Positions 1 to 64,000 of a DNA stretch of 64,000 nt are shown here, piece by piece. The translations under genes were made by a program, and so were the position numbers. Numbering within the stretch: position 1 is the stretch's first letter; every line of letters starts with the position of its first letter. The notes below the pieces were generated by a model. That model did not search any database. It was not told the DNA's origin and saw only the letters and a program-made list of their open reading frames with translations. This DNA is from a phage, in sequence record OR896157.1; one strand, 5' to 3'.

Positions 1-1926
<1,926 letters not shown>

Positions 1927-1956
1927 TACTAAAGCACACATGTAGAGGAATTCTTA

Positions 1957-3939
1957 ATGGCTTTATTATCTCCGGGCGTTGAGCTCAAAGAAACTAGTGT
2001 ACAAAGCACTATTGTTAATAATGCTACTGGGCGTGCGGCCCTGGCTGGTAAATTCCAGTGGGGTCCGGTTGGTCAAGTTGTTCAAGTGACTAACGAAGTC
2101 GAATTAGTCGATATTTTCGGCACTCCAGATAGCGAAACTGCTGATTACTTTATGTCAGCAATGAACTTCCTGCAATATGGCAATGATCTTCGTATTTCTC
2201 GTGCAGTAAATCGCGAAGTAGCTAAAAACTCATCTCCAATTGCTGGGAACGTTGAAATTACCATTTCTGCTGCGGGTTCAAACTATGCTGTAGGCGATAC
2301 CGTTCGAGTTAAATACAACGTAAACGTTATTGAATCAGCTGGTAAAGTTACTGCGGTTGATGGTAACGGTGGTATTGTTTCAGTTTCAGTACCAAGCGCA
2401 AAAATTATTGCATACGCAAAATCAATTAATCAATACCCTGGCCTTGGAGCAAACTGGACTGCTGAAGTTACTTCTGCATCTTCTGGCGTAGCTGCAACTC
2501 TGACTGTTGGAAAAATTGTAACTGATTCTGGTGTTCTTTTAACTGAGCCAGAAACTGCTACTGAGCAAATGACTTCGGTCGAATTCCAAGCTGCTTTGAA
2601 AACTTATGGCATGCCAGGTGTCGCTGCTCTTTATCCGGGTGAACTTGGTTCTCAATTAGAACTTGAAATTGTCTCTAAAGCTGGATTTGAACAGGGCGCT
2701 GCTACACAGCTTCCAATTTACCCTGCTGGCGGAACTCGTGTTTCTACTGCTCGTGCAGTATTTGGATACGGTCCTCAGTCAGATGACCAATATTGCATTA
2801 TCGTTCGTCGTGACGGAGCAATTGTAGAAAGCTTTGTTCTTTCAACTAAACGCGGTTCTAAGGACGTTTACGGAAATAACATCTTCATTGATGATTTCTT
2901 CTCTAAGGGTTCAAGCAATTATATCTTCGCTACTGCTGAAGGCTGGCCAACTGGATTCTCCGGTATTGTTCAGTTGTCCGGTGGTGTATCTGCAAACGAA
3001 TCAGTTACAGCTGGTGATGTAATGCAGGCATGGGATTTATTTGCTGACCGTGAAGCTCTGCATGTTAATCTCTTGATTGCAGGTGCATGTGCTGGTGAAG
3101 ATGACGAATTTGCATCTACTGTTCAAAAACACGTAGTATCAATTGCTGATGAACGGCAAGACTGTCTGGCTCTTATTTCTCCTCCACGTAGTGTGTTGGT
3201 AAATATTCCTCTGACTCGTGCAATTGATAACTTAGTCGATTGGCGTACAGGTACTGGAACTTATGCAGATGCAAATATGAACATCAGTTCTACTTACGCA
3301 TCTATTGACGGTAACTACAAATATCAGTATGACAAATACAATGATGTTAACCGTTGGGTTCCGTTAGCTGCTGATATGGCTGGTCTGTGTGCTCGTACTG
3401 ATAATGTCAGTCAACCTTGGATGTCTCCAGCTGGTTATAACCGTGGACAGATTCTGAACGTCATTAAATTGGCAATCGAACCTCGTCAGAGCCAACGTGA
3501 CCGTCTGTATCAGGAAGCAATTAACCCTGTTACTGGCACCGGTGGTGACGGATTCGTTCTGTTCGGCGATAAGACTGCAACCAAAGTTCCTACTCCGTTT
3601 GACCGCATCAACGTACGTCGTCTGTTCAACATGCTGAAAACGAATATTGGAAACGCTTCTAAATATCGTCTGTTCGAGATGAACGACAACTTCACTCGTT
3701 CAAGCTTCCGTATGGAAACTTCTCAGTACCTGTCTGGAATTAAATCTCTGGGTGGTGTATATGAATTCCGTGTGGTATGTGATACTACGAACAACACGCC
3801 TGCTGTAATCGACCGCAATGAGTTTGTTGCGTCGTTCTACATCAAGCCAGCTCGTTCTATCAACTACATCACTCTGAACTTCGTTGCTACTGCTACGGGT
3901 GCTGATTTCGATGAACTGATTGGACCACAAGCTCAATAA
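1957..3939 (+). CDS. 18: tail sheath protein gp18
   Basis: 660 aa (T4 gp18 659 aa); N-terminus LLSPGVELKETSVQST... matches T4 gp18 as recalled; GAGGAA Shine-Dalgarno. Confidence 0.97.
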   Translation: MALLSPGVELKETSVQSTIVNNATGRAALAGKFQWGPVGQVVQVTNEVELVDIFGTPDSETADYFMSAMNFLQYGNDLRISRAVNREVAKNSSPIAGNVEITISAAGSNYAVGDTVRVKYNVNVIESAGKVTAVDGNGGIVSVSVPSAKIIAYAKSINQYPGLGANWTAEVTSASSGVAATLTVGKIVTDSGVLLTEPETATEQMTSVEFQAALKTYGMPGVAALYPGELGSQLELEIVSKAGFEQGAATQLPIYPAGGTRVSTARAVFGYGPQSDDQYCIIVRRDGAIVESFVLSTKRGSKDVYGNNIFIDDFFSKGSSNYIFATAEGWPTGFSGIVQLSGGVSANESVTAGDVMQAWDLFADREALHVNLLIAGACAGEDDEFASTVQKHVVSIADERQDCLALISPPRSVLVNIPLTRAIDNLVDWRTGTGTYADANMNISSTYASIDGNYKYQYDKYNDVNRWVPLAADMAGLCARTDNVSQPWMSPAGYNRGQILNVIKLAIEPRQSQRDRLYQEAINPVTGTGGDGFVLFGDKTATKVPTPFDRINVRRLFNMLKTNIGNASKYRLFEMNDNFTRSSFRMETSQYLSGIKSLGGVYEFRVVCDTTNNTPAVIDRNEFVASFYIKPARSINYITLNFVATATGADFDELIGPQAQ

Positions 3940-4034
3940 TTCTAAGACACTTAGGGACCTTCGAGAGGAGGTCCATAAATACAATCATCTTAGGAAAACT
4001 AATTCATCTCGGCCGTTCTGGTGAATCAGAACGG

Positions 4035-4042
4035 TATAAATA
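4035..4042 (+). promoter_or_regulatory. T4-type late promoter TATAAATA upstream of gene 19
   Basis: Exact TATAAATA 16 nt upstream of gene 19 ATG, preceded by a short hairpin. Confidence 0.6.
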
Positions 4043-4057
4043 TAACAGGAACTCACA

Positions 4058-4549
4058 ATGGAATTAACAGATCTCACGAGAGCATTCGAATCCGGTGATT
4101 TCGCGCGTCCTAACTTGTTTGAGGTAGAAATTCCTTATCTCGGTAAGAACTTCAGCTTCAAATGTAAAGCAGCTCCACTGCCTGCTGGTATCGTTGAAAA
4201 AATTCCGGTCGGTTATATGAACCGTAAACTTAACGTTGCCGGTGACCGTACATTCGACGATTGGACCGTGACTATCTATAACGATGATGCTCATAATACT
4301 CGTCAAGCTATTGTTGAATGGCAGGGTATCGCAGCAGGTCAGGGTAATGAAATTACTGGTGGCTCGCCTGCAGAGTATAAGAAAAAAGCAATTGTCCGTC
4401 AATTCGCACGTGATAGTAAAACAATTACTCGTGAAATTGAAATTACGGGCGTTTGGCCAACTAACGTTGGTGAAGTCCAGCTCGACTGGGATTCAAACAA
4501 CGAAGTTGAGACCTTTGAAGTAACATTCTGTCTCGACTGGTGGTTGTAA
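4058..4549 (+). CDS. 19: tail tube protein gp19
   Basis: 163 aa, same length as T4 gp19; position between sheath and portal. Confidence 0.95.
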   Translation: MELTDLTRAFESGDFARPNLFEVEIPYLGKNFSFKCKAAPLPAGIVEKIPVGYMNRKLNVAGDRTFDDWTVTIYNDDAHNTRQAIVEWQGIAAGQGNEITGGSPAEYKKKAIVRQFARDSKTITREIEITGVWPTNVGEVQLDWDSNNEVETFEVTFCLDWWL

Positions 4550-4554
4550 AATGT

Positions 4555-4568
4555 GGGCCTTCGGGCCC
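4555..4568 (+). terminator. C(UUCG)G tetraloop hairpin after gene 19 (stability element or attenuator)
   Basis: GGGCC-TTCG-GGCCC directly after gene 19 stop; no U-run, so probably not a full terminator. Confidence 0.4.
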
Positions 4569-4569
4569 A

Positions 4570-4577
4570 TATAAATA
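4570..4577 (+). promoter_or_regulatory. T4-type late promoter TATAAATA upstream of gene 20
   Basis: Exact TATAAATA about 30 nt upstream of gene 20 ATG. Confidence 0.55.
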
Positions 4578-4609
4578 TTAGTATGCTTTAACCCTTATTG
4601 GAGACTCTA

Positions 4610-6178
4610 ATGAAATTTGACGTCTTAAGTTTGTTCGCGCCGTGGGCCAAAGTCGACGAACAGGAATACGACCAGCAGCTAAATAATAATTTAGAGTCTA
4701 TCACGGCCCCTAAATTTGATGACGGCGCGACAGAGATTGAATCGGAACGTGGAGACATTGCAGGCGCTGGATTATTCCAGAGAATGTACGGTCAAAATGA
4801 ACCGGGAATGAAAAACACCAGGGAGCTTATCGATACTTACCGTCAGTTAATGAATAACTACGAAGTAGATAACGCTGTCCAAGAAATCGTCTTAGATGCA
4901 ATTGTATACGAAGATGATCATCCAGTTGTTTCATTGGATTTAGATAACACTGATTTTAGCCAGGCGATTAAAGACCGTTTACAAGAAGAATTTAACGAAG
5001 TTCTTACTTGTCTGAATTTTGAAAGAAAGGGTCTTGACCATTTCCGTCGCTGGTATGTCGATTCTCGTATCTTCTTCCATAAAATTATTAACCCTAAAAA
5101 ACCGAAAGAAGGTATTCAAGAGCTTCGTCGTTTAGACCCTCGCAATATTCAGTTCGTTCGTGAAGTTATCACTGACACTGAAGCGGGCGTGAAAATTGTT
5201 AAAGGCTACAAAGAATATTTCGTTTATAACACCGGTCACGAGTCTTATCAATGTGACGGTCGAATTTACGACGCTGGAACGAAAATTAAAATTCCAAAGG
5301 CTGCAGTTGTTTATGCACACTCTGGATTAGTTGATTGTTCAGGAAGAAACATCATCGGTTATTTGCACCGAGCTGTTAAACCTGCTAACCAGCTTAAACT
5401 GCTTGAAGACGCAATGGTGATTTATCGTATTACACGTGCGCCAGACCGTCGAGTATTTTACATTGACACAGGGAACATGCCTTCCCGTAAAGCTGCTGCT
5501 CATATGCAACACATCATGAACACCATGAAAAACCGTGTGGTATATGATGCGTCTACTGGTAAAATTAAAAACCAGCAGCACAATATGTCAATGACAGAAG
5601 ATTATTGGTTACAGCGCCGCGATGGTAAAGCTGTTACTGAAATTGATAATATGCCTGGTGCTTCAGGCATGAACGAAATGGACGATGTCCGTTGGTTCAA
5701 GAACAACCTTTACCAAGCATTACGTGTTCCACTGTCTCGTATCCCGAATGACCAACAAAGTGGAGTTCAGTTTGATGCTGGAACTGGAATTACACGTGAC
5801 GAGTTACAATTTGCTAAATTCATTCGTGAACTGCAGCATAAGTTTGAAGAAATTTTCCTCGACCCTCTTAAAACAAACCTTATTTTGAAAGGCGTAATGA
5901 GCGAAGATGATTGGAAAGATGAAATAAATAACATTAAGATAGTATTTCATCGTGACAGTTACTTCACTGAACTTAAAGATGCTGAAGTCACTGAACGCAG
6001 ATTCAATATGCTTCAAATGGCCGAACCGTTTATCGGTAAGTATATTTCTCATCAGACTGCAATGAAGACTATTCTTCAAATGACTGATGAACAAATTGAC
6101 CAAGAGGCTAAGCAAATTGAGCTAGAGTCTAAAGAGGCTCGTTTCCAAGACCCAGACCAAGAACAAGAGGATTTCTAA
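4610..6178 (+). CDS. 20: portal vertex protein gp20
   Basis: 522 aa from first ATG (track start 4598 is TTG); GGAG Shine-Dalgarno 6 nt upstream; T4 gp20 is 524 aa; synteny 19-20-67. Confidence 0.95.
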
Positions 6179-6426
6179 TGGAAGATTTCATCTCCGCACT
6201 CAAATCCAACGACCTCGTTAAAGCTAAGAAAGCCTTTGGTGCTATTATGCTTGAACAGACCGCTGATTTGATTAGCCAACGTCGTGTTGAGATTGCCCAA
6301 TCTATTATGATTGAAGGCGAAGAAAAAGAAGACGACGAAGACGAGAATGATGATTCTGAAGATGAAGGTAAAGAAAAACCTGAATCTAAAGATGAAAAAG
6401 ATTCTGAAGACGAAGACGAAGAATAA
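6178..6426 (+). CDS. 67: prohead core protein gp67
   Basis: 82 aa with strongly acidic E/D-rich C-terminal half, as in T4 gp67; ATG overlaps gene 20 stop. Confidence 0.85.
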   Translation: MEDFISALKSNDLVKAKKAFGAIMLEQTADLISQRRVEIAQSIMIEGEEKEDDEDENDDSEDEGKEKPESKDEKDSEDEDEE

Positions 6427-6435
6427 GGAGTCGCA

Positions 6436-6861
6436 ATGCTGATTGTTCCTGATGAGTACGAAGTCGTACTTGAAAACATCGAAGCAGCTATTCCTGAAGC
6501 CGAATCTCGTTTTAAGCAGTTGTCAGAAGCTCTCGATAAAGCAGACATAAATACAATTGTAGAAAACATGTTGCCAATTGAACCTGAAGTAGCAATTGCT
6601 ATGGGTTCACTGAATGAAGAAATGCAGCTCAATGAATTTATCGTTAAGCATGTTTCTTCTCGTGGAGAAATTACGCGTACTAAAGACCGTAAAACCCGCG
6701 AGCGCCAAGCATTCCAAACAACTGGTTTATCTAAAGCTAAACGTCGCGCTATCGCTCGAAAAGTCGTTAAGTCCAAACGCGCTAATCCGTCTGGTACTGT
6801 ACGAGGCAACCGCAAACGTAAGAAAGCTATGAAACGTCGTCAGGCGTTAGGATTAAGCTAA
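6436..6861 (+). CDS. 68: prohead core protein gp68
   Basis: 141 aa, basic C-terminus; T4 position between 67 and 21. Confidence 0.8.
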
Positions 6862-7502
6862 TGAATGAACCCCAATTACTCATTGAGCATTGGGGTCAAC
6901 CCGGCGAAATTTTGAATGGCGTACCGATGCTTGAGTCATACGATGGCTCAGATGCAGGGCTAAAACCTGGATTATACATCGAAGGCGTGTTCATGCAAGC
7001 CGAAGTAGTTAACCGAAACAAGCGTCTTTATCCAAAGAGAGTATTGGAAAAAGCCGTAGCTAATTATATTAAAGAGCAGGTTTCTACTAAACAAGCACTT
7101 GGAGAATTAAATCACCCACCACGTGCTAACGTTGACCCGATGCAAGCCGCAATCATCATCGAAGATATGTGGTGGAAAGGAAACGATGTTTATGGACGAG
7201 CTCGTATTATTGAAGGTGACCATGGTCCTGGAGATAAACTCGCTGCAAACATTCGTGCTGGCTGGATTCCTGGAGTATCTAGTCGTGGACTAGGCTCATT
7301 AACGGAAACCAATAAAGGCTACCGTATCGTAAACGAAGGATTTAAACTCACCGTTGGCGTTGATGCTGTGTGGGGACCTTCTGCACCAGATGCTTGGGTA
7401 ACTCCGAAGCAGATTTCGGAATCCGCTGAGGCGCAAGTCGCCAAAAAGAATGACGATGAGTCATTTAAAGCTCTCGTAGAGAGTCTCGAAAAAGCATTAT
7501 AA
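6861..7502 (+). CDS. 21: prohead core protease gp21
   Basis: 213 aa (T4 gp21 212 aa); T4 order 68-21-22. Confidence 0.9.
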   Translation: MNEPQLLIEHWGQPGEILNGVPMLESYDGSDAGLKPGLYIEGVFMQAEVVNRNKRLYPKRVLEKAVANYIKEQVSTKQALGELNHPPRANVDPMQAAIIIEDMWWKGNDVYGRARIIEGDHGPGDKLAANIRAGWIPGVSSRGLGSLTETNKGYRIVNEGFKLTVGVDAVWGPSAPDAWVTPKQISESAEAQVAKKNDDESFKALVESLEKAL

Positions 7503-7535
7503 ATAATAATGTAACTTAACAACAGGACTAACAAA

Positions 7536-8351
7536 ATGCTGAAAGACATCCTGCTCCAGGAAGCTCAGAATATTGAAGCTACCGTAGCTGTGGACAGTAT
7601 TTTCGAATCGGTCGAGCTTTCTCCGGAAGTAAAAGCGAAGTTCGAAACTGTATTCGAAGCAACTGTAAAGAAACATGCCGTTGAATTGGCTGAATCCCAC
7701 ATTACCAAAATTGCTGAAATGGCTGACGAAAAGCTGAAAGACGCTAAAGAAGAAGCCGAAGAAAAAGCTGAAAAGAAACTGACCGAACATGCTTCACGTT
7801 TCTTCAATCACATCGCTCAAGAATGGATGAACGAAAACAAACTGGCTGTTGATAAAGGCATCAAAGCTGAACTGTTTGAATCCATGTTCGCTGGTATGAA
7901 AGAACTGTTCGTTGAACACAACGTTGTTCTGCCAGAAGAATCAGTTGATGTAGTTGCTGAAATGGAAGAAGAACTGGCTGAAGCTCGTGAAGAAATCAGC
8001 AATCTGTTCGAAGGTATTTCTGCTCGCGACGAAAAAATTAATACCATGCTGCGTGAAAGCGCTGTAATGGAATCAACTAAAGACTTGACCGACGTTCAGA
8101 AAGAGAAAGTAGCTTCTCTGACCGAAGGTATGGAATATTCCGACGAATTCTCAAGTAAGCTGTCTGCCATCGTCGAAATGGTTAAAGGCTCCGTCGAGAA
8201 AGAGGTAGTAAATGAAAGCATAAATACTACCGACAATGATGCTGACGGTCTCAACTTCATTACTGAAGAACACATTGAGCCAGAAGAAAAAGTATCAAAA
8301 CAGCCATCGATGATGGACGCATACGTAGCCTCTGCGGCACGTCTTTCTTAA
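7536..8351 (+). CDS. 22: prohead core scaffold protein gp22
   Basis: 271 aa, highly acidic, predicted coiled coil (T4 gp22 269 aa). Confidence 0.9.
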   Translation: MLKDILLQEAQNIEATVAVDSIFESVELSPEVKAKFETVFEATVKKHAVELAESHITKIAEMADEKLKDAKEEAEEKAEKKLTEHASRFFNHIAQEWMNENKLAVDKGIKAELFESMFAGMKELFVEHNVVLPEESVDVVAEMEEELAEAREEISNLFEGISARDEKINTMLRESAVMESTKDLTDVQKEKVASLTEGMEYSDEFSSKLSAIVEMVKGSVEKEVVNESINTTDNDADGLNFITEEHIEPEEKVSKQPSMMDAYVASAARLS

Positions 8352-8373
8352 TTTTTAAAAGGTTATAAAACAC

Positions 8374-9936
8374 ATGAAAAAGATTAATCCGTTAGTAGAA
8401 AAATGGACTCCGCTGCTTGAGAACGAAGCACTGCCTGAAATCGTTGGTGCTGGTAAAAAAGCTCTGATTGCAAAAATCATGGAAAACCAGGAATCAGCTA
8501 TTAAAACTGAACCTGCATTCCGTGATGAAAAAATCGCTGAAGCATTTGGTTCGTTCCTGACTGAAGCAGAAATTGGTGGTGACCACGGTTATGATGCTCA
8601 AAACATCGCTGCTGGCCAGACATCAGGCGCAGTAACTCAGATTGGACCAGCTGTTATGGGCATGGTACGTCGTGCAATTCCTAACCTGATTGCTTTCGAC
8701 ATCTGCGGTGTTCAGCCAATGAGTTCTCCAACCGGACAGGTATTCGCTCTGCGTGCTGTTTACGGTAAAGACCCTCTGGCCGCTGGTGCTAAAGAAGCAT
8801 TCCACCCAATGTACGCTCCAGATGCAATGTTCTCTGGTCAGGGTGCTGCTCAGAAATTCGCTCCTGTAAAAGCTGCTGACGTTCTGACTGTTGGTACTAT
8901 CGTAGTTCACGATTTCGCTGACGTTGGTCGCGCTTACTTCCAGGTTGCTGAAGGTTTCACCGTAGACGCTGGTGCTACCGATGCTGAAAAACTGGATAAA
9001 GCAGTTAAAGCTGCTGAAGAAGCTGGTCAGCTGGTAGAAATCGCTGAAGGTATGGCTACCTCCGTAGCTGAACTGCAGGAAAACTTCAACGGTTCTACTG
9101 ATAACCCATGGAATGAAATGGGCTTCCGTATCGATAAGCAAGTTATCGAAGCTAAATCTCGTCAGCTGAAAGCTCAGTACTCTATTGAACTGGCTCAAGA
9201 CTTACGTGCTGTTCATGGTATGGACGCGGATGCTGAACTGTCTGGTATTCTGGCTACCGAAATCATGCTGGAAATCAACCGTGAAGTTGTAGACTGGATT
9301 AACTACTCTGCGCAACTGGGTAAAACCGGTATGACTCAGACCGTTGGTTCTAAAGCTGGTGTATTTGACTTCCAGGACCCAGTAGATATTCGTGGCGCTC
9401 GTTGGGCAGGTGAAAGCTTCAAAGCTCTTCTGTTCCAAATCGATAAAGAAGCTGCTGAAATCGCACGTCAGACTGGTCGTGGTGCTGGTAACTTCATCAT
9501 CGCTTCTCGTAACGTAGTTAACGCTCTGGCAGCTGTTGACACTGGCGTTACTCCTGCTGCTCAGGGTCTGGGTCAAGGCTTCAATGCTGATACCACTAAG
9601 ACTGTGTTCGCAGGTATTCTGGGCGGTCGTTATAAAGTATACATCGACCAGTACGCTCGTCAGGACTACTTCACCATTGGTTACAAAGGTGCTAACGAGA
9701 TGGATGCTGGTATCTACTACGCTCCATACGTTGCTCTGACTCCACTGCGTGGTTCCGACCCGAAAAACTTCCAGCCGGTCATGGGGTTCAAAACCCGTTA
9801 CGGTATTGGTATCAACCCGTTTGCTGATAGTGCATCACAGCAGCCGAATGCTCGCATTCAGTCTGGTATGCCTTCTATCGTCAACTCCGTTGGTAAGAAC
9901 GCGTACTTCCGTCGCATCTGGGTTAAAGGTCTGTAA
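8374..9936 (+). CDS. 23: major capsid protein gp23
   Basis: 520 aa (T4 gp23 521 aa); T4 order 22-23-24. Confidence 0.97.
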   Translation: MKKINPLVEKWTPLLENEALPEIVGAGKKALIAKIMENQESAIKTEPAFRDEKIAEAFGSFLTEAEIGGDHGYDAQNIAAGQTSGAVTQIGPAVMGMVRRAIPNLIAFDICGVQPMSSPTGQVFALRAVYGKDPLAAGAKEAFHPMYAPDAMFSGQGAAQKFAPVKAADVLTVGTIVVHDFADVGRAYFQVAEGFTVDAGATDAEKLDKAVKAAEEAGQLVEIAEGMATSVAELQENFNGSTDNPWNEMGFRIDKQVIEAKSRQLKAQYSIELAQDLRAVHGMDADAELSGILATEIMLEINREVVDWINYSAQLGKTGMTQTVGSKAGVFDFQDPVDIRGARWAGESFKALLFQIDKEAAEIARQTGRGAGNFIIASRNVVNALAAVDTGVTPAAQGLGQGFNADTTKTVFAGILGGRYKVYIDQYARQDYFTIGYKGANEMDAGIYYAPYVALTPLRGSDPKNFQPVMGFKTRYGIGINPFADSASQQPNARIQSGMPSIVNSVGKNAYFRRIWVKGL

Positions 9937-9945
9937 TCCAATTAA

Positions 9946-9976
9946 ATGGGAGCCGCAAGGCTCCCATTGTTGTTTC
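9946..9976 (+). terminator. intrinsic terminator after gene 23
   Basis: GGGAGCC-GCAA-GGCTCCC hairpin followed by TTGTTGTTTCT. Confidence 0.6.
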
Positions 9977-10021
9977 TACGGATGATAAATAAAAGTATAA
10001 TCCACTAGAGGAAAAGCGACG

Positions 10022-11305
10022 ATGGCTAACATCCATGACCTTCTGCGCGAATCAACTACAACGACGAGTTCAATTTCTGCCCGTCCTAGCCTCGTTGCAT
10101 TGACTCGCGCTACTACTAAATTAATTTACTCTGATATTGTAGCTACTCAGCGTACTACTCAACCTACTGCTGCTTTCTATGGTATCAAATACTTGAACCC
10201 TAACAAAGAATTAACGTTCCTTACTGGTGCTACCTACGCAGGTCAAACTGGTACTGAGGACCGTAAGTCTATTGAAACATTAACTGCTTCAAATAAAGAT
10301 TCATTTGGCAAGGGCGATTTATTCAAATACAATGACATTGTTTACAAAGTACTTGTAGATAATCCATTTGACCAGATTACTGAAACTGATTTAGAAGTTG
10401 TAATTCAGATTTCTCTGGTTAAACTCACTACTCGTTTAATGTCTGATGCTGCTATCACTTCCAAGTTTGAAACTGCTGGAGCTGATATCGCTGAAGCTAA
10501 ATTCCAAATTGATAAATGGCAGACTCAGGTTAAATCTCGTAAACTTAAAACGAGTTTGACTGTTGAATTGGCCCAGGACCTTGAAGCTAACGGCTTTGAT
10601 GCTTCTAATTTTATCGATGATTTACTGGCTACTGAAATGGCCGATGAAATTAACAAAGACATTTTACAAAGTCTTGTGACAGTTTCAAAACGATATAAAG
10701 TTGAAGGTATCACAGATACTGGATTCATCGATTTATCTTATGCATCTGCTCCAGAAGCTGGTCGTTCTCTGTATCGCATGGTATGCGAAATGGTTTCTCA
10801 TATTCAGCGTTCAACATCCTTTACTGCAACGTTTGCTGTAGCATCTACTCGTGCTGCTGCTGTTCTTGCTGCATCAGGTTGGTTGAAGCACCAAGCTGGT
10901 GACGATGAATATCTGTCAGAGAATGCCTATGGTTTCCTGGCGAATGGTTTGCCTCTGTATTGCGATACTAACACTCCACTTGATTATGTAATTGTCGGTG
11001 TAGTAGAAGATATTGGTGATAAAGAAGTTGTATCGAGTATTTTCTATGCTCCATACACTGAAGGTATCGACCTTGATGACCCGGAACATGTTGGTGCATT
11101 TAAAGTAATTGTTGACCCAGAAAGCTTACAGCCTTCTGTAGCTTTACTCGTTCGTTATGCACTGTCTGCTAACCCGTATACTGTAGCTAAAGATGAAAAG
11201 GAAGCTCGAATCATTGATGGCGGGGATATGGATAAGATGGCAGGACGTTCTGATTTATCAGTTCTTCTTGGTGTTAAGTTACCAAAAATCATCATTGAAG
11301 ACTAA
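10022..11305 (+). CDS. 24: capsid vertex protein gp24
   Basis: 427 aa, same length as T4 gp24; gp23-like paralog downstream of 23. Confidence 0.95.
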   Translation: MANIHDLLRESTTTTSSISARPSLVALTRATTKLIYSDIVATQRTTQPTAAFYGIKYLNPNKELTFLTGATYAGQTGTEDRKSIETLTASNKDSFGKGDLFKYNDIVYKVLVDNPFDQITETDLEVVIQISLVKLTTRLMSDAAITSKFETAGADIAEAKFQIDKWQTQVKSRKLKTSLTVELAQDLEANGFDASNFIDDLLATEMADEINKDILQSLVTVSKRYKVEGITDTGFIDLSYASAPEAGRSLYRMVCEMVSHIQRSTSFTATFAVASTRAAAVLAASGWLKHQAGDDEYLSENAYGFLANGLPLYCDTNTPLDYVIVGVVEDIGDKEVVSSIFYAPYTEGIDLDDPEHVGAFKVIVDPESLQPSVALLVRYALSANPYTVAKDEKEARIIDGGDMDKMAGRSDLSVLLGVKLPKIIIED

Positions 11306-11308
11306 AAG

Positions 11309-11334
11309 AAAGGGAACCTCACGGTTCCCTTTTG
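11309..11334. terminator. bidirectional hairpin terminator between gene 24 (+) and the convergent minus-strand operon
   Basis: AGGGAACC-TCAC-GGTTCCCT flanked by A-run upstream and T-run downstream. Confidence 0.6.
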
Positions 11335-11337
11335 TAG

Positions 11338-11883
11338 TTATAAAGCAAATATATCGAATGTTGGCGCGTACTTGTCTTTGAATCTCTGATAGATTTCCTT
11401 TTCATACAGATTGTAGCAAGGTATCCCATGACGCTTAGCTATATCAACGGCCACTCGTGTCCCTCCAGTAACGCTAGAGAGTTTTATTGGAGCATAGAAT
11501 AGTACCATATCCACGGGTGACTGGCAGTCCTCTCCGAGCACCTGAAGTGCATTGCGGGCAAATAAAGTCTTCACTATATCCCGGCACTCATCCCAGTAAC
11601 TTGTCACTTCTCTTACTTTAATTACACTCCTGATTCTCACTTCATTTGGAAAATCTTTCCACACCTTTACTCCAACTCCGGTTTTAAGACCATTGAAGCC
11701 TTCGTATGGTATGATACGTAATGAACGCTCACGGTCGTATCTACTGAGCCATGATTCATCTGCACCAGGAGCTCCTCCCGAATACGAAAAATGGCCCGAC
11801 TCCGAAAGAGCCTGACCAGTTAATGACATGACATCTAAAACACGACGTGGCGTCTCTCGAGAACCGATTAACGCCAAACGCAT
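11338..11883 (-). CDS. DprA/SLOG-like Rossmann-fold protein (nucleotide- or nucleic-acid-binding), function unknown
   Basis: 181 aa; N-terminal LALIGSRETP...FSYSGGAPGADESW resembles the DprA/Smf GSR and SGxAxGxD motifs; start codon overlaps rnlB stop (TAATG). Confidence 0.5.
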   Translation of the reverse strand: MRLALIGSRETPRRVLDVMSLTGQALSESGHFSYSGGAPGADESWLSRYDRERSLRIIPYEGFNGLKTGVGVKVWKDFPNEVRIRSVIKVREVTSYWDECRDIVKTLFARNALQVLGEDCQSPVDMVLFYAPIKLSSVTGGTRVAVDIAKRHGIPCYNLYEKEIYQRFKDKYAPTFDIFAL

Positions 11884-12887
11884 TAGTTACTTACCAGTTC
11901 AATCCAAACTGGACGAATTACGCCTTGCACGTAATTGACAAGTTCTTTCTTGACTACATCAGGATTGTCTGCATCGGTAATGAAGATTTCTTCACGACCA
12001 GCTTCTTCCAGAATGTCCTGGACAGTAAGACCCATAACTTTGCCAAAGTCTTTTGGACCAACTTGACCAATCTTACTGATAACGTTATTGACTCGGTTCA
12101 GAGTAGCATAAGCTGCCAGGGTGGAGAAAGTTACCTTATCAACATCAGTCAGTTCAACCTTAGCTTTAATAGGCTTATCGGATTTAGCTTTCTCAGAGAA
12201 CTTGGAGTTCTTGCATTTAATAGCTACACGAGAACCGTTAGGGAAGAATTTAGGGTAGCATGGTTTCAGAACGTAGCCTTCGGCAACATTTTCATTTGAT
12301 ACTACAGCATCGTATGTTGCGGTATTAGCAATTTCCAAACCTGCATCTCTTACAATATCATTATAATAATTTACAACTACGGATAAATCGTTTGGAATTT
12401 TAGCAAGGTCATCGAATTTACCACGACCCAGTAATGGAGCCATTTTAAACCCAAAAACATTACACATGCGTTCCATCATGAAATCATCGACATAAGACGA
12501 TTCACCGGATTCGGTAGTCACTTTAATATCAAAGACATAGAAGTCTTTTTCACCGTAATCAACACCTTTCTGAATTCCGCCACCAGCAAATTCACCAAAG
12601 ATTTGATAAGCTACAGTAGCACCAGTCAGTGCAGCTTGAACAGCTTTAAATGACTCGTTATAGCGACCCATGATAACCATATAGCCAAAGAAGTCTTCTG
12701 CTGGCAGAATAGGACCAGTACGCTTGGCAGGCTGAATTGAATCTTTAGTTACGATAACAGAGAAGTTAGTGCCGTGAATTTTCTCACGCGCTACCCAAGT
12801 TTCAGAGACATCAAAACCAGCATTACGAATACGCTCAATGAATTTACCGTTGTAGTGGTTCTCGAGCGTTGAATATTTCTCAAACAT
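11883..12887 (-). CDS. rnlB: RNA ligase 2 (Rnl2)
   Basis: 334 aa, same length as T4 Rnl2; nucleotidyltransferase lysine motif KIHGTN; T4 position downstream of 24. Confidence 0.93.
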
Positions 12888-12895
12888 ATTTCACC

Positions 12896-13144
12896 TTAGA
12901 ATTTAATTTTGAAAGACTGACCTTGATAGTCAGCATTGAACTCATATGAGAAGCCATTTTTAGAAAAGAATACTTTCATAGCTTCTACATTATTGCTCCA
13001 TTTTTCTGGAACAATATAAAACGTTTCAAACTTACCACGTTGTGCTGCGTTCCGCAGGTTATCTTTAATATGAGCTTTAATATCTTCTGGTAGTTCATCA
13101 CGCACACCCTGTGCCAATGCTCTGTATTCTTGAGCTAGACTCAT
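12896..13144 (-). CDS. hypothetical protein
   Basis: 82 aa from first ATG with GGTGA Shine-Dalgarno (track start 13153 is GTG); precedes rnlB on the same strand. Confidence 0.55.
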   Translation of the reverse strand: MSLAQEYRALAQGVRDELPEDIKAHIKDNLRNAAQRGKFETFYIVPEKWSNNVEAMKVFFSKNGFSYEFNADYQGQSFKIKF

Positions 13145-13258
13145 TATAATCACCGTATAAATATCAATAATTAGGGAGGGTTCTATCCTTCTATGGTCAA
13201 GCGTATGTACTAGAAAGAATCCGTGAAACCATTATACCACGCGGATTCTTTAAGCATA

Positions 13259-13612
13259 TTATAGAGGGATTACTTTATACTTCTTATTGCCACGAGCATC
13301 ACGCTTACAAACTAATTTGCACTTCGTACCGCTTGCGATAGTGTAGTCTTCATCAACCTTCATCCGCATCCAGTCTAATACCATTCCAGATGGGTTAAAA
13401 GATTTTTCAACTTCAACCATAATCTTCGTTCCAGATTTATAGAACTTCGATTCTTGTTGTACATGGTCAGCCAATGCTCGAGAAAATGCAGACGGACTCA
13501 GGAATTTGTTATAACCATGAGCTGCAGCTACAAATGTGTTATCTAATGCATGCTGAATGTTTTTGATAACTACCTTAGAATATCCAAGGTGTTTTTCAGG
13601 ATACTGATTCAT
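13259..13612 (-). CDS. hypothetical protein
   Basis: 117 aa, ATG with GAGGGG Shine-Dalgarno. Confidence 0.6.
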   Translation of the reverse strand: MNQYPEKHLGYSKVVIKNIQHALDNTFVAAAHGYNKFLSPSAFSRALADHVQQESKFYKSGTKIMVEVEKSFNPSGMVLDWMRMKVDEDYTIASGTKCKLVCKRDARGNKKYKVIPL

Positions 13613-13838
13613 TAAATCCCCTCATATGTTTTACGAGTTGTTGATGACGAGATTCTACATCAGTATTAGATAAGCGTTTACGATAGACGATGATTTCTCT
13701 TCGTTTAACTCGTGACCGAGCGGCTTCAACCTTTGCGTAATGCAGTGCAGCTTCTTCTGGCTTAATGCCAGCTTCTCGAGCGATTTCAATAAAGCTCATG
13801 CCGTTTTCATGCTTAAAATGAATCTCAATCGGTGTCAT
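13596..13838 (-). CDS. hypothetical small protein with helix-turn-helix-like segment
   Basis: 80 aa; segment MSFIEIAREAGIKPEEAALHYAK resembles an HTH; overlaps the next ORF by 17 nt. Confidence 0.5.
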   Translation of the reverse strand: MTPIEIHFKHENGMSFIEIAREAGIKPEEAALHYAKVEAARSRVKRREIIVYRKRLSNTDVESRHQQLVKHMRGFNESVS

Positions 13839-13893
13839 TACTTTATCCTACAGTGAAAGTTGTTGGTATAATACCACTCTCTAGAAAAAGCAA

Positions 13894-13913
13894 AAGGAGC
13901 CCGAAGGCTCCTT
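13894..13913 (-). terminator. C(UUCG)G hairpin terminator downstream of hoc
   Basis: Plus-strand AAGGAGCC-CGAA-GGCTCCTT, i.e. UUCG loop in minus-strand RNA; followed on the minus strand by TTGCTTTTT. Confidence 0.6.
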
Positions 13914-15317
13914 TTAATAGATGATGCCAGCTTCTAAAGCTGAACGATGAACAATACGTCCATTCCGTGATTCTTGCACATCAACTTCTGGATAATCATC
14001 TAGCATTTTAGCTAGTGTATATCGGTGCAAGTAATAATCGCTGTCGGTGTCATCAAGTTTCCAATCTTTTCCTGCGACAGTCATTTCTTGGATTTCATCC
14101 ATGACCCACCAACCACACCAGATATAGGCTGTTCCTCGGAATGGCAGAGGATGAATATACGGAAGTTCTCCATCAGGGGCAGGAGCTACCCTTTTAGTAA
14201 TAGTTACATCACCAGTTGTAGTGACTGTAACAGGAGTGTAATCTTCTGCGGAAACATCAACAGAAACACCAATCACTTGGGACCCTATATCAGACGTGTC
14301 AATCACTAAAGTGCTAGTAGAACCTTCTACAGGAGAACCATCTTTAGTCCAAGAATAAACCCCAGTTGCACCTTCAGGAGCACCGATAACATTGGCTTTA
14401 AAAGACGCCTCAGACCCCTGCTCGGTCGTAATAGACTCAGGAGTCAAAGTAACTGAAACCCCGCTCATGGTCTTTTTGGTAATCGTTACATTACCGGTTT
14501 TAGTAACTGTAACGGGTTTATAATCTGGAGCAGAAACAACAGCAGAAACCTCAATTGCCTGCGACCCGATAGTGGATGTATCAATTTCTAGCGTACTTGT
14601 TGAGCCTTCTATAGGAGAACCGTCTTTGGCCCATGAGTAAGCTACAGATGCTCCCGCCGGCGCTCCAGTAACATCGGCTTTAAAAGATGCTTCTGCTCCC
14701 TTTTCAGCGGTAATTGAACTAGGCGTCAGAGTAACAGAAACACCACTCATGGTCTTTTTAGTGATGGTTACGCTAGCACCTTTGCTTACAGTCACTGGAT
14801 TGTAATCTGGTGCAGAAACTGTTGCTTCACAATTCAGAGTATAATTAGCCTCTGCTGACTCAGTTATGGTAATCGTTTTAGCAGTCTGACCTTCAATAAC
14901 GACAGTACCACGCTTCCAAACATAAGCAATGCTTGCACCTTCTGGAGCACCAACAACGTTAGCCGTAACTACCTGAGACTGGCCAATTTCTTTAGAAACA
15001 GAAGTCGGGCTCAAAGTTAAAGTAATCGCAGGCATAGTTTTGTTCTGAACTGTAAGAGTGGTTTCTGCCTCAGCAGTTTCTGCCTCACCCTCTGCTGGGG
15101 TAACAGTAGCAACTACTTTAACAGTCTTACTGCCGGCAGGTCCTGCAGCAACATAATTCATAGCTGCGGTGACAGAAGATTGTTTTACGCCATTTACTGT
15201 CCATACAAACGTTTCTGTGCCTTCAGCTGCGGCTCCAGAAGTTGTTGCAGTAAAATTGGTTGTTGCTCCAATGACTGCCGAAGCAGCCAAAGGAGCAATA
15301 GATACGCTATAAGCCAT
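13914..15317 (-). CDS. hoc: Hoc, highly immunogenic outer capsid protein (decoration protein with Ig-like domains)
   Basis: 467 aa; C-terminal domain ...APAPDGELPYIHPLPFRGTAYIWCGWWVMDEIQ... matches T4 Hoc capsid-binding domain as recalled; repeated Ig-like modules. Confidence 0.9.
   Translation of the reverse strand: MAYSVSIAPLAASAVIGATTNFTATTSGAAAEGTETFVWTVNGVKQSSVTAAMNYVAAGPAGSKTVKVVATVTPAEGEAETAEAETTLTVQNKTMPAITLTLSPTSVSKEIGQSQVVTANVVGAPEGASIAYVWKRGTVVIEGQTAKTITITESAEANYTLNCEATVSAPDYNPVTVSKGASVTITKKTMSGVSVTLTPSSITAEKGAEASFKADVTGAPAGASVAYSWAKDGSPIEGSTSTLEIDTSTIGSQAIEVSAVVSAPDYKPVTVTKTGNVTITKKTMSGVSVTLTPESITTEQGSEASFKANVIGAPEGATGVYSWTKDGSPVEGSTSTLVIDTSDIGSQVIGVSVDVSAEDYTPVTVTTTGDVTITKRVAPAPDGELPYIHPLPFRGTAYIWCGWWVMDEIQEMTVAGKDWKLDDTDSDYYLHRYTLAKMLDDYPEVDVQESRNGRIVHRSALEAGIIY
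14205..14768 (-). repeat. in-frame tandem duplication (2 x 282 nt) encoding two about 80 percent identical 94-aa Ig-like modules within hoc
   Basis: Protein residues 184-277 and 278-371 both begin TITKKTMSGVSVTLTP and align over their full length. Confidence 0.8.
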
Positions 15318-15326
15318 AGGTGTTCC

Positions 15327-16082
15327 TTATTTTAAAGTTACAAATGAAGAATTACGTGTTTCACGAATCATAACAGACCCGTTTCTTTTGATGTAATAAA
15401 TTAAACTGAACAGTGTCTGGTGTGCTGATGGGTGTCCAAACGATGTTGGACGAGATTTCCAATCAGGATTGTCTTTAATCCATTGGTAAATCCACCAAGG
15501 AAGAGTAACATATCCTGGATTCTTACCTAACAATTGGGTGTTTGGACTAAAGTTTTCAGGAAGTTCAACAATTTCTTCATTGTTAATAATTTTAACAGCC
15601 TTATCCATTTCTTCATTAAACTTTTCTTGGGTGATTGCAGTCACTGGAATAGTATGAACTTTATCATCTGCAACTGTAATCACGGAATCACCGATTGGGG
15701 CTTCAAGAATAACGCCTTTAACCGGGTCCATTGGCTTACCAAAATGAGGGTCGATATCAGTTACTTTCACTTGTGGCGCATCAGAAGATACAGAATCAAT
15801 CAATAGACGAGCTTCTTCTTTAGCCTCATCTTTAAAAATAGCAGTGCCTTTGGCCTCGTCGTCAGCTTGAATAAGGTCATAGATTGAAAGACCGTCATTC
15901 TGCTCTGGCATGGGTTCATTAGCAAGTTTGGCCAATTCGACTTCAAGGTCAGCGACCATATTGTCAAAGGCTTTAGTTTTCTTCAGCTTGATGCCGAAGG
16001 TTTCAGCGTACTCGGCAAGCTTTTCTTTGGCTTCTTTTTTCTCAAGTGCACCGATTTCAGCAATATAATCTTTATCTAACAT
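15327..16082 (-). CDS. inh: Inh, inhibitor of prohead protease (head protein)
   Basis: 251 aa from first ATG (track ORF extends 22 codons upstream); T4 position between hoc and uvsW. Confidence 0.75.
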   Translation of the reverse strand: MLDKDYIAEIGALEKKEAKEKLAEYAETFGIKLKKTKAFDNMVADLEVELAKLANEPMPEQNDGLSIYDLIQADDEAKGTAIFKDEAKEEARLLIDSVSSDAPQVKVTDIDPHFGKPMDPVKGVILEAPIGDSVITVADDKVHTIPVTAITQEKFNEEMDKAVKIINNEEIVELPENFSPNTQLLGKNPGYVTLPWWIYQWIKDNPDWKSRPTSFGHPSAHQTLFSLIYYIKRNGSVMIRETRNSSFVTLK

Positions 16083-16097
16083 AGTAGCCTCGTTGTG

Positions 16098-16105
16098 TAT
16101 AAATA
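16098..16105 (+). promoter_or_regulatory. T4-type late promoter TATAAATA for uvsW
   Basis: Exact TATAAATA 30 nt upstream of uvsW ATG. Confidence 0.55.
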
Positions 16106-16111
16106 TAAATG

Positions 16112-16119
16112 TATTTATA
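16112..16119 (-). promoter_or_regulatory. T4-type late promoter TATAAATA for inh/hoc (divergent from the uvsW promoter)
   Basis: Plus strand reads TATTTATA, i.e. TATAAATA on the minus strand, about 30 nt upstream of inh ATG. Confidence 0.55.
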
Positions 16120-16134
16120 ACTAAGGAATCGGCA

Positions 16135-17637
16135 ATGCACGATATCAATGTAAAATTTCATGATTTTAGTCATGTGTTTATTGAGTGTGATGAATCCACA
16201 TTCCATGAACTAAGAGACTATTTTAGTTTTGAAGCTGATGGCTACAAATTCAATCCAAAGTATCGTTATGGACATTGGGATGGACGTATTCGTCTTCTGA
16301 ACTATGACCGTCTGTTACCGTTCGGCCTAGTCGGACAAATCCGTAAATTCGCAAATAGCATGGGTTATTCAGTTTACTTCGAACCGAAGATTTTTGAGAC
16401 TGAAGAAATAACTCGCAAAGATTTTGATGACTGGCTTGGTAATCTCAATATTTACTCTGGGAGTAAAAAGATTGAGCCTCACTGGTATCAGAAAGATGCT
16501 GTGTTTGAAGGGTTAGTGAATCGTCGTCGAATTTTGAACCTTCCAACATCTGCTGGTAAATCTTTAATCCAATGCTTACTTGCGCGTTATTATGTTGAGA
16601 ACTATGAAGGTAAAATTTTAATCATCGTTCCAACAACAGCATTAGTTGACCAGATGATTAATGACTTCTGTGATTATCGTCTGTTTGGCAAACAACATTG
16701 TCTTGGTATTCGCTCAGGTACAAAGCGCGATTCAGATGCAATGATTTATGTTGCCACCTGGCAGACAGCCGTTAAACAACCAAAAGAATGGTTTCACCAA
16801 TTCGGCATGATGATGAATGACGAATGTCATCTGGCTACTGGCAAATCTATTTCAACTATCGTTGCTGGTTTAAATAATTGCATGTTTAAGTTCGGCTTGT
16901 CTGGTTCATTAAAAGACGGCAAAGCTAACGTGATGCAGTATGTTGGAATGTTCGGTGAAATTTTCCGTCCAGTTTCAACATCTCAGCTCATGGAAGATGG
17001 TCAAGTAACTGACTTAAAAATTAACTCAATCTTCCTTCGTTACCCAGACGAATTCACCACTAAAATGAAAGGTAAAACTTACCAAGAAGAAATCAAGGTA
17101 ATTACCAGCGCAAAACGTCGTAACAAATGGGTAGCTAATTTAGCTGTAAAACTGGCCAAAAGAAATGAAAACGCGTTCTTGATGTTCAAACATGTTGCTC
17201 ATGGTAAAGAGCTGTTTGAAATGATTAAAGAACTTGGACATGAGAAGGTGTATTACGTTTCAGGCGAAGTATCAACTGAAGTTCGTAACGCATTGAAGGT
17301 AATGGCTGAAAACGGTACGGGGATTATTGTAGTTGCATCTTACGGTGTATTCTCTACTGGTATTTCCGTTAAGAATCTTCACCATGTTATTTTAGCTCAT
17401 CCAGTTAAGTCTAAAATTATCGTTCTGCAGACTATCGGTCGTGTACTTCGTAAGCATGATTCTAAATCAATTGCTACAGTATGGGATATCATCGATGATA
17501 TGGGTGTTAAACCAAAATCAGCAAATGCCAAGAAGAAATACGTTCATTTGAACTATGCTTTAAAGCACGCGCTGGAGCGCATTCAGAGATATGCAGACGA
17601 AAAATTCAATTACGTAATGAAACAAATCGATATTTGA
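16135..17637 (+). CDS. uvsW: UvsW DNA/RNA helicase (recombination and repair)
   Basis: 500 aa from ATG at 16135 (AAGGAA Shine-Dalgarno); near-identical to T4 UvsW as recalled (...HWYQKDAVFEGLVNRRRILNLPTSAGKSLIQ...). Confidence 0.95.
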   Translation: MHDINVKFHDFSHVFIECDESTFHELRDYFSFEADGYKFNPKYRYGHWDGRIRLLNYDRLLPFGLVGQIRKFANSMGYSVYFEPKIFETEEITRKDFDDWLGNLNIYSGSKKIEPHWYQKDAVFEGLVNRRRILNLPTSAGKSLIQCLLARYYVENYEGKILIIVPTTALVDQMINDFCDYRLFGKQHCLGIRSGTKRDSDAMIYVATWQTAVKQPKEWFHQFGMMMNDECHLATGKSISTIVAGLNNCMFKFGLSGSLKDGKANVMQYVGMFGEIFRPVSTSQLMEDGQVTDLKINSIFLRYPDEFTTKMKGKTYQEEIKVITSAKRRNKWVANLAVKLAKRNENAFLMFKHVAHGKELFEMIKELGHEKVYYVSGEVSTEVRNALKVMAENGTGIIVVASYGVFSTGISVKNLHHVILAHPVKSKIIVLQTIGRVLRKHDSKSIATVWDIIDDMGVKPKSANAKKKYVHLNYALKHALERIQRYADEKFNYVMKQIDI

Positions 17638-17644
17638 GGAAGCT

Positions 17645-17884
17645 ATGAGCAATCTTAAAACTTTTGAACAAATCATTTACGAGGCATCGATTGATAACTT
17701 CATGAGCAAAATTAATTCTTGTCAGACTTTAGATGGTTTGAAAGAGCTTGAGAAGTATTATGAGAAGCGCTCAAAAGAAGCTGAGCTGGCTGATTCTGAT
17801 GACATCAGTGTACGGGATGCTTTGGCGGGGCGTCGAGCTGAACTCGAAGCTGCAGATGATTCTGAGTCGGAAGAAGACTTCTAA
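17645..17884 (+). CDS. uvsW.1: UvsW.1 small acidic protein
   Basis: 79 aa, acidic C-terminus, directly downstream of uvsW as in T4. Confidence 0.8.
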   Translation: MSNLKTFEQIIYEASIDNFMSKINSCQTLDGLKELEKYYEKRSKEAELADSDDISVRDALAGRRAELEAADDSESEEDF

Positions 17885-17889
17885 TAAAA

Positions 17890-17916
17890 AGGCCCCTCGA
17901 AAGAGGGGCAAACCAC
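17890..17916 (-). terminator. hairpin terminator at end of the minus-strand uvsY operon
   Basis: GCCCCTC-GAAA-GAGGGGC with T-run on the minus strand (A-run on plus). Confidence 0.5.
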
Positions 17917-17936
17917 AAGTGGCATAAAACACTAGG

Positions 17937-18104
17937 CTACATTAAAAGTTGCGTTTCATTTAATTGCTCTTCTGCGCTTTCGCTTACCGGCAATTCAATC
18001 GCATAATTATAACAAGCACCTGGATGAACAGGGCCTTTATCTGTTTCAACAACCAACGCCGAATCAATCGGTTGCTTACAGACAGCACAAATCTTTTCAG
18101 ACAT
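17937..18104 (-). CDS. small CxxC protein (uvsY-downstream ORF, uvsY.-2-like)
   Basis: 55 aa from ATG with GAGGAG Shine-Dalgarno; Cys pair CAVC plus a later Cys. Confidence 0.55.
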   Translation of the reverse strand: MSEKICAVCKQPIDSALVVETDKGPVHPGACYNYAIELPVSESAEEQLNETQLLM

Positions 18105-18137
18105 GATTGTCTCCTCAGTTATTAACAATTCTATTTA

Positions 18138-18551
18138 TTAGTCACCTGCTTCAAACCTACGCATATCAATAATATGCTTGATTGAGAATCCACGAGATTT
18201 GATAGCATCCATCGCATCACGACAGAACTCCAACAAAATACCCCAATATTGCAAACTTGTATCAATACGAAGAACTTCTTTATCAGCAGACAGAACAGTC
18301 TTCATTTCGGACTTTTCATAACGGTCCATGCTGAACTCGTCACCATCGCCTCTGCCTGTGTAATAATCCAACTTCTGCTTTAACGCGGACTTCTTCGAAG
18401 CCTCGATGCGAAGCATTTCTTTACGAATAGCAGACAATTTTGTCAACCATTTACCATAAAGAACTGGATTATTAGCTGCTTCATACTGCAATTTAGTTGA
18501 ATCAATAATCAAATCTTGTTTCAACTCTTCCTGTAAATCTTCAAGCTTCAT
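18138..18551 (-). CDS. uvsY: UvsY recombination mediator protein
   Basis: 137 aa from first ATG (track start is GTG), same length as T4 UvsY and about 85 percent identical as recalled. Confidence 0.95.
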   Translation of the reverse strand: MKLEDLQEELKQDLIIDSTKLQYEAANNPVLYGKWLTKLSAIRKEMLRIEASKKSALKQKLDYYTGRGDGDEFSMDRYEKSEMKTVLSADKEVLRIDTSLQYWGILLEFCRDAMDAIKSRGFSIKHIIDMRRFEAGD

Positions 18552-18627
18552 AATCACCTTTCTTTGTTCAATTTGTTACTCTAGCAAGGAACTCAAAACC
18601 ATTATAACCATCTTGAAATGAAAGCGA

Positions 18628-19026
18628 TTAGTTACGGCTTGAGCTTGCCAACTGAAGCTTAATCTGCTCAAGGTCGTCCGGGTTGTCAACTACAGAGAAC
18701 CGAACTTCAACGATAAGCGTATGGTCATCGTAAACCGGAGTAACATTCACTTGTAGACGACGGACTCGCGGTTCATAGTTTCTTATAGCAGATATGATAT
18801 TTCGTTCTACTGTATCAGCTGTCAGAGGAGTCATGTTCTCGAAAAGCTGGTCTTGTAAATCACACCCAAAGTTAGGGTCGAATGGACGGCTTCCCTTTCT
18901 TGTTGTTATAATACCTAAAAGAGAGTTTTTAATTGCTCGTAACCCACGAGCACGTGCCACGTCTTTGGACCAATCCATTTTAAGTTCAGGGTCCAAATCC
19001 GAATAAAGGTCATTTATATTTGCCAT
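18628..19026 (-). CDS. 25: baseplate wedge protein gp25
   Basis: 132 aa, same length as T4 gp25; MANIN.LYSD...TRKGSRPFDP.FGCDL matches T4 as recalled. Confidence 0.96.
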   Translation of the reverse strand: MANINDLYSDLDPELKMDWSKDVARARGLRAIKNSLLGIITTRKGSRPFDPNFGCDLQDQLFENMTPLTADTVERNIISAIRNYEPRVRRLQVNVTPVYDDHTLIVEVRFSVVDNPDDLEQIKLQLASSSRN

Positions 19027-19655
19027 TACAGATACCTGAAGAATTCTTTAAGGCCTTTAATCACTTCAACGTGAGTTGCTCCGCATTTCTGACATTTCAC
19101 AGGAACTGCTAGATAAACGGTAGGCTTTAAAAGCATATTTTTGATGCGGATAATATCCTCTTCAGTGATAGCTGAGTAAAGGTCATCGATTTCTTTGTCA
19201 TTCAAATCTTCGATTGAAATGGTTTCACCATTCACATAGATGTACTCGATGCACGTAGCAATCATCTGTGCGATGTTCTTATCATCGAATAATTTTGGAT
19301 AACGAAGCTTAAGTTTAAAATTCGCTAGAGGATACCAGAGTTCCTCTGGTTCATCGATTTGTGCAGATGTAAAGTTAATCGGTGTTAATGTTTCGTGACC
19401 TTCTGGACATATCCAGATGTTCTCATGATTAACCTCACCTAATGAGTGAGACCATAACTGAATCAGCAGAAGTTCTGATTCTTGCTTGTTAAGGTTTTTC
19501 GCTGATGTACAATTATTAATCAGCCGTTTTACTACTTCATCAATGTTTCCATTGATTTTGCCATCGATGAGCTCTTTGTATTCTTCTAACGTAAAAGCTC
19601 TGCATTGAATATCAGAGCCATTAATCTGGACTTCAAATTTGTAATCGTAGTTCAT
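19026..19655 (-). CDS. 26: baseplate hub protein gp26
   Basis: 209 aa (T4 gp26 208 aa); start overlaps gene 25. Confidence 0.9.
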   Translation of the reverse strand: MNYDYKFEVQINGSDIQCRAFTLEEYKELIDGKINGNIDEVVKRLINNCTSAKNLNKQESELLLIQLWSHSLGEVNHENIWICPEGHETLTPINFTSAQIDEPEELWYPLANFKLKLRYPKLFDDKNIAQMIATCIEYIYVNGETISIEDLNDKEIDDLYSAITEEDIIRIKNMLLKPTVYLAVPVKCQKCGATHVEVIKGLKEFFRYL

Positions 19656-19662
19656 ATTAGCT

Positions 19663-19670
19663 CCTTACGG
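19663..19670 (-). promoter_or_regulatory. T4-type late promoter TATAAATA for gene 26
   Basis: Plus strand TATTTATA; overlaps the divergent gene 51 promoter within the motif TATTTATAAATA. Confidence 0.5.
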
Positions 19671-19674
19671 ACTA
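19667..19674 (+). promoter_or_regulatory. T4-type late promoter TATAAATA for gene 51
   Basis: Exact TATAAATA about 30 nt upstream of gene 51 ATG. Confidence 0.55.
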
Positions 19675-19704
19675 TTTATAAATATTTCAATAAAGGAGAC
19701 CTCT

Positions 19705-20457
19705 ATGGCCAATATAATTCGTTGTGTACTACCGGACGGGGTCCATCGTTTTAAACCCTTCACGGTAGCTGATTACAGAGATTTTCTTCTGGTTCGTAAC
19801 GACATGCAACACAAAACTTACGAAGAGCAGAAGGTGATTATAAAAGAACTTTTAGCTGATTACTTTGGTGAATATCCAGAGACTTTACGTCCATACATGT
19901 TCATGAAGGTATTCACTGGCTCAATCGGTAAAACAAAAATTCCGGTGGCTTTCACTTGTCCGACTTGCGAAAAACAAAAGCAAGTTCTGTTTGATATCAG
20001 TCAAGAGGATTTGGTTGAACCGACAATCGAAGTAGCTGGAATCACAATAGCTTTTAAATTTCCTGAGAGGGAATATGAAGATAAAGCTGCAATGATTTAC
20101 GATTGCATTAAAGCAATTAAATACAACAATCAATGGTATCCTTGGAAAGAGATGTCAGAAGACAACCAAATCCAAGTAATAGAAGCAATTGACTTCACAA
20201 CGTTTGAAAAGATTTACACTCAATTAACTCCGATGAGATTTGAGCTTAAGATGAAATGTTGTGAGTTGAGAACAAACGTGTATGAAGACATTTTATCAGT
20301 CTTTAAGCTTCTGATAAACCCGGATGAAATTTTTAGCTTCTACCAAATCAATCACACTCTTGTTAAAAGTTCATACGATTTGAATAGTATAATGGGTATG
20401 ATTCCAATCGAGCGAAGCATCGCCCTTTCGTTAGTAGAGAAGGACAATAAGAAATGA
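19705..20457 (+). CDS. 51: baseplate hub assembly protein gp51
   Basis: 250 aa (T4 gp51 249 aa); divergent from 26 as in T4. Confidence 0.9.
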
Positions 20458-21638
20458 CAGTACTACAACGTCCAGGTTTTCCTAACTTAAGCATAAAGCT
20501 CTATGAAAATTACGATGCTTGGTTAGATAACCGTTTCCTTGAATTAGCAGCAACTGTAACGACACTCACTATGCGCGATGGTCTTTATGGAAGAAATGAA
20601 GGAATGCTGCAATTCTATGATAACAAAAATATGCATACCAAAATGAATGGTGACCAAATCATTCAAATTTCTGTGGCCAATGCAAATAGTAAAAGAACAT
20701 TGAACCGCATTTATGGATGCAAACACTTTTCGGTTTCGGTTGACTCTAAAGGCGATAACATCATCGCAATTCAACTTGGATTGGTGCATGAGATTATCAA
20801 CCTCAAATTTAGTCGTTGTTTCTTCAACGACGCTGGAGAGTCAATTAAAGAGATGATTGGTGTAATTTACCAAGACACTCCTCATATTGCTCCAGCTATA
20901 AACTCAATTAACACTTACGTTCCACGAGTTCCATGGACGAGTACGTTAAAAGACTATTTAGCTTGGGTTAGAGAAATATCTCTTGCTGTTGAAAGTGACC
21001 AGTTCGTGTTTGTGTGGGAAGATATCTATGGCATCAACATGATGGACTACGCGTTTATGATTGCCCAAGAGCCTATCCCGGTTGTTGTTGGTGAACCTCG
21101 CCAAATTGGCCAAATGATTAATGAACTGAACACCGACCTTGCTTATAATTTCGAGTGGCTTACTAAAGCTAATCAATTCACGCGTAACCCAATGGCTAAT
21201 GCTACATTTTATGCCCACAGCTTCTTGGATAACCAATTCCCTCGAATTATTACTGGCGATGGTTATAACTCGGTTTTGGTATCTCGCTCAGGTTCATATT
21301 CTGAAATGACTTATCGTAATGCATATGAAGAAGCTTTACGATTAGGAACAATGGCGCAATATGACGGTTATGCTAAGTGCACTATGGTTGGTAACTTTGA
21401 ATATACTCCAGGAAAAAAGATAAACTTCTTTGACCCTAAAAACCAATTCCGCACAAACTTTTACGTAGATGAAGTTATTCATGAAGTTTCTAACAACCAG
21501 TCAATAACTACATTATACATGTTTACTAACGGACAGAACTTAAGTCCAGTAGAACCAATTAAGGTGAAAAATGAATTTAAACCTAATACTTCCAATGAAA
21601 ACAATTCAAGTGAACCAGAAGGAAATAAAAATTCCTAA
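20454..21638 (+). CDS. 27: baseplate hub protein gp27
   Basis: 394 aa (T4 gp27 391 aa); highly similar to T4 gp27 as recalled. Confidence 0.95.
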
Positions 21639-22098
21639 GCTTGGATTGAAGCATCACAACATGCTGAAAGAAGTTAAATCTCCGGAAGAGAATTTATCGC
21701 TGCTGATTAATTCAATTCATCCAGGTTTAACACCAGCCGAAATCGATTACGTTTCAATTCATTTACTTGAGTTCAACGGTAAGATTAAAAGTAAGGTAGT
21801 CAAAGATGATTTTGAATATGACCTTTCAACTTTAAGAATTGTTCAACGATTAGAATTTCAATTCGCTGGTCATACTTTCAAATTCAGAGCTCCTAAGCAG
21901 TTTGAAGGATTTGGCGGTGTTGATAAGATGCTTTCAAAATGCCTTGAAACGGTAGACGGTAAAAAAGAAGATGTCGACTTCATGAAGATGCCAGCATTTG
22001 TAACTAAATGGGCAGACGACATTTCAAGTACCGTAGCAGTAAGCGGCCCTAATGGCGACATCAGAGGAGTTGCCAAAATCATAGGAATTTTTGAATGA
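21571..22098 (+). CDS. 28: baseplate hub distal protein gp28
   Basis: 175 aa (T4 gp28 177 aa); overlaps gene 27 3' end, so start may be the internal ATG near 21595. Confidence 0.85.
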
Positions 22099-23855
22099 AA
22101 ACCGAAAACATGAAGACGATGCGTCGGAAGGTTATTGAAGAGGGTCGTAGTGAAAGAGATGCAGCGAAAGCTGCATCAACTCAAGCCGAATCTTTATCAG
22201 TTCTTTCTTCCCAGCTTGATGATTTACAAACTCAAGCTGAGCTTACGTCTGAAGTAATTGAGGATAAAGGTAATCAAGTTATTGATGCCTTGAATCGCGT
22301 TGACCAAAGCATAATTGATACTACAGCCGGAGCTGAATTAACAGCCGAAGCATCTGAAAGAACTACAGAAGCTGTTAAGCAGCAGACTGAAGTATCAAAC
22401 AAGATTTCAGATAAGCTCAGTAAGCTAACAGAACTTTTAAATGAACGTCTTTCAGCTATCACTCCGAATCTTCCACAGATATCTGTTCCAGATACATCAC
22501 TGTCTGTAGTTGAAGATGCAGTACCTGTTGATATAGTGACACCAGGGTTACCAGAATTACTTCAGGAGTTAATTCCGGACCCGGTCAATAATACCAATAA
22601 CCCTAATGATGCGTTCTTCCCTACCGTTCCAGAGAACCCAGAGAGTGATTCTAAAAAGGGAGCTGATGAGGAACGTAAGAAGAAAGACTCTGACACTCTG
22701 AGCAATCTGCTTAAAGCGACAAAAAGCGGATTCAAAGCTTCAATGAGCATTACAGACAGAATAGCTGGAATGCTTTTCAAGTACACTGTAACTGCTGTGA
22801 TTGAAGCTGCTAAAACAGCTGCACTGCTGTTCTCTATCGTGCTCGGTATAGATGTTATAATGAAGCACTTCAAGTATTGGTCAGATAAATTCACTTCTGA
22901 TTTTGATAAGTTCTCCGAAGAAGCTGGAGCGTGGGGAAGCACATTATCATCTATATTTGGAACACTTGAAAATATTCAGAAGTTCTGGGAAGCTGGAGAT
23001 TGGTCTGGATTAACTGTGGCTATTGTAAAAGGCGTAACTGAAATCATTTACAACCTCGGCGAACTCATTTCTTTGGGAATGTCAAAAGTGGCTGCTGCTA
23101 TTCTTTCACTTATTCCTGGTTTAGGAGATGCTGCATTATCTGTTGAAGGAGCTGCATTGGAAGGTTTCCAAGAAAGAACGGGTAACTCTCTTTCAAAAGA
23201 AGACCAAGACACATTAGCTAAGTATCAATCATCTAAGATTGAAAAAGGCGAAAACTTCTTCGATAAAGTATCTCAAGGTAAAACTTGGATTGTTAACAAA
23301 ATAACTGGAGATGCTAACATTTCTGATTTTGTTACAGATGAAGAAAGAGAATCCCAGAATGAAAAACTTCGTCAGATGAAACCTGAAGAAAGGGAACAAG
23401 TTCTGAAGAAAGGGAATGAAGCTCGTGCTGCTATTGTTAGATTTGAAAAATACATGGAACAAATCAACCCTGATGATAAACGCTCAGTTGAATCAGCTGA
23501 TAAAGCATATGCTAATCTTCAAACGCAGTTAAACGACACTGACCTGAATAATTCTCCTGTAACTAAAAAAGAATTAAGTGCTCGTATGAATATTGTTACT
23601 GCTAAGTATGATAAGCTCAAAGGTAAAGAACCTCAGCCTGCTCCATCGTCTCAATCTGAGGATGTTAAAAAAGTCGAAAGCATTGAGAAGAATAAAGCGG
23701 CTAAAGAGGCTTCATTAGGTACTAGTGCTGGAGCTGCTGCGGCTAACTTGTTCAATACAAATAACGTCATTAACAACAGTAGAACTATAAATACTGTTAG
23801 TCCTGTAACGAGCACTAATGCTCCAGGCGTATTTGGTGCAACTGGTGTTAACTAA
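22095..23855 (+). CDS. 29: baseplate hub / tail-length determinator gp29
   Basis: 586 aa (T4 gp29 590 aa); order 28-29-48. Confidence 0.9.
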   Translation: MKTENMKTMRRKVIEEGRSERDAAKAASTQAESLSVLSSQLDDLQTQAELTSEVIEDKGNQVIDALNRVDQSIIDTTAGAELTAEASERTTEAVKQQTEVSNKISDKLSKLTELLNERLSAITPNLPQISVPDTSLSVVEDAVPVDIVTPGLPELLQELIPDPVNNTNNPNDAFFPTVPENPESDSKKGADEERKKKDSDTLSNLLKATKSGFKASMSITDRIAGMLFKYTVTAVIEAAKTAALLFSIVLGIDVIMKHFKYWSDKFTSDFDKFSEEAGAWGSTLSSIFGTLENIQKFWEAGDWSGLTVAIVKGVTEIIYNLGELISLGMSKVAAAILSLIPGLGDAALSVEGAALEGFQERTGNSLSKEDQDTLAKYQSSKIEKGENFFDKVSQGKTWIVNKITGDANISDFVTDEERESQNEKLRQMKPEEREQVLKKGNEARAAIVRFEKYMEQINPDDKRSVESADKAYANLQTQLNDTDLNNSPVTKKELSARMNIVTAKYDKLKGKEPQPAPSSQSEDVKKVESIEKNKAAKEASLGTSAGAAAANLFNTNNVINNSRTINTVSPVTSTNAPGVFGATGVN

Positions 23856-23864
23856 GGAATAATC

Positions 23865-24914
23865 ATGGCTATAAGAGCTACAGAAATTCTAGATAAAGAT
23901 TTCGGCAGTGGAGAAAAGACCTCTGCCGGTCAAAGTTCTATTTCGTCAACTCGAAGAAGTACTATAGTAGCTCAATACCCGGCACAACGTGCCGCCGGTA
24001 ACGATGCTGCAGGAGACCTTCGTGTTCATGACCTTTATAAAAATGGATTGCTTTTTACCGCATATGATATGAGTTCAAGAACATCTCCGGACCTTCGTAA
24101 TATGCGTCAATCCCAATTGAGTAAATCAGCGAGTTCTATTCTTAATAGCCTCGGAATTAAAAATAACGGCCAAGTTGATAAATCTCCGATTGCGAATATT
24201 TTACTTCCACGTTCTAAATCTGACGTTGAATCAACTTCTCACAAGTTCAATGACGTTGGTGAATCATTAATTACTCGTGGAAATAATTCAGCTACTGGAG
24301 TATTGAGTAACGTTGCATCCACAGCAGTATTTGGTGCATTAGATTCAGTCACTCAAGGTCTGATGGCCGACAATAACGAGCAAATCTATAATACTGCGCG
24401 AAGCATGTATGCGGGAGCAGATAACAGAACAAAAGTATTCACTTGGGATTTGACTCCTCGTTCAGTAGCTGATTTAGTTTCAATTATTCAGATATACGAG
24501 TGCTTTAATTATTTCAGCTATGGCGAAACTGGCAATTCAAGTTACGCTAAAGAATTAAAAGGCCAATTAGATGAGTGGTACAAAACAACTCTGCTGTCTC
24601 CATTAACTCCAGATGGAGCTGATTTGAACAACACGATGTTTGAAAATATCACTTCATTCTTAAGTAACGTTATTGTTGTAACTAACCCAACGGTGTGGTT
24701 CATCAGAAACTTTGGTAAGACATCTAAATTTGATGGAAGAACCGAGTTGTTTGGTCCATGCCAGATTCAGAGTATTCGCTTTGATAAAACTCCGAATGGT
24801 CAATTCAATGGTTTAGCAATTGCTCCTAATATGCCAAGCACTTTTACTCTGGAAATTACTTTCCGTGAAATCTTGACATTAAGCAGGGCATCACTTTATG
24901 CAGAAGGTTTCTAA
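23865..24914 (+). CDS. 48: baseplate tail-tube cap gp48
   Basis: 349 aa; order 29-48-54. Confidence 0.9.
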   Translation: MAIRATEILDKDFGSGEKTSAGQSSISSTRRSTIVAQYPAQRAAGNDAAGDLRVHDLYKNGLLFTAYDMSSRTSPDLRNMRQSQLSKSASSILNSLGIKNNGQVDKSPIANILLPRSKSDVESTSHKFNDVGESLITRGNNSATGVLSNVASTAVFGALDSVTQGLMADNNEQIYNTARSMYAGADNRTKVFTWDLTPRSVADLVSIIQIYECFNYFSYGETGNSSYAKELKGQLDEWYKTTLLSPLTPDGADLNNTMFENITSFLSNVIVVTNPTVWFIRNFGKTSKFDGRTELFGPCQIQSIRFDKTPNGQFNGLAIAPNMPSTFTLEITFREILTLSRASLYAEGF

Positions 24915-25876
24915 TGCTTAATTTAGATGAATTCAACAACCAAGTAATGAACGTTGATTTTCAACGTACAAATATGTTTAGTTGTGTATTCGCAACGACT
25001 CCATCTGCAAAGTCTCAATTATTGTTGGACCAATTCGGTGGAATGCTTTATAATAACTTGCCAGTCTCAGGAGACTGGCTTGGATTATCTCAAGGCGAAT
25101 TTACACAAGGAATTACATCAATTATCACTGCAGGTACTCAAGAACTAGTTCGTAAATCGGGTGTATCTAAGTACCTTATCGGTGCAATGACAAACCGTGT
25201 TGTTCAATCTTTATTGGGAGAATTTGAAGTTGGTACTTATTTACTTGACTTCTTCAATATGGCTTTCCCAACATCAGGATTGATGATTTATTCAGCTAAA
25301 ATTCCTGATAACAGACTGTCACACGAAACAGATTGGCTTCATAACTCTCCGAATATTCGTATCACCGGAAGAGAATTGGAACCACTTACATTAAGTTTCC
25401 GAATGGATTCTGAAGCAAGCAACTGGAGAGCAATGCAAGACTGGGTTAACTCTGTACAAGACCCAGTCACTGGATTAAGAGCTCTTCCTGTTGACGTTGA
25501 AGCCGATATTCAAGTTAACTTACATGCACGTAATGGATTACCTCATACCGTGTGTATGTTTACCGGGTGTGTTCCAGTTTCATGCGGTTCACCTGAATTT
25601 ACTTGGGATGGTGACAACCAAATTGCTGTATTTGACGTTCAGTTTGCTTATCGCGTTATGCAGGTGGGTGCTGTTGGTCGTCAAGCTGCTGCTGATTGGG
25701 TTGAAGATAGGCTTGTTCATGCTATTGGAAATATTTCTGATGACATGGGTCTTGACCCATCATTGTCAAGACTTAGTAGATTAGGGGGCGCTGGCGGTGG
25801 CATTACTCAGATGGGTAATGCAATAGGGCGTAAGACTGGAATGTGGAATAGTACTTCCAAGATACTTGGACTATAG
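24914..25876 (+). CDS. 54: baseplate tail-tube initiator gp54
   Basis: 320 aa, same length as T4 gp54. Confidence 0.9.
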   Translation: MLNLDEFNNQVMNVDFQRTNMFSCVFATTPSAKSQLLLDQFGGMLYNNLPVSGDWLGLSQGEFTQGITSIITAGTQELVRKSGVSKYLIGAMTNRVVQSLLGEFEVGTYLLDFFNMAFPTSGLMIYSAKIPDNRLSHETDWLHNSPNIRITGRELEPLTLSFRMDSEASNWRAMQDWVNSVQDPVTGLRALPVDVEADIQVNLHARNGLPHTVCMFTGCVPVSCGSPEFTWDGDNQIAVFDVQFAYRVMQVGAVGRQAAADWVEDRLVHAIGNISDDMGLDPSLSRLSRLGGAGGGITQMGNAIGRKTGMWNSTSKILGL

Positions 25877-25877
25877 A

Positions 25878-25905
25878 AAAAGGGAGCCGAAAGGCTCCCT
25901 TTGTT
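25878..25905. terminator. bidirectional intrinsic terminator after gene 54
   Basis: GGGAGCC-GAAA-GGCTCCC followed by TTTGTTTTATTT; A-run on the 5' side. Confidence 0.65.
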
Positions 25906-26196
25906 TTATTTACGGAACACCACGAAAGCATTAATAACAACTTCCGAAGACTGCTCAACGTTAGTTACAGTGATTTTAAACGGAACTTCACCATCGAATT
26001 TACCATTCAGAGTATAAGCGATATACCCTTCACATTTATCTTCTGGAATTCCGAACGGTGCCAGTGGAACCATTTCAACCATTCCTTTAGCAATCTTTTG
26101 AATCTCATTAAAGACCATGTTGTTGAATTCGTCAGATACTGGAACTACGCCTTCAACTACAGTTTCTTGGCCATTCATACGCAGAATCGATTTCAT
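25906..26196 (-). CDS. hypothetical protein (alt-proximal small ORF)
   Basis: 96 aa from ATG with GAGGAG Shine-Dalgarno; early-promoter-like motif just upstream. Confidence 0.6.
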   Translation of the reverse strand: MKSILRMNGQETVVEGVVPVSDEFNNMVFNEIQKIAKGMVEMVPLAPFGIPEDKCEGYIAYTLNGKFDGEVPFKITVTNVEQSSEVVINAFVVFRK

Positions 26197-26223
26197 GATG
26201 TTCTCCTCAGTTAGTGTAAGTCT

Positions 26224-26253
26224 ATAGTAACACACTTCCATGTGCGTGTAAAC
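26224..26253 (-). promoter_or_regulatory. early-promoter-like motif TTTACA-N17-TACTAT (copy 1 of 7)
   Basis: Minus-strand ccGTTTACA, 17-nt spacer, TGtTACTAT extended -10; upstream of the 96-aa ORF. Confidence 0.5.
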
Positions 26254-26255
26254 GG

Positions 26256-28391
26256 TTAAAGAACGAACTTCTCTGGAGTGTCTTCAACATCAATCATTGA
26301 AGCCAGCAGAGCAAGAATCTTGTTACTTTCCGACGTCTTTGTGGACTTCACAAATCCTTCAAAATCAAATGGACCTGATTCAGGCTGAGGTTCGTCACTG
26401 TATTCTACTACTTCACCAGTTTCCATCAGAACATCACCGTCATAAACAACAGCTTCGTCTAATTGGTCAGCAGTCATTACTTCGCCTTGGATGAATTTCT
26501 GATTGTCATGCACGAGACCATCACTATAAGAAGCATCTACAATGTTGTTGACTTTCAGCATGGTACCACGAGGCAGAATAACTTCCATTTCACCTGACAT
26601 ATTACTTAAGTCGCCAGGATAAACCACGTTAACTTTCTCGCCGCCAGTAATAGCCCAACCAATCATGACTCTTGTGCTTTCAGCTTGCTGAACATCTTTA
26701 GCTGCATGAACCTCATCAGTAAGACCTAATTCAGCATAAGTCATAGAAGCTAACTTGACAGTTTCTGCACTGTTATCTGGCTGATTCAATACTGCACGAG
26801 TATTATCAGAAGCCATTGCAACCGCTTGGTTACCTTTCCAACCGCCAAAGATAATTGGAGATAAAGATGTTGAAACATAGTTTCTGAAATAGAATACTCT
26901 GTTCTTAACCATAGCTTCAAAAATTGGTTTACGAACTGACTGTGAACGCCATAAGGTAAGTCCTTCTGGAATTCTGTCGCCGCGTTTAAATGCATCGTCC
27001 AAATTTTTGATAGCAGTAGTAACTTCTTTATAAGACAGTGTATCGTAATTGTCAGCTCTATAACGACCTAAAAGCATATTGTTGATGTCTGAATAACCGG
27101 AACCAACATACTCTTTAATGCCACGTTTTTCTGCATTTGTATATTGAAGAGGCGTACGAGTACGAGTAATATCTTCAATAGTAGCAGAAACGTTTTTAGC
27201 ATAACCTTGAAGAGCTGCTTTAATCATTTTGGTACGTTCAATGTTCCAAAGATTGTTAGCCATTTGCTCTTTATCTTTTGGCTCAAGGTATTGTGGAACT
27301 TTAGTCATGATATGTTCCATTGCTTCATGTTTACGTTCTTCTAAAGAGTCCAAAAGAGTTTGAGTATATGCCTGCATACTCTTAACAGAAGTTAATGGAG
27401 CATTGCCAATTCTTGATTCAAGTTCTTTTACGAATCTTTGTTCAAATTTCTCAGATTGGCTCAATTTAATCGTAGTCAACGATTTTAAATGGAAAATAGC
27501 ACCAGTAGCTGCTAATTGAGCAGAACGAGCTTTAGCCGCTTTAGATTCTACTGCATCCTTCAATTGCTGAGCTTCTGGAATAGGATTTGCCGTTGCGGGT
27601 TTACTGAATTCGGCAGCAGTAGCTTCGTATTTTTCAAATTCTTCTGGGTCATGAATAATGTCAGAAGTTAAAGATTGACTTGCTGCTACTTGACGACGAG
27701 ATACCTTAGCACGAGCAATAACAGATTGGTCGGTACGTTTGTCGTTCTCTTGAGCAATAGTAGCTGCTAACGCTTCTGATTTAGAAACCTGTTTACCTGA
27801 CTTATTGTTGATGTAAACATCGCCAACATCAGTATCAACCTTGGTGAACTCTTCTGTTGATATCTCTGGGATGCCAGGGACGGTTGAGAGGTCAACATTC
27901 TTACGATGAATAAGAACATACACGTACTTCTTATCGTAATCATAGAGTTCTTTCAGGATAACAAAACGACCGCCCAAACGACTCATCACCAAACGGTTGA
28001 TAATCATCTGAACTGCTCGAGCTTGTCCACCCATTTTGCTTTTAGCAATACGGAACATAACTGCATCCATTTTGTATTTCTTCACAGTTTGAGATACTAA
28101 GTCAAACATGGTAGAAATAACACCCAATGGATTACCACCAAGATTTTTCAGCTTAACCAAAGTACCTTTTTCAGATACACCAAGCACAATAGCATGCATC
28201 ATTTTATCGCCAGGTTTAACGTTCTTGTTAACGTCGCCACCGCCGGTGTAAGAACACATACGAAGAGCTACTGAACCTTCTGGAGCAGCAATTGCAAAAA
28301 TCTGTGGAATTTTAGTTTTCGGATAAAGATTAGTGACCGGAAGCATTTCTGAATCCGCGTCAAAAATCTCATTTAATTGAAATTCGGTCAT
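26256..28391 (-). CDS. alt: Alt, ADP-ribosyltransferase
   Basis: 711 aa from ATG at 28391; N-terminal half closely matches T4 Alt as recalled (...LPVTNLYPK.KIPQIF..., LKELYDYDKKYVYVLIHRKNV). Confidence 0.92.
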   Translation of the reverse strand: MTEFQLNEIFDADSEMLPVTNLYPKTKIPQIFAIAAPEGSVALRMCSYTGGGDVNKNVKPGDKMMHAIVLGVSEKGTLVKLKNLGGNPLGVISTMFDLVSQTVKKYKMDAVMFRIAKSKMGGQARAVQMIINRLVMSRLGGRFVILKELYDYDKKYVYVLIHRKNVDLSTVPGIPEISTEEFTKVDTDVGDVYINNKSGKQVSKSEALAATIAQENDKRTDQSVIARAKVSRRQVAASQSLTSDIIHDPEEFEKYEATAAEFSKPATANPIPEAQQLKDAVESKAAKARSAQLAATGAIFHLKSLTTIKLSQSEKFEQRFVKELESRIGNAPLTSVKSMQAYTQTLLDSLEERKHEAMEHIMTKVPQYLEPKDKEQMANNLWNIERTKMIKAALQGYAKNVSATIEDITRTRTPLQYTNAEKRGIKEYVGSGYSDINNMLLGRYRADNYDTLSYKEVTTAIKNLDDAFKRGDRIPEGLTLWRSQSVRKPIFEAMVKNRVFYFRNYVSTSLSPIIFGGWKGNQAVAMASDNTRAVLNQPDNSAETVKLASMTYAELGLTDEVHAAKDVQQAESTRVMIGWAITGGEKVNVVYPGDLSNMSGEMEVILPRGTMLKVNNIVDASYSDGLVHDNQKFIQGEVMTADQLDEAVVYDGDVLMETGEVVEYSDEPQPESGPFDFEGFVKSTKTSESNKILALLASMIDVEDTPEKFVL

Positions 28392-28431
28392 TATGAGTCC
28401 TCTATTGTTTCTTATATTTATAGACAATTAA

Positions 28432-28445
28432 AGCCCCGAAGGGCT
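28432..28445 (-). terminator. C(UUCG)G hairpin between gene 30 operon and alt
   Basis: Plus AGCCC-CGAA-GGGCT, UUCG loop in minus-strand RNA. Confidence 0.4.
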
Positions 28446-28663
28446 TAGACTGCAATAATATTCCTGAAGATTTCAACTTTTCCACCGCCACGAGTAGCAA
28501 TGACCTCGTGTTTGTTGATTCCTGAAACTCGACCATCTGTAAATGATTCTACTTCACCTTGTGGGCGGAATGGTAATTCGACCAAGCTCTGTGTTACATT
28601 AGCGGCTCGTCCTGAGCCTTCACCTGGGTGAGCAATTGTGATAATCTCTAAATAGAATTTCAT
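28445..28663 (-). CDS. hypothetical protein
   Basis: 72 aa; start overlaps the ligase stop. Confidence 0.5.
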   Translation of the reverse strand: MKFYLEIITIAHPGEGSGRAANVTQSLVELPFRPQGEVESFTDGRVSGINKHEVIATRGGGKVEIFRNIIAV

Positions 28664-30105
28664 AGACCAGTAACCTCATGGAAATCGCCCCAGATATCAG
28701 CAAACGTATTTGCTACATCTTTGTCACGACGCATTTTAATTGCAATAGGCAAGAACAGTTTGACATAATCTGTCCGGCCTTCAGCAGCTAACCAACCATT
28801 ACATTCGGATTCAAGAATACCACCGATGTATTCATTTTTATTCAGCCAAATACGAGTACGGTCTAACTCGTGCCAATCTGAAATTTTGTCTTTAAGACCT
28901 GAACCAGCTTTAACTTTAATCAGACCACATTCTGATTCAAGATAAAAACCACCGGCTTTGCCTGGTTGTTTACTATGCTCATATATATCAACAATGCGAA
29001 GGTCAATCGTAATAACTTCTTTGAACTTATAAAGGTTTTTAGAACGAGTGTTTTCCCAGAAAGCACCAATGTTCTTCAGGATAATACCTTCAAGGCCTTC
29101 ATCAACATATTTGCGATAAATGACCTTGGCTTCATCAAGATTATGAACGATGTGGTTCTCAATCAGAATCATCTGAGAGTAACCTTTAACCATCAGTTCT
29201 AATGCACGGAAGCGAACATCATACGCAAATCCAGATTCTTTACCTTCGGAATAAACAACATCCAACGGAACGTAATCCCATACCTGGAATTTCATACCAG
29301 CAGCTTCTTTAGCTGAGATAGTTCCTTTCAGAGATTTATTGGCCAACCCGTTTGACATTGTACGGGATTCTTCTTTGAATTCCTTAGCTTCACTTAACTC
29401 AGGTAAATCGCCAAAGATATCGTCCAACGGACCAGCAGGTTCAACGATAGCATGATAAACGAGTTCACCGTCAATCATTACACCGCCAGGATGGCGTTCA
29501 CGAGCTTCTTTAGTCATTTCGATGAGCTGTTGTTTCAGCAAATCTAAACCAAGATACTCGTTACCAGCACGAGACAGAATTTTTACATCGTCTAATTCAT
29601 CACCACGGATTTCAGCAAATGCTCGTGCGCCATCAGCCTTCAGCTGCGCAAATGCAGGGAACTTAATGTTCTTTTTAATGCCTTTTTCATCGTAAGATGA
29701 AGCAAGCATTTGAGGTTGTTCAGGAATTAGATTTTTCCATACTTTATTCGCAATACTACGGGATGCGCCACAGCGCAAATCACGAAGCAGAACTTTCTTA
29801 ATAACTTCTGCATCCGCATCAGATGTTTGAGATAAAGCAATTTCAAGTTTTTCCTTTGCGGCATTACCGGTCACAACTCGCTTAGCTAATTTTTCTTCTA
29901 GCAAATAAAGCATGTCTTCAAGAGTAAGATGAATATCACCTTTAGGTCTCGTATCCCACTTCTTGATGTAATACTGGAGCTTACCATCATAAGTCATTCT
30001 GAATACTCGCTTCAAAAGCTCATTATCTTTATGACGACGAATGATAGCTTCTTTTTCTTTTGTAGAGCCAATTGAAGCAATTTCATTGATAATATCTAAA
30101 ATCAT
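28660..30105 (-). CDS. 30: ATP-dependent DNA ligase gp30
   Basis: 481 aa from ATG at 30105; near-identical to T4 DNA ligase over long stretches as recalled (...NIKFPAFAQLKADGAR..., ...DYVKLFLPIAI...). Confidence 0.96.
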   Translation of the reverse strand: MILDIINEIASIGSTKEKEAIIRRHKDNELLKRVFRMTYDGKLQYYIKKWDTRPKGDIHLTLEDMLYLLEEKLAKRVVTGNAAKEKLEIALSQTSDADAEVIKKVLLRDLRCGASRSIANKVWKNLIPEQPQMLASSYDEKGIKKNIKFPAFAQLKADGARAFAEIRGDELDDVKILSRAGNEYLGLDLLKQQLIEMTKEARERHPGGVMIDGELVYHAIVEPAGPLDDIFGDLPELSEAKEFKEESRTMSNGLANKSLKGTISAKEAAGMKFQVWDYVPLDVVYSEGKESGFAYDVRFRALELMVKGYSQMILIENHIVHNLDEAKVIYRKYVDEGLEGIILKNIGAFWENTRSKNLYKFKEVITIDLRIVDIYEHSKQPGKAGGFYLESECGLIKVKAGSGLKDKISDWHELDRTRIWLNKNEYIGGILESECNGWLAAEGRTDYVKLFLPIAIKMRRDKDVANTFADIWGDFHEVTGL

Positions 30106-30163
30106 ATTCACCTCGTTTATTGTCCCGAGCGGGTATGACAATTATATCATACCCTTTGTAAAG

Positions 30164-30394
30164 CTATTGACCGCGATACTCACGAATGAGTTCAGCCAAA
30201 GTTCGGTGGTAAAGTACTCCACCATTTTTACGAGTAATGTAGATTGCGCCATTGAACATTGCATCAATCATTTCACGTTGCTTTTGATTATCAGCATGAA
30301 TGTTGCGCGCCTTGAAGAACTCTTCTTTGTTTGCGAAACTTTCAATACGCTTGGTTGCGTCTGTTTGAGGGAACCATTCAATTACGTTAATCAT
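30164..30394 (-). CDS. hypothetical protein
   Basis: 76 aa; start overlaps stop of the HAD-like gene (ATGA). Confidence 0.55.
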   Translation of the reverse strand: MINVIEWFPQTDATKRIESFANKEEFFKARNIHADNQKQREMIDAMFNGAIYITRKNGGVLYHRTLAELIREYRGQ

Positions 30395-31254
30395 ACTTTA
30401 CCTATAGTAGTTTTAGCTGTAGGCTGACGATTCAGATATTCGATACCTGTCCCGATTCCAAAGTTTGGACGATGCACAGGAAGATTTCCTGGATGCTCAT
30501 ACCACGGCTTATAATCAGAAGGACCTGGATTTACCCATTTCTTTGGAAATTCTGGAAACTTATCAAATGGCCAATTCGGAGTAGTCTTTTCAACCTTTTT
30601 GAATAAGTCGCTCAGCTTATCACCAAGGCTTTCCTGGAATTCGCGCTGATTCATCAGACGCTGAACATGTTCCCAGTTATGCACCTTTTCTCCATATTTA
30701 GAGGAGGTGTCTCGCTGACCACGAGGCATAAACATGCAATTGACTTCGCCGCCAAAGACTTCATAAGCTGAATCTACGTGATGAGGAAGGTCATCAATAT
30801 AAGCAACAACTCTGTCGCCATATTTTTCTTTTATTTTCTCGAAGAGCTTGGTTTTTGGCTCAGAGTGGTCGCAGATGAAAGTTTCAAGAAAAGCACCTGG
30901 GAACAAAGCGTTCAAGTTGAATTGACGATTCAGTTTAGCATCAACAGAAGTACCAAGCGCAGTAACCGCAACGAAGTCATACTTATCTTTCAGAGCATTG
31001 ACAACTTTCAGAGCATCGTCGTATGCTGCCAGATAGCGAATGAAATCTGAGCAATTATATTTGACCATCAGCTGTTGAGCAAATTCTTCGTCTACACCAA
31101 ACAGATCTTTTGGCGCAACGAATTGGTCATCAATAATCATTTCAAGAATGTGGTGAACAGGCAGATTGTACTTCTGAGCGAAGTAAGGCAAGCCTGATTG
31201 CCACTTTACTAATACACCGTCTACATCAGTAGAGATAATTGGTTTATTTGACAT
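30391..31254 (-). CDS. HAD-superfamily phosphatase-like protein with about 90-aa C-terminal extension
   Basis: 287 aa; HAD motif I DVDGVL near N-terminus, Thr in VAVTALGT, DD in AYIDDLPHH. Confidence 0.65.
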   Translation of the reverse strand: MSNKPIISTDVDGVLVKWQSGLPYFAQKYNLPVHHILEMIIDDQFVAPKDLFGVDEEFAQQLMVKYNCSDFIRYLAAYDDALKVVNALKDKYDFVAVTALGTSVDAKLNRQFNLNALFPGAFLETFICDHSEPKTKLFEKIKEKYGDRVVAYIDDLPHHVDSAYEVFGGEVNCMFMPRGQRDTSSKYGEKVHNWEHVQRLMNQREFQESLGDKLSDLFKKVEKTTPNWPFDKFPEFPKKWVNPGPSDYKPWYEHPGNLPVHRPNFGIGTGIEYLNRQPTAKTTIGKV

Positions 31255-31420
31255 TTTTAGCCTTCATTTTAGCAATCATGTAAGCCGCGATACAAGATTT
31301 ACCCGGCAGTGATGGTTGTCCAACTCCACTTAATAGAGTAGTTAACTCTCCTACTTTAATACCGCCTTGATTTAAGCGTTTTAAAACATCAAGACCTTTC
31401 ATATCATATTTGACTTGCAT
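31244..31420 (-). CDS. unannotated small ORF (58 aa)
   Basis: ATG-initiated frame MQVKYDMKGLDVLKRL... below the 60-aa track cutoff; ends 11 nt inside the HAD-like gene. Confidence 0.35.
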   Translation of the reverse strand: MQVKYDMKGLDVLKRLNQGGIKVGELTTLLSGVGQPSLPGKSCIAAYMIAKMKAKNVK

Positions 31421-31567
31421 AACATTTTCTCAAAGGTTGTGATACTGTTAGCTGGGCCACTTAGAGTTATCTCTATGAACCCAGGCTGACTTGAAGGACC
31501 AATTCTGTATATACATATGGCTAATGTTCTTGCGTATTCCAGAAGGTCCTTCGTTAACCCTCTTACA

Positions 31568-31771
31568 TTAAACTGTTTCATAAACTTCGTCATTAGCAGC
31601 TTTAAGAGGCTCGATTTCACATTCTAAACGAATATCAGTATTCCCGTCAACCCATTGTACTTCATAAGCAGGTTGAACACCATATTCTGGAATTGATTCA
31701 GCAGTATCACAGATGACTCCCGGAATACCGCCTTTGCGCAGCTGTACTGGTTGTAAAATGTGGTATTTCAT
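31568..31771 (-). CDS. hypothetical protein
   Basis: 67 aa; start forms ATGA overlap with the upstream 55-aa ORF. Confidence 0.5.
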   Translation of the reverse strand: MKYHILQPVQLRKGGIPGVICDTAESIPEYGVQPAYEVQWVDGNTDIRLECEIEPLKAANDEVYETV

Positions 31772-31935
31772 TCTGCCACCGCATAAGTTAGAATTTGATG
31801 AAAGAAATCAGGGCATTCAAGCTGATACTTGACTTCTGTATCAGAGACAGTTACGCCCAGCACTTCAATCATCGGATTGCTCAACATGCCGCGTTCAAAT
31901 TCAGGTGCTTTATTAAGAGGAATAGTGATAATCAT
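31768..31935 (-). CDS. unannotated small ORF (55 aa)
   Basis: Frame MIITIPLNKAPEFERG... coupled at both ends: TAATG with the upstream gene and ATGA with the downstream gene. Confidence 0.5.
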   Translation of the reverse strand: MIITIPLNKAPEFERGMLSNPMIEVLGVTVSDTEVKYQLECPDFFHQILTYAVAE

Positions 31936-32405
31936 TACAGAGTCTCCAATACAGTTTTAACTTTAGCTTCAGCAACTTGTTTAACAACCAGAACACGAAC
32001 ACCTTCAACTGCATTACGAATTTGCTTTTGAGCTGCTTGGTTGGCTTCCTCTTCAGTGTAAGGACCAACGCAGAAAGGCTGTTGAGAGCGATTAGTTGGA
32101 ATAGTCATCATCCAGAAATCTTTTGCATCAGACTCTGTTGGTTTAACTTCTTCAAGGTACTTGTGAACATCAGTAGCCAAGAAGAAGCACCATACTATAT
32201 TGAATACACCAACATTAGCATGATGAAGTTTACCATCAACATCGATTGCAATGATATTTCCACCACTATCAACCTTTTTGACTGTGAATGGAGTTAGTCC
32301 ATTATTCAACAGCTTAAGAAGTTCTTCAGAATAAGAACTTCCGCGATTTTTAAGACTACCAATACCAGTTTCAGTCAACTTAAACTCTTTATCAACAATA
32401 CACAT
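31935..32405 (-). CDS. hypothetical protein
   Basis: 156 aa from ATG with GAGGAAA Shine-Dalgarno (track ORF runs upstream through a hairpin). Confidence 0.6.
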   Translation of the reverse strand: MCIVDKEFKLTETGIGSLKNRGSSYSEELLKLLNNGLTPFTVKKVDSGGNIIAIDVDGKLHHANVGVFNIVWCFFLATDVHKYLEEVKPTESDAKDFWMMTIPTNRSQQPFCVGPYTEEEANQAAQKQIRNAVEGVRVLVVKQVAEAKVKTVLETL

Positions 32406-32423
32406 AACTATTTCCTCAAGTAG

Positions 32424-32439
32424 AGGGCCCGAAGGCCCT
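32424..32439 (-). terminator. C(UUCG)G hairpin (intercistronic)
   Basis: Plus AGGGCC-CGAA-GGCCCT; no U-run. Confidence 0.4.
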
Positions 32440-32443
32440 AAAT

Positions 32444-32806
32444 TTAGATTACGAATTCGTTTGAAACGATATCCCAAATTGCTTCACGCTGTTCTTCAGT
32501 TGTTTTCTGACCAAGAACGTGACGCAGATAAAGTTTAACCAGAAGTTTGCGATTGTCTCCGTTCCAAGAAGGATGAGTTCCTAAATCGCGTTTACGGTGG
32601 TCATCATGAAAACCAACAGAAATGACTGAACCTTTGAGTTTAACATCTAAAGTTGGGCCATTTTCAAAACTGATGAAGACGTAGTTATCTTCCCAGTACA
32701 TATCGATTTGAGCAACTGTGCCATTTTTATGTTCCCAGAGTAAAGTTGTTGAAACGTCCCATGCATTATCTTGAACGTATTTCTTTTTGAAGTTAGTGTA
32801 ATCCAT
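32444..32806 (-). CDS. hypothetical protein
   Basis: 120 aa from ATG with GGAG Shine-Dalgarno; early-promoter-like motif upstream. Confidence 0.6.
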   Translation of the reverse strand: MDYTNFKKKYVQDNAWDVSTTLLWEHKNGTVAQIDMYWEDNYVFISFENGPTLDVKLKGSVISVGFHDDHRKRDLGTHPSWNGDNRKLLVKLYLRHVLGQKTTEEQREAIWDIVSNEFVI

Positions 32807-32844
32807 TTTGTTCTCCGTTGTATCTGTTTGTTTATTGAGTTTAT

Positions 32845-32874
32845 ATACTAACACATACAACGGAGGATGTAAAC
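32845..32874 (-). promoter_or_regulatory. early-promoter-like motif TTTACA-N17-TAGTAT (copy 2)
   Basis: Same 45-nt motif family as at 26224. Confidence 0.5.
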
Positions 32875-32877
32875 GGT

Positions 32878-33405
32878 TTAGTTCACTTCTGTGAAAATTG
32901 TTTGAGGAACGTACTCGGTTTTGGCAGTTGCAATCATCTTCATAATGATAGCTTTACCTTCAATGTTTTTACGCAAGAACGACTTGCACGCATCATGAGC
33001 TTCTTCAGATGTCATAAGAATAGCTATGGAACGCTCGTCCCCTACTTGGTCCAGATTCAACCAAACGTTTTCTTTCTTAGTCTGGCCTAAAGCTACATAC
33101 ATCACTTCAACGGTCTTTTCTTCAACCTCAACCTCAACCAGGAAATTTCTGACTTCAGTGCCGGTGAACCAAGGACATGAATCACCATTCATACCGTCAA
33201 TTTCAGCACCTTTTGGGCTTATCCAGCTTTCATTTTCAAATCGGATAAGACCTACAGAACCACTTGCAATAGCTTCGCCTTTTGCAATGTAAAAAGACTT
33301 ATCACCGATATACTCAGCAATAAGCTGATTCACTCTCTGATTACAGCCTTCGGTGGATTTTAAAAAGCCTTCTTTTTCTAAGCGGTACAGAACATCACTT
33401 TTCAT
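32878..33405 (-). CDS. hypothetical protein
   Basis: 175 aa; contains CPWFTGTEV segment shared at DNA level with the neighbouring ORF. Confidence 0.6.
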   Translation of the reverse strand: MKSDVLYRLEKEGFLKSTEGCNQRVNQLIAEYIGDKSFYIAKGEAIASGSVGLIRFENESWISPKGAEIDGMNGDSCPWFTGTEVRNFLVEVEVEEKTVEVMYVALGQTKKENVWLNLDQVGDERSIAILMTSEEAHDACKSFLRKNIEGKAIIMKMIATAKTEYVPQTIFTEVN

Positions 33406-33417
33406 AGTTTCCTCATA

Positions 33418-33431
33418 AGGCCCGAAGGCCT
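33418..33431 (-). terminator. C(UUCG)G hairpin (intercistronic)
   Basis: Plus AGGCC-CGAA-GGCCT. Confidence 0.4.
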
Positions 33432-33804
33432 AGAACATTTTACGTTCGGTCCAGTTATCAAGATTAACTGTACCAGTTTTCTTCATTTTTTCAATCAAGT
33501 TATCTGCACGAGTGCGTCCATTTTCATACCACACTACATCTTCAGAATAACCATCTTCGTCTTCATAAGTTTCAGAACGAATATGACCATGAATGCTTGT
33601 TTTCAAAACGTATTCAGTGCCGGTGAACCAATTAGTCAGAATAATGTACCAGCAGAAATCAGTAGATGGACCTTCAGGAGTCATGCAGTGAACTACATCT
33701 CCTTGCCACGAAGACAGATGCCACATTGGCTCTTCTACTTCGATTGCTTTGTATCCATCGTGGTCTTTCGTTTTGATAGTAGCATTCAGATTAATTGTGT
33801 TCAT
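33430..33804 (-). CDS. hypothetical protein
   Basis: 124 aa from ATG with GGAG Shine-Dalgarno; contains NWFTGTEYV. Confidence 0.6.
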   Translation of the reverse strand: MNTINLNATIKTKDHDGYKAIEVEEPMWHLSSWQGDVVHCMTPEGPSTDFCWYIILTNWFTGTEYVLKTSIHGHIRSETYEDEDGYSEDVVWYENGRTRADNLIEKMKKTGTVNLDNWTERKMF

Positions 33805-33840
33805 TTTATTCTCCGTTACCATATTGGTTATTGAGATTCT

Positions 33841-33869
33841 ATCATAACACAACTTTTGGCAGATGTAAA
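33841..33869 (-). promoter_or_regulatory. early-promoter-like motif TTTACA-N17-TATGAT (copy 3)
   Basis: Same motif family. Confidence 0.5.
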
Positions 33870-33872
33870 CGG

Positions 33873-34076
33873 TTAGAGTTTTTCGCAACTATGGTATTCA
33901 GCATCTGCCCAAATGCCGAATGCTGGCAATGATTCTAGCATTGAGTTTCCAACTTCAATTGGGTCTTCCCACGGCCAAAGTGTAGCAATCTTTTCATAGA
34001 AAAAGACTGAATCCATATGTGAATATTCTGCAGGGTATTCTGATATAACTTTGAAAATAAATTTACGTTTAAACAT
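33873..34076 (-). CDS. hypothetical protein
   Basis: 67 aa from ATG with AGAGG Shine-Dalgarno (track start is TTG). Confidence 0.5.
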   Translation of the reverse strand: MFKRKFIFKVISEYPAEYSHMDSVFFYEKIATLWPWEDPIEVGNSMLESLPAFGIWADAEYHSCEKL

Positions 34077-34098
34077 ATGAACCTCTGGATGCAAAAAA

Positions 34099-34118
34099 GG
34101 GACTCCCGAAGGAGTCCC
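34099..34118 (-). terminator. intrinsic terminator with C(UUCG)G loop
   Basis: Plus GGGACTCC-CGAA-GGAGTCCC; minus-strand RNA has the hairpin followed by UUUUUU. Confidence 0.7.
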
Positions 34119-34129
34119 GAACTTATGCT

Positions 34130-34309
34130 TTATGCTTTCTTACGTGGATTACCAAATGCAGCATCATGAGCAATAACTTTGCGAGCGCGAGATGCTAGCT
34201 GGTCAGCCAATGGATTAATACGAGAGTTAGACCCACGCTTGTAGCCAGCGCGTTTAGAGGTACCAACAACTTCTTTTACTGCAGTTTTTGCTTTAGCTTG
34301 TTTAGCCAT
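34130..34309 (-). CDS. small highly basic protein (59 aa)
   Basis: MAKQAKAKTAVKEVVGTSKRAGYKRG...NPRKKA, about one third K/R; followed by a canonical terminator. Confidence 0.5.
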   Translation of the reverse strand: MAKQAKAKTAVKEVVGTSKRAGYKRGSNSRINPLADQLASRARKVIAHDAAFGNPRKKA

Positions 34310-34626
34310 TTTTAGTCTTCCATTTTGGAGAAATACATGGGAGCACGTTCTTCCGAGTTTCAACTTCTTTCGACAGTTCTTTCGGTTGTAGCTCCCGCAA
34401 GCCCTCAAAGGGTACTTTGTGAGTTTTGTATATTTAACGTTCCGGTTCTCACAACCTTAACTTCATACGCTCTTATCTGTTGCACACCGTTAGCTTAAAG
34501 GTTCCGGGTCCGATTTCTCGAGGATAAGATATACACTGATGGATGCATAGGCCTTGAGGCGTACTCCCGATTGGCCATCACCTCGGGGTAGCATGCACTT
34601 GCCGCGTAACTTGCCTTACAGCAACA
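34310..34626 (-). other. ORF-free G+C-elevated segment; candidate structured RNA or gene remnant
   Basis: About 317 nt with no ORF of 60 aa or more in any frame in an otherwise tightly packed genome; contains GGGAGC...GCUCCC long-range complement. Confidence 0.3.
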
Positions 34627-34875
34627 TTACTTCAGAGTCACTACGAAATGACGAACCGCTTTACGAGCTGCTGAACACAGAGGTTTAGCAAACTTCAGCT
34701 CATCTTTCAGAGCAAGTACATCGCGGAGGTCTGCCTGAACAGGATTCAGATGTTTGAAACCTTTCAGAACTTCCAGTGCTTCGGCGTAAACGTCGATTGA
34801 TGCACCGTAGTTATCGTGACCTGCGTTCCAGGAGTTGCGCTGCAGATGCAGAGCGTGTTCAAGTTGTTTGTTCAT
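34627..34875 (-). CDS. rIII: rIII lysis-inhibition accessory protein (probable)
   Basis: 82 aa from internal ATG, same length as T4 rIII; immediately downstream of gene 31 as in T4. Confidence 0.7.
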   Translation of the reverse strand: MNKQLEHALHLQRNSWNAGHDNYGASIDVYAEALEVLKGFKHLNPVQADLRDVLALKDELKFAKPLCSAARKAVRHFVVTLK

Positions 34876-35006
34876 TGACATTATGTCATTCCTCAATACG
34901 AGGTTAATAAAAGGTAGACGGTACCAGAATTTAAGCTGCGCGTCTACCACCTTGTAATTTCTCCGGTTAACTTTTGTCCGGCAGCCAAATTACAATAATA
35001 TTTATA

Positions 35007-35330
35007 TCACCCGTAGATGCACGGAATTGACTTCCAATGACAAGTAACAAATTTCTGTGCAATTTCTTTTGGTTTTTTCATACCAGCAGCGACAAGCGGA
35101 TGAGGTACATTACGAATCTGACCAGTTGGCAGCGGCACTAACATACCGACTTCGAAAATACCTTCAGGAACATCCGCGCCGATTGAATAGATTTCACACA
35201 TATCAGGGATTTGTCCGGTTTCTTGTTTGCCGATAACAATACCGCCAGAAGAAACGATTTCATCACCTTGCTGAGGAGGTTCAGAAACCAAGATAACATG
35301 TTCGCCGATAGCTTTAATTGGTAAATCCAT
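35007..35330 (-). CDS. 31: gp31 co-chaperonin (GroES-like) for capsid folding
   Basis: 107 aa from ATG at 35330; ...[29 protein letters not shown] matches T4 gp31 as recalled. Confidence 0.92.
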
Positions 35331-35386
35331 TGTTACACCTTGTTGTTTGAGCATGAAATAATATTATCATGCTCATATTTAAGCAA

Positions 35387-35743
35387 TTAACCTTTAACCT
35401 GAACCAGTTTCAGCAGATGCTCTACTTTAACACCATTTACTGAAACGATAGAATCTAGTTTGAATGAACGCCATGCGTGTTTTTCAGTGTCCCACACTGG
35501 AATAGCTTCAGTAGATTCTTTACGAGACACCTGAGAGCCAACGCTTTCAACCAAGTCGCTTGGAATGATGTCATGGTCACGAGTACAACGCAGAGAACGG
35601 ATAGTACCGTCTACTTTCTCAAATACTACTTGAGATTCGCCACGAGCCAGAATTGGTTTCAGAGTATCACGAATTTGTACTTTTTCAGCTTCAGTCAGTT
35701 TAGTTTTCTTAGTCATTTTCAACACCACAGTAGTTTTCAACAT
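35387..35743 (-). CDS. hypothetical protein
   Basis: 118 aa per track; overlaps cd 3' end, alternative start at 35716. Confidence 0.55.
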   Translation of the reverse strand: MLKTTVVLKMTKKTKLTEAEKVQIRDTLKPILARGESQVVFEKVDGTIRSLRCTRDHDIIPSDLVESVGSQVSRKESTEAIPVWDTEKHAWRSFKLDSIVSVNGVKVEHLLKLVQVKG

Positions 35744-36275
35744 TATACCAATTGAGTTTATTCAAGTTCGTCTTAGGAACATGATGAATCTCAATACCAG
35801 CATCGCGGAGGATGTTATCCCAACCGTCGGCATTTTTATCGTATGTTTCACAATATACGAGTTTCTTAATTCCAGATTGAGCAATAGCTTTGGCGCAGTC
35901 TGGGCATGGTGAAAGTGTAACGTACATCGTAGCGCCTTCAATTGAAGAACCATTACGTGCTGCGAACAGAATAGCATTCAATTCAGCATGTATTTCGTTA
36001 ATTTTCGACCACTTAGAATGTTCAGCTCGGAATTTAGTGTCTAATCCATATTTTGGAATTGGTCCATCTTGACGAAGACCACTTCCAGGTTTCTTAACTA
36101 ACCACCCTTTATCTTCGGCATGGTCACAGCAGTTAACTCCACCGGCAGGAGAACCATTATAGCCGGTAGAAATGATACGACCATTTTTCTCAATAACTGC
36201 ACCGACTTTCCAGGAGCAGCATTTCGATTCTTGGGAAATCAGATAAGCGATTTGTAAGACGGTGCTAGCTTTCAT
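35709..36275 (-). CDS. cd: dCMP deaminase
   Basis: 188 aa; zinc-binding deaminase motifs HAELNA and PCPDC; T4 position between pseT and 31. Confidence 0.93.
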   Translation of the reverse strand: MKASTVLQIAYLISQESKCCSWKVGAVIEKNGRIISTGYNGSPAGGVNCCDHAEDKGWLVKKPGSGLRQDGPIPKYGLDTKFRAEHSKWSKINEIHAELNAILFAARNGSSIEGATMYVTLSPCPDCAKAIAQSGIKKLVYCETYDKNADGWDNILRDAGIEIHHVPKTNLNKLNWYNVENYCGVEND

Positions 36276-36622
36276 TATTGAATCACCAAATAGTTTGAAC
36301 GGTCAGTTTTAATCAGTGTAATTTCAGTATGAAGAGGAATAATCTCTTGTACCGTACCAGTGATTATAAACACCCCATCTTTAAAGCGTTTCTTTCCGTC
36401 GAAGAAAACATCACCGTAAAAACGTTCACCTACGATAGGAGAAGTCTGGTCTTTAGAAGTGATAAGGATTCCATCATACCCGTCGCAAGAATTCACCAGA
36501 CGGTCACACGCTAATACAGAACGAACGAATCCAACACCATCTTCAGTGAATTGAGATTTATCACCACAAGCATTGTAATGTTCTTTTCGGACACCATCGA
36601 AGATGTCAGTTAAATTCATCAA
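36275..36622 (-). CDS. hypothetical protein (cd-upstream small ORF)
   Basis: 115 aa; start/stop coupled with neighbours. Confidence 0.55.
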   Translation of the reverse strand: MMNLTDIFDGVRKEHYNACGDKSQFTEDGVGFVRSVLACDRLVNSCDGYDGILITSKDQTSPIVGERFYGDVFFDGKKRFKDGVFIITGTVQEIIPLHTEITLIKTDRSNYLVIQ

Positions 36623-36849
36623 ATTATATCACCTAAAACGTTAGTCATTGTAACATGTCCATAACGGTCAAGAGTTAACAAAGCTGTTTGGTCCTTTCCA
36701 TTATGAGTGATTGTAATTAAAGCTCCATTAGAAACGCGGTCAGGACGGAGCTGAACCTCAGCTCCTGGTACTTTATTTGCTAAAGCCTGCGCGAATTCTT
36801 TAAGCTTTTCCAGAAATTCAATCCGGCTAAAAGTTTTATCAGAAGTCAC
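36619..36849 (-). CDS. hypothetical protein
   Basis: 76 aa; coupled overlap. Confidence 0.55.
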   Translation of the reverse strand: MTSDKTFSRIEFLEKLKEFAQALANKVPGAEVQLRPDRVSNGALITITHNGKDQTALLTLDRYGHVTMTNVLGDII

Positions 36850-37132
36850 TGTTGTCCCAGCTGTAAATTACAGAGAAGAAAATAGGGTCATCTTTATCAA
36901 TGTCTAAACGGAAATCAAAAGTCATTGAATAGCTATTGAAAGATGGCGTAACTTTAAATTTAATGCCTTTCCACAGAATTTGTAAAGCACCTACAATATC
37001 CGCATGAATTTGCGCATGAGTTGGTGCTGTTGACGGAACAAACAGAAAGTTATCTGCAACCTGAGCTACAACAACTTCAGCTACTTTACGAAAACTTGAA
37101 AGACCTGGACGTACTTCAGTATGAATTCCCAT
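36839..37132 (-). CDS. hypothetical protein
   Basis: 97 aa. Confidence 0.5.
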   Translation of the reverse strand: MGIHTEVRPGLSSFRKVAEVVVAQVADNFLFVPSTAPTHAQIHADIVGALQILWKGIKFKVTPSFNSYSMTFDFRLDIDKDDPIFFSVIYSWDNSDF

Positions 37133-37350
37133 TAGTGCACCGTATGTACTTTAACGTTAACGACAAAGTGAGTAACAACCTCACCAATTGGAACGAACTC
37201 TACATAATACTCATCTTTGTATCTAGAGTTCATATCGGTGCGAATTTGAGCAAGCTTATTGATGAGCTCAGGTGTCATATTCATACCGACGATTTCACGA
37301 AGAAGCTTGTAAGCTTCCTCTTTGACCTGTTCGTGTTTATTATACATCAT
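37132..37350 (-). CDS. hypothetical protein
   Basis: 72 aa. Confidence 0.5.
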   Translation of the reverse strand: MMYNKHEQVKEEAYKLLREIVGMNMTPELINKLAQIRTDMNSRYKDEYYVEFVPIGEVVTHFVVNVKVHTVH

Positions 37351-37363
37351 TTCACCTTATGCA

Positions 37364-37555
37364 TTATTGACGATACCATGGAAGCATGAGCTTAGTTTTC
37401 TTTACAGTAAAATTTAGCTCTGGATTGGTTTTACGAGCTTTCAAACATACTTCCCAAGCCGAACCTTCATCCATATACGCGCAATACTGTTTTTCAAATA
37501 CAACTACACAGCCTGTGCTACTATTAATGATAACCCAACATTCATGCTTACCCAT
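37364..37555 (-). CDS. hypothetical Cys-rich small protein
   Basis: 63 aa from ATG forming TAATG coupling with pseT stop (track ORF begins 10 codons upstream). Confidence 0.5.
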   Translation of the reverse strand: MGKHECWVIINSSTGCVVVFEKQYCAYMDEGSAWEVCLKARKTNPELNFTVKKTKLMLPWYRQ

Positions 37556-38442
37556 TAGAAATCTCCATGAGCAACTTGCCAACATTCAACGCCGATACGA
37601 CGCCACATTTCAACTACTTGCGCTCGGTCATCTACTGCAAGCTTAATGTTATAATGAGGAGCAATATCGCGCCAGAAGATTTCTTCTTTTACGATATCAT
37701 CTTTACGAGAATCGCCCTGCTGACGCTGCCAATGCCCATGAGTTTCACCGACATGGTCTAATACCCATTTCTGAGTCATGCGACGATAAACAGTTTCATC
37801 TTCTTTTGTACCAGATTCGCGCCCAGATACAGTAAGAATTTTAAACCCTTTCTGCCGAAGCATTTTCAGGAGTTCAATAACCATTTCTTTTGGAGCATCT
37901 TCAGCACATTTATCAAGGTCAAATGGTGAACGATGATGGTTATCTGCAAGAGTTCCATCAAGGTCAAAGATAACCGCTTTTGGTTTAGACAAATCAGGAA
38001 CGTAAACTTTCTCAACTTCCATCAGCGCATAAAAATGGCGCAGAACATCAATCGGAACTGCTTTATCACCACGATATTGGTTGCGCTTAACCAGTTCAGT
38101 CCAAGGAACATGGAAGTCCTGGAAAGACATTTCATACAGACCTTTGAAACGAAGTTCCCACTTCTCGACGGTTTTAGGGTTCAAGTTAGTGTCGCAGACG
38201 ATAACACCTTTGGTGTGTTCAAGGTCAAGCAGAGACACTGCAGCAGAAATTTGAGCAGCTGTTACTGCACGCTCTTTATGCTTAGAATATTTGTAAGCAT
38301 TGCGAGCATCAAGGCCAAACAGCTTTTCACGGAAATCATCACGAGACAGAATGTACCAACCAGGATTTTTAGCGACATATTCATTTGCCCAAGTTGACTT
38401 TCCACAACCCGGCGCACCACGAGTCAAAATAATCTTTTTCAT
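37555..38442 (-). CDS. pseT: polynucleotide 5'-kinase / 3'-phosphatase
   Basis: 295 aa; P-loop GAPGCGKST near N-terminus and HAD phosphatase motif DLDGTL; T4 Pnk is 301 aa. Confidence 0.95.
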   Translation of the reverse strand: MKKIILTRGAPGCGKSTWANEYVAKNPGWYILSRDDFREKLFGLDARNAYKYSKHKERAVTAAQISAAVSLLDLEHTKGVIVCDTNLNPKTVEKWELRFKGLYEMSFQDFHVPWTELVKRNQYRGDKAVPIDVLRHFYALMEVEKVYVPDLSKPKAVIFDLDGTLADNHHRSPFDLDKCAEDAPKEMVIELLKMLRQKGFKILTVSGRESGTKEDETVYRRMTQKWVLDHVGETHGHWQRQQGDSRKDDIVKEEIFWRDIAPHYNIKLAVDDRAQVVEMWRRIGVECWQVAHGDF

Positions 38443-38780
38443 TCAAGTTCCTTTACAAAATCATTAAGGTCGGATTTAGACTTATTATAATCTTCCAGAG
38501 TTTTAGCTAACCATTCTTCTTTGCGGCTGTTTAGTAGAGCAGATATATACGAGCCTTGAGCAAACACATGATTACACATTAAACTCGTCATGCGATTAGA
38601 TAAAGAAATTGACCCACGGGATTCAATAGCTCTACGTAAATTTGCTCCAGCTTCGTCTAAGTCTCGAGCAATGCTTTCAAGTTCTTGATCTGCGCGAACT
38701 GAACCATCATCTACACGAAGCCCATACGAATAAGCATATGAAGCTTTGCGATATTTTTCGAGTAGAATTTTAATGGGCAT
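38439..38780 (-). CDS. hypothetical protein (pseT.1 position)
   Basis: 113 aa from ATG with AGGA Shine-Dalgarno (track start is TTG); ATGA overlap with pseT. Confidence 0.55.
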   Translation of the reverse strand: MPIKILLEKYRKASYAYSYGLRVDDGSVRADQELESIARDLDEAGANLRRAIESRGSISLSNRMTSLMCNHVFAQGSYISALLNSRKEEWLAKTLEDYNKSKSDLNDFVKELE

Positions 38781-38811
38781 TAGCAATTTCCTCAAAGTTT
38801 ATTATCCCGAT

Positions 38812-38827
38812 GAGGCCCGAAGGCCTC
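38812..38827 (-). terminator. C(UUCG)G hairpin (intercistronic)
   Basis: Plus GAGGCC-CGAA-GGCCTC. Confidence 0.4.
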
Positions 38828-38909
38828 AATTAAAACGTAACGACAATTACGAGAACTGCGGAGCATACAATTGCAGCGATGAACAGACCAAAACAAAACA
38901 GCTTTGCAC

Positions 38910-39212
38910 CTAACGTGAATTTACGCATTTTGGTTCCTTTAATTCGGAGCGATAGTAACATATCATACCATTAGCATCTTTGGTATAACGAAGAACATCA
39001 TTCAACCAAATTCTAAACTCCTGAGAATCAGAATAGGGCATTCCTACAAACGGACGACCATCAACTTCAACGATAGTCCAATGTCCATTCCAAGTCTTAA
39101 TTTGGTCAGGCCAAGATGGATGCACTGCCGTTGGCTGGGGTAACTCTGGTGTCTTCTGGGAACATCCAGCCAATAGTCCAATTGATAATACAGCGGCTAC
39201 TAAGAGTTTCAC
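38910..39212 (-). CDS. pseT.2: outer-membrane spanin (o-spanin lipoprotein)
   Basis: 100 aa; signal peptide with lipobox LLAGC; 4-nt overlap with upstream i-spanin gene. Confidence 0.7.
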   Translation of the reverse strand: MKLLVAAVLSIGLLAGCSQKTPELPQPTAVHPSWPDQIKTWNGHWTIVEVDGRPFVGMPYSDSQEFRIWLNDVLRYTKDANGMICYYRSELKEPKCVNSR

Positions 39213-39565
39213 TTGGTGGCCTCCTGGAACTCTAGAGTCAATTTGTTGAAAGACTCATTTAACTGTTTTTCAACCAGCTTAGGCTTAGCTTTGACCACGT
39301 GCTCGCGTTTAGCATCTTTAGCCATTTTAGCGTCAGACTTATCAGCCTCCGCTCTGTTTTCTTTACGTACTTCATCGTACGTATTCAAATTTTTGATATC
39401 TAGCTTCAGCTTATCAATAGCTTTATCTTGAGCTTCTGCTACCTCTTGAACTTCTTTTAGTCCAAGTTTTAAGTTATCGATTCGCATTGACTGGAATTGG
39501 ATGAATCCATAAGCTGCCAGTCCTAGTGCTACTACAATAACATGTGTGTTTGTTATTTTGAACAT
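39209..39565 (-). CDS. pseT.3: inner-membrane spanin (i-spanin)
   Basis: 118 aa; N-terminal transmembrane helix VIVVALGLAAYGFIQF followed by charged coiled-coil-like region. Confidence 0.7.
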   Translation of the reverse strand: MFKITNTHVIVVALGLAAYGFIQFQSMRIDNLKLGLKEVQEVAEAQDKAIDKLKLDIKNLNTYDEVRKENRAEADKSDAKMAKDAKREHVVKAKPKLVEKQLNESFNKLTLEFQEATK

Positions 39566-40059
39566 AATTTGATGATTGCCTGTACAATATCGTCCTGAGA
39601 AAGACCATTGATAAGAATATGGTGTTCAGCAGGAGAGTTTTGAATTTTGAAGCAGGGATCCACCATCTCTGCCATTTCAGAAGCAGACAGACGAGGATTT
39701 GAAACACCCAGACGATGCTTTCCATAGATTGGGTCTACAATGATGTAGCACTTACAACCATTTACATGAACGTTTGGTTGGGAAATGTTAATCATCACTT
39801 CTGCACCGTACTTGGTCAGATGATTATCTAAGAAGCTGCGCATTTCTTCTACTGCTTCAGGCATCTTCTCAGCGCGTTCTTCATTTACGCGGTTGCTATA
39901 TTCTTTACGAGCCTTTTGACGCTTTTGGTCGCGAGAGTAAGCTACACGTAAATCTGTGATGTAACCCAGAGGACGAGAATTTTTGAAAATACGAATCCCG
40001 TCATGATGAGTGCCACCGTAAATTTCTATTAGTTCTTCAGCAGTGATTAAGTTCAGCAT
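39553..40059 (-). CDS. alc: Alc (host transcription inhibitor), by position
   Basis: 168 aa (T4 Alc 167 aa); sits between spanins and rnlA as in T4; sequence identity not recalled. Confidence 0.6.
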   Translation of the reverse strand: MLNLITAEELIEIYGGTHHDGIRIFKNSRPLGYITDLRVAYSRDQKRQKARKEYSNRVNEERAEKMPEAVEEMRSFLDNHLTKYGAEVMINISQPNVHVNGCKCYIIVDPIYGKHRLGVSNPRLSASEMAEMVDPCFKIQNSPAEHHILINGLSQDDIVQAIIKLCSK

Positions 40060-40090
40060 TTCGTTTTCTCCATTTGGTTAGTGTAGAGAC

Positions 40091-40119
40091 ATAGTAACAC
40101 AACCAAATGGAGATGTAAA
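40091..40119 (-). promoter_or_regulatory. early-promoter-like motif TTTACA-N17-TACTAT (copy 4)
   Basis: Same motif family; upstream of alc. Confidence 0.5.
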
Positions 40120-40122
40120 CGG

Positions 40123-41253
40123 TTAGATGTACTTAGCCGGAATGAACGGCTTAGAGTTCTTCAAGAACGCAGCGTTCAGCTTCGTGATGAGCTGGTCGTC
40201 ATCAAGGTCTCCTGCATACATTTTCATGATGATACCGAAAATCTGAGGTAGACCCGCTGCGGCAGTAGCCGCTTGAGCATTTGCTGCATAAGTCTTACGA
40301 TCTTTACCACGATGAGTAGAGTAGAAGTCTTGGCACAGTTTAAGAGCTGAACGAAGATAGTCTAAGTACTGGGTTTCAAAGGCATTAATCTTATCGATAG
40401 CTACTTTATCATTATCAAACATGCCACGAAGGTCATCAGCAGCATTGTTCACGATGCATTCAAACAGACGTTGGTTGTTGATAATAGAATCCTTTGTGTG
40501 GTGTAGAGCACAATACCATTCTGTTTTCAGTTTGAAACGAAGACCATCTTCCATTACGCAAACATAACCTTCAATTTGTTCTTCAGCACGAATCTTGGAA
40601 ACGAAATCTCCATTAGGAACTTCAAATGCTTCTACCAGATACTTACGAAGAACTGGATGTGCCAAAAGGTCTTCGTAATCAATGTACTCACCTGTGTCAT
40701 TTTCGCGAACGTTCAGAAGAATAAGCATCTTTTCATGGTAGTTCAGAACAATTCGGTTTTGTGGAGAACAGTATTCAAAGTTAGCAGTGAAACCATCTTT
40801 TGCTAAATCAATCAGAGCTTCAGCCAAATCCAGATGATCGATACTTGCCAGCATTGCAGAAGCTTCAACAGCCTGCTCAGATTTGATAGAAGTCTTAGAC
40901 TTAAAGCGAATACGATTTTCACCGTCCAAATAAGTAGAAACCAAGGAGCCATCTTCTTTGGCTAACATATACTTAATCTTAGAAAGGTCCAGATTCATAG
41001 TGAATGGAGTTTCATTAAGATTGAAGAACTTTTCCATTGGACGAGATGCGATACGCACCGGGGCATCGTCTGAATCAAGTTCAAACATAATGCCACGACA
41101 CTCTAATGCAGACGGCAGGAGCCAGTCAGAGTAAGATGCGTAATGGTAAGAAAACGTGCGATATTTGTACCCCATTGGAGATACATCATCACAGTAGAAG
41201 AAACGAGTTTCATCGTTACATAGAGTCATGAGCTCATTGAATAATTTTTTCAC
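40123..41253 (-). CDS. rnlA: RNA ligase 1
   Basis: 376 aa (T4 Rnl1 374 aa); ...YASYSDWLLP.ALECRGIMFE... and lysine motif region match T4 as recalled. Confidence 0.94.
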   Translation of the reverse strand: MKKLFNELMTLCNDETRFFYCDDVSPMGYKYRTFSYHYASYSDWLLPSALECRGIMFELDSDDAPVRIASRPMEKFFNLNETPFTMNLDLSKIKYMLAKEDGSLVSTYLDGENRIRFKSKTSIKSEQAVEASAMLASIDHLDLAEALIDLAKDGFTANFEYCSPQNRIVLNYHEKMLILLNVRENDTGEYIDYEDLLAHPVLRKYLVEAFEVPNGDFVSKIRAEEQIEGYVCVMEDGLRFKLKTEWYCALHHTKDSIINNQRLFECIVNNAADDLRGMFDNDKVAIDKINAFETQYLDYLRSALKLCQDFYSTHRGKDRKTYAANAQAATAAAGLPQIFGIIMKMYAGDLDDDQLITKLNAAFLKNSKPFIPAKYI

Positions 41254-41663
41254 TTTTTACCCTTATGTTGAGTATTCCACGGAGGATTGAATTTTTTGAT
41301 GAACATCGGTTCTTCAAGGTCCATCGTTGAGATTGACATTTCACCGAGTTCATTGTTTATCAGGAGATTAAAGCATTGTCGAGCATAGAAGCTAACAGTC
41401 TTTCCTGACATCAGAGCATCGTAAATCTTTGCTGATTTAGTTGAATCTGATGTCTGGTCTTTGCGATTAATCGCTGTCCTGTAATAATTTATTCTCTTTC
41501 TGAGATTCTTGGTCTTACCGATGTAGACCAACTCATTATCAACTGCTATTGCATAAACCACATTCAACTTGTTTGGAACTTGGACGTGGTCTATCGTACA
41601 ATCCGGTAGCAGCTTCAGTTGAGTGTATTCTATAAAAGAAAACTCGTTAGCAATATCTTTCAT
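41250..41663 (-). CDS. denA: endonuclease II (GIY-YIG family)
   Basis: 137 aa; VYIGKTKNLRKRINYYRTAINRKD..SDSTKSA matches T4 EndoII as recalled. Confidence 0.94.
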   Translation of the reverse strand: MKDIANEFSFIEYTQLKLLPDCTIDHVQVPNKLNVVYAIAVDNELVYIGKTKNLRKRINYYRTAINRKDQTSDSTKSAKIYDALMSGKTVSFYARQCFNLLINNELGEMSISTMDLEEPMFIKKFNPPWNTQHKGKK

Positions 41664-41669
41664 AACAGA

Positions 41670-41685
41670 AGGGCCCGAAGGCCCT
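41670..41685 (-). terminator. C(UUCG)G hairpin between nrdB and denA
   Basis: Plus AGGGCC-CGAA-GGCCCT. Confidence 0.4.
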
Positions 41686-41689
41686 CTCC

Positions 41690-42865
41690 TTACAAATACT
41701 TTCTGAATTTCAACAGCACATCAGCATCTACATCGTTATCAATCTGTGCTACAAGGTAACTTGAGATTTCAACTTCTTGTGGAGCAGATTGTACCGCATC
41801 TGAGTTTAAGTATTCACGAATCCATGGGATTGGGTGACGAACAGGAGCGTCAGTAATCGGGCATGGAAGACCACAGCTACGCATACGTGAAACAGTCAGA
41901 TAGTCGATGAAGTCATGAAGGATTTTCACTGAAAGACCAGGAACTCCACCATCACGCCACAGATGAACTGCCCATTCTTTTTCTTGGCGGTTGATTTCCA
42001 TGAAGATATCAACGGCTTCTTGTTCGCATTCACGAGCAATCTGAACCCATTCTTCGCCATCAGTGCCAAGTTGAAGCTGACGAATAATGTACTGCGTGCC
42101 TTTCAGATGAAGCTGTTCATCGCGTGCAATGAACTTCATAATCTTGGAGTTACCTTCCATGATTTCCATGTTCTTATGGAAATTGAAGGTACATGCGAAA
42201 GATACGTAAAAACGAATTGCTTCAAGACCATTGATGACATGCAGACACAGATAAAGTGCTTTCATTAGTTCACGTTTAGCATCAATGACATATCCTTCAT
42301 ACATTTCAATGTCATTTTGTTGGCATGAACCAAGAGATTCTTCATACCGCTCTTTAGCGTTTTCCCACAGACGAGTCTTCAGAATTACATCGTCATAATA
42401 ATGACCAATTGTCTCAGCTCGTTTCATAATTGCTTCATCGAGAACAATCTCATCAAACACCTTTGCCGGGTCATTCAGCAGGTTACGCATGATGTGAGTA
42501 TATGAACGAGAGTGAATCGTTTCAGAGAACGTCCAGGTCTGGTTCCATGTATCGAGTGATGGGTCAGAAATCAGAGCAGAAAGAACAGCAGCTGGAGCTC
42601 GGCCTTGGATTGAATCCAGAAGGCTTTGATATTTCAAATTATCAAGGAATACGTTTTGCTGGCCAACTGGAAGCTTTTCAAATTGAGCTCGGTCAGTCAT
42701 CAGGTTAACTTCTTCAGGACGCCAGAAGAACGAGAGTTGTTTCTCAATCAATTCTTCAAATGTACGGTGACGCTGAATATCATATCGTGCAATACCAAGC
42801 CCACTTCCGAAGAACATCGGCTCGGTCATCAAATCTACTTGTTGCGTATTAAAAACTGTGCTCAT
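41690..42865 (-). CDS. nrdB: ribonucleotide reductase small subunit (uninterrupted)
   Basis: 391 aa continuous ORF; position downstream of nrdA; similarity to T4 NrdB recalled, no intron evident. Confidence 0.93.
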   Translation of the reverse strand: MSTVFNTQQVDLMTEPMFFGSGLGIARYDIQRHRTFEELIEKQLSFFWRPEEVNLMTDRAQFEKLPVGQQNVFLDNLKYQSLLDSIQGRAPAAVLSALISDPSLDTWNQTWTFSETIHSRSYTHIMRNLLNDPAKVFDEIVLDEAIMKRAETIGHYYDDVILKTRLWENAKERYEESLGSCQQNDIEMYEGYVIDAKRELMKALYLCLHVINGLEAIRFYVSFACTFNFHKNMEIMEGNSKIMKFIARDEQLHLKGTQYIIRQLQLGTDGEEWVQIARECEQEAVDIFMEINRQEKEWAVHLWRDGGVPGLSVKILHDFIDYLTVSRMRSCGLPCPITDAPVRHPIPWIREYLNSDAVQSAPQEVEISSYLVAQIDNDVDADVLLKFRKYL

Positions 42866-43083
42866 TTAACTTCCTCAAATTCAAATTCAACATTCACCTG
42901 AGCAATAGCTTCAGCTGCGCAACGATAACCTTCAAGAAACATTGCAAGACTGTGATCGTCGTCGTTTACCATTAAAGGTGGAACTTCGTTTAATGCAGAA
43001 CGAATGATGAATGTTTTCATTTGTTCGCCATTATTATAAACGGCATAAATGTCGTACCATTTTGCTTCTGTTCTGTGGCTCAT
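42862..43083 (-). CDS. hypothetical protein
   Basis: 73 aa; coupled between nrdA-side ORF and nrdB. Confidence 0.5.
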   Translation of the reverse strand: MSHRTEAKWYDIYAVYNNGEQMKTFIIRSALNEVPPLMVNDDDHSLAMFLEGYRCAAEAIAQVNVEFEFEEVK

Positions 43084-43256
43084 AAATTGTATGTCCTATT
43101 AAGTAATTCTGACGTAACTTTAGTTGATTCTGAATAAATTCTAAACTCTTCGTCTAGCTTTTTAAGACGTTTTCTTAATTTTTCAATAAATTCAGGCGTC
43201 AACTCTATTGTTTTAACTATTTCCAAAAGTTCTTGAATACTCATAGTTTGCTTCAT
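43080..43256 (-). CDS. hypothetical protein
   Basis: 58 aa from ATG with AGGAGG Shine-Dalgarno. Confidence 0.5.
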   Translation of the reverse strand: MKQTMSIQELLEIVKTIELTPEFIEKLRKRLKKLDEEFRIYSESTKVTSELLNRTYNL

Positions 43257-43302
43257 AAATCCTCCTAAGGACCATCCGTGGTCCAATTATAAACTGAAAG
43301 AA

Positions 43303-45558
43303 TTAAAGCTTACATGCAGAACAATCTTCGGCTTTTGGTTTTTCGATTTCGAAATCATCGTTACCGGAACCATCACGAGTGTTATGATAGTACAATGTCT
43401 TACCACCAAAGTACCAGAAGTAAAGCAAGTCGTCCATCATAACAGACATTGGCACTTTACCTTTCTCATAATTCTGAGGGTCATAGTAAGTATTAGCTGA
43501 TGCAGATTGGCATACCCACTTCAACATAATAGCTACTTGAGTCAGATAAGGCTTGTTACCCTGCTTAGCAAGTTTCCATGCATAATCATAGAGGTCAGCA
43601 TTCAGTTCAACATTCGGAACTACTTGGTTGAAGCTTCCTTCTTTAGACTCTTTAATAGAGACTGGACCTCGTGGCGGCTCAATACCGTTTGTGCTGTTGG
43701 AAACCTGGGAGGAGGACTCACATGGCATGAGTGCGGACAATGTACTGTTACGGATGCCATATTGCTTGAGTTCTGCACGGAGTGCTTCCCAGTCACAAAC
43801 GTAATTCGGGGCCGCGAGCTGGTCAATTCTTTTATTGTACCAGTCGATAGGTAATTCGCCTCGAGACCAACGAGTGTCTTTATAATACTCGCAAGGTCCT
43901 TTTTCTTTTGCAAGTTTAATTGATGCTTTGATAAGTGCATATTGCAGCCTTTCAAACAGTTCGTGAGTCAAGTCATTTGCATCAGCATATGTAGCAAAGT
44001 TATCTGCTAACCAAGCAGCGTAGTTTGTTACACCAACACCCAATGCTCGACGTTTAAGAGCTTTCAAAGCTTCTTTAACCGGATAACCTTGATAACTCAA
44101 GAGGTTGTCGAGTGCTCGGACTTGGACTTCTGCGAGCTCGTTAATAGTTTCTTGGTCTTGCCAATCGAAGTTGCCGAGCACGAACGCAGACAACGTACAC
44201 AGCGCAATTTCTGCGTCTTCTGAGTAGACGTCTTTAGTAGGTAACGCAATTTCTGCGCAGAGGTTCGATTGCTTAATCGTAGCCACATCACGAATAAAAG
44301 GACCATAATTACCAACGTTATCTACGAAGTAAGGGTAAATTCGAGCAGTGCCTGAACGCTCAGTTAAGAATAACTCAATCAGTTCACGAGCTTTGACACG
44401 CTTCTTACGAACATCTGGATTCTTTTCAAGAGCTTCATATTGTTCACGGAACGCAGCAGCATCTTTGAAATAGTTCTCATAAAGGCGACCAGCATCAATG
44501 TCCGGAGAGAACAGAGTGATGTAATCATCTTTAATCAGACGTTCAAACATCAGGTCGTTGATTTGAACACCGTAGTCCAAGTGACGAATTCGGTTTTCAT
44601 CTACGCCTTTGTTGTTCTTGAGTACGAGGAGGTTTTCAACTTCCAAGTGCCAGATTGGATAGTACAATGTCGCCGCGCCACCACGAACTCCGCCTTGGGA
44701 ACAAGATTTAACTGCTGTTTGGATGTGTTTCCAGAAAGGAATAACTCCAGTATGCTTGACTTCTCCGAAGCCGATTTTTGAACCTTCTGCACGAATCATA
44801 CCTGCGTTAATGCCGATACCAGCACGTTTAGAGATGTACTCTACAATTGATTCAGCAGATTTGTTAATTGATTTCAGTGAATCACCAGCTTCAATAACAA
44901 CGCAAGAGCTGAATTGACGAGTAGGAGTACGAGCACCTGCCATAATAGGAGTAGGCAGAGAAATTTTCTTAGTTGACACGGCATCATAAAAACGAATAGT
45001 GTTCACCAAACGATTTTCACCATCGTCCTGATGCAGAGTCATACCGATGAGCATGAATGCAAACTGAGGAGTTTCGATGATTTGACCGGTGCTACGGTCT
45101 TTGACCAGGTATTTTTCAATGAGCTGCATTGTGCCAGCATACGTCATTTCAAAATCGCGATCATGAACAATTTTACTTTCAAGCAGAGCAATTTCTTCAG
45201 CAGACCATTTGGCAAGAATTTCTTTGTCATATTTGTTGTGATTAACACCAAATGAAATCTGGTCAATAAACGAACGAGGTTCAAACTGCCCATAAACTTG
45301 CTTACGGAGATTGAACATCGCCAGATTACTTGCTACATATTGATAATCTGGTTCTTCAATTGAAATCATTGAAGCTGCAACTTTAGTAGCTGCGCGTTGA
45401 ATGTCATAAGTTGTCATTCCATCTTGTAGATGCGGAACGATAGCTTGATATAGCTCATATGGGTCAACTCGGGTGTTTTCACAACCCCATTCCAGAACTT
45501 TGATAAGTTTTTCTGGAGTAAATTCCTGAGAGGTACCACTGGACTTAATTACTTTCAT
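43303..45558 (-). CDS. nrdA: ribonucleotide reductase large subunit
   Basis: 751 aa (T4 NrdA 754 aa); class Ia RNR features including C-terminal Cys pair. Confidence 0.96.
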   Translation of the reverse strand: MKVIKSSGTSQEFTPEKLIKVLEWGCENTRVDPYELYQAIVPHLQDGMTTYDIQRAATKVAASMISIEEPDYQYVASNLAMFNLRKQVYGQFEPRSFIDQISFGVNHNKYDKEILAKWSAEEIALLESKIVHDRDFEMTYAGTMQLIEKYLVKDRSTGQIIETPQFAFMLIGMTLHQDDGENRLVNTIRFYDAVSTKKISLPTPIMAGARTPTRQFSSCVVIEAGDSLKSINKSAESIVEYISKRAGIGINAGMIRAEGSKIGFGEVKHTGVIPFWKHIQTAVKSCSQGGVRGGAATLYYPIWHLEVENLLVLKNNKGVDENRIRHLDYGVQINDLMFERLIKDDYITLFSPDIDAGRLYENYFKDAAAFREQYEALEKNPDVRKKRVKARELIELFLTERSGTARIYPYFVDNVGNYGPFIRDVATIKQSNLCAEIALPTKDVYSEDAEIALCTLSAFVLGNFDWQDQETINELAEVQVRALDNLLSYQGYPVKEALKALKRRALGVGVTNYAAWLADNFATYADANDLTHELFERLQYALIKASIKLAKEKGPCEYYKDTRWSRGELPIDWYNKRIDQLAAPNYVCDWEALRAELKQYGIRNSTLSALMPCESSSQVSNSTNGIEPPRGPVSIKESKEGSFNQVVPNVELNADLYDYAWKLAKQGNKPYLTQVAIMLKWVCQSASANTYYDPQNYEKGKVPMSVMMDDLLYFWYFGGKTLYYHNTRDGSGNDDFEIEKPKAEDCSACKL

Positions 45559-45856
45559 GCAAATCCTCTAGCGTAAATGTGTCTTTGAATAGTCTGTTTA
45601 CTATATGAGCTATTATATCACCATGGCAAGCTTTAGGTTTACAAGTGCATCCTAATCTCATTCCACGGAGGGTCTCCAAGTGCTCACGTTTTATTTCACC
45701 ACTCCTAATACGCTTAATGAAGTCCTCTTTAAAGGCTTCAATGGCAGCCTCCCGGCTGCCAGCATTTTTACCAACGTCATTACCCCACATTGTACCTCGT
45801 TGGATATTAACGTCGAAATCGGAATGGTATTTATTAACCACTCGACAAGCTCTCAT
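45545..45856 (-). CDS. DUF4326-like Cys-rich protein
   Basis: 103 aa; RGTMWGN and LGCTCKPKACHGD resemble DUF4326 signature motifs as recalled; overlaps nrdA start. Confidence 0.5.
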   Translation of the reverse strand: MRACRVVNKYHSDFDVNIQRGTMWGNDVGKNAGSREAAIEAFKEDFIKRIRSGEIKREHLETLRGMRLGCTCKPKACHGDIIAHIVNRLFKDTFTLEDLHESN

Positions 45857-46086
45857 TTAACTTCCACAATAAACCATGTATCATGAATTAATTGATTAGA
45901 TTCAAGTCCGAATTCTTCAAAACCGTGCGCTTTTTCGTATGCATGGACAACGTTACGAACATAGAGACGCGCTCCACGAACTTGAATAATTGAACCGACC
46001 TTTGGAATTTCAGAATCACGGATGTTATAAACTTCTGCGATAGGGTCTTCTTCATTATTTTGAATTACAATTCTAAGATGTGGCAT
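45853..46086 (-). CDS. hypothetical protein
   Basis: 77 aa. Confidence 0.5.
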   Translation of the reverse strand: MPHLRIVIQNNEEDPIAEVYNIRDSEIPKVGSIIQVRGARLYVRNVVHAYEKAHGFEEFGLESNQLIHDTWFIVEVK

Positions 46087-46274
46087 TATGCTTTACTCAC
46101 AATAACAACGCGTTCAGTAGATTCACCAACAATTTCAATGTGATGAGCCAGAACTATATGAAAATAGCCATTAATCATAATAGAAGAGTTTAATTTGAAG
46201 TCAGCATCGCACAGTTGCTCATCAGTTTGAGCATAAACGATACTTCCCAAAGCATTTGTAAATTTAGTAATCAT
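46086..46274 (-). CDS. hypothetical protein
   Basis: 62 aa. Confidence 0.45.
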   Translation of the reverse strand: MITKFTNALGSIVYAQTDEQLCDADFKLNSSIMINGYFHIVLAHHIEIVGESTERVVIVSKA

Positions 46275-47131
46275 ACAGCCATTTTTCCTTTGATTGTTGG
46301 GTGACTTTCATAGTTAACTAACTTGAAGTCTTCGATAACAGCAAATCGGTTTATCCACTTAAGCTGAGATGAAGTTTGCCAGCGCTCAAACTCAATTGGA
46401 AAATCAATTTCAAGCTCACAGAGTTCTTTTGGCTCTCGACGAAGAATTTCTTCGCACTGCTCAATATGATTTGAGTAGATGTGAGTGTTGCCCCCAGTAA
46501 ATATCAAATGACCAGGTTTTAAGCCAGTCATTTTAGCTACGATATGAATCAAAGCAGCATATGATGCAATATTGAATGGTAGACCAAGGAATACATCTAC
46601 CGACCTCTGGTACCACTGGAGGTCCAGAAACCCATTGCGTACGTTAAACTGATATATCATATGGCATGGTGGAAGCGCCATCTTAGGGATGTCTAGAGGG
46701 TTCCAGGCAGTCACAATTTGACGACGGTCATTAGGCAGTTCTTTAATTCGGTCAATAACCAAAGTCAATTGGTCAACACCCATAAAGTCTCGCCATTGCT
46801 TACCGTAGACAGGACCAAGCTCACCATCAACGTATCCCATTGAACGAGCTTGATTTTCGTAATTGTCGTCCCAGACAGTTTTACCATTTGTCGGAGAACC
46901 ATGCTGACGAAGACGTAAATCGTTTACATTTGTTGAACCAGATAGGAACCACAAAAGTTCTGCAATACATGCTTTCCAGGCAAGCTTCTTAGTAGTTACT
47001 GCTGGAAAACCTTGTTGCAAATCAAAACGAAGCTGAGTGCCAAACACAGCACAAGTGCCAGTTCCTGTGCGGTCATCAGTCACGTAACCTTCATCAAAGA
47101 TATGCTGAATTAGCTGTTGATATTGTTTCAT
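46271..47131 (-). CDS. td: thymidylate synthase (uninterrupted)
   Basis: 286 aa, same length as the spliced T4 Td product; continuous ORF. Confidence 0.95.
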   Translation of the reverse strand: MKQYQQLIQHIFDEGYVTDDRTGTGTCAVFGTQLRFDLQQGFPAVTTKKLAWKACIAELLWFLSGSTNVNDLRLRQHGSPTNGKTVWDDNYENQARSMGYVDGELGPVYGKQWRDFMGVDQLTLVIDRIKELPNDRRQIVTAWNPLDIPKMALPPCHMIYQFNVRNGFLDLQWYQRSVDVFLGLPFNIASYAALIHIVAKMTGLKPGHLIFTGGNTHIYSNHIEQCEEILRREPKELCELEIDFPIEFERWQTSSQLKWINRFAVIEDFKLVNYESHPTIKGKMAV

Positions 47132-47478
47132 TATTTTCCTGGGCGAAAGAAGATTTCACGGCCTTGTTTATCAAACCGACCAAAAACAGTCATCGTATTA
47201 CCAGTGATGACTACATTACCTTTAGCAATATGATGAATTGTTTGACGAGTGTTCATCATAATTTTAACACCTAAGCCACGAGCAATTCTGATGCCTTCAT
47301 CAGCTGCCCAAGTGTCATTGATTTCAACATCAATGCGATACAATCCATGTGGAATTGTTTTGTATAACTCAGGCTTTCGCTTATATTGCTCAATAGTAGG
47401 AGCATTACCCTCGATTACTAAAGCCCAGTTTTTCTGGGTCTCTTCTTGTAACAGAGTCAAATGATTATTGATTTTCAT
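47131..47478 (-). CDS. hypothetical protein, paralog A of tandem pair
   Basis: 115 aa from internal ATG; shares L.LL...TQK.W and GNV.ITGN...FG.F....G...FF.P with the adjacent ORF. Confidence 0.55.
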   Translation of the reverse strand: MKINNHLTLLQEETQKNWALVIEGNAPTIEQYKRKPELYKTIPHGLYRIDVEINDTWAADEGIRIARGLGVKIMMNTRQTIHHIAKGNVVITGNTMTVFGRFDKQGREIFFRPGK

Positions 47479-47785
47479 ATTGTTCTTCCAACGGATTGAA
47501 GAATACTTGACTTCCGCTTTTAAAGAAGTCTCCAATCATTGTAACATAGCCATTTGAAAAGCTAACATTACCATTCATTGAAGCAAGTAGCACTGATTTC
47601 ATTGAACGACAAAGTTCAATTGGGTTATTTCCATTGCTATCATAGATAGTGTACTCTGCATTACGATACTCTCTGATATCTTCAATCGCAAAGGATAACT
47701 CATACACACCGTGAACTTTATTCCAGTTCTTCCATTTCTTTTGAGTTTTATAGGTCTCTAACAGACGAAGATTATACCCTTTCAT
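47465..47785 (-). CDS. hypothetical protein, paralog B of tandem pair
   Basis: 106 aa; see paralog A. Confidence 0.55.
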   Translation of the reverse strand: MKGYNLRLLETYKTQKKWKNWNKVHGVYELSFAIEDIREYRNAEYTIYDSNGNNPIELCRSMKSVLLASMNGNVSFSNGYVTMIGDFFKSGSQVFFNPLEEQYENQ

Positions 47786-48380
47786 AGACAGTCTCCGTTA
47801 ATGAAGTTAGTTCATCACAACGAACCCAAGACGTTTCTACCATTTGAAACGCATTTTCCCATGCCGGATATGAAATAAAGCTCATGTCCAGAGTGACATC
47901 AGAGTTAACCCGATGTTTCTTCTGTATTGACGTTTGGATAATACGGTCTGCGTATGGCTGAGCCGTCTCTAGAATCCTCTTGCCACCAATAACAGAATAG
48001 TTATCATTCGGAAGAAGACGAATACGAATGCCACCGTGATTTGTGTAGTAGTTATTGGTTTTGTCAAGGAAAGCTTTAAATTCTTCTGGACTCATGTAGC
48101 CGTCGGGAAATAAACCATCTTTTGCTTGAGCAAATGGACGATTCATATCTTGTACAACAATGCACTTGCGGCCTTTAAGGGCAGTAGGCATGCTCATCCA
48201 AGTTTTTGCACCCATGATAACGACAGTGTCTTTGGTACGTTTTGCAAAGTTCTGCATATCACGCTTGATATGACCCCACGGCAATCCGTCTTTAAGACCA
48301 AAAGCATATTCGTTTTGACCATTAACTGTCTTGGTTCCACAATAAGCATATACAAGTTGTAGCATTATGATTTCCTGCAT
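47772..48380 (-). CDS. frd: dihydrofolate reductase
   Basis: 202 aa; DHFR-like LPW motif region and nucleotide-binding Gly-rich segment; position upstream of td. Confidence 0.9.
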   Translation of the reverse strand: MQEIIMLQLVYAYCGTKTVNGQNEYAFGLKDGLPWGHIKRDMQNFAKRTKDTVVIMGAKTWMSMPTALKGRKCIVVQDMNRPFAQAKDGLFPDGYMSPEEFKAFLDKTNNYYTNHGGIRIRLLPNDNYSVIGGKRILETAQPYADRIIQTSIQKKHRVNSDVTLDMSFISYPAWENAFQMVETSWVRCDELTSLTETVYERV

Positions 48381-48577
48381 TTAATGAGAGCATTGTAAAG
48401 ACGGCGCGTAAATTCAATATTAGCTTCACGACCAATGCGAGATAAAAAGTTTTTAGTCATATCATCATATGACTGTTTTAGCCCAGTCGTAATATTATCA
48501 ACGGCTTCATTATAACCGTCTTTACGAGCTTTGGCTTTAGCTTCTTCAAACTCTTCAAGAGTCATTGTGATTTGCAT
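48365..48577 (-). CDS. hypothetical protein
   Basis: 70 aa from ATG that forms TAATG coupling with the upstream mini-ORF (track ORF 48365..48607). Confidence 0.5.
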   Translation of the reverse strand: MQITMTLEEFEEAKAKARKDGYNEAVDNITTGLKQSYDDMTKNFLSRIGREANIEFTRRLYNALIKCRKS

Positions 48578-48675
48578 TAACCTTGCCTCATTCCGCATTT
48601 GATACAACGACCACCAGCAAACATCAGATTAGTCCCGCAATACTTGCATTCCCAATCAGAAAGAATTCGAATCAT
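48577..48675 (-). CDS. unannotated 32-aa zinc-ribbon-like mini-ORF
   Basis: MIRILSDWECKYCGTNLMFAGGRCIKCGMRQG, CxxC-N11-CxxC; coupled to downstream ORF. Confidence 0.35.
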   Translation of the reverse strand: MIRILSDWECKYCGTNLMFAGGRCIKCGMRQG

Positions 48676-48979
48676 AACCAGCAGCCCTTACAAGACGACG
48701 CATCATTTCCATTCCATCTTCAACAGCACCAGCGAGTTCTTCAAATGCAGTTTTAGTGAAGATGAAAGCCGCACCTACTTTCTGACGCTGAAGATAACCG
48801 TTGATGATTTGGTCATCCAGCGGGAAGGTGCCATATCCAGTTTCAATTATGCCTGACACTCGGTTACCACGGGAGTGTGGGTCATACTCCATAGTAATCC
48901 AAGATACACCTGGAAAATTCTCAAACTGACAACGTACTTTAACTTTAGGATATGCAATTGAGTGAATATCGTTAGACAT
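48656..48979 (-). CDS. hypothetical protein
   Basis: 107 aa. Confidence 0.55.
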   Translation of the reverse strand: MSNDIHSIAYPKVKVRCQFENFPGVSWITMEYDPHSRGNRVSGIIETGYGTFPLDDQIINGYLQRQKVGAAFIFTKTAFEELAGAVEDGMEMMRRLVRAAGYDSNSF

Positions 48980-49263
48980 TATTTTGGCTCCTTTTTAGCA
49001 ATTTTCCAGGCAGCTTTGAAAGCTTCGACTTCAGAAATTTCAATCCAAAAACCGCTACCAAAGCCATCGTTATAGCAGGGACAGCCATCGCAGTAATGGT
49101 CCCAAGTAAGTACCAGACCATCACCACGAACAGCACCAGTTTCCATTTCGCGAAGGCGGTCTTCAGCAGCTTCAATAGCTTCCGGGTCATTCCCTTCGAT
49201 GATAAAGTACCACTTGCCATTGTATTCACTTCCGAGTTTAATTGATTGACGTTGAAGTTTCAT
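48979..49263 (-). CDS. hypothetical Cys-rich protein
   Basis: 94 aa from ATG with AGGAG Shine-Dalgarno; HYCDGCPCY motif. Confidence 0.55.
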   Translation of the reverse strand: MKLQRQSIKLGSEYNGKWYFIIEGNDPEAIEAAEDRLREMETGAVRGDGLVLTWDHYCDGCPCYNDGFGSGFWIEISEVEAFKAAWKIAKKEPK

Positions 49264-49290
49264 TTTATTCTCCTTTGTTTTGATAGGGCT

Positions 49291-49319
49291 ATAGTAACAC
49301 ACCATAGCCCTGATGTAAA
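49291..49319 (-). promoter_or_regulatory. early-promoter-like motif TTTACA-N17-TACTAT (copy 5)
   Basis: Same motif family; the -10 lies within a short palindrome GGGCTATAG...CTATAGCCC. Confidence 0.5.
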
Positions 49320-49322
49320 CGG

Positions 49323-49571
49323 TTAGTCGTCTACTTTTAGCAACTTTTTGAAAGCATCAAATGATTTCATGTGCTTTGGTTCAAGATACACATGCTTAAC
49401 CATCTTGCCTTCAAGGGAGAAGACTTCAACTACCATGTCATAACACTCGTCTTCAACGAGATGCATGCATTTTGGAGTACAAGCTTTGTCAAACAACTGA
49501 ACCAAGTTGTTGCCAGCCCAGATGTTTTTGCTGCCGTCATAGCTATAATCTTCAGAAAGAACATAAAACAT
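49323..49571 (-). CDS. hypothetical protein
   Basis: 82 aa from ATG with GGAG Shine-Dalgarno (track start is TTG). Confidence 0.55.
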   Translation of the reverse strand: MFYVLSEDYSYDGSKNIWAGNNLVQLFDKACTPKCMHLVEDECYDMVVEVFSLEGKMVKHVYLEPKHMKSFDAFKKLLKVDD

Positions 49572-49583
49572 TTTAATCTCCAA

Positions 49584-49599
49584 AGGGCCCGAAGGCCCT
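49584..49599 (-). terminator. C(UUCG)G hairpin (intercistronic)
   Basis: Plus AGGGCC-CGAA-GGCCCT. Confidence 0.4.
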
Positions 49600-49603
49600 A
49601 TTA

Positions 49604-49876
49604 TTAAGCGGTGTAATCTTCCACCATTTCCATGATGTATTCATAATCTTCTTCGTCTTGGGCATAAAAATCTTTAACCCAAAGACCAATGTCTACTTGA
49701 TGACCAATTAATTTAATTTCTGGCCAGCCGCCGCCTTGACCACTTTCATTTACAACTTCAAATTTCAAACCACTAAATGGACTATTGAAACGAGAGCCGT
49801 CATCAAACTCTAAATCAACTACTTTACCGTTTTCTTTAACGAGATCGCATACAATGTCAATTACAAGTTGTTTCAT
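49604..49876 (-). CDS. hypothetical acidic protein
   Basis: 90 aa. Confidence 0.55.
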   Translation of the reverse strand: MKQLVIDIVCDLVKENGKVVDLEFDDGSRFNSPFSGLKFEVVNESGQGGGWPEIKLIGHQVDIGLWVKDFYAQDEEDYEYIMEMVEDYTA

Positions 49877-49908
49877 TTTGATTTACTCTCTGTTGTTTTG
49901 ATAGTGCT

Positions 49909-49937
49909 ATAATACCACATCCATGCGGTGATGTAAA
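49909..49937 (-). promoter_or_regulatory. early-promoter-like motif TTTACA-N17-TATTAT (copy 6)
   Basis: Same motif family. Confidence 0.5.
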
Positions 49938-49940
49938 CGG

Positions 49941-50165
49941 TTAGTTGCAAATTTCAGAAATAGTGTCAGCCAAGAATTCGCCAGTTTCGTCAGCGCCTAC
50001 GCAGTAAGATTCAGTTAAGAATTTTACAATTTTCTCACGAGGACCGAATACTTTGTATTCATATCCCCATTCTACATCGCCTGCTAATTCACAGTTTAGA
50101 CCGAATTTTTCAACTTCAGCTTCAAAATGTTCTTCATCTGCAACGCCGAGATAGATATGTGCCAT
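49941..50165 (-). CDS. hypothetical protein
   Basis: 74 aa. Confidence 0.55.
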   Translation of the reverse strand: MAHIYLGVADEEHFEAEVEKFGLNCELAGDVEWGYEYKVFGPREKIVKFLTESYCVGADETGEFLADTISEICN

Positions 50166-50196
50166 TTTGTTTTACTCCGTTTGGTTGGTGTAAGAG

Positions 50197-50225
50197 TATA
50201 GTAACACAGCTTAAAGCGGATGTAA
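50197..50225 (-). promoter_or_regulatory. early-promoter-like motif TTTACA-N17-TACTAT (copy 7)
   Basis: Same motif family. Confidence 0.5.
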
Positions 50226-50233
50226 ACGGCAGA

Positions 50234-50297
50234 ATTAACGTAACGTAAAAGTTACTTTAGGTGGGACTTGGGAGGTTAATGTAACGTAAACGTTACT
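50234..50297. repeat. pair of 23-bp palindrome-containing direct repeats (TTAAyGTAACGTAAAmGTTACTT)
   Basis: Copies at about 50234-50256 and 50275-50297, each with GTAACG...CGTTAC dyad; located between the gene 32 terminator and the next promoter. Confidence 0.6.
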
Positions 50298-50315
50298 TAG
50301 TTCAAAAACAACAAA

Positions 50316-50339
50316 AGGAGCCCGAAGGCTCCTTCTTTT
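50316..50339. terminator. bidirectional intrinsic terminator with C(UUCG)G loop downstream of gene 32
   Basis: GGAGCC-CGAA-GGCTCC flanked by A-run and TTCTTTTTATT. Confidence 0.65.
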
Positions 50340-50341
50340 TA

Positions 50342-51262
50342 TTACAGACCGTTCAGCAGTTCGTCGAGGTCTTCATCACCGCTGGAGGCAGAACCGCCAG
50401 TTTCCATGAAGTCTTCAGCCGGTGCTGATTTCTGAGAACCTGCGTTAAAGTTCGCGAGGTCATCTTCAAAGTTGTCCAGGTCTTCACCAACCTTATCAGC
50501 CTGGGCAGAAGCGCGAGACGCGGCAGTACCCATAGCAGATGTACCCATAACCTGAAGGAATTTCTTCTGGTTATCTTCGAAAGATTTGAACTGGTCTTTC
50601 GCAGTCAGAGTAGACAGGTCAACCATTTGTTCCTGCAGCTGTGCTTGATAAGCTTCATCTTCGATGTTAGGAATCTCAGATTGGCCAAGGAACTTGGATT
50701 CATCGTAGTTGCTGAAACCAGATACTTTCTTAACTTTCAGAACGAAGTTAGCACCTTCAAACGCACAAGTTACGTCGATTGGTGTTTCGCCCATTTCAAC
50801 GTCAACGGCAACCATTGCATTGATTTTGTCCCAAATTTTCTTACCGAAACGATATTTGAAGACTTTACCTTCGTTTTCTGGAGCAGCCGGGTCTTTAACA
50901 ACCAGGATGTTCGCGTAGTAAGAAGTTTTGCGTTTCAACAGCTTGTATTCTTCGTTGTTGGTGTTATATGAATCATTCTTGGACAGATATTGACATACTG
51001 GGCAAGAATCATAATCACCGTGGGTAGAAGTACAGTTTTCAATGTACCATTTACCACCTTTCTTGAAGCCGTGATTCACTAGAACAGCGAATGGTACGCC
51101 TTCATCACCTTTACCTGGCAGGAAACGGATGACCGCTTGACCGTTACCAGCATTATCCAACTTCAGTTTCCATTCACCTTTATCTTCGGAGTTAAAACCT
51201 TTAGAACCAGACAGGGAAGCCAGTTGGGAAGCCAGGGCAGCAGGATTTTTACGCTTAAACAT
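50342..51262 (-). CDS. 32: single-stranded DNA-binding protein gp32
   Basis: 306 aa (T4 gp32 301 aa); zinc-site residues in ...[15 protein letters not shown]...; acidic C-terminal tail. Confidence 0.96.
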
Positions 51263-51337
51263 AGATTTTTACCTTTTTAATATTGACAGTTGGTGCTGCA
51301 ACGTTTGTCCTTGCAGCTGGACGACGAGATAATTATA
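51263..51337 (-). promoter_or_regulatory. gene 32 mRNA leader (candidate translational operator)
   Basis: Leader has hairpin CUGCAA-GGACAAACG-UUGCAG followed by AU-rich AAUAUUAAAAAGGUAAAAAUCU before the AUG; T4 gene 32 is autoregulated at such a leader. Confidence 0.4.
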
Positions 51338-51976
51338 TCAATGTATAATTAAAGCGTTCTTGAATATCTGAAAATCTTTATCTAACTTAGGATTCCATCC
51401 ATTCTTAAACATATTTATTATGCAATTTCCGGTTGTAGAAGTGCAATATTTACCAGTTTCTTTACTCATTAAAACCGGGCCTAAACGAGAATGTCGATGA
51501 GGACCGAAATACCAATCATAATAAATTTCAGAATTCAGCCAGTATAAATGAGCATTCCTTTTTATAGTATGTGGATGCTCCCATGGTTTAAGTCCCTTTA
51601 AATGAGAAGATTCTTTCATTTTAGACTTATGTTTTTCGGTCTTTGGAACTCCCTTTAAGCACGATTTAAAAGTTCCTTTTGCTTGAGATTTATTGAAAAA
51701 CATTTCTGATTTAACAACATTCCACTTAATGTGGAGCTCTTCTTCAATATCTAATGAAGAATCACCTTCATATAAAATATGAACTTTTGGTTTTTCCAAT
51801 TCAATAGCATCTAAAAATCTTTGTTGATAGCAAGAGCTCCAATATTCTTTACCAGATGAATCATATATTACATTGTTTTCAATATAGCATTCTTGTTTTG
51901 AACCGATATAAAAATATGGAGGAGTTCTTGCATTTAATCTTGATTCAAAGGTGAACCAATAAGTTACTCCTTTCAA
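51338..51976 (-). CDS. putative homing-endonuclease-like protein at the T4 segG (32.1) position
   Basis: 212 aa, visibly A+T-richer than flanking genes; inserted between genes 32 and 59; N-terminal GVTYWF...YFYIGS is only loosely GIY-YIG-like. Confidence 0.45.
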   Translation of the reverse strand: MKGVTYWFTFESRLNARTPPYFYIGSKQECYIENNVIYDSSGKEYWSSCYQQRFLDAIELEKPKVHILYEGDSSLDIEEELHIKWNVVKSEMFFNKSQAKGTFKSCLKGVPKTEKHKSKMKESSHLKGLKPWEHPHTIKRNAHLYWLNSEIYYDWYFGPHRHSRLGPVLMSKETGKYCTSTTGNCIINMFKNGWNPKLDKDFQIFKNALIIH

Positions 51977-52626
51977 TACTTACAATCCTTAACAGTTTTA
52001 ATAAATAACTGCTTTGCTTCTTCTCTATCTACATTCAATATCTTTCGATACGCATGCAACTTCGTAGAGTAGTTTGACCAAACTAAGTTATTGGTTGCAG
52101 TGTCATGTTTATCTATCAAATCCAGAAACGAGTCCAGAATTATAAAAGTCTCGAAAGAGATGATATTACTTTGAAGTAATTTGAATATGTATGACGAGTT
52201 AACCTTATCATTATAATCAAATAATTCATTAAGCGATTTAACTTCAACTTTCTTGCTGAAATAGTAAATATTGCGAACATCTTCTTCGAAGTTCGACTTG
52301 ATTAATTTCAGCTTACCAATATATTCACGATAAAACACTAACGCATCTGCATCGGAAATTTCACCAATCCAGGCGTCCTGGTTAGCTACCAGGTTACTGA
52401 TGAATATCAAGGTCAATTCTTTTAATGTGTACTTCTCAGATAACTTCTTGAAGAAGTATTTGTCACGACGTTTATCGTAAGCCTTATCTGATACTCGCAT
52501 GCACCAGTTGTACTTGACAACATCATATCGACCGTTGAAGTGATTCTTCAACATCAAGTACAACTTGTACACAGACTTACCGTCGATATATCGTCCACCA
52601 TTTGGTGGCATGCGCAATTTAATCAT
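51973..52626 (-). CDS. 59: gp59 helicase loader
   Basis: 217 aa, same length as T4 gp59 and near-identical N-terminus as recalled (MIKLRMP..G.RYIDGKSVYKLYLM...). Confidence 0.95.
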   Translation of the reverse strand: MIKLRMPPNGGRYIDGKSVYKLYLMLKNHFNGRYDVVKYNWCMRVSDKAYDKRRDKYFFKKLSEKYTLKELTLIFISNLVANQDAWIGEISDADALVFYREYIGKLKLIKSNFEEDVRNIYYFSKKVEVKSLNELFDYNDKVNSSYIFKLLQSNIISFETFIILDSFLDLIDKHDTATNNLVWSNYSTKLHAYRKILNVDREEAKQLFIKTVKDCKY

Positions 52627-52922
52627 AACAGGAAATCGAGTGTATTTGTCTTTTGCTGTTTACTAAAGGATGGACGCAATAAATTATCGTCTAATGCTTC
52701 GCTCATAATCTTTTCAATTATATTACCAGGAATATATTTAGCGAATGCAGTTTCAGGGAAAGAATTTTCTTCTAACCAGTGTGTAGCAGCTTCAAGATAA
52801 CTCATTCCATGTTCATTAACTAAAGCTTCGATAGCGAAGCCATTGTTCTGTTTATCTACCAATGTAGTAACAGAATCCGGCTTTTCAGCCGGAGTTTCAT
52901 CATTTAGGGAAAACAGTGTCAT
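52623..52922 (-). CDS. 33: gp33 late transcription co-activator
   Basis: 99 aa from internal ATG; C-terminus ...LLRPS...KTNTLDFLL matches T4 gp33 as recalled. Confidence 0.85.
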   Translation of the reverse strand: MTLFSLNDETPAEKPDSVTTLVDKQNNGFAIEALVNEHGMSYLEAATHWLEENSFPETAFAKYIPGNIIEKIMSEALDDNLLRPSFSKQQKTNTLDFLL

Positions 52923-53175
52923 ACAGCTCAATCGCCTCTTCAGTTTCGGCTTCAAATTCATCACGAGCAGATTTGAAGTACAGAGTCAGCAGTCGGTTAA
53001 ACATCTTACCGTCAACGCCAAGTTCATCTTTAGCGCGGTCACGAATGTCTTTGATTAGAACCTGGAAACCAGAGATTTTCAGTTTATGGTCAGCAGCTTC
53101 AACAATTAGTTTCTTGAGGTCAGCACCATGTACTGCTTCGTCAAATTCAACTGGTTCTTTCTTTTCTTTAGCCAT
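52900..53175 (-). CDS. dsbA: DsbA double-stranded DNA-binding protein (late transcription)
   Basis: 91 aa; ...HKLKISG...LIKDIR.RAKDELGVDGKMFNRLL... matches T4 DsbA as recalled. Confidence 0.88.
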   Translation of the reverse strand: MAKEKKEPVEFDEAVHGADLKKLIVEAADHKLKISGFQVLIKDIRDRAKDELGVDGKMFNRLLTLYFKSARDEFEAETEEAIELYDTVFPK

Positions 53176-53182
53176 AATTTCC

Positions 53183-54121
53183 TCAGAAATCGTTAACGTT
53201 TTTGGTTAATTTTGAAAGTCCTGATTTCACGAAGTAAGGATAGATTTTACCACGTGGAGGTACTTTATAAGAGTTATAATAATCCAGAATTTGATTAGCA
53301 ATATCTTCTGGAATATAATCGAAGTCGATAAGCACTCGGTTTTCATAGAAACGTTTGAGCTGCTCACCTTCAAGAACAGTTGTGATATCTTCAGCGTCAC
53401 AACATTGTTCAACAAATGCAGTTTTAGTTGGTGGAGTGCGCTCACCTTCTACACGAGTGTACCAGAAATCAGAACGCACAGTAATTGCTGCTACGTTATC
53501 TTTCTTATCGCCCTTCACTACTTTCATCATGCAATCAAGTGCAGGAGAACCTGTCTTCGCTTTAACAAATTTCTTCTGCATTGGAGACCACTGAGTTACA
53601 TTCGGATATTTGTGCAACTGAGTAAAGTCACCATCCGATGAAACGATAAGTACTTTATTACCTTCTAGCGAAAGCTTTTTAGTAAGGACCGCAATATGGT
53701 CATCCGCTTCCATTTTATCAATATTCATCATATGATAAGGCATGTACTTTTCAAATTCTTCGATTACGGTACGAATACCTTCGAAATAACCTTCCCAGTC
53801 CCATTCAGATTCTTCACGGCCATCAGCACGGTTCTTTTTGTAGTAATAAGCTTTATCGCGACGCCAATAGCCGGACTTGGCATTATCACAACAAATAATT
53901 ACCTTGTTGTAGCCATCCTTACGGAATTTGAAAGCATTAAATTTCAGAGTGCTCAATACCAGATGACGAAGCATCGGAGTAGTGATTTTCTCTTTATCTT
54001 TGAAGGTGTGCATCGCTGTCGCCAATGCGATTTGAGACAAGTCGACTAGAATGTAACCATCTTTTACTTGGTCTTCTTCGTCGAACAGACAGTTTAAATT
54101 AGACATTAGAACCTCGTTCAT
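53183..54121 (-). CDS. rnh: RNase H (5'-3' exonuclease / flap endonuclease)
   Basis: 312 aa (T4 RNase H 305 aa); ...GYWRRD.AYYYKKNR...EADDHIAVL...SSDGDFTQLHKYPNV.QWSPM.KK... matches T4 as recalled. Confidence 0.93.
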   Translation of the reverse strand: MNEVLMSNLNCLFDEEDQVKDGYILVDLSQIALATAMHTFKDKEKITTPMLRHLVLSTLKFNAFKFRKDGYNKVIICCDNAKSGYWRRDKAYYYKKNRADGREESEWDWEGYFEGIRTVIEEFEKYMPYHMMNIDKMEADDHIAVLTKKLSLEGNKVLIVSSDGDFTQLHKYPNVTQWSPMQKKFVKAKTGSPALDCMMKVVKGDKKDNVAAITVRSDFWYTRVEGERTPPTKTAFVEQCCDAEDITTVLEGEQLKRFYENRVLIDFDYIPEDIANQILDYYNSYKVPPRGKIYPYFVKSGLSKLTKNVNDF

Positions 54122-54137
54122 TTAGTAACAGAGTCAT

Positions 54138-54145
54138 TATAAATA
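54138..54145 (+). promoter_or_regulatory. T4-type late promoter TATAAATA for gene 34
   Basis: Exact TATAAATA about 30 nt upstream of gene 34 ATG. Confidence 0.6.
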
Positions 54146-54175
54146 AGTTCTATAATAGCAAATAGGAGCACCATT

Positions 54176-57100
54176 ATGGCAGATTCAATCAAACGCAAGT
54201 TTCGTGGCGCTGACGGCTTCGATGCTGCGGGTGAAAAAATAGTCAACGTTGCTACTGCTGACCGCACGGTGTTATCCGATGGCGTCAACGTTGAATTCCT
54301 TATCCAAGAAAACACATTACAACAGTATGATTCTACTCGTGGCTACACTTCCGGTTTCGCAGTAATTTACGACAACCGCATTTGGGTTTCAAATCGTGAT
54401 ATTGCAAAACCTGCTGGCAATTTTAATGAGCTTTATTGGACTTCGGTTCGTACCGACGCAAAATGGCGTGTAGTTTCAAGCGGAACAACAATTTTAAAAT
54501 CAGGTGAATTTATTTCTGTCGATACTGCAAAAGGTAATGACATGATTTTCACTTTACCAAATAATCCGCAAGATGGTGATACAATTATGCTGAAGGATAT
54601 CGGTAATAAAACCGGTACCGTTGGTGTAACTATCAACGCATCTATTCAAGACATTGTGTTGCGTGGCCCTACGAATAAAGTTCGCTCAGTCAAAATGACT
54701 CATCCACTGTCTCAATATGTGTTTGTGTTCAGCAATAGATTGTGGAATCTTTACGTTTCTGATTACGAACGAGTTGCTCGTATTGTAACACCAAGCGCAG
54801 TTGTTCAAGCTCAATCTAACGACTTTATAGTTCGCAGATATACTTCTCCAGACCCAATCCGTGTTACTTTGCCTAAACATGCAAACACTGGAGATATCAT
54901 CAACTTTACTGACCTTGATGGAAAGAACCCTCAATTCCATATGATTGTTAGTACATTCGATGATAACACCAATATCGGTACTGTTGGTCAAAAATCTATA
55001 GAGGTTCGTACTTCTGGTGACGGATTCATTGTATATGATGAATCAGAGTCAATCTGGAGAATCTGGGAAGGCGACTTACGTCCGCGCATGCGTGTGATCA
55101 CCGACAACGTAACTTTAATTCCAAACGAGGTTGTTACTGTTTTTGGTGTAAATAACAGCACTCAGAAAACTATTGATATAACTTTACCTACTGATATTGC
55201 TATTGGCGATACTGTCACTATTGCAATGAATTATATGCGCAAAGGACAGAAAGTAAATATCAGAGCAGCTACTGGAGATAAAATTGCTTCAAGTCTTCAA
55301 TTACTGCAATTCCCTAAACGCTCAGAGTATCCGCCTGATACCACTTGGGTAATGAATGATGTTCTTACTTTTGATGGTACTACTTCTTATGTTCCAGTAT
55401 TGCAATTATCTTATATTGAACATGCTGGAAGTAAATACTGGATTGTTGCTGATAATGATCCGACCGTAGAGCGTGTTGACTCTAAAGATAACGAAACTCG
55501 TAAACGCTTAGGTGTTATTGCATTAGCAAGTCAAGACCAAGCAAACGTTGACCACGAAAATAATCCAGAAAAAGAGTTAGCAATTACTCCTCAAACTCTG
55601 GCAAACCGTGTTGCTACTAAAGTTCGTCGCGGTATTGCTCGTTTAGTTACTTTAACTGAAATCCAAGCTCTAACTCCTGGACCGCATTTGGATGATGTTA
55701 TTGTCACTCCTGCGATGCTGAATGAAAAAACAGCAACAGAAACTCGTCGTGGTGTTGCTGAAACTGCTACTCAAGCTGAAGCAAATGGTTCAACAGACGA
55801 TGAACGTATCATCACTCCGAAGAAGCTGCATAACCGTATTGCTTCTGAGATTTTGACTGGTATTCTTAAATTAGTCAGAACGACTGGAACTCTTGCGGGT
55901 ATTGGGCGTGATACAAAAGGTACTAACGTTTATGACTATGATAACAACATTGATGCGGTAACTCCAAAATCATTGTTCCAATTCAAGTCTACTGAGCAAG
56001 CTCAGGGCGGTGTTTATCTTGCAACTCAAAACGAAGTAATTGCTGGTGGTCCAGCTCAACCTGGTTTCCCAGTGGTGGTTACTCCTGAAACTCTTCATGG
56101 TAAAACAACTACTGATGGAAGAATTGGTCTTATTCAGATTGCTAAACAAACTGAAGTAGATGCTGGTACTAATTACAATAAAGCTGTTACTCCTAAAACT
56201 CTTAATGACCGTAAGGCTCGTGAAGATTTAAGTGGTATTGCTGAAATTGCAACTCAAGTTGAATTTGATACCGGAACGGACGATACGCGTATCGTAACTC
56301 CATTAAAGGTTAAAACTCGTTTCAATTCAACCGACAGAACATCTGTTGTTGCTCTGTCTGGATTAGTTGAGCAAGGAACCTTGTGGGACCATTATACATT
56401 AGATATCAAAGAAGCATCTGAGACTCAGCGTGGTACTGCTGCTCTGGCCACTCAGGTACAAGTTGATGCTGGTACTGATGATAAGACGATTGTTACGCCT
56501 AAGAAATTGCATGCTAAGAAAGCTACTGAAACTACCGAAGGTATTATTCAAGTTGCTAACCAAGCTGAAACGGTAGCCGGTACTATTGCTAATAAAGCAG
56601 TTTCTCCTAAGAACTTTAAGTATGTTGTCCAAGAAGAAAAAACTTGGGAATCTACTATAGCTCAGCGTGGTTTCGTTAAATTATCAGAAAAAGCACTCAC
56701 CTTTAAGGGTGATACTTTAAATGGTTCTGGTCGTCTGCTTCTAGGTGATTTAATTAACGAACCCGCTTTAACAGATTTGCCTAAAGAAGGTTATGCAGTA
56801 TCTCCATACGAGATGAACCGTGCTCTGCAATACTTCTTGCCGGCTAAAGCAAAAGCTGTTGATTCGGATTTACTGGATGGAATTGATTCAACTCAGTTTG
56901 TTCGCCGCGATATCGACCAAGTAGTTAATGGCAAAATTACATTCAAAAAGGATGTTACTCTAGAAGCTCCTCTGGTGTCCTCTAGTACGGCCAAATTCAC
57001 TACCGTGAATGCTACTATATCTGTTGATATTGGTGACACCCTGGGTAATTCTAGAATCAATTTGAATACTCTGGCGAATGGCTGGAACATTGAAACTCTG

Positions 57101-57970
57101 GCGAATGGTTCAACTCTTGATTTTACTGCTACAGATAAAGTTCTGACGCTTAATCGTAATGGAAACGTAACGGTTGCTCAGACTCTGACGGCAATGAACA
57201 AAGTTGATGCTAGTAAGGGCTTTTCAGTCGAAGGTGGTACAATGGTTATCAATCCTTCCTCTACTGAAATTGTCATTGGTACTCAATCTAAGCAAGTAAC
57301 ATTGCAGAACAAAGATGCTAAGACATTCTCAGTTGTAGACCCTTCTGGCACTTACACCATTCTGAATACCAAGAATGCTTTTGAAATAACGGCTCAGGGG
57401 TTCGTTAAGAAAGCAGGTGATTCAATGACTGGGCCACTTCAAATTCAAGCTCCATTGACTGTTCAGATTCCTGAAGGACGAGTTGCTCCTGATGTTAAAC
57501 CATCAGATGATAACCCAGCTTCATGGTCTGCATCAATTACCTCAGCAGCAATTTACAACAAATTGCCTGGCTATGGTGTTCCAGTTATGGAAAAAGATGC
57601 TGAAGGACAAGACACCGGTTTCGTAGACCATTACGAATATGTTAAAGGTCCTGGTGTATTAACTCAACATGGTATTGGTAAGACTGCGGTCTATCAAATT
57701 TGGGCGCCTCGCCCAACTGTGCAAGAGTTAAACCATAATGCTCAGACTTTCTGGATTCGTAACTTCAACATCGTCACTGGCGAGTGGGACGAATTTGGTA
57801 AGATGTACACCTCAGTTCAGAGACCTACTGCAGGGGAAATTGGTGCTGTATCAACTTCTGGTTCAGCTTTCAATAACTTGACAATTCGCGATTGGTTACA
57901 GATTAAGAACGTTCGTATTGTTCCTAATGAAACTACTCGCACTGTTGACTTCATATGGGTTGATGAATAA
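54176..57970 (+). CDS. 34: long tail fibre proximal subunit gp34
   Basis: 1264 aa (T4 gp34 1289 aa); conserved N- and C-terminal regions as recalled; divergent from rnh as in T4. Confidence 0.95.
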   Translation: MADSIKRKFRGADGFDAAGEKIVNVATADRTVLSDGVNVEFLIQENTLQQYDSTRGYTSGFAVIYDNRIWVSNRDIAKPAGNFNELYWTSVRTDAKWRVVSSGTTILKSGEFISVDTAKGNDMIFTLPNNPQDGDTIMLKDIGNKTGTVGVTINASIQDIVLRGPTNKVRSVKMTHPLSQYVFVFSNRLWNLYVSDYERVARIVTPSAVVQAQSNDFIVRRYTSPDPIRVTLPKHANTGDIINFTDLDGKNPQFHMIVSTFDDNTNIGTVGQKSIEVRTSGDGFIVYDESESIWRIWEGDLRPRMRVITDNVTLIPNEVVTVFGVNNSTQKTIDITLPTDIAIGDTVTIAMNYMRKGQKVNIRAATGDKIASSLQLLQFPKRSEYPPDTTWVMNDVLTFDGTTSYVPVLQLSYIEHAGSKYWIVADNDPTVERVDSKDNETRKRLGVIALASQDQANVDHENNPEKELAITPQTLANRVATKVRRGIARLVTLTEIQALTPGPHLDDVIVTPAMLNEKTATETRRGVAETATQAEANGSTDDERIITPKKLHNRIASEILTGILKLVRTTGTLAGIGRDTKGTNVYDYDNNIDAVTPKSLFQFKSTEQAQGGVYLATQNEVIAGGPAQPGFPVVVTPETLHGKTTTDGRIGLIQIAKQTEVDAGTNYNKAVTPKTLNDRKAREDLSGIAEIATQVEFDTGTDDTRIVTPLKVKTRFNSTDRTSVVALSGLVEQGTLWDHYTLDIKEASETQRGTAALATQVQVDAGTDDKTIVTPKKLHAKKATETTEGIIQVANQAETVAGTIANKAVSPKNFKYVVQEEKTWESTIAQRGFVKLSEKALTFKGDTLNGSGRLLLGDLINEPALTDLPKEGYAVSPYEMNRALQYFLPAKAKAVDSDLLDGIDSTQFVRRDIDQVVNGKITFKKDVTLEAPLVSSSTAKFTTVNATISVDIGDTLGNSRINLNTLANGWNIETLANGSTLDFTATDKVLTLNRNGNVTVAQTLTAMNKVDASKGFSVEGGTMVINPSSTEIVIGTQSKQVTLQNKDAKTFSVVDPSGTYTILNTKNAFEITAQGFVKKAGDSMTGPLQIQAPLTVQIPEGRVAPDVKPSDDNPASWSASITSAAIYNKLPGYGVPVMEKDAEGQDTGFVDHYEYVKGPGVLTQHGIGKTAVYQIWAPRPTVQELNHNAQTFWIRNFNIVTGEWDEFGKMYTSVQRPTAGEIGAVSTSGSAFNNLTIRDWLQIKNVRIVPNETTRTVDFIWVDE

Positions 57971-59118
57971 TGGCTAAAATGATGGCGAGCTTTGGACAAG
58001 GATTTGTCCAAACTCAAGTTCTCTCTGAGAACAATTCCGTCAAGTATAAGCTAGCATTCGCTGCAGGGGTAGCTCAGTCTACCCCTTCTGAAGCTTATTA
58101 TACTTTCCAGGATGAACCTGCTGGTGTTCAATATGACGGTCCCGGCATAAATTTGAGAGAGTTTAATCCAACTAACAACCAAATGATTAACTTCAAGACT
58201 TTTAATATAAAGCCTGAAGATACAAATGCTGGAACAAAAGCGTTTGTCGATCATATGAAAACGTTAGTATCTTCTGACAATTTGCTTATAATTACTTCAT
58301 ATGATAGATTATATTCAAGCCCGTCTGTTGAAGCATTAATGAAATCAATTGGCTCAGTTTTATGGCCAAGCGTATTCTTAACGACCAATTATAGTTGCAA
58401 TTATTGTGCATTGTATTCTATAAATCGTAAAAAGATAATTGCTGAAAATGCTACTTACTCTGATTTCAAAAAAGAAGACAGAGACATTAGGCCAGCACTT
58501 GAATTCATTTATGATAAGCCAAGCGACATAGGAGCTACTGGGTATTCTCAAAAAGCAATTGATGACCCTGAAACTTATATCATCGATAAAGATAATACAA
58601 GTAAAAGATTTCCACAGCAATTTGAACGAATATCTCCAATAAGTGAATATGGAATTTCTCCTGGAGATAAAATGCAATGGAACTTTGAAGTTAAAGGTGA
58701 TGCTTCTTTAAATGCTCCTGGGCAAAATATTAGAGTTAACTTAAGATGGTTTAAAGGAAGCTCTTATTTATCTGGAGCTGTAGTCGAAACAAATCCTTTA
58801 GATGCAGACAAATGGGCTTGGCATCAAAGATATGTCACTGTACCAGACACTGCTGATGGATTTACTATCATAGCTTCTCGTTATCCAGAAGTAGCTGGTT
58901 CTGAAGGAAGCGGAGCCATTAGAGAAATGATGCTTACTCAAGTGTCAAGATTGGTTGAACCTCTTATGGACCCAGCCGGATTCGGTGTCAATGGTATTCG
59001 TATGAATAATATGATTTCTGATGGAGTAAATGAAAATACTCTATTAGTCCTTCCTGATACTGAAGATGATAAGTCTGGTAATATCTACTCATCTGACTTC
59101 AGAGAGTATAATGACTAA
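57970..59118 (+). CDS. 35: long tail fibre hinge protein gp35
   Basis: 382 aa (T4 gp35 372 aa); order 34-35-36-37. Confidence 0.88.
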   Translation: MAKMMASFGQGFVQTQVLSENNSVKYKLAFAAGVAQSTPSEAYYTFQDEPAGVQYDGPGINLREFNPTNNQMINFKTFNIKPEDTNAGTKAFVDHMKTLVSSDNLLIITSYDRLYSSPSVEALMKSIGSVLWPSVFLTTNYSCNYCALYSINRKKIIAENATYSDFKKEDRDIRPALEFIYDKPSDIGATGYSQKAIDDPETYIIDKDNTSKRFPQQFERISPISEYGISPGDKMQWNFEVKGDASLNAPGQNIRVNLRWFKGSSYLSGAVVETNPLDADKWAWHQRYVTVPDTADGFTIIASRYPEVAGSEGSGAIREMMLTQVSRLVEPLMDPAGFGVNGIRMNNMISDGVNENTLLVLPDTEDDKSGNIYSSDFREYND

Positions 59119-59144
59119 AGCCCTTCGGGGCTTTTGTTGTTTCT
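59119..59144 (+). terminator. intrinsic terminator with C(UUCG)G loop after gene 35
   Basis: AGCCC-TTCG-GGGCT followed by TTTGTTGTTTCT. Confidence 0.65.
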
Positions 59145-59177
59145 GAATAAATACAACAAACACATAAGGGGAAGGCC

Positions 59178-59831
59178 ATGGCTGATTTAAAAGCTAACAG
59201 TACAATTGGCGGATTACCGATTTGGCACCAGGGGAATTTCCCTCTTTTTCCAATAAACGATACTCTGCTTTACAAGACTTATAAAGTCTATACCGAATAC
59301 GACAAGCCTCAAGCTGTAGATAACGACTTTGTTTCTAAAGCTAATGGCGGAACATATCTGCAGTCAGTTAACTTTAATCAAGGAATGACTTTCCTTGATA
59401 GCGCTGGTGGCGAAGTTACAATAGGAAAAGCAACTGGAACATTAGGAGCAACCTATACTGCTTCAATTAAAGTACCTGCTCAATTTGCGTTTGAAACTGG
59501 TGAAGGCAAGCCGTTTGTAATTTTTGACCCAGTTACTGATATGACTAAGCCTCGTCTTATTGTGATGGGAGATGTCTTAGGTAAGTTTTTATATGATGAA
59601 TCTGGACGAGTTTATTCACCTGGAAATAAACCTACAAATGCTGACGTTGGTTTAGGTAATGTTACCAATGACACTCAGGTGAAAATAAATACAACCGAAT
59701 TACAAACAATGACAGGTTCATTAGCTGCCCCGAACTTAAGTTCTTTGAATGCAGCTTCTGCGCCACAACACGTTCCTCGTTTTGATCAGATTGTCGTAAG
59801 AGATTCTATTCAAGATTTTGGAACTTATTGA
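59178..59831 (+). CDS. 36: long tail fibre distal connector gp36
   Basis: 217 aa (T4 gp36 221 aa). Confidence 0.88.
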   Translation: MADLKANSTIGGLPIWHQGNFPLFPINDTLLYKTYKVYTEYDKPQAVDNDFVSKANGGTYLQSVNFNQGMTFLDSAGGEVTIGKATGTLGATYTASIKVPAQFAFETGEGKPFVIFDPVTDMTKPRLIVMGDVLGKFLYDESGRVYSPGNKPTNADVGLGNVTNDTQVKINTTELQTMTGSLAAPNLSSLNAASAPQHVPRFDQIVVRDSIQDFGTY

Positions 59832-62379
59832 GGAATTTATGGCAACTATCAAACAAATTCAATTTAAGCGTTCTAATGTTGCTGGTAAAAGACCGCTTCC
59901 TGCTGATATCGCAGAAGGCGAATTAGCAATTAACATCAAAGATTCCACGTTATTTACAAAGAACGCTGATGGACAAATTATTGACCTCGGTTTTGCTAAA
60001 GGCGGTAAAATCGATGGTGACGTTACTCAAGTAGGTAATTACACTCAAACCGGTAATTTTAGTACTACTGGTGATGTCAGTGCTAAAACTATTTTAGCCT
60101 CAGCAGGTGTTTCAGCAAATGGTGATATTGTTGCTGAAAGAGGTGTAATTAAAACTCGTGCTGCCGCTTCAGGCAACGCTCATTTATGGTTTGAAGGCGA
60201 AGAAATAACTGGCGAAAACCGTAATAAAGAACGAGGTGTTTTATATGCTACCCAACAAACAGATACAGATGGGCGAGTAAACCTTCGAGTTTACAATGGT
60301 AAAGCCCACGCGGCTAATACAAACAACGCACTGTTTGTGTTTAACGGTGCCGGGGATTTCGCCGCTCCTAAAGATTTGTATGGTCAACGCTCTCGTCTGA
60401 GCATCGAATCCGTTGCTCCTACTATGAATACGAACCGTCTTTTTACGGCATATAAACCTTTTGGTGCACAGCAATATAGTTGGGACGACTCAGTAACTTA
60501 CACAAAGGCATCAGGTGCTTTAAACTACGTGTATAAAGGTCGTGCAAATATAGAAGGAACTATTTGGCATAACATTATTGATGAAAGAACTGGCGCTGAA
60601 AACGTTTGGTATACAGGTTCTGGTCCCGAAAATAAACTGTATTCTTTAGCAAGTCGTGGTGCCAAAGGACACGGTTTTTATACCGGTTCTTTAATGATCG
60701 GTGCTAATAATCTTGGAGAATACTCTGGAATGGGAGATTCTTCTATTGCCCTTGGTGATAACGATACTGGGTTTAAATGGACCGGTGATGGTGCTTTTAG
60801 TATTATGTCAAATGCCCAGAAAATAGTTGACATATATAACTCTGCCACAAAACCGTTTTATATTAAAAAATGTACTAAAATAGCACATAGTGATAATAAC
60901 TCAGATAATTTGTTCCCATCAAATAATAATGCTTTATTAGAAATTGACACTTCATTAGACGGAAATAATGCTGGTGGTAATGGCGTAACTCTTATTGGGT
61001 ACAACTCTGGAAGTAGGTATTATCATTATTTCCGAGGCCGTGGAAGTGCAAATTTTGACATGGATAGTGGTGTCTATATTAGTAAAGGTGGATTGTCAGT
61101 TGGTGGCAACATATCATCTACTGGTCAAGTTCAGCCTTCTAACTATAGTAACTTCGATTCACGTTATCAGAATTTGTTACAACTCGGCGCCAACGTGAAC
61201 TTAGATACTCTAATTAATGATAGCCACCTTGGTGAGTGGGCTCAACACTCTAATTCTAATACGTCTTTAGCTTTGAACTATCCTGAAGCACAAGCAGGTC
61301 ATTTAACAGTTACTTCTGGTGCGGGTGTTCAACAGCGATATCACGTTTATAACAGTACTCGTGTATACTTACGTGCGAAATATAGTTCTGAAGCATGGAA
61401 ACCGTGGGACCGGGTTGTAACAGAAGATTATTTGAAAACTGGAATTCCTTCTCAATTCGTATCTAAAAACTCTGATGGTTTCCGTATTGCATATGGTAGC
61501 TACGGGTTCTTTATCCGTAATGATGGTGGCAATACTTATTTCATGCTGACCAACTCTGGCGACCAAATGGGGACTTGGAACGGCCTTCGTCCGTTAACAA
61601 TAAGTAACACAACCGGCCAAGTTACTATAGGTACTCCATTAGTTGTGACTCATGCTTCAGGTCTTACAGTAAATAGTACAGCAGGTGATGCTATTTCTTG
61701 GGGTAGCTTAGGTGCATGTTTAGCAAACGATGGTAACTTAAAAGGTTCGCGTTGGAAATCCTTTGGCGGGTCAGAATGGGTTGGTGATGCTTTAAGCTGG
61801 GTTCACGGTCAAAACGTTTCTAAGTCTGGCGATACTATGACCGGCGCATTAAGAGTTACTAACTGGATTAGTGCCGATAACGTTAGGACTTATAATGATA
61901 TAGAATTAAGTAAAAACGCTCGTCGACATATAAGATTTCAGGATTCTAGGGGTGCAGATGCCTTTATTTACAAAGATGCTGGTGCTAATCCTTTAAGAAT
62001 CAACTTAGGTGTTGATGGTGGAGATTGGCAATTCCAAGTAGGCGGTACTTTTTATGCTAGCGGTAATGGTGATTTTAACGATGTTAGAATTCGTTCTGAT
62101 ATAAGATTGAAAACTAATTTAGTTAAAATAGAAAGTGCTACTGATAAAGTAGAAAAGCTAAATGGCTACGTCTATGATAAAAAACAATCTTTAAATGATT
62201 CAGAGTACAACTCTCATGAAGCTGGATTGATTGCGCAAGAATTAGAAAAAGTACTTCCTGAAGCAGTTTCAGAACTTTCTGATGGAACTAAAACTATCTC
62301 TAGTTCCGCAACCATAGCACTTTTAGTAGAAAGTATCAAAGAGCTTAATTCTAGAATTAAAGAACTTGAATCTAAATAA
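59818..62379 (+). CDS. 37: long tail fibre distal subunit gp37 with C-terminal intramolecular-chaperone-like domain
   Basis: 853 aa; C-terminal ...SDIRLKTNL...GLIAQELEKVLPEAV... resembles the autoproteolytic chaperone domain of fibre and endosialidase proteins. Confidence 0.88.
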   Translation: MELIEEFMATIKQIQFKRSNVAGKRPLPADIAEGELAINIKDSTLFTKNADGQIIDLGFAKGGKIDGDVTQVGNYTQTGNFSTTGDVSAKTILASAGVSANGDIVAERGVIKTRAAASGNAHLWFEGEEITGENRNKERGVLYATQQTDTDGRVNLRVYNGKAHAANTNNALFVFNGAGDFAAPKDLYGQRSRLSIESVAPTMNTNRLFTAYKPFGAQQYSWDDSVTYTKASGALNYVYKGRANIEGTIWHNIIDERTGAENVWYTGSGPENKLYSLASRGAKGHGFYTGSLMIGANNLGEYSGMGDSSIALGDNDTGFKWTGDGAFSIMSNAQKIVDIYNSATKPFYIKKCTKIAHSDNNSDNLFPSNNNALLEIDTSLDGNNAGGNGVTLIGYNSGSRYYHYFRGRGSANFDMDSGVYISKGGLSVGGNISSTGQVQPSNYSNFDSRYQNLLQLGANVNLDTLINDSHLGEWAQHSNSNTSLALNYPEAQAGHLTVTSGAGVQQRYHVYNSTRVYLRAKYSSEAWKPWDRVVTEDYLKTGIPSQFVSKNSDGFRIAYGSYGFFIRNDGGNTYFMLTNSGDQMGTWNGLRPLTISNTTGQVTIGTPLVVTHASGLTVNSTAGDAISWGSLGACLANDGNLKGSRWKSFGGSEWVGDALSWVHGQNVSKSGDTMTGALRVTNWISADNVRTYNDIELSKNARRHIRFQDSRGADAFIYKDAGANPLRINLGVDGGDWQFQVGGTFYASGNGDFNDVRIRSDIRLKTNLVKIESATDKVEKLNGYVYDKKQSLNDSEYNSHEAGLIAQELEKVLPEAVSELSDGTKTISSSATIALLVESIKELNSRIKELESK

Positions 62380-62385
62380 ATTAAG

Positions 62386-62403
62386 AGGGGCTTTACGCCC
62401 CTG
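62386..62403 (+). terminator. weak hairpin after gene 37
   Basis: AGGGGC-TTTAC-GCCCCT; no strong U-run. Confidence 0.3.
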
Positions 62404-62413
62404 AGGATTTAAT

Positions 62414-63190
62414 ATGGCAGTAACAGGCCCTATGGTTGGCAGTTCAGCTAAAAACGAGACAGGCAAAGAATGGATGTCCCAAGCAGGAACTGTCTTAAGA
62501 ATGAGTGTTCCATTTATGATGTCTTCTATGATTGGACGCTCTAAAGAAATAACTATAACTTTAGGCGCTAACCACAACTATGACCGAAACGACCTGATTA
62601 ATAAACTTCGTGCATTGGGTTCAACTCCTGCTGTAGTCGTTATTTCAGGTGATTTGGTTGCTCAAAATACTGGTGTTCCTTGTTTAGAATTTCCATCTAA
62701 CTTACCAAATGAATATGTTCATTTACGAGTTAATGCTAACGTATATGGTAGGGGTGGTGCAGGTTGTAGTAATGGGCAAACATCAGGTCAACCTGGTGGT
62801 CCCGCAATTTTAAACAGTTTCGGAACACGTCTTCGTATTGAAAATAACGCTGCTATTTGTGGTGGTGGCGGTGGCGGCGGCGGTGTAAAATTAACAAGTG
62901 TAGTTTCTGGTGGTTCAGGTGGTAGGCCATTCGGGGCTGCTGGTATAGCATCCGGTCGAGATTCACATGATGGTATAGCGGCAACCTTAACCGCACCGGG
63001 TCCAACTCCTCCGCAAACTCGTTATAAGACTACTGGTGGTGCTGGAGGTGATGTTGGACGTCCAGGTGCATCTGGTACTAATGGTGGTGGTAAGGTTACT
63101 AACCTTCCAGGTGGTGCAGCCGGAGCAGCAGTATATGGAAATGCTCCAACTTGGATTAAAGTTGGTAGCGTCTATGGCTCAAGAGTTTAA
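62414..63190 (+). CDS. 38: gp38 receptor-recognising adhesin (T2/T6 type, glycine-rich motifs)
   Basis: 258 aa; N-terminus MAV.G...GSSA.NETG..WMSQA and poly-Gly run GGGGGGGG match T2-type gp38 as recalled; unlike T4 gp38. Confidence 0.85.
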   Translation: MAVTGPMVGSSAKNETGKEWMSQAGTVLRMSVPFMMSSMIGRSKEITITLGANHNYDRNDLINKLRALGSTPAVVVISGDLVAQNTGVPCLEFPSNLPNEYVHLRVNANVYGRGGAGCSNGQTSGQPGGPAILNSFGTRLRIENNAAICGGGGGGGGVKLTSVVSGGSGGRPFGAAGIASGRDSHDGIAATLTAPGPTPPQTRYKTTGGAGGDVGRPGASGTNGGGKVTNLPGGAAGAAVYGNAPTWIKVGSVYGSRV

Positions 63191-63219
63191 AGCATAAATA
63201 CCCTTGAAAAGGAGGGTAT

Positions 63220-63876
63220 ATGACCCAGAGAACACCACTACCAGGAATATCTGACATTTTATTTGGTGTTCTAGACAGACTCTTCAAAGATAACGCAACC
63301 GGGAGGGTACTTGCTTCCCGGGTTGTTGCGCTTGTAGTTGTTTTCATTCTTTCACTTACATGGTATCGTTTAGATTCTATTATGCAAGTGTGGAAAGAGT
63401 CTCGTTACGAGACGTACACTAAAGTCCTGCAACAAGATAAAGAGGCTAAATTTGAAGCATCAGCTCTAGAACAACTACAGATAGCTCACGTTTCGAGCAA
63501 TGCAGATTTTTCCGCAATTTACTCATTTAGACCACGCAACTTAAATTACTTTGTGGATTTAATTGCATATGAAGGGCGCCTGCCTAGCGCAGTCAATGAA
63601 AAAAATTTGGGAGGATTTCCAGTTGATAAGACTTCAAACGAATATTCTGCTCATTTGAGAGGTGCATATTTCTCTTCTGAGAATGAATTTGTTTTCTTGC
63701 CAACTAAGAAAAAGGATGGGGAGTTGAAGTACATGTACTCGTGCCCGTATTTCAACCTGGACAACGTTTATGCCGGAACAGTTTCCATGTACTGGTATAG
63801 CAAACCACTCTTAAATGAAAATAGATTGGCTGCAATTTGTAGTCAAGCTGCTAGAACTTTAGGAAGAGCCAAGTAA
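63220..63876 (+). CDS. t: holin T
   Basis: 218 aa, same length as T4 holin; ...SDILFGVLDRLFKDNATG.VLASRV... and C-terminus ...AARTLGRAK match T4 as recalled. Confidence 0.95.
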   Translation: MTQRTPLPGISDILFGVLDRLFKDNATGRVLASRVVALVVVFILSLTWYRLDSIMQVWKESRYETYTKVLQQDKEAKFEASALEQLQIAHVSSNADFSAIYSFRPRNLNYFVDLIAYEGRLPSAVNEKNLGGFPVDKTSNEYSAHLRGAYFSSENEFVFLPTKKKDGELKYMYSCPYFNLDNVYAGTVSMYWYSKPLLNENRLAAICSQAARTLGRAK

Positions 63877-63884
63877 CAAGGATG

Positions 63885-64000
63885 TTACGGCTTGCTGTAC
63901 ATCATCATATAACGATATACCGATTCAAAACCTTCATTAAACTCTTCAACTAGCTGTTGTTTTTCTTCAGCTGTCATTTCTTCAATCATTTTACGGAAGT
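63885..64000 (-). CDS. asiA: AsiA anti-sigma-70 factor, C-terminal fragment (5' end outside window)
   Basis: Minus-strand frame ...EEKQQLVEEFNEGFESVYRYMMMYSKP* resembles T4 AsiA C-terminus as recalled; convergent with t. Confidence 0.7.
   Translation of the reverse strand, partial: FRKMIEEMTAEEKQQLVEEFNEGFESVYRYMMMYSKP

Follow-up and report, generated by a model that had tools for sequence, protein, structure and literature searches.

Gene organization at the locus

The stretch of DNA analyzed here (sequence record OR896157.1, 64,000 nucleotides; hereafter the window) belongs to the genome of a T4-like Enterobacter phage. The ORF listing of the window contained a 181-aa ORF (FSYSGGAPGADESW) that encodes a SLOG-domain protein and directly follows rnlB, the gene for a T4-type RNA ligase 2 (Table 1). 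The rnlB product matched the Pfam families RNA_ligase (2.6e-21) and T4_Rnl2_C (7e-18) as well as PHROG 548 ("RNA ligase," E = 3.8e-123), and shared 67.8% identity with T4 Rnl2 (tblastn). The junction of the two genes reads cattag on the plus strand (11881-11886), and the minus strand thus has TAATG, with the rnlB TAA at 11885-11883, the ATG of the SLOG ORF at 11883-11881, and base 11883 common to both. The ORF therefore begins within the rnlB stop codon, at its final base, as a previous reading of the sequence alone (the sequence-only reading) had stated. Its remark that T4 has no such gene at this site was also correct: in T4, the 29 nt that separate the end of rnlB from the convergent gene 24 contain no ORF.

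No clear Shine-Dalgarno sequence was found upstream of the SLOG ATG (GGTAAGTAACTAATG), and ribosomes that finish rnlB probably go on to translate this gene. Overlaps of 1 or 4 nt occurred in 19 of the 72 same-strand neighboring gene pairs in the window (26%), and the TAATG overlap is thus ordinary here. The 85-aa gene upstream of rnlB is apparently the first of a 24.2-like, rnlB, and SLOG unit, and a putative T4 middle-promoter-like site precedes it, with a TGCTTAA that we take to resemble the T4 MotA-box consensus; the sigma-70 scan gave no listing for this site. A terminator-like hairpin sits between the SLOG ORF and the convergent gene 24 and probably terminates both transcription units. 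The SLOG gene would be the last gene before the terminator in a probable early or middle unit.

Table 1. Features of the rnlB-SLOG locus (positions in the window).
Feature	Position	Strand	Remark
Terminator-like hairpin, GGGAACC-loop-GGTTCCC, with A and T runs on its flanks	11309..11332		Terminator scan and sequence
Stand-alone SLOG-domain protein, DprA-like clade (PHROG 768), 181 aa	11338..11883	-	
TAATG stop/start overlap of rnlB and the SLOG ORF	11881..11885	-	Read from the sequence
rnlB, T4-type RNA ligase 2, 334 aa	11883..12887	-	Directly upstream of the SLOG ORF, same strand
85-aa gene, PHROG 3012 (function unknown)	12896..13153	-	Upstream of rnlB
Putative T4 middle-promoter-like site: TGCTTAA (MotA-box-like), 13 nt, TATAAT	13231..13256	-	Upstream of the 85-aa gene

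Family membership, fold, and pocket motifs

The SLOG gene was already on record as part of a very large annotated phage family. Its product matched PHROG 768 ("DprA-like") over its full length (E = 4.1e-57, 193.8 bits; residues 2-174 against profile positions 5-181 of 191), and the RefSeq label in phages CC31 and PG7 is "DprA-like DNA recombination-mediator protein." Homologs were present in 1,356 phage records and comprised approximately 6,400 protein clusters. Viral SLOG domains have been surveyed earlier by Iyer, Burroughs, and Aravind (Viruses 2021, PMC7824862; Viruses 2022, PMC9503650), and literature searches found no paper that mentions RNA ligase 2 or rnlB together with DprA in this context.

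The sequence-only reading had proposed a DprA/SLOG fold from GSR and SGxAxGxD signatures. The ORF carries GSR and SGGAPGAD, and both were conserved across an alignment of 42 homologs with identities down to 27%, in which I6, G7, S8, R9, P12, G37, A38, P39, G40, D42, L107, R110, Q114, G140, G141, and T142 were invariant, including the Gly-rich nucleotide-binding loops GSR, SGGAPGxD, and GGT; the motifs are therefore not due to chance. Pfam DNA_processg_A (PF02481) gave sub-threshold matches for 36 of the 42 members (best E = 1.1e-5), and the SLOG protein itself scored 13.5 bits against a gathering threshold of 29.6, over residues 3-43 only. No member matched Pfam LOG (PF03641), YpsA (PF06908), or YAcAr (PF10686). 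A single-sequence PDB search returned nothing relevant, NCBIfam gave no match, and a PADLOC scan gave only a weak match to PsyrA (E = 0.011). The family-profile PDB search yielded only marginal N-terminal matches (DprA, 0.024; LOG, 0.068), and a fold search was thus needed to settle the fold. The strong structural matches were to DprA and other SLOG proteins only, with a Rossmannoid three-layer alpha/beta fold and a parallel sheet similar to those of solved SLOG structures. In the comparison with the DprA, LOG, and YpsA families, DprA was the nearest, with a superposition of only about 130 residues. Structure matches in BFVD that were annotated as YspA reached TM scores of approximately 0.41-0.46, compared with 0.75-0.86 for members of the protein's own family. 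With profile matches to the SLOG/DprA families, and no T4 24.x gene of another fold to which the ORF corresponds, the proposed fold is upheld, and the ORF product is a SLOG protein that consists of one domain and falls into the DprA-like clade.

Two motifs have been proposed to define the DprA domain and to bind ssDNA: Motif 1 (G-S/T/A-R; G50-R52 in Helicobacter pylori DprA), which holds the switch arginine of the ssDNA pocket, and Motif 2 (F/L/Y-x-x-R-N/D; F140-N144), which lies in a helix (Wang et al., 2014, PMC3950713). In the H. pylori protein, one ssDNA base is flipped out and gripped by R52, F140, R143, and N144. The phage family has kept both motifs, Motif 1 as the invariant G7-S8-R9 and Motif 2 as the invariant L107 and R110 with N111 in at least 90% of members, inside a predicted helix (102-116). 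The order GSR, SGxAxGxD, (F/L)xxRN, and G(G/S)xxT is also that of bacterial DprA/Smf proteins (H. pylori, 4LJK/4LJR; R. palustris, 3MAJ). Most of the latter carry accessory SAM and/or DML1 domains, and E. coli Smf has 374 aa. In contrast, the phage protein is a single domain throughout its 181 aa (approximately 205 for the DprA domain alone), with neither an N-terminal SAM nor a C-terminal DML1 winged-helix domain. The phage family also has invariants of its own (E10, P12, P39, and Q114), is encoded by lytic phages, and is fused to NADAR, Macro, and DUF4326 domains rather than linked to competence genes. The comparison with Smf was a motif-by-motif reading that used the published motif definitions (PMC3950713); hhalign of the family alignment against the single E. 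coli Smf sequence covered only the N-terminal 47 residues, with a probability of 8.6%.

The phage family differs further from the LOG cytokinin/AMP phosphoribohydrolases (5WQ3, 9US2, and 1WEK). At the position of the LOG motif PGGxGTxxE it has GGT(R/G)xA, with a near-invariant Ala145 in place of the catalytic Glu and Val or Gln two residues past Thr142, and Pfam Lysine_decarbox matched 0 of the 42 members. ShosA, the DprA-like antitoxin of ShosTA (8ZVA), and the SLOG domain of ThsA (7UXS) are host-encoded, multi-domain parts of defense systems, unlike the phage protein. Most family members are basic (pI of approximately 8.5-9.5), and E10, D42, and Q114 are near-invariant polar residues specific to the family.

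The conserved DprA-type pocket, formed by GSR(E), SGGAPGxD, LxxRNxxQ, and GGT, leads us to favor, tentatively and with rather less than even confidence, an explanation in which it grips single-stranded or damaged nucleic acid by a nucleotide. The pocket would do so as H. pylori DprA does, and the protein would contribute recognition or protection to phage nucleic-acid repair and counter-defense, keeping company with Rnl2 without being indispensable to it. This functional area would be common to the nick-sealing ligases and to the ADP-ribose-removing NADAR and Macro domains found as fusion partners. Several observations were counted against this explanation. In LOG and ThsA the pocket takes up small nucleotides (AMP and cADPR, respectively), which would allow a free ADP-ribose derivative as the ligand here; the polar E10, D42, and Q114 would be appropriate for an enzyme; and the Pfam DprA score and the short superposition mentioned above belong here as well. 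The DUF4326, NADAR, Macro, and MazG partners have been read as ADPr-linked (PMC9503650).

Domain fusions and gene neighborhoods

Among 47 long members of the family, fusions were found to DUF4326 (10), NADAR (8), Macro (2), RecJ-like DHH/DHHA1/OB (2), and MazG (1). Within 6 kb of the SLOG gene, the 42 lineages encoded Rnl2 (8), Rnl5-like RNA ligase (3), another PF09414 ligase (1), ATP DNA ligase (3), Macro (8), and SF1 helicase (3), and Pfam enrichment of the neighbors in 33 non-T4-like lineages revealed no dominant partner. These and all other gene-context counts given here carry no correction for phylogeny or for redundant phage isolates. The DUF4326, NADAR, Macro, and RecJ-like fusions point to a possible role in nucleic-acid repair or ADP-ribose counter-defense.

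The same fusions and the nearby Macro genes also suit a pocket for a small molecule (for example, AMP, Appr1p, free ADP-ribose, or a cyclic ADPR isomer) that the protein would bind and might also cleave or sequester, thereby blunting NAD/ADPr-based host immune signaling or clearing ADPr by-products. This is possible, though we regard it as doubtful. A NAMPT gene lies 1.3 kb downstream of the SLOG gene in RB16, which would agree with such a role. On the other hand, ADP-ribosylated nucleic acids are substrates of NADAR and Macro domains too (DarT/DarG/NADAR systems), and so the fusions do not discriminate between a free and a polynucleotide ligand. The RecJ-like fusions and the ligase and helicase neighbors suit a polynucleotide substrate better, the catalytic Glu of LOG is replaced by Ala145, and the nearest relative by both structure and sequence is DprA rather than LOG, ThsA, or YpsA. 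Viral SLOG domains have been predicted to sense or degrade ADPr derivatives (PMC9503650). The surveyed domains share Macro, NADAR, and DUF4326 as fusions or neighbors with the present family, whereas most of them were placed in a YpsA-like clade, with soluble ADPr derivatives as their predicted targets (PMC7824862, PMC9503650).

A published phage SLOG deletion bears on both readings. In phage PhiDruSM1, deletion of either the SLOG gene ORF83 or the DNA ligase gene ORF55 reduced growth on hosts with Avs type III (Ojima et al., preprint, 10.1101/2024.04.14.589459). ORF83 is of the YAcAr/YspA type and, like the present protein, is a small stand-alone phage SLOG protein; its motif order (GGR, GDADGVD, YRNQ, and GGAGT) is that of the PHROG 768 family, its relatives are fused to DUF4326, and its phenotype is shared with a phage ligase knockout. 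The predicted AMP binding of this anti-Avs3 protein favors a small ligand. However, ORF83 has only 130 aa, its partner is a non-adjacent DNA ligase, and it belongs to another SLOG family: its ortholog Seurat gp80, used here as the stand-in sequence, matched Pfam PF10686 (5e-18), a match that the PHROG 768 family lacks. The SLOG family aligned with Seurat gp80 (YAcAr) at an hhalign probability of 0.3%, and the family HMM found no homolog in Seurat positions 15-56.8 kb.

Linkage of the SLOG gene to RNA ligase 2

The sequence-only reading had also suggested that the SLOG protein and Rnl2 form a two-component module for RNA/DNA end processing or nucleotide sensing. In a module that processes and seals RNA ends, the SLOG protein might, for example, present, unblock, or protect the nick that Rnl2 seals. 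Rnl2 was present in 1,410 phage records, and approximately 607 records contained both Rnl2 and SLOG; Rnl2 was immediately followed by SLOG in 428 of them (raw record counts that include redundant isolates and kin). These adjacent records represent 71% of those with both genes, approximately 30% of the Rnl2 phages, and 32% of the SLOG phages. The adjacency persists down to approximately 35% SLOG identity and 44% Rnl2 identity, and the TAATG overlap with no obvious Shine-Dalgarno sequence would also agree with a dedicated partner. In the phiN3-like contigs of a small, unrelated clade, an Rnl5-like ligase (PHA02142 OB domain and PF09414), non-orthologous to Rnl2 and in the same neighborhood, lies one or two genes from a member of the same SLOG family.

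Set against this, the SLOG gene is missing downstream in approximately 70% of the Rnl2 phages, T4 and T2 among them, and approximately 57% lack it throughout the genome, whereas approximately 68% of the SLOG phages have no Rnl2 upstream and approximately 55% no Rnl2 at all. In JSE and Aeromonas phage Ah1, the SLOG gene adjoins gene 24 and rnlB is absent from that site; in Acinetobacter phage Kimel, the two genes are 15 kb apart; and in other genera, 135 nt or one or two ORFs separate them. The SLOG family was found within 6 kb of only 4 of 80 Rnl5-like ligase loci, three of which are the contigs described above, and the Rnl5-like link is thus confined to a small clade. Given how common such stop/start overlaps are in the window, the TAATG coupling is a weak mark of a two-component module. 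The pairing is thus not obligate; SLOG often accompanies Rnl2 but is dispensable and probably not a subunit of it, and a dedicated two-component module is unlikely.

Two further candidates for evidence of pairing were set aside. The Rnl2-SLOG block of RB16 and RB43, which sits away from gene 24, still includes the upstream DUF2774 gene; the relocation is that of a larger block rather than of the gene pair by itself, and it is not independent evidence of pairing. The only apparent Rnl2::SLOG fusion, P0024 (299 aa, with Rnl2 domains and the C-terminal half of SLOG), joins a truncated Rnl2 to SLOG at residue ~60, with parts of both proteins missing, and is an internal deletion chimera rather than a Rosetta-stone fusion.

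A looser link to ligases can be conceived, in which the SLOG protein helps nick-sealing ligases by recognizing, and perhaps helping to remove, a nucleotide-type block or lesion at or near a strand break; we consider this improbable. Blocks of this kind would include an abortive 5'-AMP, a 5'-phosphate cap, or an ADP-ribosylated base, and dealing with them could let Rnl2 (in other phages, a DNA ligase or an Rnl5-like RNA ligase) reseal nucleic acids that host defense enzymes had damaged. The arrangement would resemble in concept the healing and sealing by T4 Pnkp and Rnl1, where a phage RNA ligase works with a second, end-preparing protein. For T4 Pnkp, the kinase and phosphatase reactions are defined and the target, PrrC-cut tRNA-Lys, is known; in contrast, Rnl2 often occurs without SLOG, which is a putative end-preparing partner.

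That the protein is a DprA-like loader of UvsX or host RecA on ssDNA, or an additional ssDNA-binding protein, is very unlikely despite its DprA motifs and fold and the helicases, DNA polymerase, and DNA ligase that lie near it in some lineages, since T4-like phages already encode a recombination mediator, UvsY, the phage protein is a Rossmann core without SAM or DML1, its Pfam DprA score is under threshold, the fusions in its family are to domains that process ADPr, not to recombination proteins, and no residues for RecA interaction or for dimerization (equivalents of the dimer-interface residues Hp P183, L196, and F205) could be assigned without residue-level structural alignment. Jumbo-phage DprA/Smf copies have been suggested to be additional ssDNA-binding proteins (Iyer et al., 2021, PMC7824862), which would favor such a role.

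Implications

The "recombination mediator" that annotation pipelines assign to the PHROG 768 family is a predicted label. The SLOG gene, from a known family, is best described as an ordinary accessory gene whose link to the ligase is suggestive, not compelling. To our knowledge, T4-type RNA ligase 2, described in 2002, is still without a known physiological substrate. A protein that recurs next to Rnl2 and has a predicted nucleotide-grasping pocket is an inexpensive lead on this substrate, and a role in helping ligases, if true, would be a pointer to it. Furthermore, the NADAR, Macro, DUF4326, and RecJ-like fusion partners suggest that the family may act in the reversal of nucleic-acid- or ADP-ribose-based host defense.

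Fold and Putative Binding Pocket of the SLOG Protein

The 181-aa SLOG protein (SMF/DprA-LOG superfamily), which is encoded directly downstream of rnlB, matched PHROG 768 ("DprA-like DNA recombination-mediator protein") over its full length (E 4.1e-57). Its sole Pfam match was to DNA_processg_A, at 13.5 bits and under the 29.6-bit threshold, and an NCBIfam search returned no match. A database search yielded 57 homologs, 42 of which were aligned; I6, G7, S8, R9, P12, G37, A38, P39, G40, D42, L107, R110, Q114, G140, G141, and T142 were invariant in this alignment, and E10, S35, G36, N111, and A145 were nearly so. Most family members were basic, with a pI of about 8.5-9.5. When the 42 proteins were scanned against Pfam, 36 matched DNA_processg_A below threshold (best 1.1e-5), eight matched SLOG cluster 4, and none matched LOG, YpsA, or YAcAr. 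The AlphaFold2 model based on the alignment was confident (pLDDT 93.4, pTM 0.88), with strands alternating with helices, and its top Foldseek match was H. pylori DprA (HpDprA; E 4e-5, TM 0.55-0.59). Among the viral models of BFVD, phage proteins named "DprA-like", "Phi92_gp047", and "DNA recombination-mediator protein A" matched with a TM of 0.75-0.86, and YspA/cpYpsA-type SLOG proteins were far poorer (TM about 0.45). Combined, the PHROG, Pfam, alignment, AlphaFold2, Foldseek, and BFVD results establish the SLOG fold. The sequence-only reading, which had predicted a DprA/SLOG fold and proposed a structural comparison with the DprA, LOG, and YpsA families, was correct on this point, with HpDprA ranked first, a PHROG 768 match, and invariant motifs. 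Of the characterised families, DprA is the closest; the protein falls into a separate clade for which Pfam has no model.

The structure of HpDprA with ssDNA was solved by Wang et al. (2014; PMC3950713), and two motifs were proposed to identify the DprA domain and bind ssDNA, namely G-S/T/A-R (G50-R52 in HpDprA) and F/L/Y-x-x-R-N/D (F140-N144). In the complex, a single thymine enters a conserved pocket, and affinity was reduced about 315-fold by R52E and about 173-fold by R143E (PMC3950713). The SLOG protein contains the first motif as G7-S8-R9, which is invariant in the alignment, and the second as L107-x-x-R110-N111, in which L107 and R110 are invariant and N111 nearly so, within a predicted helix at residues 102-116. 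Comparison by eye with E. coli Smf gave four blocks, all corresponding: VVGSR in Smf and LIGSR in the SLOG protein, SGLARGID and SGGAPGAD, FPRRNRIISGLS and LFARNALQVLG, and SGSLVTA and GGTRVAV.

Distribution and Domain Fusions

The SLOG gene belongs to a large phage family that is already annotated. Homologs were detected by tblastn in 1,356 of 50,697 phage records, with hosts including Klebsiella, Pseudomonas, Escherichia, Aeromonas, Vibrio, and Acinetobacter, and when 1.84 billion representative proteins were searched in full with an HMM, 6,388 clusters passed E <= 1e-3 and 2,564 passed E <= 1e-30. One Klebsiella phage record names its homolog "YspA SLOG family protein". The survey of Iyer, Burroughs, and Aravind put the share of phages with SLOG domains at 19% for medium-sized and 31% for jumbo phages, described Macro and NADAR fusions, and predicted that these domains counter ADP-ribose-derived host signals (PMC9503650); the same authors mentioned DprA/Smf copies of jumbo phages as possible additional ssDNA-binding proteins (PMC7824862). 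Our literature search found neither an experimental study of the PHROG 768 family nor a paper connecting it with RNA ligase 2.

Among the 150 best representatives, 47 proteins longer than about 230 aa were scanned with Pfam, and SLOG was fused to DUF4326 in 10, NADAR in eight, Macro in two, a RecJ-like DHH/DHHA1/OB arrangement in two, and MazG in one. A DUF4326-SLOG fusion was also encoded at IMG/VR locus L083. These partners place the family in a network of enzymes acting on nucleic-acid ends and on ADP-ribose adducts or derivatives. NADAR and Macro domains strip ADP-ribose from DNA bases (DarT-NADAR, DarTG) and from small molecules; because they act on both, the fusions do not discriminate between a polynucleotide and a free ligand. 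Some giant proteins, about 1,470 aa long, contain additional SLOG domains. P0058, P0059, and P0157 (1,459-1,488 aa) carry two or three copies each, an architecture reminiscent of phage polyvalent proteins, and P0058, the sole giant scanned in detail, also contains YAcAr and SLOG-cluster-4 domains and a C-terminal NADAR.

The best reading, which we put forward tentatively, is that the SLOG protein would be a DprA-type nucleotide-grasping module whose targets in repair and counter-defence may be single-stranded or damaged nucleic acids, and that would be co-expressed with Rnl2 in the phage of the window without an obligatory tie to it. A free ADP-ribose or AMP-type molecule is possible, if rather unlikely, as the ligand of the pocket: the fusion partners are compatible with it. 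In comparison with LOG, the catalytic Glu of PGGxGTxxE is missing and replaced by Ala145.

Locus Organization and Expression Signals

The source of the window is a Karamvirus, a T4-like Enterobacter phage in the CC31/PG7 group; across positions 10900-13200, identity was 98% with Enterobacter phage EnA02 and 91-96% with many relatives. The 334-aa product of rnlB shared 67.8% identity with T4 Rnl2 and matched RNA_ligase (2.6e-21) and T4_Rnl2_C (7e-18) in Pfam, as well as PHROG 548 (3.8e-123).

Features of the rnlB-SLOG locus
Feature	Position	Strand	Location or source
RNA ligase 2 (rnlB), 334-aa ORF	11883-12887	minus	Pfam, PHROG 548
SLOG ORF, 181 aa	11338-11883	minus	ORF listing
TAATG stop/start overlap, rnlB/SLOG ORF	11885-11881	minus	read from sequence
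Strong terminator-like hairpin flanked by A and T runs	11309-11332		between SLOG ORF and convergent gene 24
Second strong terminator-like hairpin	13891-13916		directly after hoc-like gene (13914-15317)
T4 middle-promoter-like site, TGCTTAA-13 nt-TATAAT	13256-13231	minus	upstream of 85-aa gene preceding rnlB

The SLOG start overlaps the rnlB stop as had been read from the sequence, the ATG having one base in common with the stop codon. This overlap is not special: in a simple gene selection within the window, the overlap was exactly 1 nt or 4 nt in 19 of 72 same-strand neighboring gene pairs, and a further 11 pairs overlapped in other ways. It indicates compact phage gene packing and, probably, co-expression, and says little by itself on a common function. 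Re-initiation at the SLOG ORF after rnlB is plausible, since its ATG has no clear Shine-Dalgarno sequence (GGTAAGTAACTAATG), in contrast to the rnlB start, which is preceded by AAGGTGAAATATG. The SLOG ORF ends 5 nt from the first hairpin, which is bidirectional in appearance, and between the two hairpins five small genes form a short unit, with rnlB and SLOG last. The TGCTTAA-TATAAT site, which resembles a T4 middle promoter by comparison with the MotA-box consensus, lies inside a 105-nt gap and was absent from the listing of a sigma-70 consensus scan; it overlaps an inverted repeat (GAATCCG...CGGATTC) around 13216-13248.

Linkage to RNA Ligase 2 and Other Neighbors

Rnl2 homologs were present in 1,410 phage records. 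A concatenated Rnl2 and SLOG query matched 2,159 records in tblastn, of which 428 were adjacent (one place covering at least 80% of the query), with SLOG after Rnl2 on the same strand; both genes occur in about 607 records (1,410 + 1,356 - 2,159). By raw record counts, uncorrected for phylogeny and with near-identical isolates included, SLOG was directly downstream in 30% of Rnl2 phages and Rnl2 directly upstream in 32% of SLOG phages, and adjacency was kept in 71% of phages with both genes. The adjacent cases came from several Straboviridae genera, including Karamvirus and Slopekvirus-type Klebsiella phages and Salmonella S16 and SEA1. The pair has a 135-nt gap in Erwinia Cronus and two inserted ORFs in Serratia Muldoon-type phages, and in RB16/RB43-type phages it lies beside srd and NAMPT, not gene 24. 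The RB16 pair was rejected as an independent event because its block still carries the DUF2774 gene, located upstream in the window, and is thus the same ancestral block relocated. In RB16, a nicotinamide phosphoribosyltransferase gene (NAMPT_N and NAPRTase domains; L001:5837-7270) lies 1.3 kb downstream of the pair, with three small ORFs without Pfam match between them.

On the other hand, the interval between rnlB and gene 24 in T4 is 29 nt and empty, in line with the sequence-only reading; SLOG adjoins gene 24 in JSE and Aeromonas Ah1, with no rnlB at that site; and the two genes are 15 kb apart in Acinetobacter phage Kimel. The earlier proposal of a coupled Rnl2 partner held for adjacency and co-occurrence in part of the phages, and not as a general tie; that the SLOG protein is a dedicated partner of Rnl2 is improbable. 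Among close relatives, in PG7-type locus L009 the SLOG gene is split into two ORFs (6001-6129 and 6111-6548), and in L015 Rnl2 is split (5004-5720 and 5732-6004), seemingly by a frameshift or stop codon and with the other gene intact; either an error of sequencing or the independent decay of a single partner could account for this. In P0024 (NCBI, 299 aa, 100-kb contig), a truncated Rnl2 that retains fragments of its nucleotidyltransferase and C-terminal domains continues in frame into the C-terminal two-thirds of SLOG; P0024 was rejected as a designed fusion and resembles the product of a deletion spanning the gene junction, whether natural or introduced by assembly.

Beyond close T4-like phages, 80 IMG/VR SLOG loci and five phage-record loci formed 42 lineages at 60% identity, and neighbors were considered within 6 kb of the SLOG gene. 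Rnl2 was upstream on the same strand in eight lineages, and three further lineages carried another RNA ligase type (PHA02142 OB domain plus PF09414), presumably Rnl5-like. In one more lineage (L052), a PF09414 RNA ligase lacking the OB domain lay 4 kb downstream. Of all the arguments for a functional link, the presence of a non-Rnl2 ligase type in the same neighborhood is the strongest. An ATP-dependent DNA ligase was found three to four genes upstream in 3/42 lineages, and a Macro-domain gene in 8/42. The reciprocal test from the Rnl5-like ligase was weak (SLOG within 6 kb in only 4/80 loci), and a Pfam scan of 150 neighbors in 33 non-T4-like lineages revealed no dominant partner: DNA polymerase A, ClpP, and SF1 helicase were each counted three times, and RNA ligase, DNA ligase, NADAR, Macro, PTH2, thymidylate synthase, and thymidylate kinase twice each. 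At L063:4515-6504 (206,713-bp contig, IMG/VR 2706795670), an Rnl5-like ligase, a 131-aa ORF without Pfam match, and SLOG overlap end to end, with a Macro-domain gene about 4 kb upstream.

A true recombination mediator, as suggested by the RefSeq label in CC31, PG7, and others ("DprA-like DNA recombination-mediator protein"), is very improbable; compared with bacterial DprA, the SLOG protein consists of the Rossmann core only, without SAM and DML1 domains.

A Sister SLOG Family in PhiDruSM1

Single-gene deletions in Seuratvirus PhiDruSM1 were described by Ojima et al. (bioRxiv 10.1101/2024.04.14.589459), in which loss of either ORF55 (ATP-dependent DNA ligase) or ORF83 ("Smf/DprA") lowered plating on AVAST type III hosts. 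ORF83 was modelled as AMP-binding and LOG-like, with key residues R89, N90, T112, and D114, and its amoeba-virus homologs are fused to DUF4326 (10.1101/2025.06.06.658234). Escherichia phage Seurat gp80 (L088:38156-38548, 130 aa, "hypothetical protein") matched Pfam YAcAr/YspA SLOG (E 4.9e-18) and, judging from its sequence, is very probably the ortholog of ORF83 because the four residues occupy exactly the same positions. Its pocket motifs (GGR / GDADGVD / YRNQ / GGAGT / GIP) follow the same order as in the SLOG protein of the window, but the two belong to different SLOG families (hhalign probability 0.3%), and the family HMM found no homolog of the latter in Seurat positions 15-56.8 kb. The ORF83 result is taken as a lead on the SLOG gene of the window rather than as evidence. 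PhiDruSM1 shows that, against a nuclease-type defence, a phage may need its ligase as well as a small SLOG protein.

Follow-up and report, generated by a model that had tools for sequence, protein, structure and literature searches.

Inter-genus import as the best explanation for the Ig-like domain array of a Karamvirus-type Hoc protein

How did the hoc gene of the phage sequence record OR896157.1 come to encode two adjacent and closely alike Ig-like modules, and are these the trace of a recent duplication? Through Hoc, T4-like phages face mucus, bacterial surfaces, and the immune system, and the protein serves as a display platform. In T4, one Hoc monomer occupies the center of each gp23 hexamer, and the protein is dispensable for growth. 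A preliminary description of the DNA analyzed here, a stretch of 64,000 nucleotides to which we refer as the window, had proposed that the gene was expanded by a recent in-frame tandem duplication of one Ig-like module.

The gene product is homologous over its whole length to T4 Hoc (PDB 5vf3_Z, 376 aa; E = 7e-150). T4 Hoc aligns to it twice, once between query residues 1-282 and T4 residues 1-282, and once between query residues 209-467 and T4 residues 114-373; domain 3 of T4 is therefore present twice in OR896157.1 Hoc, that is, in one extra copy. The alignment bears out that the 467-aa gene is hoc, and that it exceeds its T4 counterpart by 91 aa through one extra in-frame Ig-like module. 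The preliminary description had placed the two modules at exactly the coordinates of M3 and M4 in Table 1. Its module count was right in part: a diverged module does precede the pair, but a fourth Ig-like domain, at the N terminus, had been left uncounted.

Table 1. Features of the hoc locus and segments of the mosaic, in coordinates of the window
Feature	Positions	Strand	Remarks
hoc coding sequence	13914..15317	minus	467 aa plus stop (TAA at 13914-13916); only long open reading frame over the interval
Ig-like domain 1 (D1), aa 1-89	15051..15317	minus	all-beta in the AF2 model, pLDDT 82-93
Ig-like module 2, aa 90-183, allele type A'	14769..15050	minus	match to the module profile
Ig-like module 3 (M3), aa 184-277, type B	14487..14768	minus	Pfam I-set at 195-248
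Ig-like module 4 (M4), aa 278-371, type C	14205..14486	minus	Pfam Ig_3 at 288-341
C-terminal capsid-binding domain (Ct), aa 372-467, Karamvirus type	13917..14204	minus	aligns to T4 Hoc
inh (prohead protease inhibitor)	15327..16082	minus	directly upstream of hoc; aligned with Inh of EnA02, KP185, and L008
T4-type late promoter motif TATAAATA	16112..16119	minus	pattern search; upstream of inh-hoc
Terminator-like hairpin, GGAGCC-TTCG-GGCTCC plus T run	13891..13916	minus	overlaps the hoc stop codon
Jiaodavirus-like tract, about 1.2 kb, in Karamvirus backbone	about 14220..15436		mismatch profile, informative sites
Segment closest to EnA02	above about 15440		0-3 mismatches per 40 nt
Segment closest to AShe-2020a	15440-15001		0-2 mismatches per 40 nt
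Segment closest to KPV15	15000-14761		0-2 mismatches per 40 nt
Segment closest to AShe-2020a and KP185	14760-14241		0-4 mismatches per 40 nt
Segment closest to EnA02	below about 14240		0-2 mismatches per 40 nt

Both Pfam matches (I-set and Ig_3) are above the cut-off. An AlphaFold2 (AF2) model of Hoc, built on an alignment of 26 sequences, consists of four all-beta domains, with pLDDT values of 82-96 over residues 1-371, followed by a C-terminal alpha/beta domain modeled at low confidence (pLDDT 39-66). Against the PDB, the top Foldseek matches to the model are multi-Ig chains from Sidekick, Dscam, ICAM-5, and NCAM, together with RB49 Hoc (3shs, E = 2e-10). The Ct domain is near-identical to residues 277-373 of T4 Hoc, including the Trp-rich/aromatic YIWCGWWVMDEIQ. 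By analogy with T4 Hoc, the protein would be located at the gp23 hexamer centers. A fiber longer than that of T4, as suggested earlier, is a reasonable expectation: it would surpass the 18 nm of T4 by one Ig domain, or roughly 4-5 nm. The Ig domains may provide weak adhesion to mucin or bacterial surfaces.

The gene lies between inh and a DUF2774 gene, as it does in relatives, and its position between the uvsW side and the gp24-gp23 side is conserved. It is probably co-transcribed with inh. The late promoter motif upstream of the two genes is one of 13 matches found by pattern search in the window, where 3.4 are expected, and by analogy with T4 it would work as a promoter. Within inh, a segment of 36 nt (15582-15617; 12 aa, the EEMDKAVKIINN region of Inh) is present in the window, in L008, in VIPECLUMC02, and in Jiaodavirus, and absent from EnA02 and VPA32; the difference resembles a lineage-specific deletion between short NEE repeats. 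We considered it as a second imported patch and rejected this reading, since the deletion is of EnA02 type and the segment occurs in VIPECLUMC02 as well as in Jiaodavirus. A search of the 64-kb window by tblastn found no second Hoc-like anchor domain, of the kind reported for PG7 (PMC10385173), and no tRNAs were found in the window.

A profile built from the three 94-aa modules resolves every homologue into D1, a number n of modules, and a C-terminal domain; D1 itself matches the profile weakly in relatives. When the Ct domain alone was searched against 1.84 billion representatives, we obtained 130 family members, and the anchor is C-terminal in nearly all of them. Their N-terminal extensions are equivalent to 0-15 modules, most often two or three. 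From a protein search against 5.8 billion proteins, we classified 127 homologues, typing each 94-aa module against four references (A and A' for position 2, B for M3, and C for M4). Their lengths fall into classes of 373-377, 467-472, and 563-565 aa. The architectures were D1-A-B-C-Ct (n = 77, e.g., KP185), D1-A-C-Ct (n = 29, e.g., VPA32), D1-A'-B-C-Ct (n = 4: the window, its exact match P0005, P0006, and Salmonella phage SG1), D1-A'-C-Ct (n = 4, including KPV15 and EnA02), D1-A-A'-B-C-Ct (n = 4, P0001-P0004; A' below 80% identity to the reference in three), and, once each, D1-A-B-Ct (P0093), D1-A-B-B-Ct (P0082), and D1-A-A'-C-Ct (P0079, with A' below 80% identity to the reference). The stacked B-C pair is found in KP185, AShe-2020a, and PMBT63, and in about 80 protein clusters, and Hoc proteins with three, four, and five Ig-like domains coexist in the Jiaodavirus clade of Klebsiella phages. 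For Jiaodavirus, the four-module form is thus largely shared by relatives (81 of the 127 homologues are of the D1-A-B-C-Ct type), which speaks against a duplication made in OR896157.1.

At the protein level, M3 shows a median identity of 90% to the third modules of other four-Ig Hocs and M4 one of 96% to the fourth modules, and the cross comparisons give 74-78%. M4 is the orthologue of the last Ig domain in three-Ig Hocs (median 93% amino acid identity), and M3, of type B, is the module that is "extra" relative to T4 and Karamvirus Hoc; M3 is a paralogue of its neighbor M4. At the DNA level, D1 is 100% identical to that of Jiaodavirus KpV477, and AShe-2020a is essentially identical. Module 2 is 96.1% identical to module 2 of KPV15, and 80-84% to those of KP185 and EnA02. 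M3 is 92.9% identical to M3 of KP185; for the sole third module of the three-Ig KpV477, the figure is 95.4%. The best DNA matches of M3 are KpV477 and AShe-2020a at 96.7%, and all Karamvirus records stay at or below 85%. M4 and its KP185 counterpart share 96.5% identity, and the only third module of KPV15 is 90.8% identical to M4. The B and C modules of the window are each orthologous to modules of the KP185/PMBT63 type, that is, to the four-Ig subtype of Jiaodavirus, from which the window differs in that its Ct domain and both flanks are of Karamvirus type. This makes the gene a recombinant between genera and not a simple member of that subtype.

We mapped the mosaic (Table 1) from pairwise alignments in 40-nt bins and from modules aligned in register; a multiple DNA alignment misplaced gaps in the repeats. 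In the 14 kb surrounding hoc, the window shares 97% identity with Karamvirus phages such as EnA02 and PG7, and the flanks of the tract match Enterobacter phage EnA02 at 98-100% and Jiaodavirus at 50-85%. Within the tract, the comparison with EnA02 gives 2-19 mismatches per 40 nt. Informative sites divide into 319 Karamvirus-like (K) and 5 Jiaodavirus-like (J) outside the tract, and 31 K and 98 J inside it (Fisher P = 1.4e-64); most of the K sites within the tract fall in module 2, where the right comparator is KPV15. The 5' junction maps to the interval 15436-15423, within the final ~35 codons of inh, so that the 3' end of inh falls within the tract. At the 3' junction, the change from J-type (SAEDYTP) to K-type (TTTGDV) residues occurs at about 14235-14219, where module 4 ends, and from GELPY to its end the Ct domain is identical to EnA02 and AS6. 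A Karamvirus-type Ct is found in two of 85 four-Ig proteins, only those of the window and P0005, and in 17 of 17 Karamvirus-type records with a matching hoc, the match is a contiguous three-Ig gene of 1122 nt; all the Karamvirus hoc genes matched in these 17 records or inspected have two or three Ig domains. Over the whole gene, the best single relative reaches 91% identity in DNA and 95% in protein, and the exact donor is absent from the collections. Within the tract, AShe-like and KPV15-like segments again form a mosaic.

We propose that homologous recombination copied about 1.2 kb, comprising the 3' end of inh and the four Ig modules, from a hoc gene of Jiaodavirus type. The imported tract would have replaced the resident Karamvirus Ig array, and the resident capsid-binding domain and the flanks would have been kept. 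By parsimony, we infer that the transfer went from Jiaodavirus to Karamvirus. As far as can be judged from sequence, the four-Ig array arrived by recombination, not by duplication in this genome. That the OR896157.1 gene is a functional hoc, and that its best explanation includes the inter-genus import of the Ig array, we rate at a probability of about 0.85.

Elsewhere in Karamvirus, VIPECLUMC02 (L010, 5915-6736) encodes a two-Ig Hoc of 273 aa, whose Ig part is only about 40% identical to that of the window and whose last 26 residues are identical to those of the window. The Karamvirus hoc locus looks like a replacement hotspot with fixed ends.

A four-Ig hoc could also be the old Karamvirus state, retained here and reduced in other Karamvirus by the loss of module B. 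The history of the gene in Karamvirus is indeed not simple, since the single third module of EnA02 (L001) is intermediate, with an N-terminal half nearer to C and a C-terminal half nearer to B, and two-Ig alleles also occur in this genus. However, the tract is 97-100% identical to Jiaodavirus, whereas adjacent genes differ by 15-50% between the genera, and so sharp a discontinuity in identity points to recent exchange and not to retention. Moreover, a deletion by unequal crossover between B and C would leave a chimera with a B head and a C tail, and EnA02 has the opposite. We therefore regard retention as unlikely. Domain 3 of T4 displays the same C-head and B-tail tendency as the third module of EnA02; because the two share this pattern, the intermediate form may be nearer to the ancestral module.

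An artifact of assembly, either an expansion of the repeat or a chimeric contig made from a Karamvirus and a Jiaodavirus in one sample, might produce a mosaic gene of two genera with junctions in conserved sequence, as is seen here. Against this, M3 and M4 share no exact word longer than 14 nt, which is too little to mislead an assembler, hoc has an intact reading frame, and its changes follow the pattern of purifying selection. In addition, run ERR10682451 yielded a Logan contig (L008) that matches the window at 99.68% identity across 13,387 nt, with 43 substitutions. It encodes an identical Hoc (P0005), with one silent change inside hoc and with the same junctions. As a separate run and assembly thus yields the same gene on a backbone with 43 differences, we consider an artifact very improbable, and the repeat seen in the preliminary description is real. 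Relative to L008, 21 of the 43 substitutions fall in a stretch of 620 nt in the major capsid protein region (window 8610-9228), a cluster that suggests another small recombination patch.

The similarity between M3 and M4 is itself unmistakable. Self-comparison of hoc recovers the adjacent 282-nt repeats described earlier, at 74% identity. When a module was compared without gaps with all other registers in the window, 72 +/- 8 positions matched, compared with 207 for M3/M4 (binomial P = 2.5e-64); the preceding module comes second with 122 matches and corresponds to the more diverged residues 90-183 (about 40% identity). Tandem Repeats Finder missed the hoc repeat, both with default settings and with lowered thresholds, since the divergence of the copies is too great. 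The two modules are equal in length, adjacent, and in frame, and both begin with the same 16 residues, TITKKTMSGVSVTLTP. They agree at 72 of 94 residues; the earlier figure of about 80 percent thus conveyed correctly that they are closely alike, but the measured 76.6% is slightly lower. Their DNA is identical at 207 of 282 nt (73.4%), with 75 differences.

The pattern of substitution between the two modules speaks for considerable age. Of the 94 codons, 81 agree at the first position, 80 at the second, and 46 (49%) at the third, and by the Nei-Gojobori method we obtained a dS of 1.52, a dN of 0.14, and an omega of 0.09. Between the window and KP185 (Jiaodavirus), the corresponding values are 1.1, 0.039, and 0.035 for the C-terminal domain of Hoc, and 2.0, 0.138, and 0.068 for uvsW. 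Synonymous sites in M3/M4 are near saturation, and the divergence of the pair is comparable to that of genes between two phage genera. The differences, silent ones included, are evenly spread, even under the identical start of the modules. Recent gene conversion as the cause of these identical starts was rejected, since silent differences occur throughout that segment. Both modules have been maintained under purifying selection, and the pair is an old one and no recent product. If one Ig module had recently been duplicated in situ and in tandem within this lineage, as claimed in the preliminary description, this would account for two modules adjacent, in frame, of equal length, and with the same beginning, but the low DNA identity with a dS of 1.5, the 93-97% identity of each module to a distinct module of other phages, the importation of the array, and the different look of real recent cases leave such a duplication next to no credibility.

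Two such cases were found among the homologues. In the four-Ig Hoc P0082 (L011, 2001-3407, and L012, 538-1944; two ENA metagenome assemblies), the third and fourth modules are both of type B and 98.9% identical in DNA, with three differences that all lie within the first 9 nt; a recent duplication or gene conversion has this appearance, and the pair of the window does not. The Klebsiella phage TNG87 (PV402692.1; L005, 3001-4518) encodes a Hoc of 505 aa with an in-frame tandem duplication of 111 nt within module B, whose copies are 99.1% identical. This repeat would interrupt the Ig fold, which leaves a genuinely recent duplication or an error of assembly as its source.

The import of the array into Karamvirus leaves the origin of the B-C stack to be considered. 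It may have arisen by duplication followed by long divergence, or by the stacking of two pre-existing alleles, and the data fit either. The three-Ig Jiaodavirus Hocs of KpV477 (L014, 946-2070) and KPV15 (L007, 3001-4125) carry a third module of type B and type C, respectively, so that B and C behave both as alleles replacing one another and as a stacked pair. A and A' are likewise single alternatives in some Hocs and stacked in five-Ig ones. In the latter (P0001, 563 aa, at L013, 2001-3692, and P0002-P0004, 565 aa), A and then A' precede B and C, and the genes lie on Jiaodavirus-like contigs of about 166 kb; for modules 2 versus 3 of P0001, which differ in length by one residue, only protein-level figures were used. 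Since B/C and A/A' occur both singly and stacked, we infer that arrays would grow by out-of-register recombination between alleles and shrink by the reverse process. The crossovers would take place at the conserved module junction (..KKTMSGVSVTL..) in co-infecting phages with different module alleles. A broader reading, which we put at slightly less than even odds, is that of a cassette system, in which the Hoc alleles of T4-like Klebsiella and Enterobacter phages (A/A' at position 2, B/C at position 3) undergo stacking, exchange, and loss, and arrays cross between genera while the cognate anchor is kept. The window would then be a transfer caught in the act, and the apparent duplication a stacking of alleles.

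The main result is a corrective one: what looked like a fresh domain duplication is an old and widespread module pair. The Ig array of Hoc would move between phage genera as a unit, and the capsid anchor would stay in place. The number of Ig domains varies among close relatives, which have three, four, or five of them and, in VIPECLUMC02, two; mucosal persistence and antigenicity could therefore differ among near-identical isolates of therapeutic Klebsiella and Enterobacter phages. The interest of the locus is modest, and it opens no new biological question.

OR896157.1 Hoc is an ordinary member of a known, modular family. It shares with T4 Hoc the same Ct with the aromatic YIWCGWWVMDEIQ, D1, the second domain (D2), and the neighborhood (inh, uvsW, and the gp24 side). 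T4 Hoc (PDB 5vf3, 8t1x, and others) has three Ig-like domains, whereas the window has four, with domain 3 doubled as B and C. The Karamvirus Hocs (EnA02, PG7, AS6, 373 aa; VIPECLUMC02, 273 aa) have the same backbone, the same Ct from GELPY on, and the same downstream terminator region; they differ in having three or two Ig domains, with modules that reach 82-88% identity in DNA, as opposed to 96-100%. Among Jiaodavirus, a Hoc-like protein of 468 aa with four Ig-like domains and a capsid-binding domain has been described in PMBT63, a phage that is retained on mucin (PMC13435897). This Hoc (P0037) is 91% identical to that of the window and has the arrangement D1-A-B-C-Ct, but its module 2 is the A allele and its capsid-binding domain is of Jiaodavirus type (ending in IIYP, 94% identical). 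From a global alignment, the "extra" domain of PMBT63 has been placed at Lys109-Glu209 (PMC13435897); the orthology of the modules, in contrast, shows domain 3 to be the doubled one. More generally, Hoc has been described as combining a conserved C-terminal anchor with between 1 and 10 Ig domains in a string of variable length, 10 being found in Serratia phage Muldoon (PMC10385173). Such multi-Ig Hocs follow the same principle as that of the window, but they are much longer, and their Ig part is only distantly related. A four-Ig Hoc is thus common and already published; what would be specific to OR896157.1 is the route of import between genera, with the phage's own capsid anchor kept.

Follow-up and report, generated by a model that had tools for sequence, protein, structure and literature searches.

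The window analysed here, a stretch of 64,000 nucleotides of phage DNA (sequence record OR896157.1), contains seven copies of a composite motif that are very probably sigma-70-dependent early promoters and PeSL-type cassettes of Karamvirus. In some of these cassettes the promoter spacer can pair with the cassette's own leader, and the two arms of the resulting hairpin co-vary between orthologous promoters across six genera; the complementarity to the own over a foreign leader is significant genome-wide in both CC31 and T4. We propose that this pairing may mask the Shine-Dalgarno sequence (SD) on read-through RNA, a step drawn from predicted folds and from analogy with T4, which we rate as evenly balanced.

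Seven promoter motifs and their cassettes

Judged by its sequence, the source is a Karamvirus, a CC31/PG7-like T4-type Enterobacter phage, and the window shares 94-97.5 % identity with Karamvirus phages. The region maps to alt..30..alc..rnlA..nrd..td..frd..32, with the copies in the early region from alt to gene 32. All seven are co-oriented with the early genes and lie 5' of them, the genes directly 3' being alt.-3, 30.7, 30.8, alc, frd.1 and two small ORFs, one of which is frd.3-like. The complete CC31 genome holds 21 copies of the motif, all on the early-gene strand, which precede motA, asiA, modA, srd, denV, alc and others.

Seven minus-strand copies had been predicted at these positions, and an exact search for GTTTACA-N17-TANNAT returned just these seven matches (26224-26253, 32845-32874, 33841-33870, 40091-40120, 49291-49320, 49909-49938 and 50198-50227, all on the minus strand) and 0 on the plus strand. 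The mean number expected from dinucleotide shuffles is 0.08, and 7 was never attained in 100 trials. The motif search suggested along with the original prediction gave the same answer: a weight matrix built from the 21 copies of CC31 recovers the seven from the 64 kb at 34-43 bits. The next-ranking site scores 17.8 bits, on the opposite strand and without a -10 element. As there are no copies with intermediate scores, the motif class is discrete.

All seven copies have GTTTAC at -36 to -31 (T at -33), an invariant 17 bp between TTTACA and the hexamer, and TG at -15/-14. The -10 hexamer is TACTAT in four copies and TATTAT, TATGAT or TAGTAT in the others. A GGAG SD is found in 6/7 copies, 6-10 nt ahead of the ATG (copy 6 has GAGAG), and the ATGs open ORFs of 74-168 aa, which bears out the claim that each copy lies just upstream of a minus-strand ORF. 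The block of 45 nt originally described is indeed conserved, but conservation extends further, to the upstream stop codon and the leader, so that each copy stands at the core of a cassette of 65-75 bp made of an upstream stop codon, the promoter, an A/C-rich leader, a GGAG SD and an ATG. In 6/7 copies 2-3 nt separate the upstream ORF's stop codon from the G of GTTTACA (cTAAccGTTTACA), and the leader reads ..CT.ACAcTAACCAA.. or ..CTATCAAAACAA... These two elements and the complementarity of the promoter spacer to the leader or SD are features that go beyond the original prediction. The cassettes are as follows.

26194..26259, minus strand: cassette 1, upstream of alt.-3; alt stop codon TAA 26256-26258, -35 GTTTACA 26247-26253, TGT+TACTAT 26224-26232, SD GGAG 26203-26206, ATG 26194-26196; a CC31 orthologue exists
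32804..32880, minus strand: cassette 2, upstream of 30.7; stop codon TAA, -35 32868-32874, TGT+TAGTAT 32845-32853, SD GGAG 32813-32816 in the exact RegB-type context GGAGAACAAAA, ATG 32804-32806
33802..33876, minus strand: cassette 3, upstream of 30.8; stop codon TAA, -35 33864-33870, TGT+TATGAT 33841-33849, SD GGAG 33811-33814 in the context GGAGAATAAAA, ATG 33802-33804
40057..40126, minus strand: cassette 4, upstream of alc; rnlA stop codon TAA 40123-40125, -35 40114-40120, TGT+TACTAT 40091-40099, SD GGAG 40068-40071, ATG 40057-40059
49261..49326, minus strand: cassette 5, upstream of frd.1; stop codon TAA, -35 49314-49320, TGT+TACTAT 49291-49299, SD GGAG 49270-49273 in the context GGAGAATAAAA, ATG 49261-49263
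49874..49944, minus strand: cassette 6, upstream of a 90-aa ORF (CC31p247 orthologue); stop codon TAA 49941-49943, -35 49932-49938, TGG+TATTAT 49909-49917, weak SD GAGAG, ATG 49874-49876
50163..50233, minus strand: cassette 7, upstream of a 74-aa frd.3-like ORF (PF05798 match with E 1.5e-5, below the cut-off); -35 50221-50227, TGT+TACTAT 50198-50206, SD GGAG 50175-50178, ATG 50163-50165

T4 early promoters are characterised by GTTTAC at -36 to -31, a GT-rich/TGn stretch 5' of -12 and TAnnAT (PMC1524935; PMC2988021). The resemblance of the -35 element to that of T4, noted earlier, thus amounts to a match with the published consensus, and the copies share with T4 the T at -33, the 17-bp spacer from TTTACA, the GT-rich TGn, TAnnAT with its conserved A-11 and T-7, the same families of A/C-rich leaders and the same GGAG SD. 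The -10 variants had been taken as a departure, but T4 shows them too: its 32 strict matches, all on the one strand that carries the early genes, comprise TACTAT (14, the commonest), TATAAT (8), TATTAT (4), TAGTAT (2) and TATGAT (1). Promoters of the same type occupy orthologous positions in T4, before alc, 30.7, 30.8, frd.1 and frd.3.

The copies differ from T4 early promoters at -42 to -37, which is (c)TAACC here and AAAGTT or AAAACN in T4. A stop codon is fused to the promoter in 6/7 copies here and 17/25 in CC31 compared to 13/32 in T4, and TATAAT is near-absent in CC31 (1/25) while it makes up 8/32 in T4. Between -60 and -39, AT content is 0.67 in the seven copies (genome 0.60) and A content 0.34 (genome 0.30); the equivalent T4 values are 0.72 vs 0.65 and 0.42 vs 0.33. 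The A-rich UP-element region appears weak in the window copies, probably because that region is coding, as it is in 6/7 of them. The early-promoter reading is supported, holding in every sequence-based test, and from these tests we infer activity and start site.

Spacer and leader arms co-vary between orthologous promoters

The palindrome that had been pointed out at copy 5 is real and encloses or overlaps the -10 element (MFE -18.3 kcal/mol). We found hairpins in the following cassettes.

32813..32865, minus strand: cassette 2 hairpin; 5' arm in the promoter spacer CTCCGTTGTAT, within 32843-32865; 3' arm within 32813-32835, covering the SD, ATACAACGGAG
40062..40121, minus strand: cassette 4 hairpin; 5' arm CGTTT...TCTCCATTTGGTTGTGT 40097-40121, from the -35 element through the spacer to the TGT before the -10; 3' arm ACAC.TAACCAAATGGAGAAAACG 40062-40084, leader, SD and 6 nt beyond; -10 hexamer in the loop
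49277..49320, minus strand: cassette 5 hairpin, the palindrome of the original prediction; AGGGCTATGGTG pairs with TACTATAGCCCT

The cassette 2 hairpin has an MFE of -23.4 kcal/mol (z -6.46), with 0/200 shuffles equally stable, and the cassette 4 hairpin an MFE of -26.4 kcal/mol (z -7.92). The 3' arm of the cassette 5 hairpin consists of the -10 hexamer and the start region, leaving the SD outside (z -3.70). Cassette 3 forms a moderate structure only (-13.0 kcal/mol, marginal at z -2.25), cassette 7 has weak spacer:SD pairing (TCCG.CTTT/AAACGGA, z -1.13) without a significant stem-loop, and folding cassettes 1 and 6 against shuffles gave no significant hairpin (z +0.49 and +0.11). A significant stem-loop is therefore present in 3-4/7 copies, namely 2, 4 and 5 with copy 3 marginal.

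Genome-wide, spacers pair better with their own leader than with the leaders of other cassettes, with mean energies of -7.9 vs -5.7 kcal/mol in CC31 and -8.1 vs -5.6 kcal/mol in T4; 0/20000 permutations were as good in either genome. The spacer:SD helix of alc is kept with differing sequences in 6/7 lineages (Karamvirus, Merlin, STML-198, EcS1, Cronus and T4), for example as CCATTTGG/CCAAATGG, CCGTTTGG/CCAAACGG, CCTCATTTTGTTG/CAACAAAATGAGG, TCTCCTCAG/CTGAGGAGA and GTCCCTCGTGTT/AACATGAGGAC; among the 7 lineages compared it is absent from one, a metagenomic contig (L161). Own and cross energies of the alc orthologues are -15.3 and -8.6 kcal/mol (2/5040 permutations as good), in line with selection maintaining the helix. 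The frd.1 orthologues of copy 5 likewise retain a hairpin with different stems (-16.4 vs -9.8 kcal/mol; 1/120 permutations as good), and the T4 early-type promoter ahead of 30.8 has the pairing TCCTTTGT/ACAAAGGA.

Inverted repeats could also act in DNA, as a cruciform or single-strand hairpin aiding promoter melting, recombination or endonuclease VII cutting. The copy 5-type repeat, symmetric about the -10 with a short loop, is compatible with a cruciform, and GGGC...GCCC inverted repeats have been linked to T4 deletions (cited in PMC2839356). We nevertheless find an action in DNA very improbable: of 34 strong hairpins, 26 fold more stably as the sense than as the antisense strand (p 0.002, with energies differing by -2.9 kcal/mol on average), G-U pairs number 61 on the sense and 44 on the antisense strand, cruciforms are disfavoured by the long loops in copies 2 and 4, and the element that the 3' arm tracks, the SD, is a signal in RNA.

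Proposed masking of the SD and alternative readings

In the mechanism that we propose, host RNA polymerase would read TTTACA (GTTTAC, the T4 signature, includes the G before it), the 17-bp spacer, TGn and TAnnAT in a cassette that begins at the preceding gene's stop codon or 2-3 nt past it. Transcription would start about 7 nt past the hexamer and give a 21-32 nt A/C-rich leader followed by the GGAG SD and ATG. The promoter spacer, being free of sequence constraints from the polymerase, may encode one hairpin arm in some cassettes, with the other arm in the cassette's own leader: the SD in copies 2 (30.7), 4 (alc) and, weakly, 7, and the -10/start region in copy 5 (frd.1). Transcripts that start within the cassette would lack the 5' arm, which is upstream of their start site, so the hairpin is possible only in RNA from an upstream promoter. 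The gene would thus be translated off its own early transcript and masked on read-through RNA, whether delayed-early, middle or late.

The predicted probability that the SD is unpaired falls from 0.69 on the own transcript to 0.00 on read-through RNA in copy 2, from 0.59 to 0.00 in copy 4 and from 0.47 to 0.03 in copy 7; SD pairing on read-through but not own RNA was not predicted for copies 1, 3, 5 and 6. Masking offers no explanation for hairpins of the copy 5 type, as these leave the SD untouched. A loss of SD accessibility of at least 0.4 is seen in 5/24 CC31 cassettes and 4/24 T4 cassettes, and the mean genome-wide drop of 0.225 is slightly above that of spacer-shuffled controls (0.18-0.19, maximum 0.217). 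SD masking is a minority feature, predicted for 2-3/7 window copies.

The following two intrinsic-terminator-like hairpins lie on the minus strand.

50313..50336, minus strand: intrinsic-terminator-like hairpin and T-run after gene 32, bounding the transcription unit that starts at cassette 7
34099..34118, minus strand: intrinsic-terminator-like hairpin GGGACTCCTTCGGGAGTCCC with T6 after 30.9, one small ORF upstream of cassette 3

Cassette 7 follows the gene 32 terminator at a distance of about 85 nt and is the sole copy that does not abut an ORF; a terminator downstream of gene 32 is conserved among T4-like phages according to Nolan et al. (PMC1524935). T4 shares the second terminator, ahead of its 30.8 promoter. 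A minus-strand scan from about 50.3 kb to 34.1 kb yielded weak terminator-like hairpins only (3-4 G-C pairs, poor T-runs), which makes read-through into alc plausible.

The cassette stem-loops might themselves be attenuators or terminators, as the PeSL authors see theirs, insulating the cassettes from upstream transcription instead of masking translation. When one PeSL stem-loop of RB49 was inserted upstream of lacZ, behind a strong promoter, expression fell to a similar extent as with the T1 rrnB terminator (PMC2839356). Such a role would suit the hairpin of copy 5 and its orthologues, compact, G+C-rich structures with 3-10 nt loops that leave the SD uninvolved; in addition, canonical terminators precede window copy 7 and some CC31 cassettes (p064, p108, p096). 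We still regard attenuation as unlikely. The 3' arms of copies 2, 4 and 5 lack a following U-tract (AGAACAAAAUG, AAAACGAAAUG, AUCAAAAC), core arms 26-35 nt apart, as in copies 2 and 4, are poorly suited to intrinsic termination, and termination before alc, 30.7 and the genes that follow would sever long gene runs without another cassette. Moreover, the 3' arm in the alc lineages always tracks the SD despite sequence change, which termination does not need.

A different reading accepts the spacer:SD helix in RNA but not as a silencer. Translation would be coupled to the ribosome terminating 2-3 nt before the -35 element, and the helix would shield GGAG from RegB; own-promoter transcripts would then be RegB-sensitive and short-lived, and read-through RNA RegB-resistant and translated by coupling. 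The RegB target consensus is GGAGRAYARAA in intergenic positions with an A-rich 3' context (PMC3014915). Like the T4 RegB sites, the GGAG SDs here stand in early-gene intergenic leaders and are candidate sites: copies 2, 3 and 5 match the strong consensus GG*AGRAYARAA exactly (GGAGAACAAAA, GGAGAATAAAA), while copies 1, 4 and 7, unlike strong sites, are limited to the GGAG core, which copy 6 lacks. GGAG occurs in 17/21 CC31 cassettes and CC31 encodes regB, although regB lies outside the window. With the stop codon 2-3 nt before GTTTACA in 6/7 copies, the 5' arm begins some 10-14 nt past it, where a terminating ribosome could reach it. Yet the same adjacency is seen in the helix-free cassettes (copies 1, 3 and 6), and at -23 and -26 kcal/mol copies 2 and 4 form strong helices for a ribosome that reaches the first few pairs only. 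The case for coupling with RegB shielding is purely inferential and we hold it to be quite improbable.

PeSL architecture and the T4 late-promoter hairpins

PeSLs are defined by a stop codon, -35 and -10 boxes, a stem-loop between or over the boxes, an SD and an ATG (PMC2839356), and are known from RB49/phi1, T4/PST and KVP40/nt-1 (Arbiol 2010, PMC2839356; Comeau 2014, PMC4122927). The window holds a repeated composite intergenic motif of this type, with stop codon, -35/-10, SD and start codon. As in PeSLs, the stem-loop, where there is one, lies between the boxes or, in copy 5, over the -10. Cassettes also cluster before small variable ORFs in the slot from gene 32 to frd.1, which carries two indel polymorphisms within Karamvirus, although most indels against CC31 lie away from cassettes. 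Unlike in PeSLs, the stems are not poly-G/poly-C, only 3-4/7 copies have a significant stem-loop, and several helices extend to the SD, and neither this placement nor its reading is given in PMC2839356 and PMC4122927. This architecture had previously not been described for CC31-like phages or the genus Karamvirus.

Mini-circles have been demonstrated for RB49/phi1 (PMC2839356), and it is conceivable, if rather doubtful, that the cassettes serve mainly as portable recombination homology that moves small ORFs by PeSL shuffling or mini-circles, with a real but secondary promoter role. They offer about 70 bp of near-identical sequence repeated at least 21 times per genome. The gene 32-frd.1 slot holds three tandem cassettes, and Merlin, Moon, STML-198 and T4 bear different small ORFs there, each cassette-led; T4 has a nearly exact second copy of its alc cassette 13 kb away, before alt.-3. 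KMB20 and myPSH1140 carry a 238-bp ORF insertion about 10 nt from the upstream edge of cassette 6 (about 49950), and myPSH1140 lacks most of the ORF preceding cassette 5. However, the KMB20 insertion is not flanked by cassettes on both sides, and the cassettes keep their positions before the same core early genes from Karamvirus through to T4, which fits regulation over mobility. Between the window and CC31, 0/8 indels or replacements have a cassette at the junction, so that a role in PeSL shuffling is not evident in that comparison.

For masking, the precedent is T4 e, soc, 49 and I-TevI, in which masking of the ribosome-binding site on read-through RNA is established (PMC3014915). As in those genes, the hairpin here surrounds the promoter, and its 3' arm is formed by the translation-initiation region; there, transcripts from upstream are masked, while those from the embedded promoter are without the 5' arm and are translated. 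The hairpins of the window differ in that they are predicted from sequence and have the 5' arm in the -35/-10 spacer. The device resembles the T4 late-promoter hairpins in logic and is not a member of the described set.

The T4 genes embed a late promoter (gp55, TATAAATA) and their translation is delayed, whereas the putative promoter embedded here is an early sigma-70 promoter, and translation would be limited to early transcripts from the own promoter. Early promoters of this kind are ordinary for the T4-like family; it is the predicted SD hairpin that goes beyond them.

Predicted early promoters of the pre-replicative block

Phages of the genus Karamvirus (Straboviridae, Tevenvirinae) from Enterobacter, Klebsiella and Cronobacter, such as CC31, PG7 and their relatives, match the region at 94-97.5 % identity. 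Karamvirus, a genus of Enterobacter and Klebsiella phages, is in therapeutic use and unstudied. By comparison with the CC31 annotation, the minus strand of window 26-52 kb corresponds to the T4-like pre-replicative block, with the gene order alt, 30, 30.x, rIII, 31, cd, pseT, alc, rnlA, denA, nrdB, nrdA, td, frd, 32, 59, 33. The original prediction placed seven early-promoter-like motifs on this strand, and an exact search of the 64-kb window for GTTTACA-N17-TANNAT recovered the same seven at the same positions. Three strong terminator-like hairpins bound the early block.

Predicted early promoters (copies 1-7) and strong intrinsic-terminator-like hairpins
about 26224, minus strand: copy 1, 5' of alt.-3
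about 32845, minus strand: copy 2, 5' of 30.7
about 33841, minus strand: copy 3, 5' of 30.8
about 40091, minus strand: copy 4, 5' of alc
about 49291, minus strand: copy 5, 5' of frd.1
about 49909, minus strand: copy 6, 5' of a 90-aa ORF (CC31p247)
about 50197, minus strand: copy 7, 5' of a 74-aa ORF with a weak Phage_FRD3 match
25879-25902, plus strand: hairpin 3' of gene 54, convergent on alt.-3
34099-34118, minus strand: hairpin 3' of 30.9, near-identical in sequence to that of T4
50313-50336, minus strand: hairpin 3' of gene 32

Dinucleotide shuffles give an expectation of 0.08 sites on average and never reached seven. Using a weight matrix derived from the CC31 copies, the seven copies score 34-43 bits while the rest of the minus strand of the window stays below 8 bits; the sole other match (17.8 bits, plus strand, 39756) has no -10. 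Because of this gap to all other sites, the motif forms a discrete class and not the tail of a distribution, and the matrix found no weaker promoters of the same geometry in the window. Shuffles and gap together rule out a chance origin. A generic sigma-70 scan also recovers all seven, as TTTACA-17-TAnnAT with TG, and its totals (37 and 43 sites) equal the shuffled expectation, so the signal is carried by GTTTACA and the TGn signature rather than by the generic consensus. Scanning IMG/VR with CCGTTTACAT-N16-TANNAT (14 specified bases) proved too loose, with unrelated contigs dominating among the matches listed.

The motif was originally given as 45 nt, but the shared sequence is longer, running from the stop codon ahead of each copy through to the ATG. 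Aligned over this length, the copies read (c)TAA-CC-GTTTACAT-N12-TGTGT-TAnnAT-A...CT.ACA.TAACCAA (or CTATCAAAACAA)...GGAG-N6-10-ATG. In six of the seven copies the upstream gene ends, with its stop codon, 2-3 nt ahead of the G of GTTTACA; copy 7 is found about 85 nt past the terminator-like hairpin of gene 32.

Early promoters of T4-like phages have GTTTAC at -36 to -31, a GT-rich or TGn element 5' of -12, conserved A-11 and T-7 and A-rich upstream DNA, and they precede early genes and novel ORFs in every T4-like genome examined (PMC1524935 sec. 10; PMC2988021 sec. 6). All these features are present in the seven copies, save that upstream A-richness is weak. The complete CC31 genome contains the strict pattern 21 times (5' of motA, asiA, modA, srd, denV and alc, among others) and T4 contains it 32 times, in both cases exclusively on the early-gene strand. 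Early-type promoters with related leaders are found at the orthologous T4 sites of alc, 30.7, 30.8, frd.1 and frd.3. The -10 variants had been noted to differ from TATAAT, but this does not set them apart from T4; T4's own hexamers include the same variants, with TACTAT (14 sites) more frequent than TATAAT (8), followed by TATTAT (4), TAGTAT (2) and TATGAT (1). A middle (MotA-box) promoter is ruled out, every copy having GTTTACA instead of TGCTT at about -30. Sequence class, position and conservation in CC31 and T4 all support the early-promoter reading, and we predict with high confidence that the seven copies are the early promoters of this phage. The class is known and this is its first description in Karamvirus, for which we found no report of promoters or transcript mapping in the literature.

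Two leader families, ..CTTACAC(T/C)AAC.. and ..CTATCAA(A/C)(A/T)AC.., are common to the Karamvirus and T4 cassettes (for example at window 26207-26223, 40072-40090 and 49274-49290). Their conservation exceeds what a plain +1-to-SD (Shine-Dalgarno) spacer needs, and they may serve as a translation-enhancer, S1 or RNase signal.

Cassette architecture and shuffling

Promoter-early stem-loops (PeSLs) are known from RB49/phi1, T4/PST and KVP40/nt-1 through the work of Arbiol et al. and Comeau et al.; each is a repeated composite of an upstream stop codon, an AT-rich stretch, -35 and -10 boxes, a stem-loop mostly between the boxes or over the -10, an SD and a start codon. In these authors' view the stem-loops terminate or attenuate transcription, and the cassettes reshuffle small ORFs by serving as sites of recombination (PMC2839356 sec. 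14-21; PMC4122927). The CC31-like group is not among their phages. The same architecture is present in the copies of the window, and the palindrome noticed at the -10 of copy 5 belongs to the subclass in which the stem-loop overlaps the -10. The original finding is correct as stated and ordinary, the copies being T4-type early promoters in PeSL-like cassettes by our reading.

Shuffling of the PeSL type is only partly borne out in Karamvirus. Of the eight indels or replacements that separate the window from CC31, none has a junction at a cassette. The slot between gene 32 and frd.1 holds three tandem cassettes in the window and differing small ORFs, each with its own cassette, in Merlin, Moon, STML-198 and T4. 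Two Karamvirus phages, KMB20 and myPSH1140 (L164, L165), carry an additional 238-bp ORF whose insertion point lies about 10 nt before the stop codon/-35 edge of cassette 6 (window ~49950); myPSH1140 has also lost the greater part of the 86-aa ORF that precedes cassette 5 (ORF 49323-49583; window 49370-49554). In T4 (L128) the alc cassette is repeated almost exactly upstream of alt.-3, 13 kb apart (23023-23085 and 36266-36360). The repeated part comprises spacer, -10 and leader, GTCCCTCGTGTTGTGTTATAGTAGTCTTACT[G/A]ACATAACATGAGGA, which suggests a copied regulatory cassette.

Other differences from CC31 include a 683-bp insertion between genes 32 and 59 (51292-51974) with a 212-aa ORF (51338-51976, minus strand), and a 394-bp insertion between nrdB and nrdA (42867-43260) with two small ORFs (73 and 68 aa); none of the three ORFs has a Pfam match. 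T4 carries the homing endonuclease gene segG in the first slot and mobE plus nrdB.1 in the second. Segments 14130-15325 (hoc region) and 61096-63131 (distal tail-fibre genes 37/38) are replaced, which is typical host-range and decoration variation. Pfam searches of the window-specific ORFs gave only the weak frd.3 match, and no Rfam family matched anywhere in the window at gathering thresholds.

Between the gene 32 terminator and copy 7 lie two copies of the palindrome AGTAAC(G/T)TTTACGTTAC, at 50240-50256 and 50281-50297 (minus strand), 41 bp apart. The pair is conserved in CC31 (143-144 kb), where a third GTAAC-N6-GTTAC occurs at the t/asiA junction. These palindromes look like putative operators for a dimeric DNA-binding protein.

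Complementarity between promoter spacer and leader

We folded each cassette as RNA from stop codon to ATG. Strong hairpins were obtained for copy 4 (alc; MFE -26.4 kcal/mol, z -7.9), copy 2 (30.7; -23.4 kcal/mol, z -6.5) and copy 5 (frd.1; -18.3 kcal/mol, z -3.7), with a weaker one for copy 3 (30.8; -13.0 kcal/mol, z -2.25); copies 1, 6 and 7 (alt.-3, p247, frd.3-like) were not significant. In the hairpins of copies 2 and 4, the spacer directly past the -35 (CTCCGTTGTAT and TCTCCATTTGGTTG) forms the 5' arm, and the SD plus its upstream flank (ATACAACGGAG and CTAACCAAATGGAGA) forms the 3' arm. The arms of copy 5 overlap or flank the -10. T-runs are absent 3' of the hairpins, which makes intrinsic terminators unlikely; the attenuator function proposed by the PeSL authors is a rival reading.

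Since sigma-70 transcription is expected to start about 7 nt past the hexamer, RNA from the cassette's own promoter would lack the 5' arm, which is present in read-through RNA from upstream promoters. For copy 2, the SD is predicted to be unpaired with a probability of 0.00 in read-through RNA and 0.69 in the own transcript; the corresponding values are 0.00 and 0.59 for copy 4 and 0.03 and 0.47 for copy 7. For copies 1, 3, 5 and 6 the probability hardly differs between the two RNAs.

Three comparisons bear on whether the complementarity is under selection, one genome-wide, one between orthologues and one between strands. In the genome-wide comparison, the spacer of every promoter was paired both with the leader of its own cassette and with each of the other leaders. 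The means are -7.9 (own) versus -5.7 kcal/mol (cross) in CC31 and -8.1 versus -5.6 in T4, with 0 of 20000 permutations as good in either phage. Long perfect matches in CC31 are found at denV (12 nt), 30.7 (11), alc (10), p276 (9) and nrdC.10 (8), and strong T4 cases include regB, motB, ipI/57B and cd.3.

The spacer:SD helix of the alc promoter is kept in Karamvirus, Merlin (Citrobacter), STML-198 (Salmonella), EcS1 (Escherichia), Cronus (Erwinia) and T4, with both arms differing in sequence (CCATTTGG / CCAAATGG; CCGTTTGG / CCAAACGG; CCTCATTTTGTTG / CAACAAAATGAGG; TCTCCTCAG / CTGAGGAGA; GTCCCTCGTGTT / AACATGAGGAC); it is missing from one metagenomic lineage. In a MAFFT alignment of the alc promoters the helices of different genera do not line up, so that RNAalifold returned no consensus structure, and own-versus-cross duplex energies were used instead. 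For both alc and frd.1, the leader that best fits each lineage's spacer is its own, averaging -15.3 (own) versus -8.6 (cross) for alc (2 of 5040 permutations as good) and -16.4 versus -9.8 for frd.1 (1 of 120).

Alternatively, the hairpins may be structures at the DNA level. Of 34 strong hairpins, 26 are more stable on the mRNA-sense strand than on the antisense strand (p 0.002), an asymmetry that only modestly favours an RNA-level role. A further rival is that they serve translational coupling or shielding from RegB. SD accessibility falls by at least 0.4 in only about a fifth of cassettes, and the mean predicted drop (0.225) is barely higher than in spacer-shuffled controls (0.18-0.19). Predicted SD masking is therefore a property of a subset of cassettes, and the hairpins enclosing the -10 need another explanation.

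Proposed mechanism and a possible promoter-of-origin switch

On the best-supported reading, host polymerase would initiate at the seven promoters immediately upon infection (alt adjoins copy 1 in this phage), and the short A/C-rich leader with GGAG would give efficient early translation. An exact match to the strong RegB-site consensus GG*AGRAYARAA is present in three leaders, and CC31 has a regB gene, so mRNAs made from the cassettes' own promoters are probably inactivated within minutes, by analogy with T4 (PMC3014915 sec. 5-8). In the subset with a spacer:SD helix, translation of RNA from upstream promoters is predicted to be masked. Read-through is plausible because only weak terminator-like hairpins were listed by our scan on the minus strand between about 50.3 and 34.1 kb. 

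We tentatively propose a wider reading, while considering it somewhat doubtful: many early promoters across T4-like phages have turned their sequence-free spacer into an anti-SD or anti-leader arm. With such an arm in the spacer, the behaviour of an mRNA would depend on the promoter it came from. It would be open if transcribed from the gene's own early promoter and masked, or else coupling-dependent and RegB-resistant, if it arose by read-through. This would amount to a conserved 'promoter-of-origin' switch that limits Alc and similar proteins to the opening minutes of infection.

The same masking logic operates with late promoters at T4 e, soc, 49 and I-TevI (PMC3014915 sec. 29). Those hairpins delay translation, whereas the proposed switch, their mirror image, would confine it to the early phase. 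The PeSL papers noted stem-loops between or over the promoter boxes but took them for terminators; in these papers and the T4 reviews consulted we found neither spacer:leader co-variation nor such a switch described, though earlier primary literature may hold a description.

For Karamvirus, early transcription units can now be drawn from sequence alone, with about 26 kb organised by seven predicted early starts and two terminators. The spacer:leader complementarity is a more useful lead than the promoters. It is statistically solid, its co-variation is conserved from Karamvirus to T4, and T4 itself offers a direct and cheap test of it, at alc or regB for instance. Early shut-off is called incompletely understood in reviews, and the complementarity could help explain why some early proteins cease to be made despite continued transcription of their genes from upstream.
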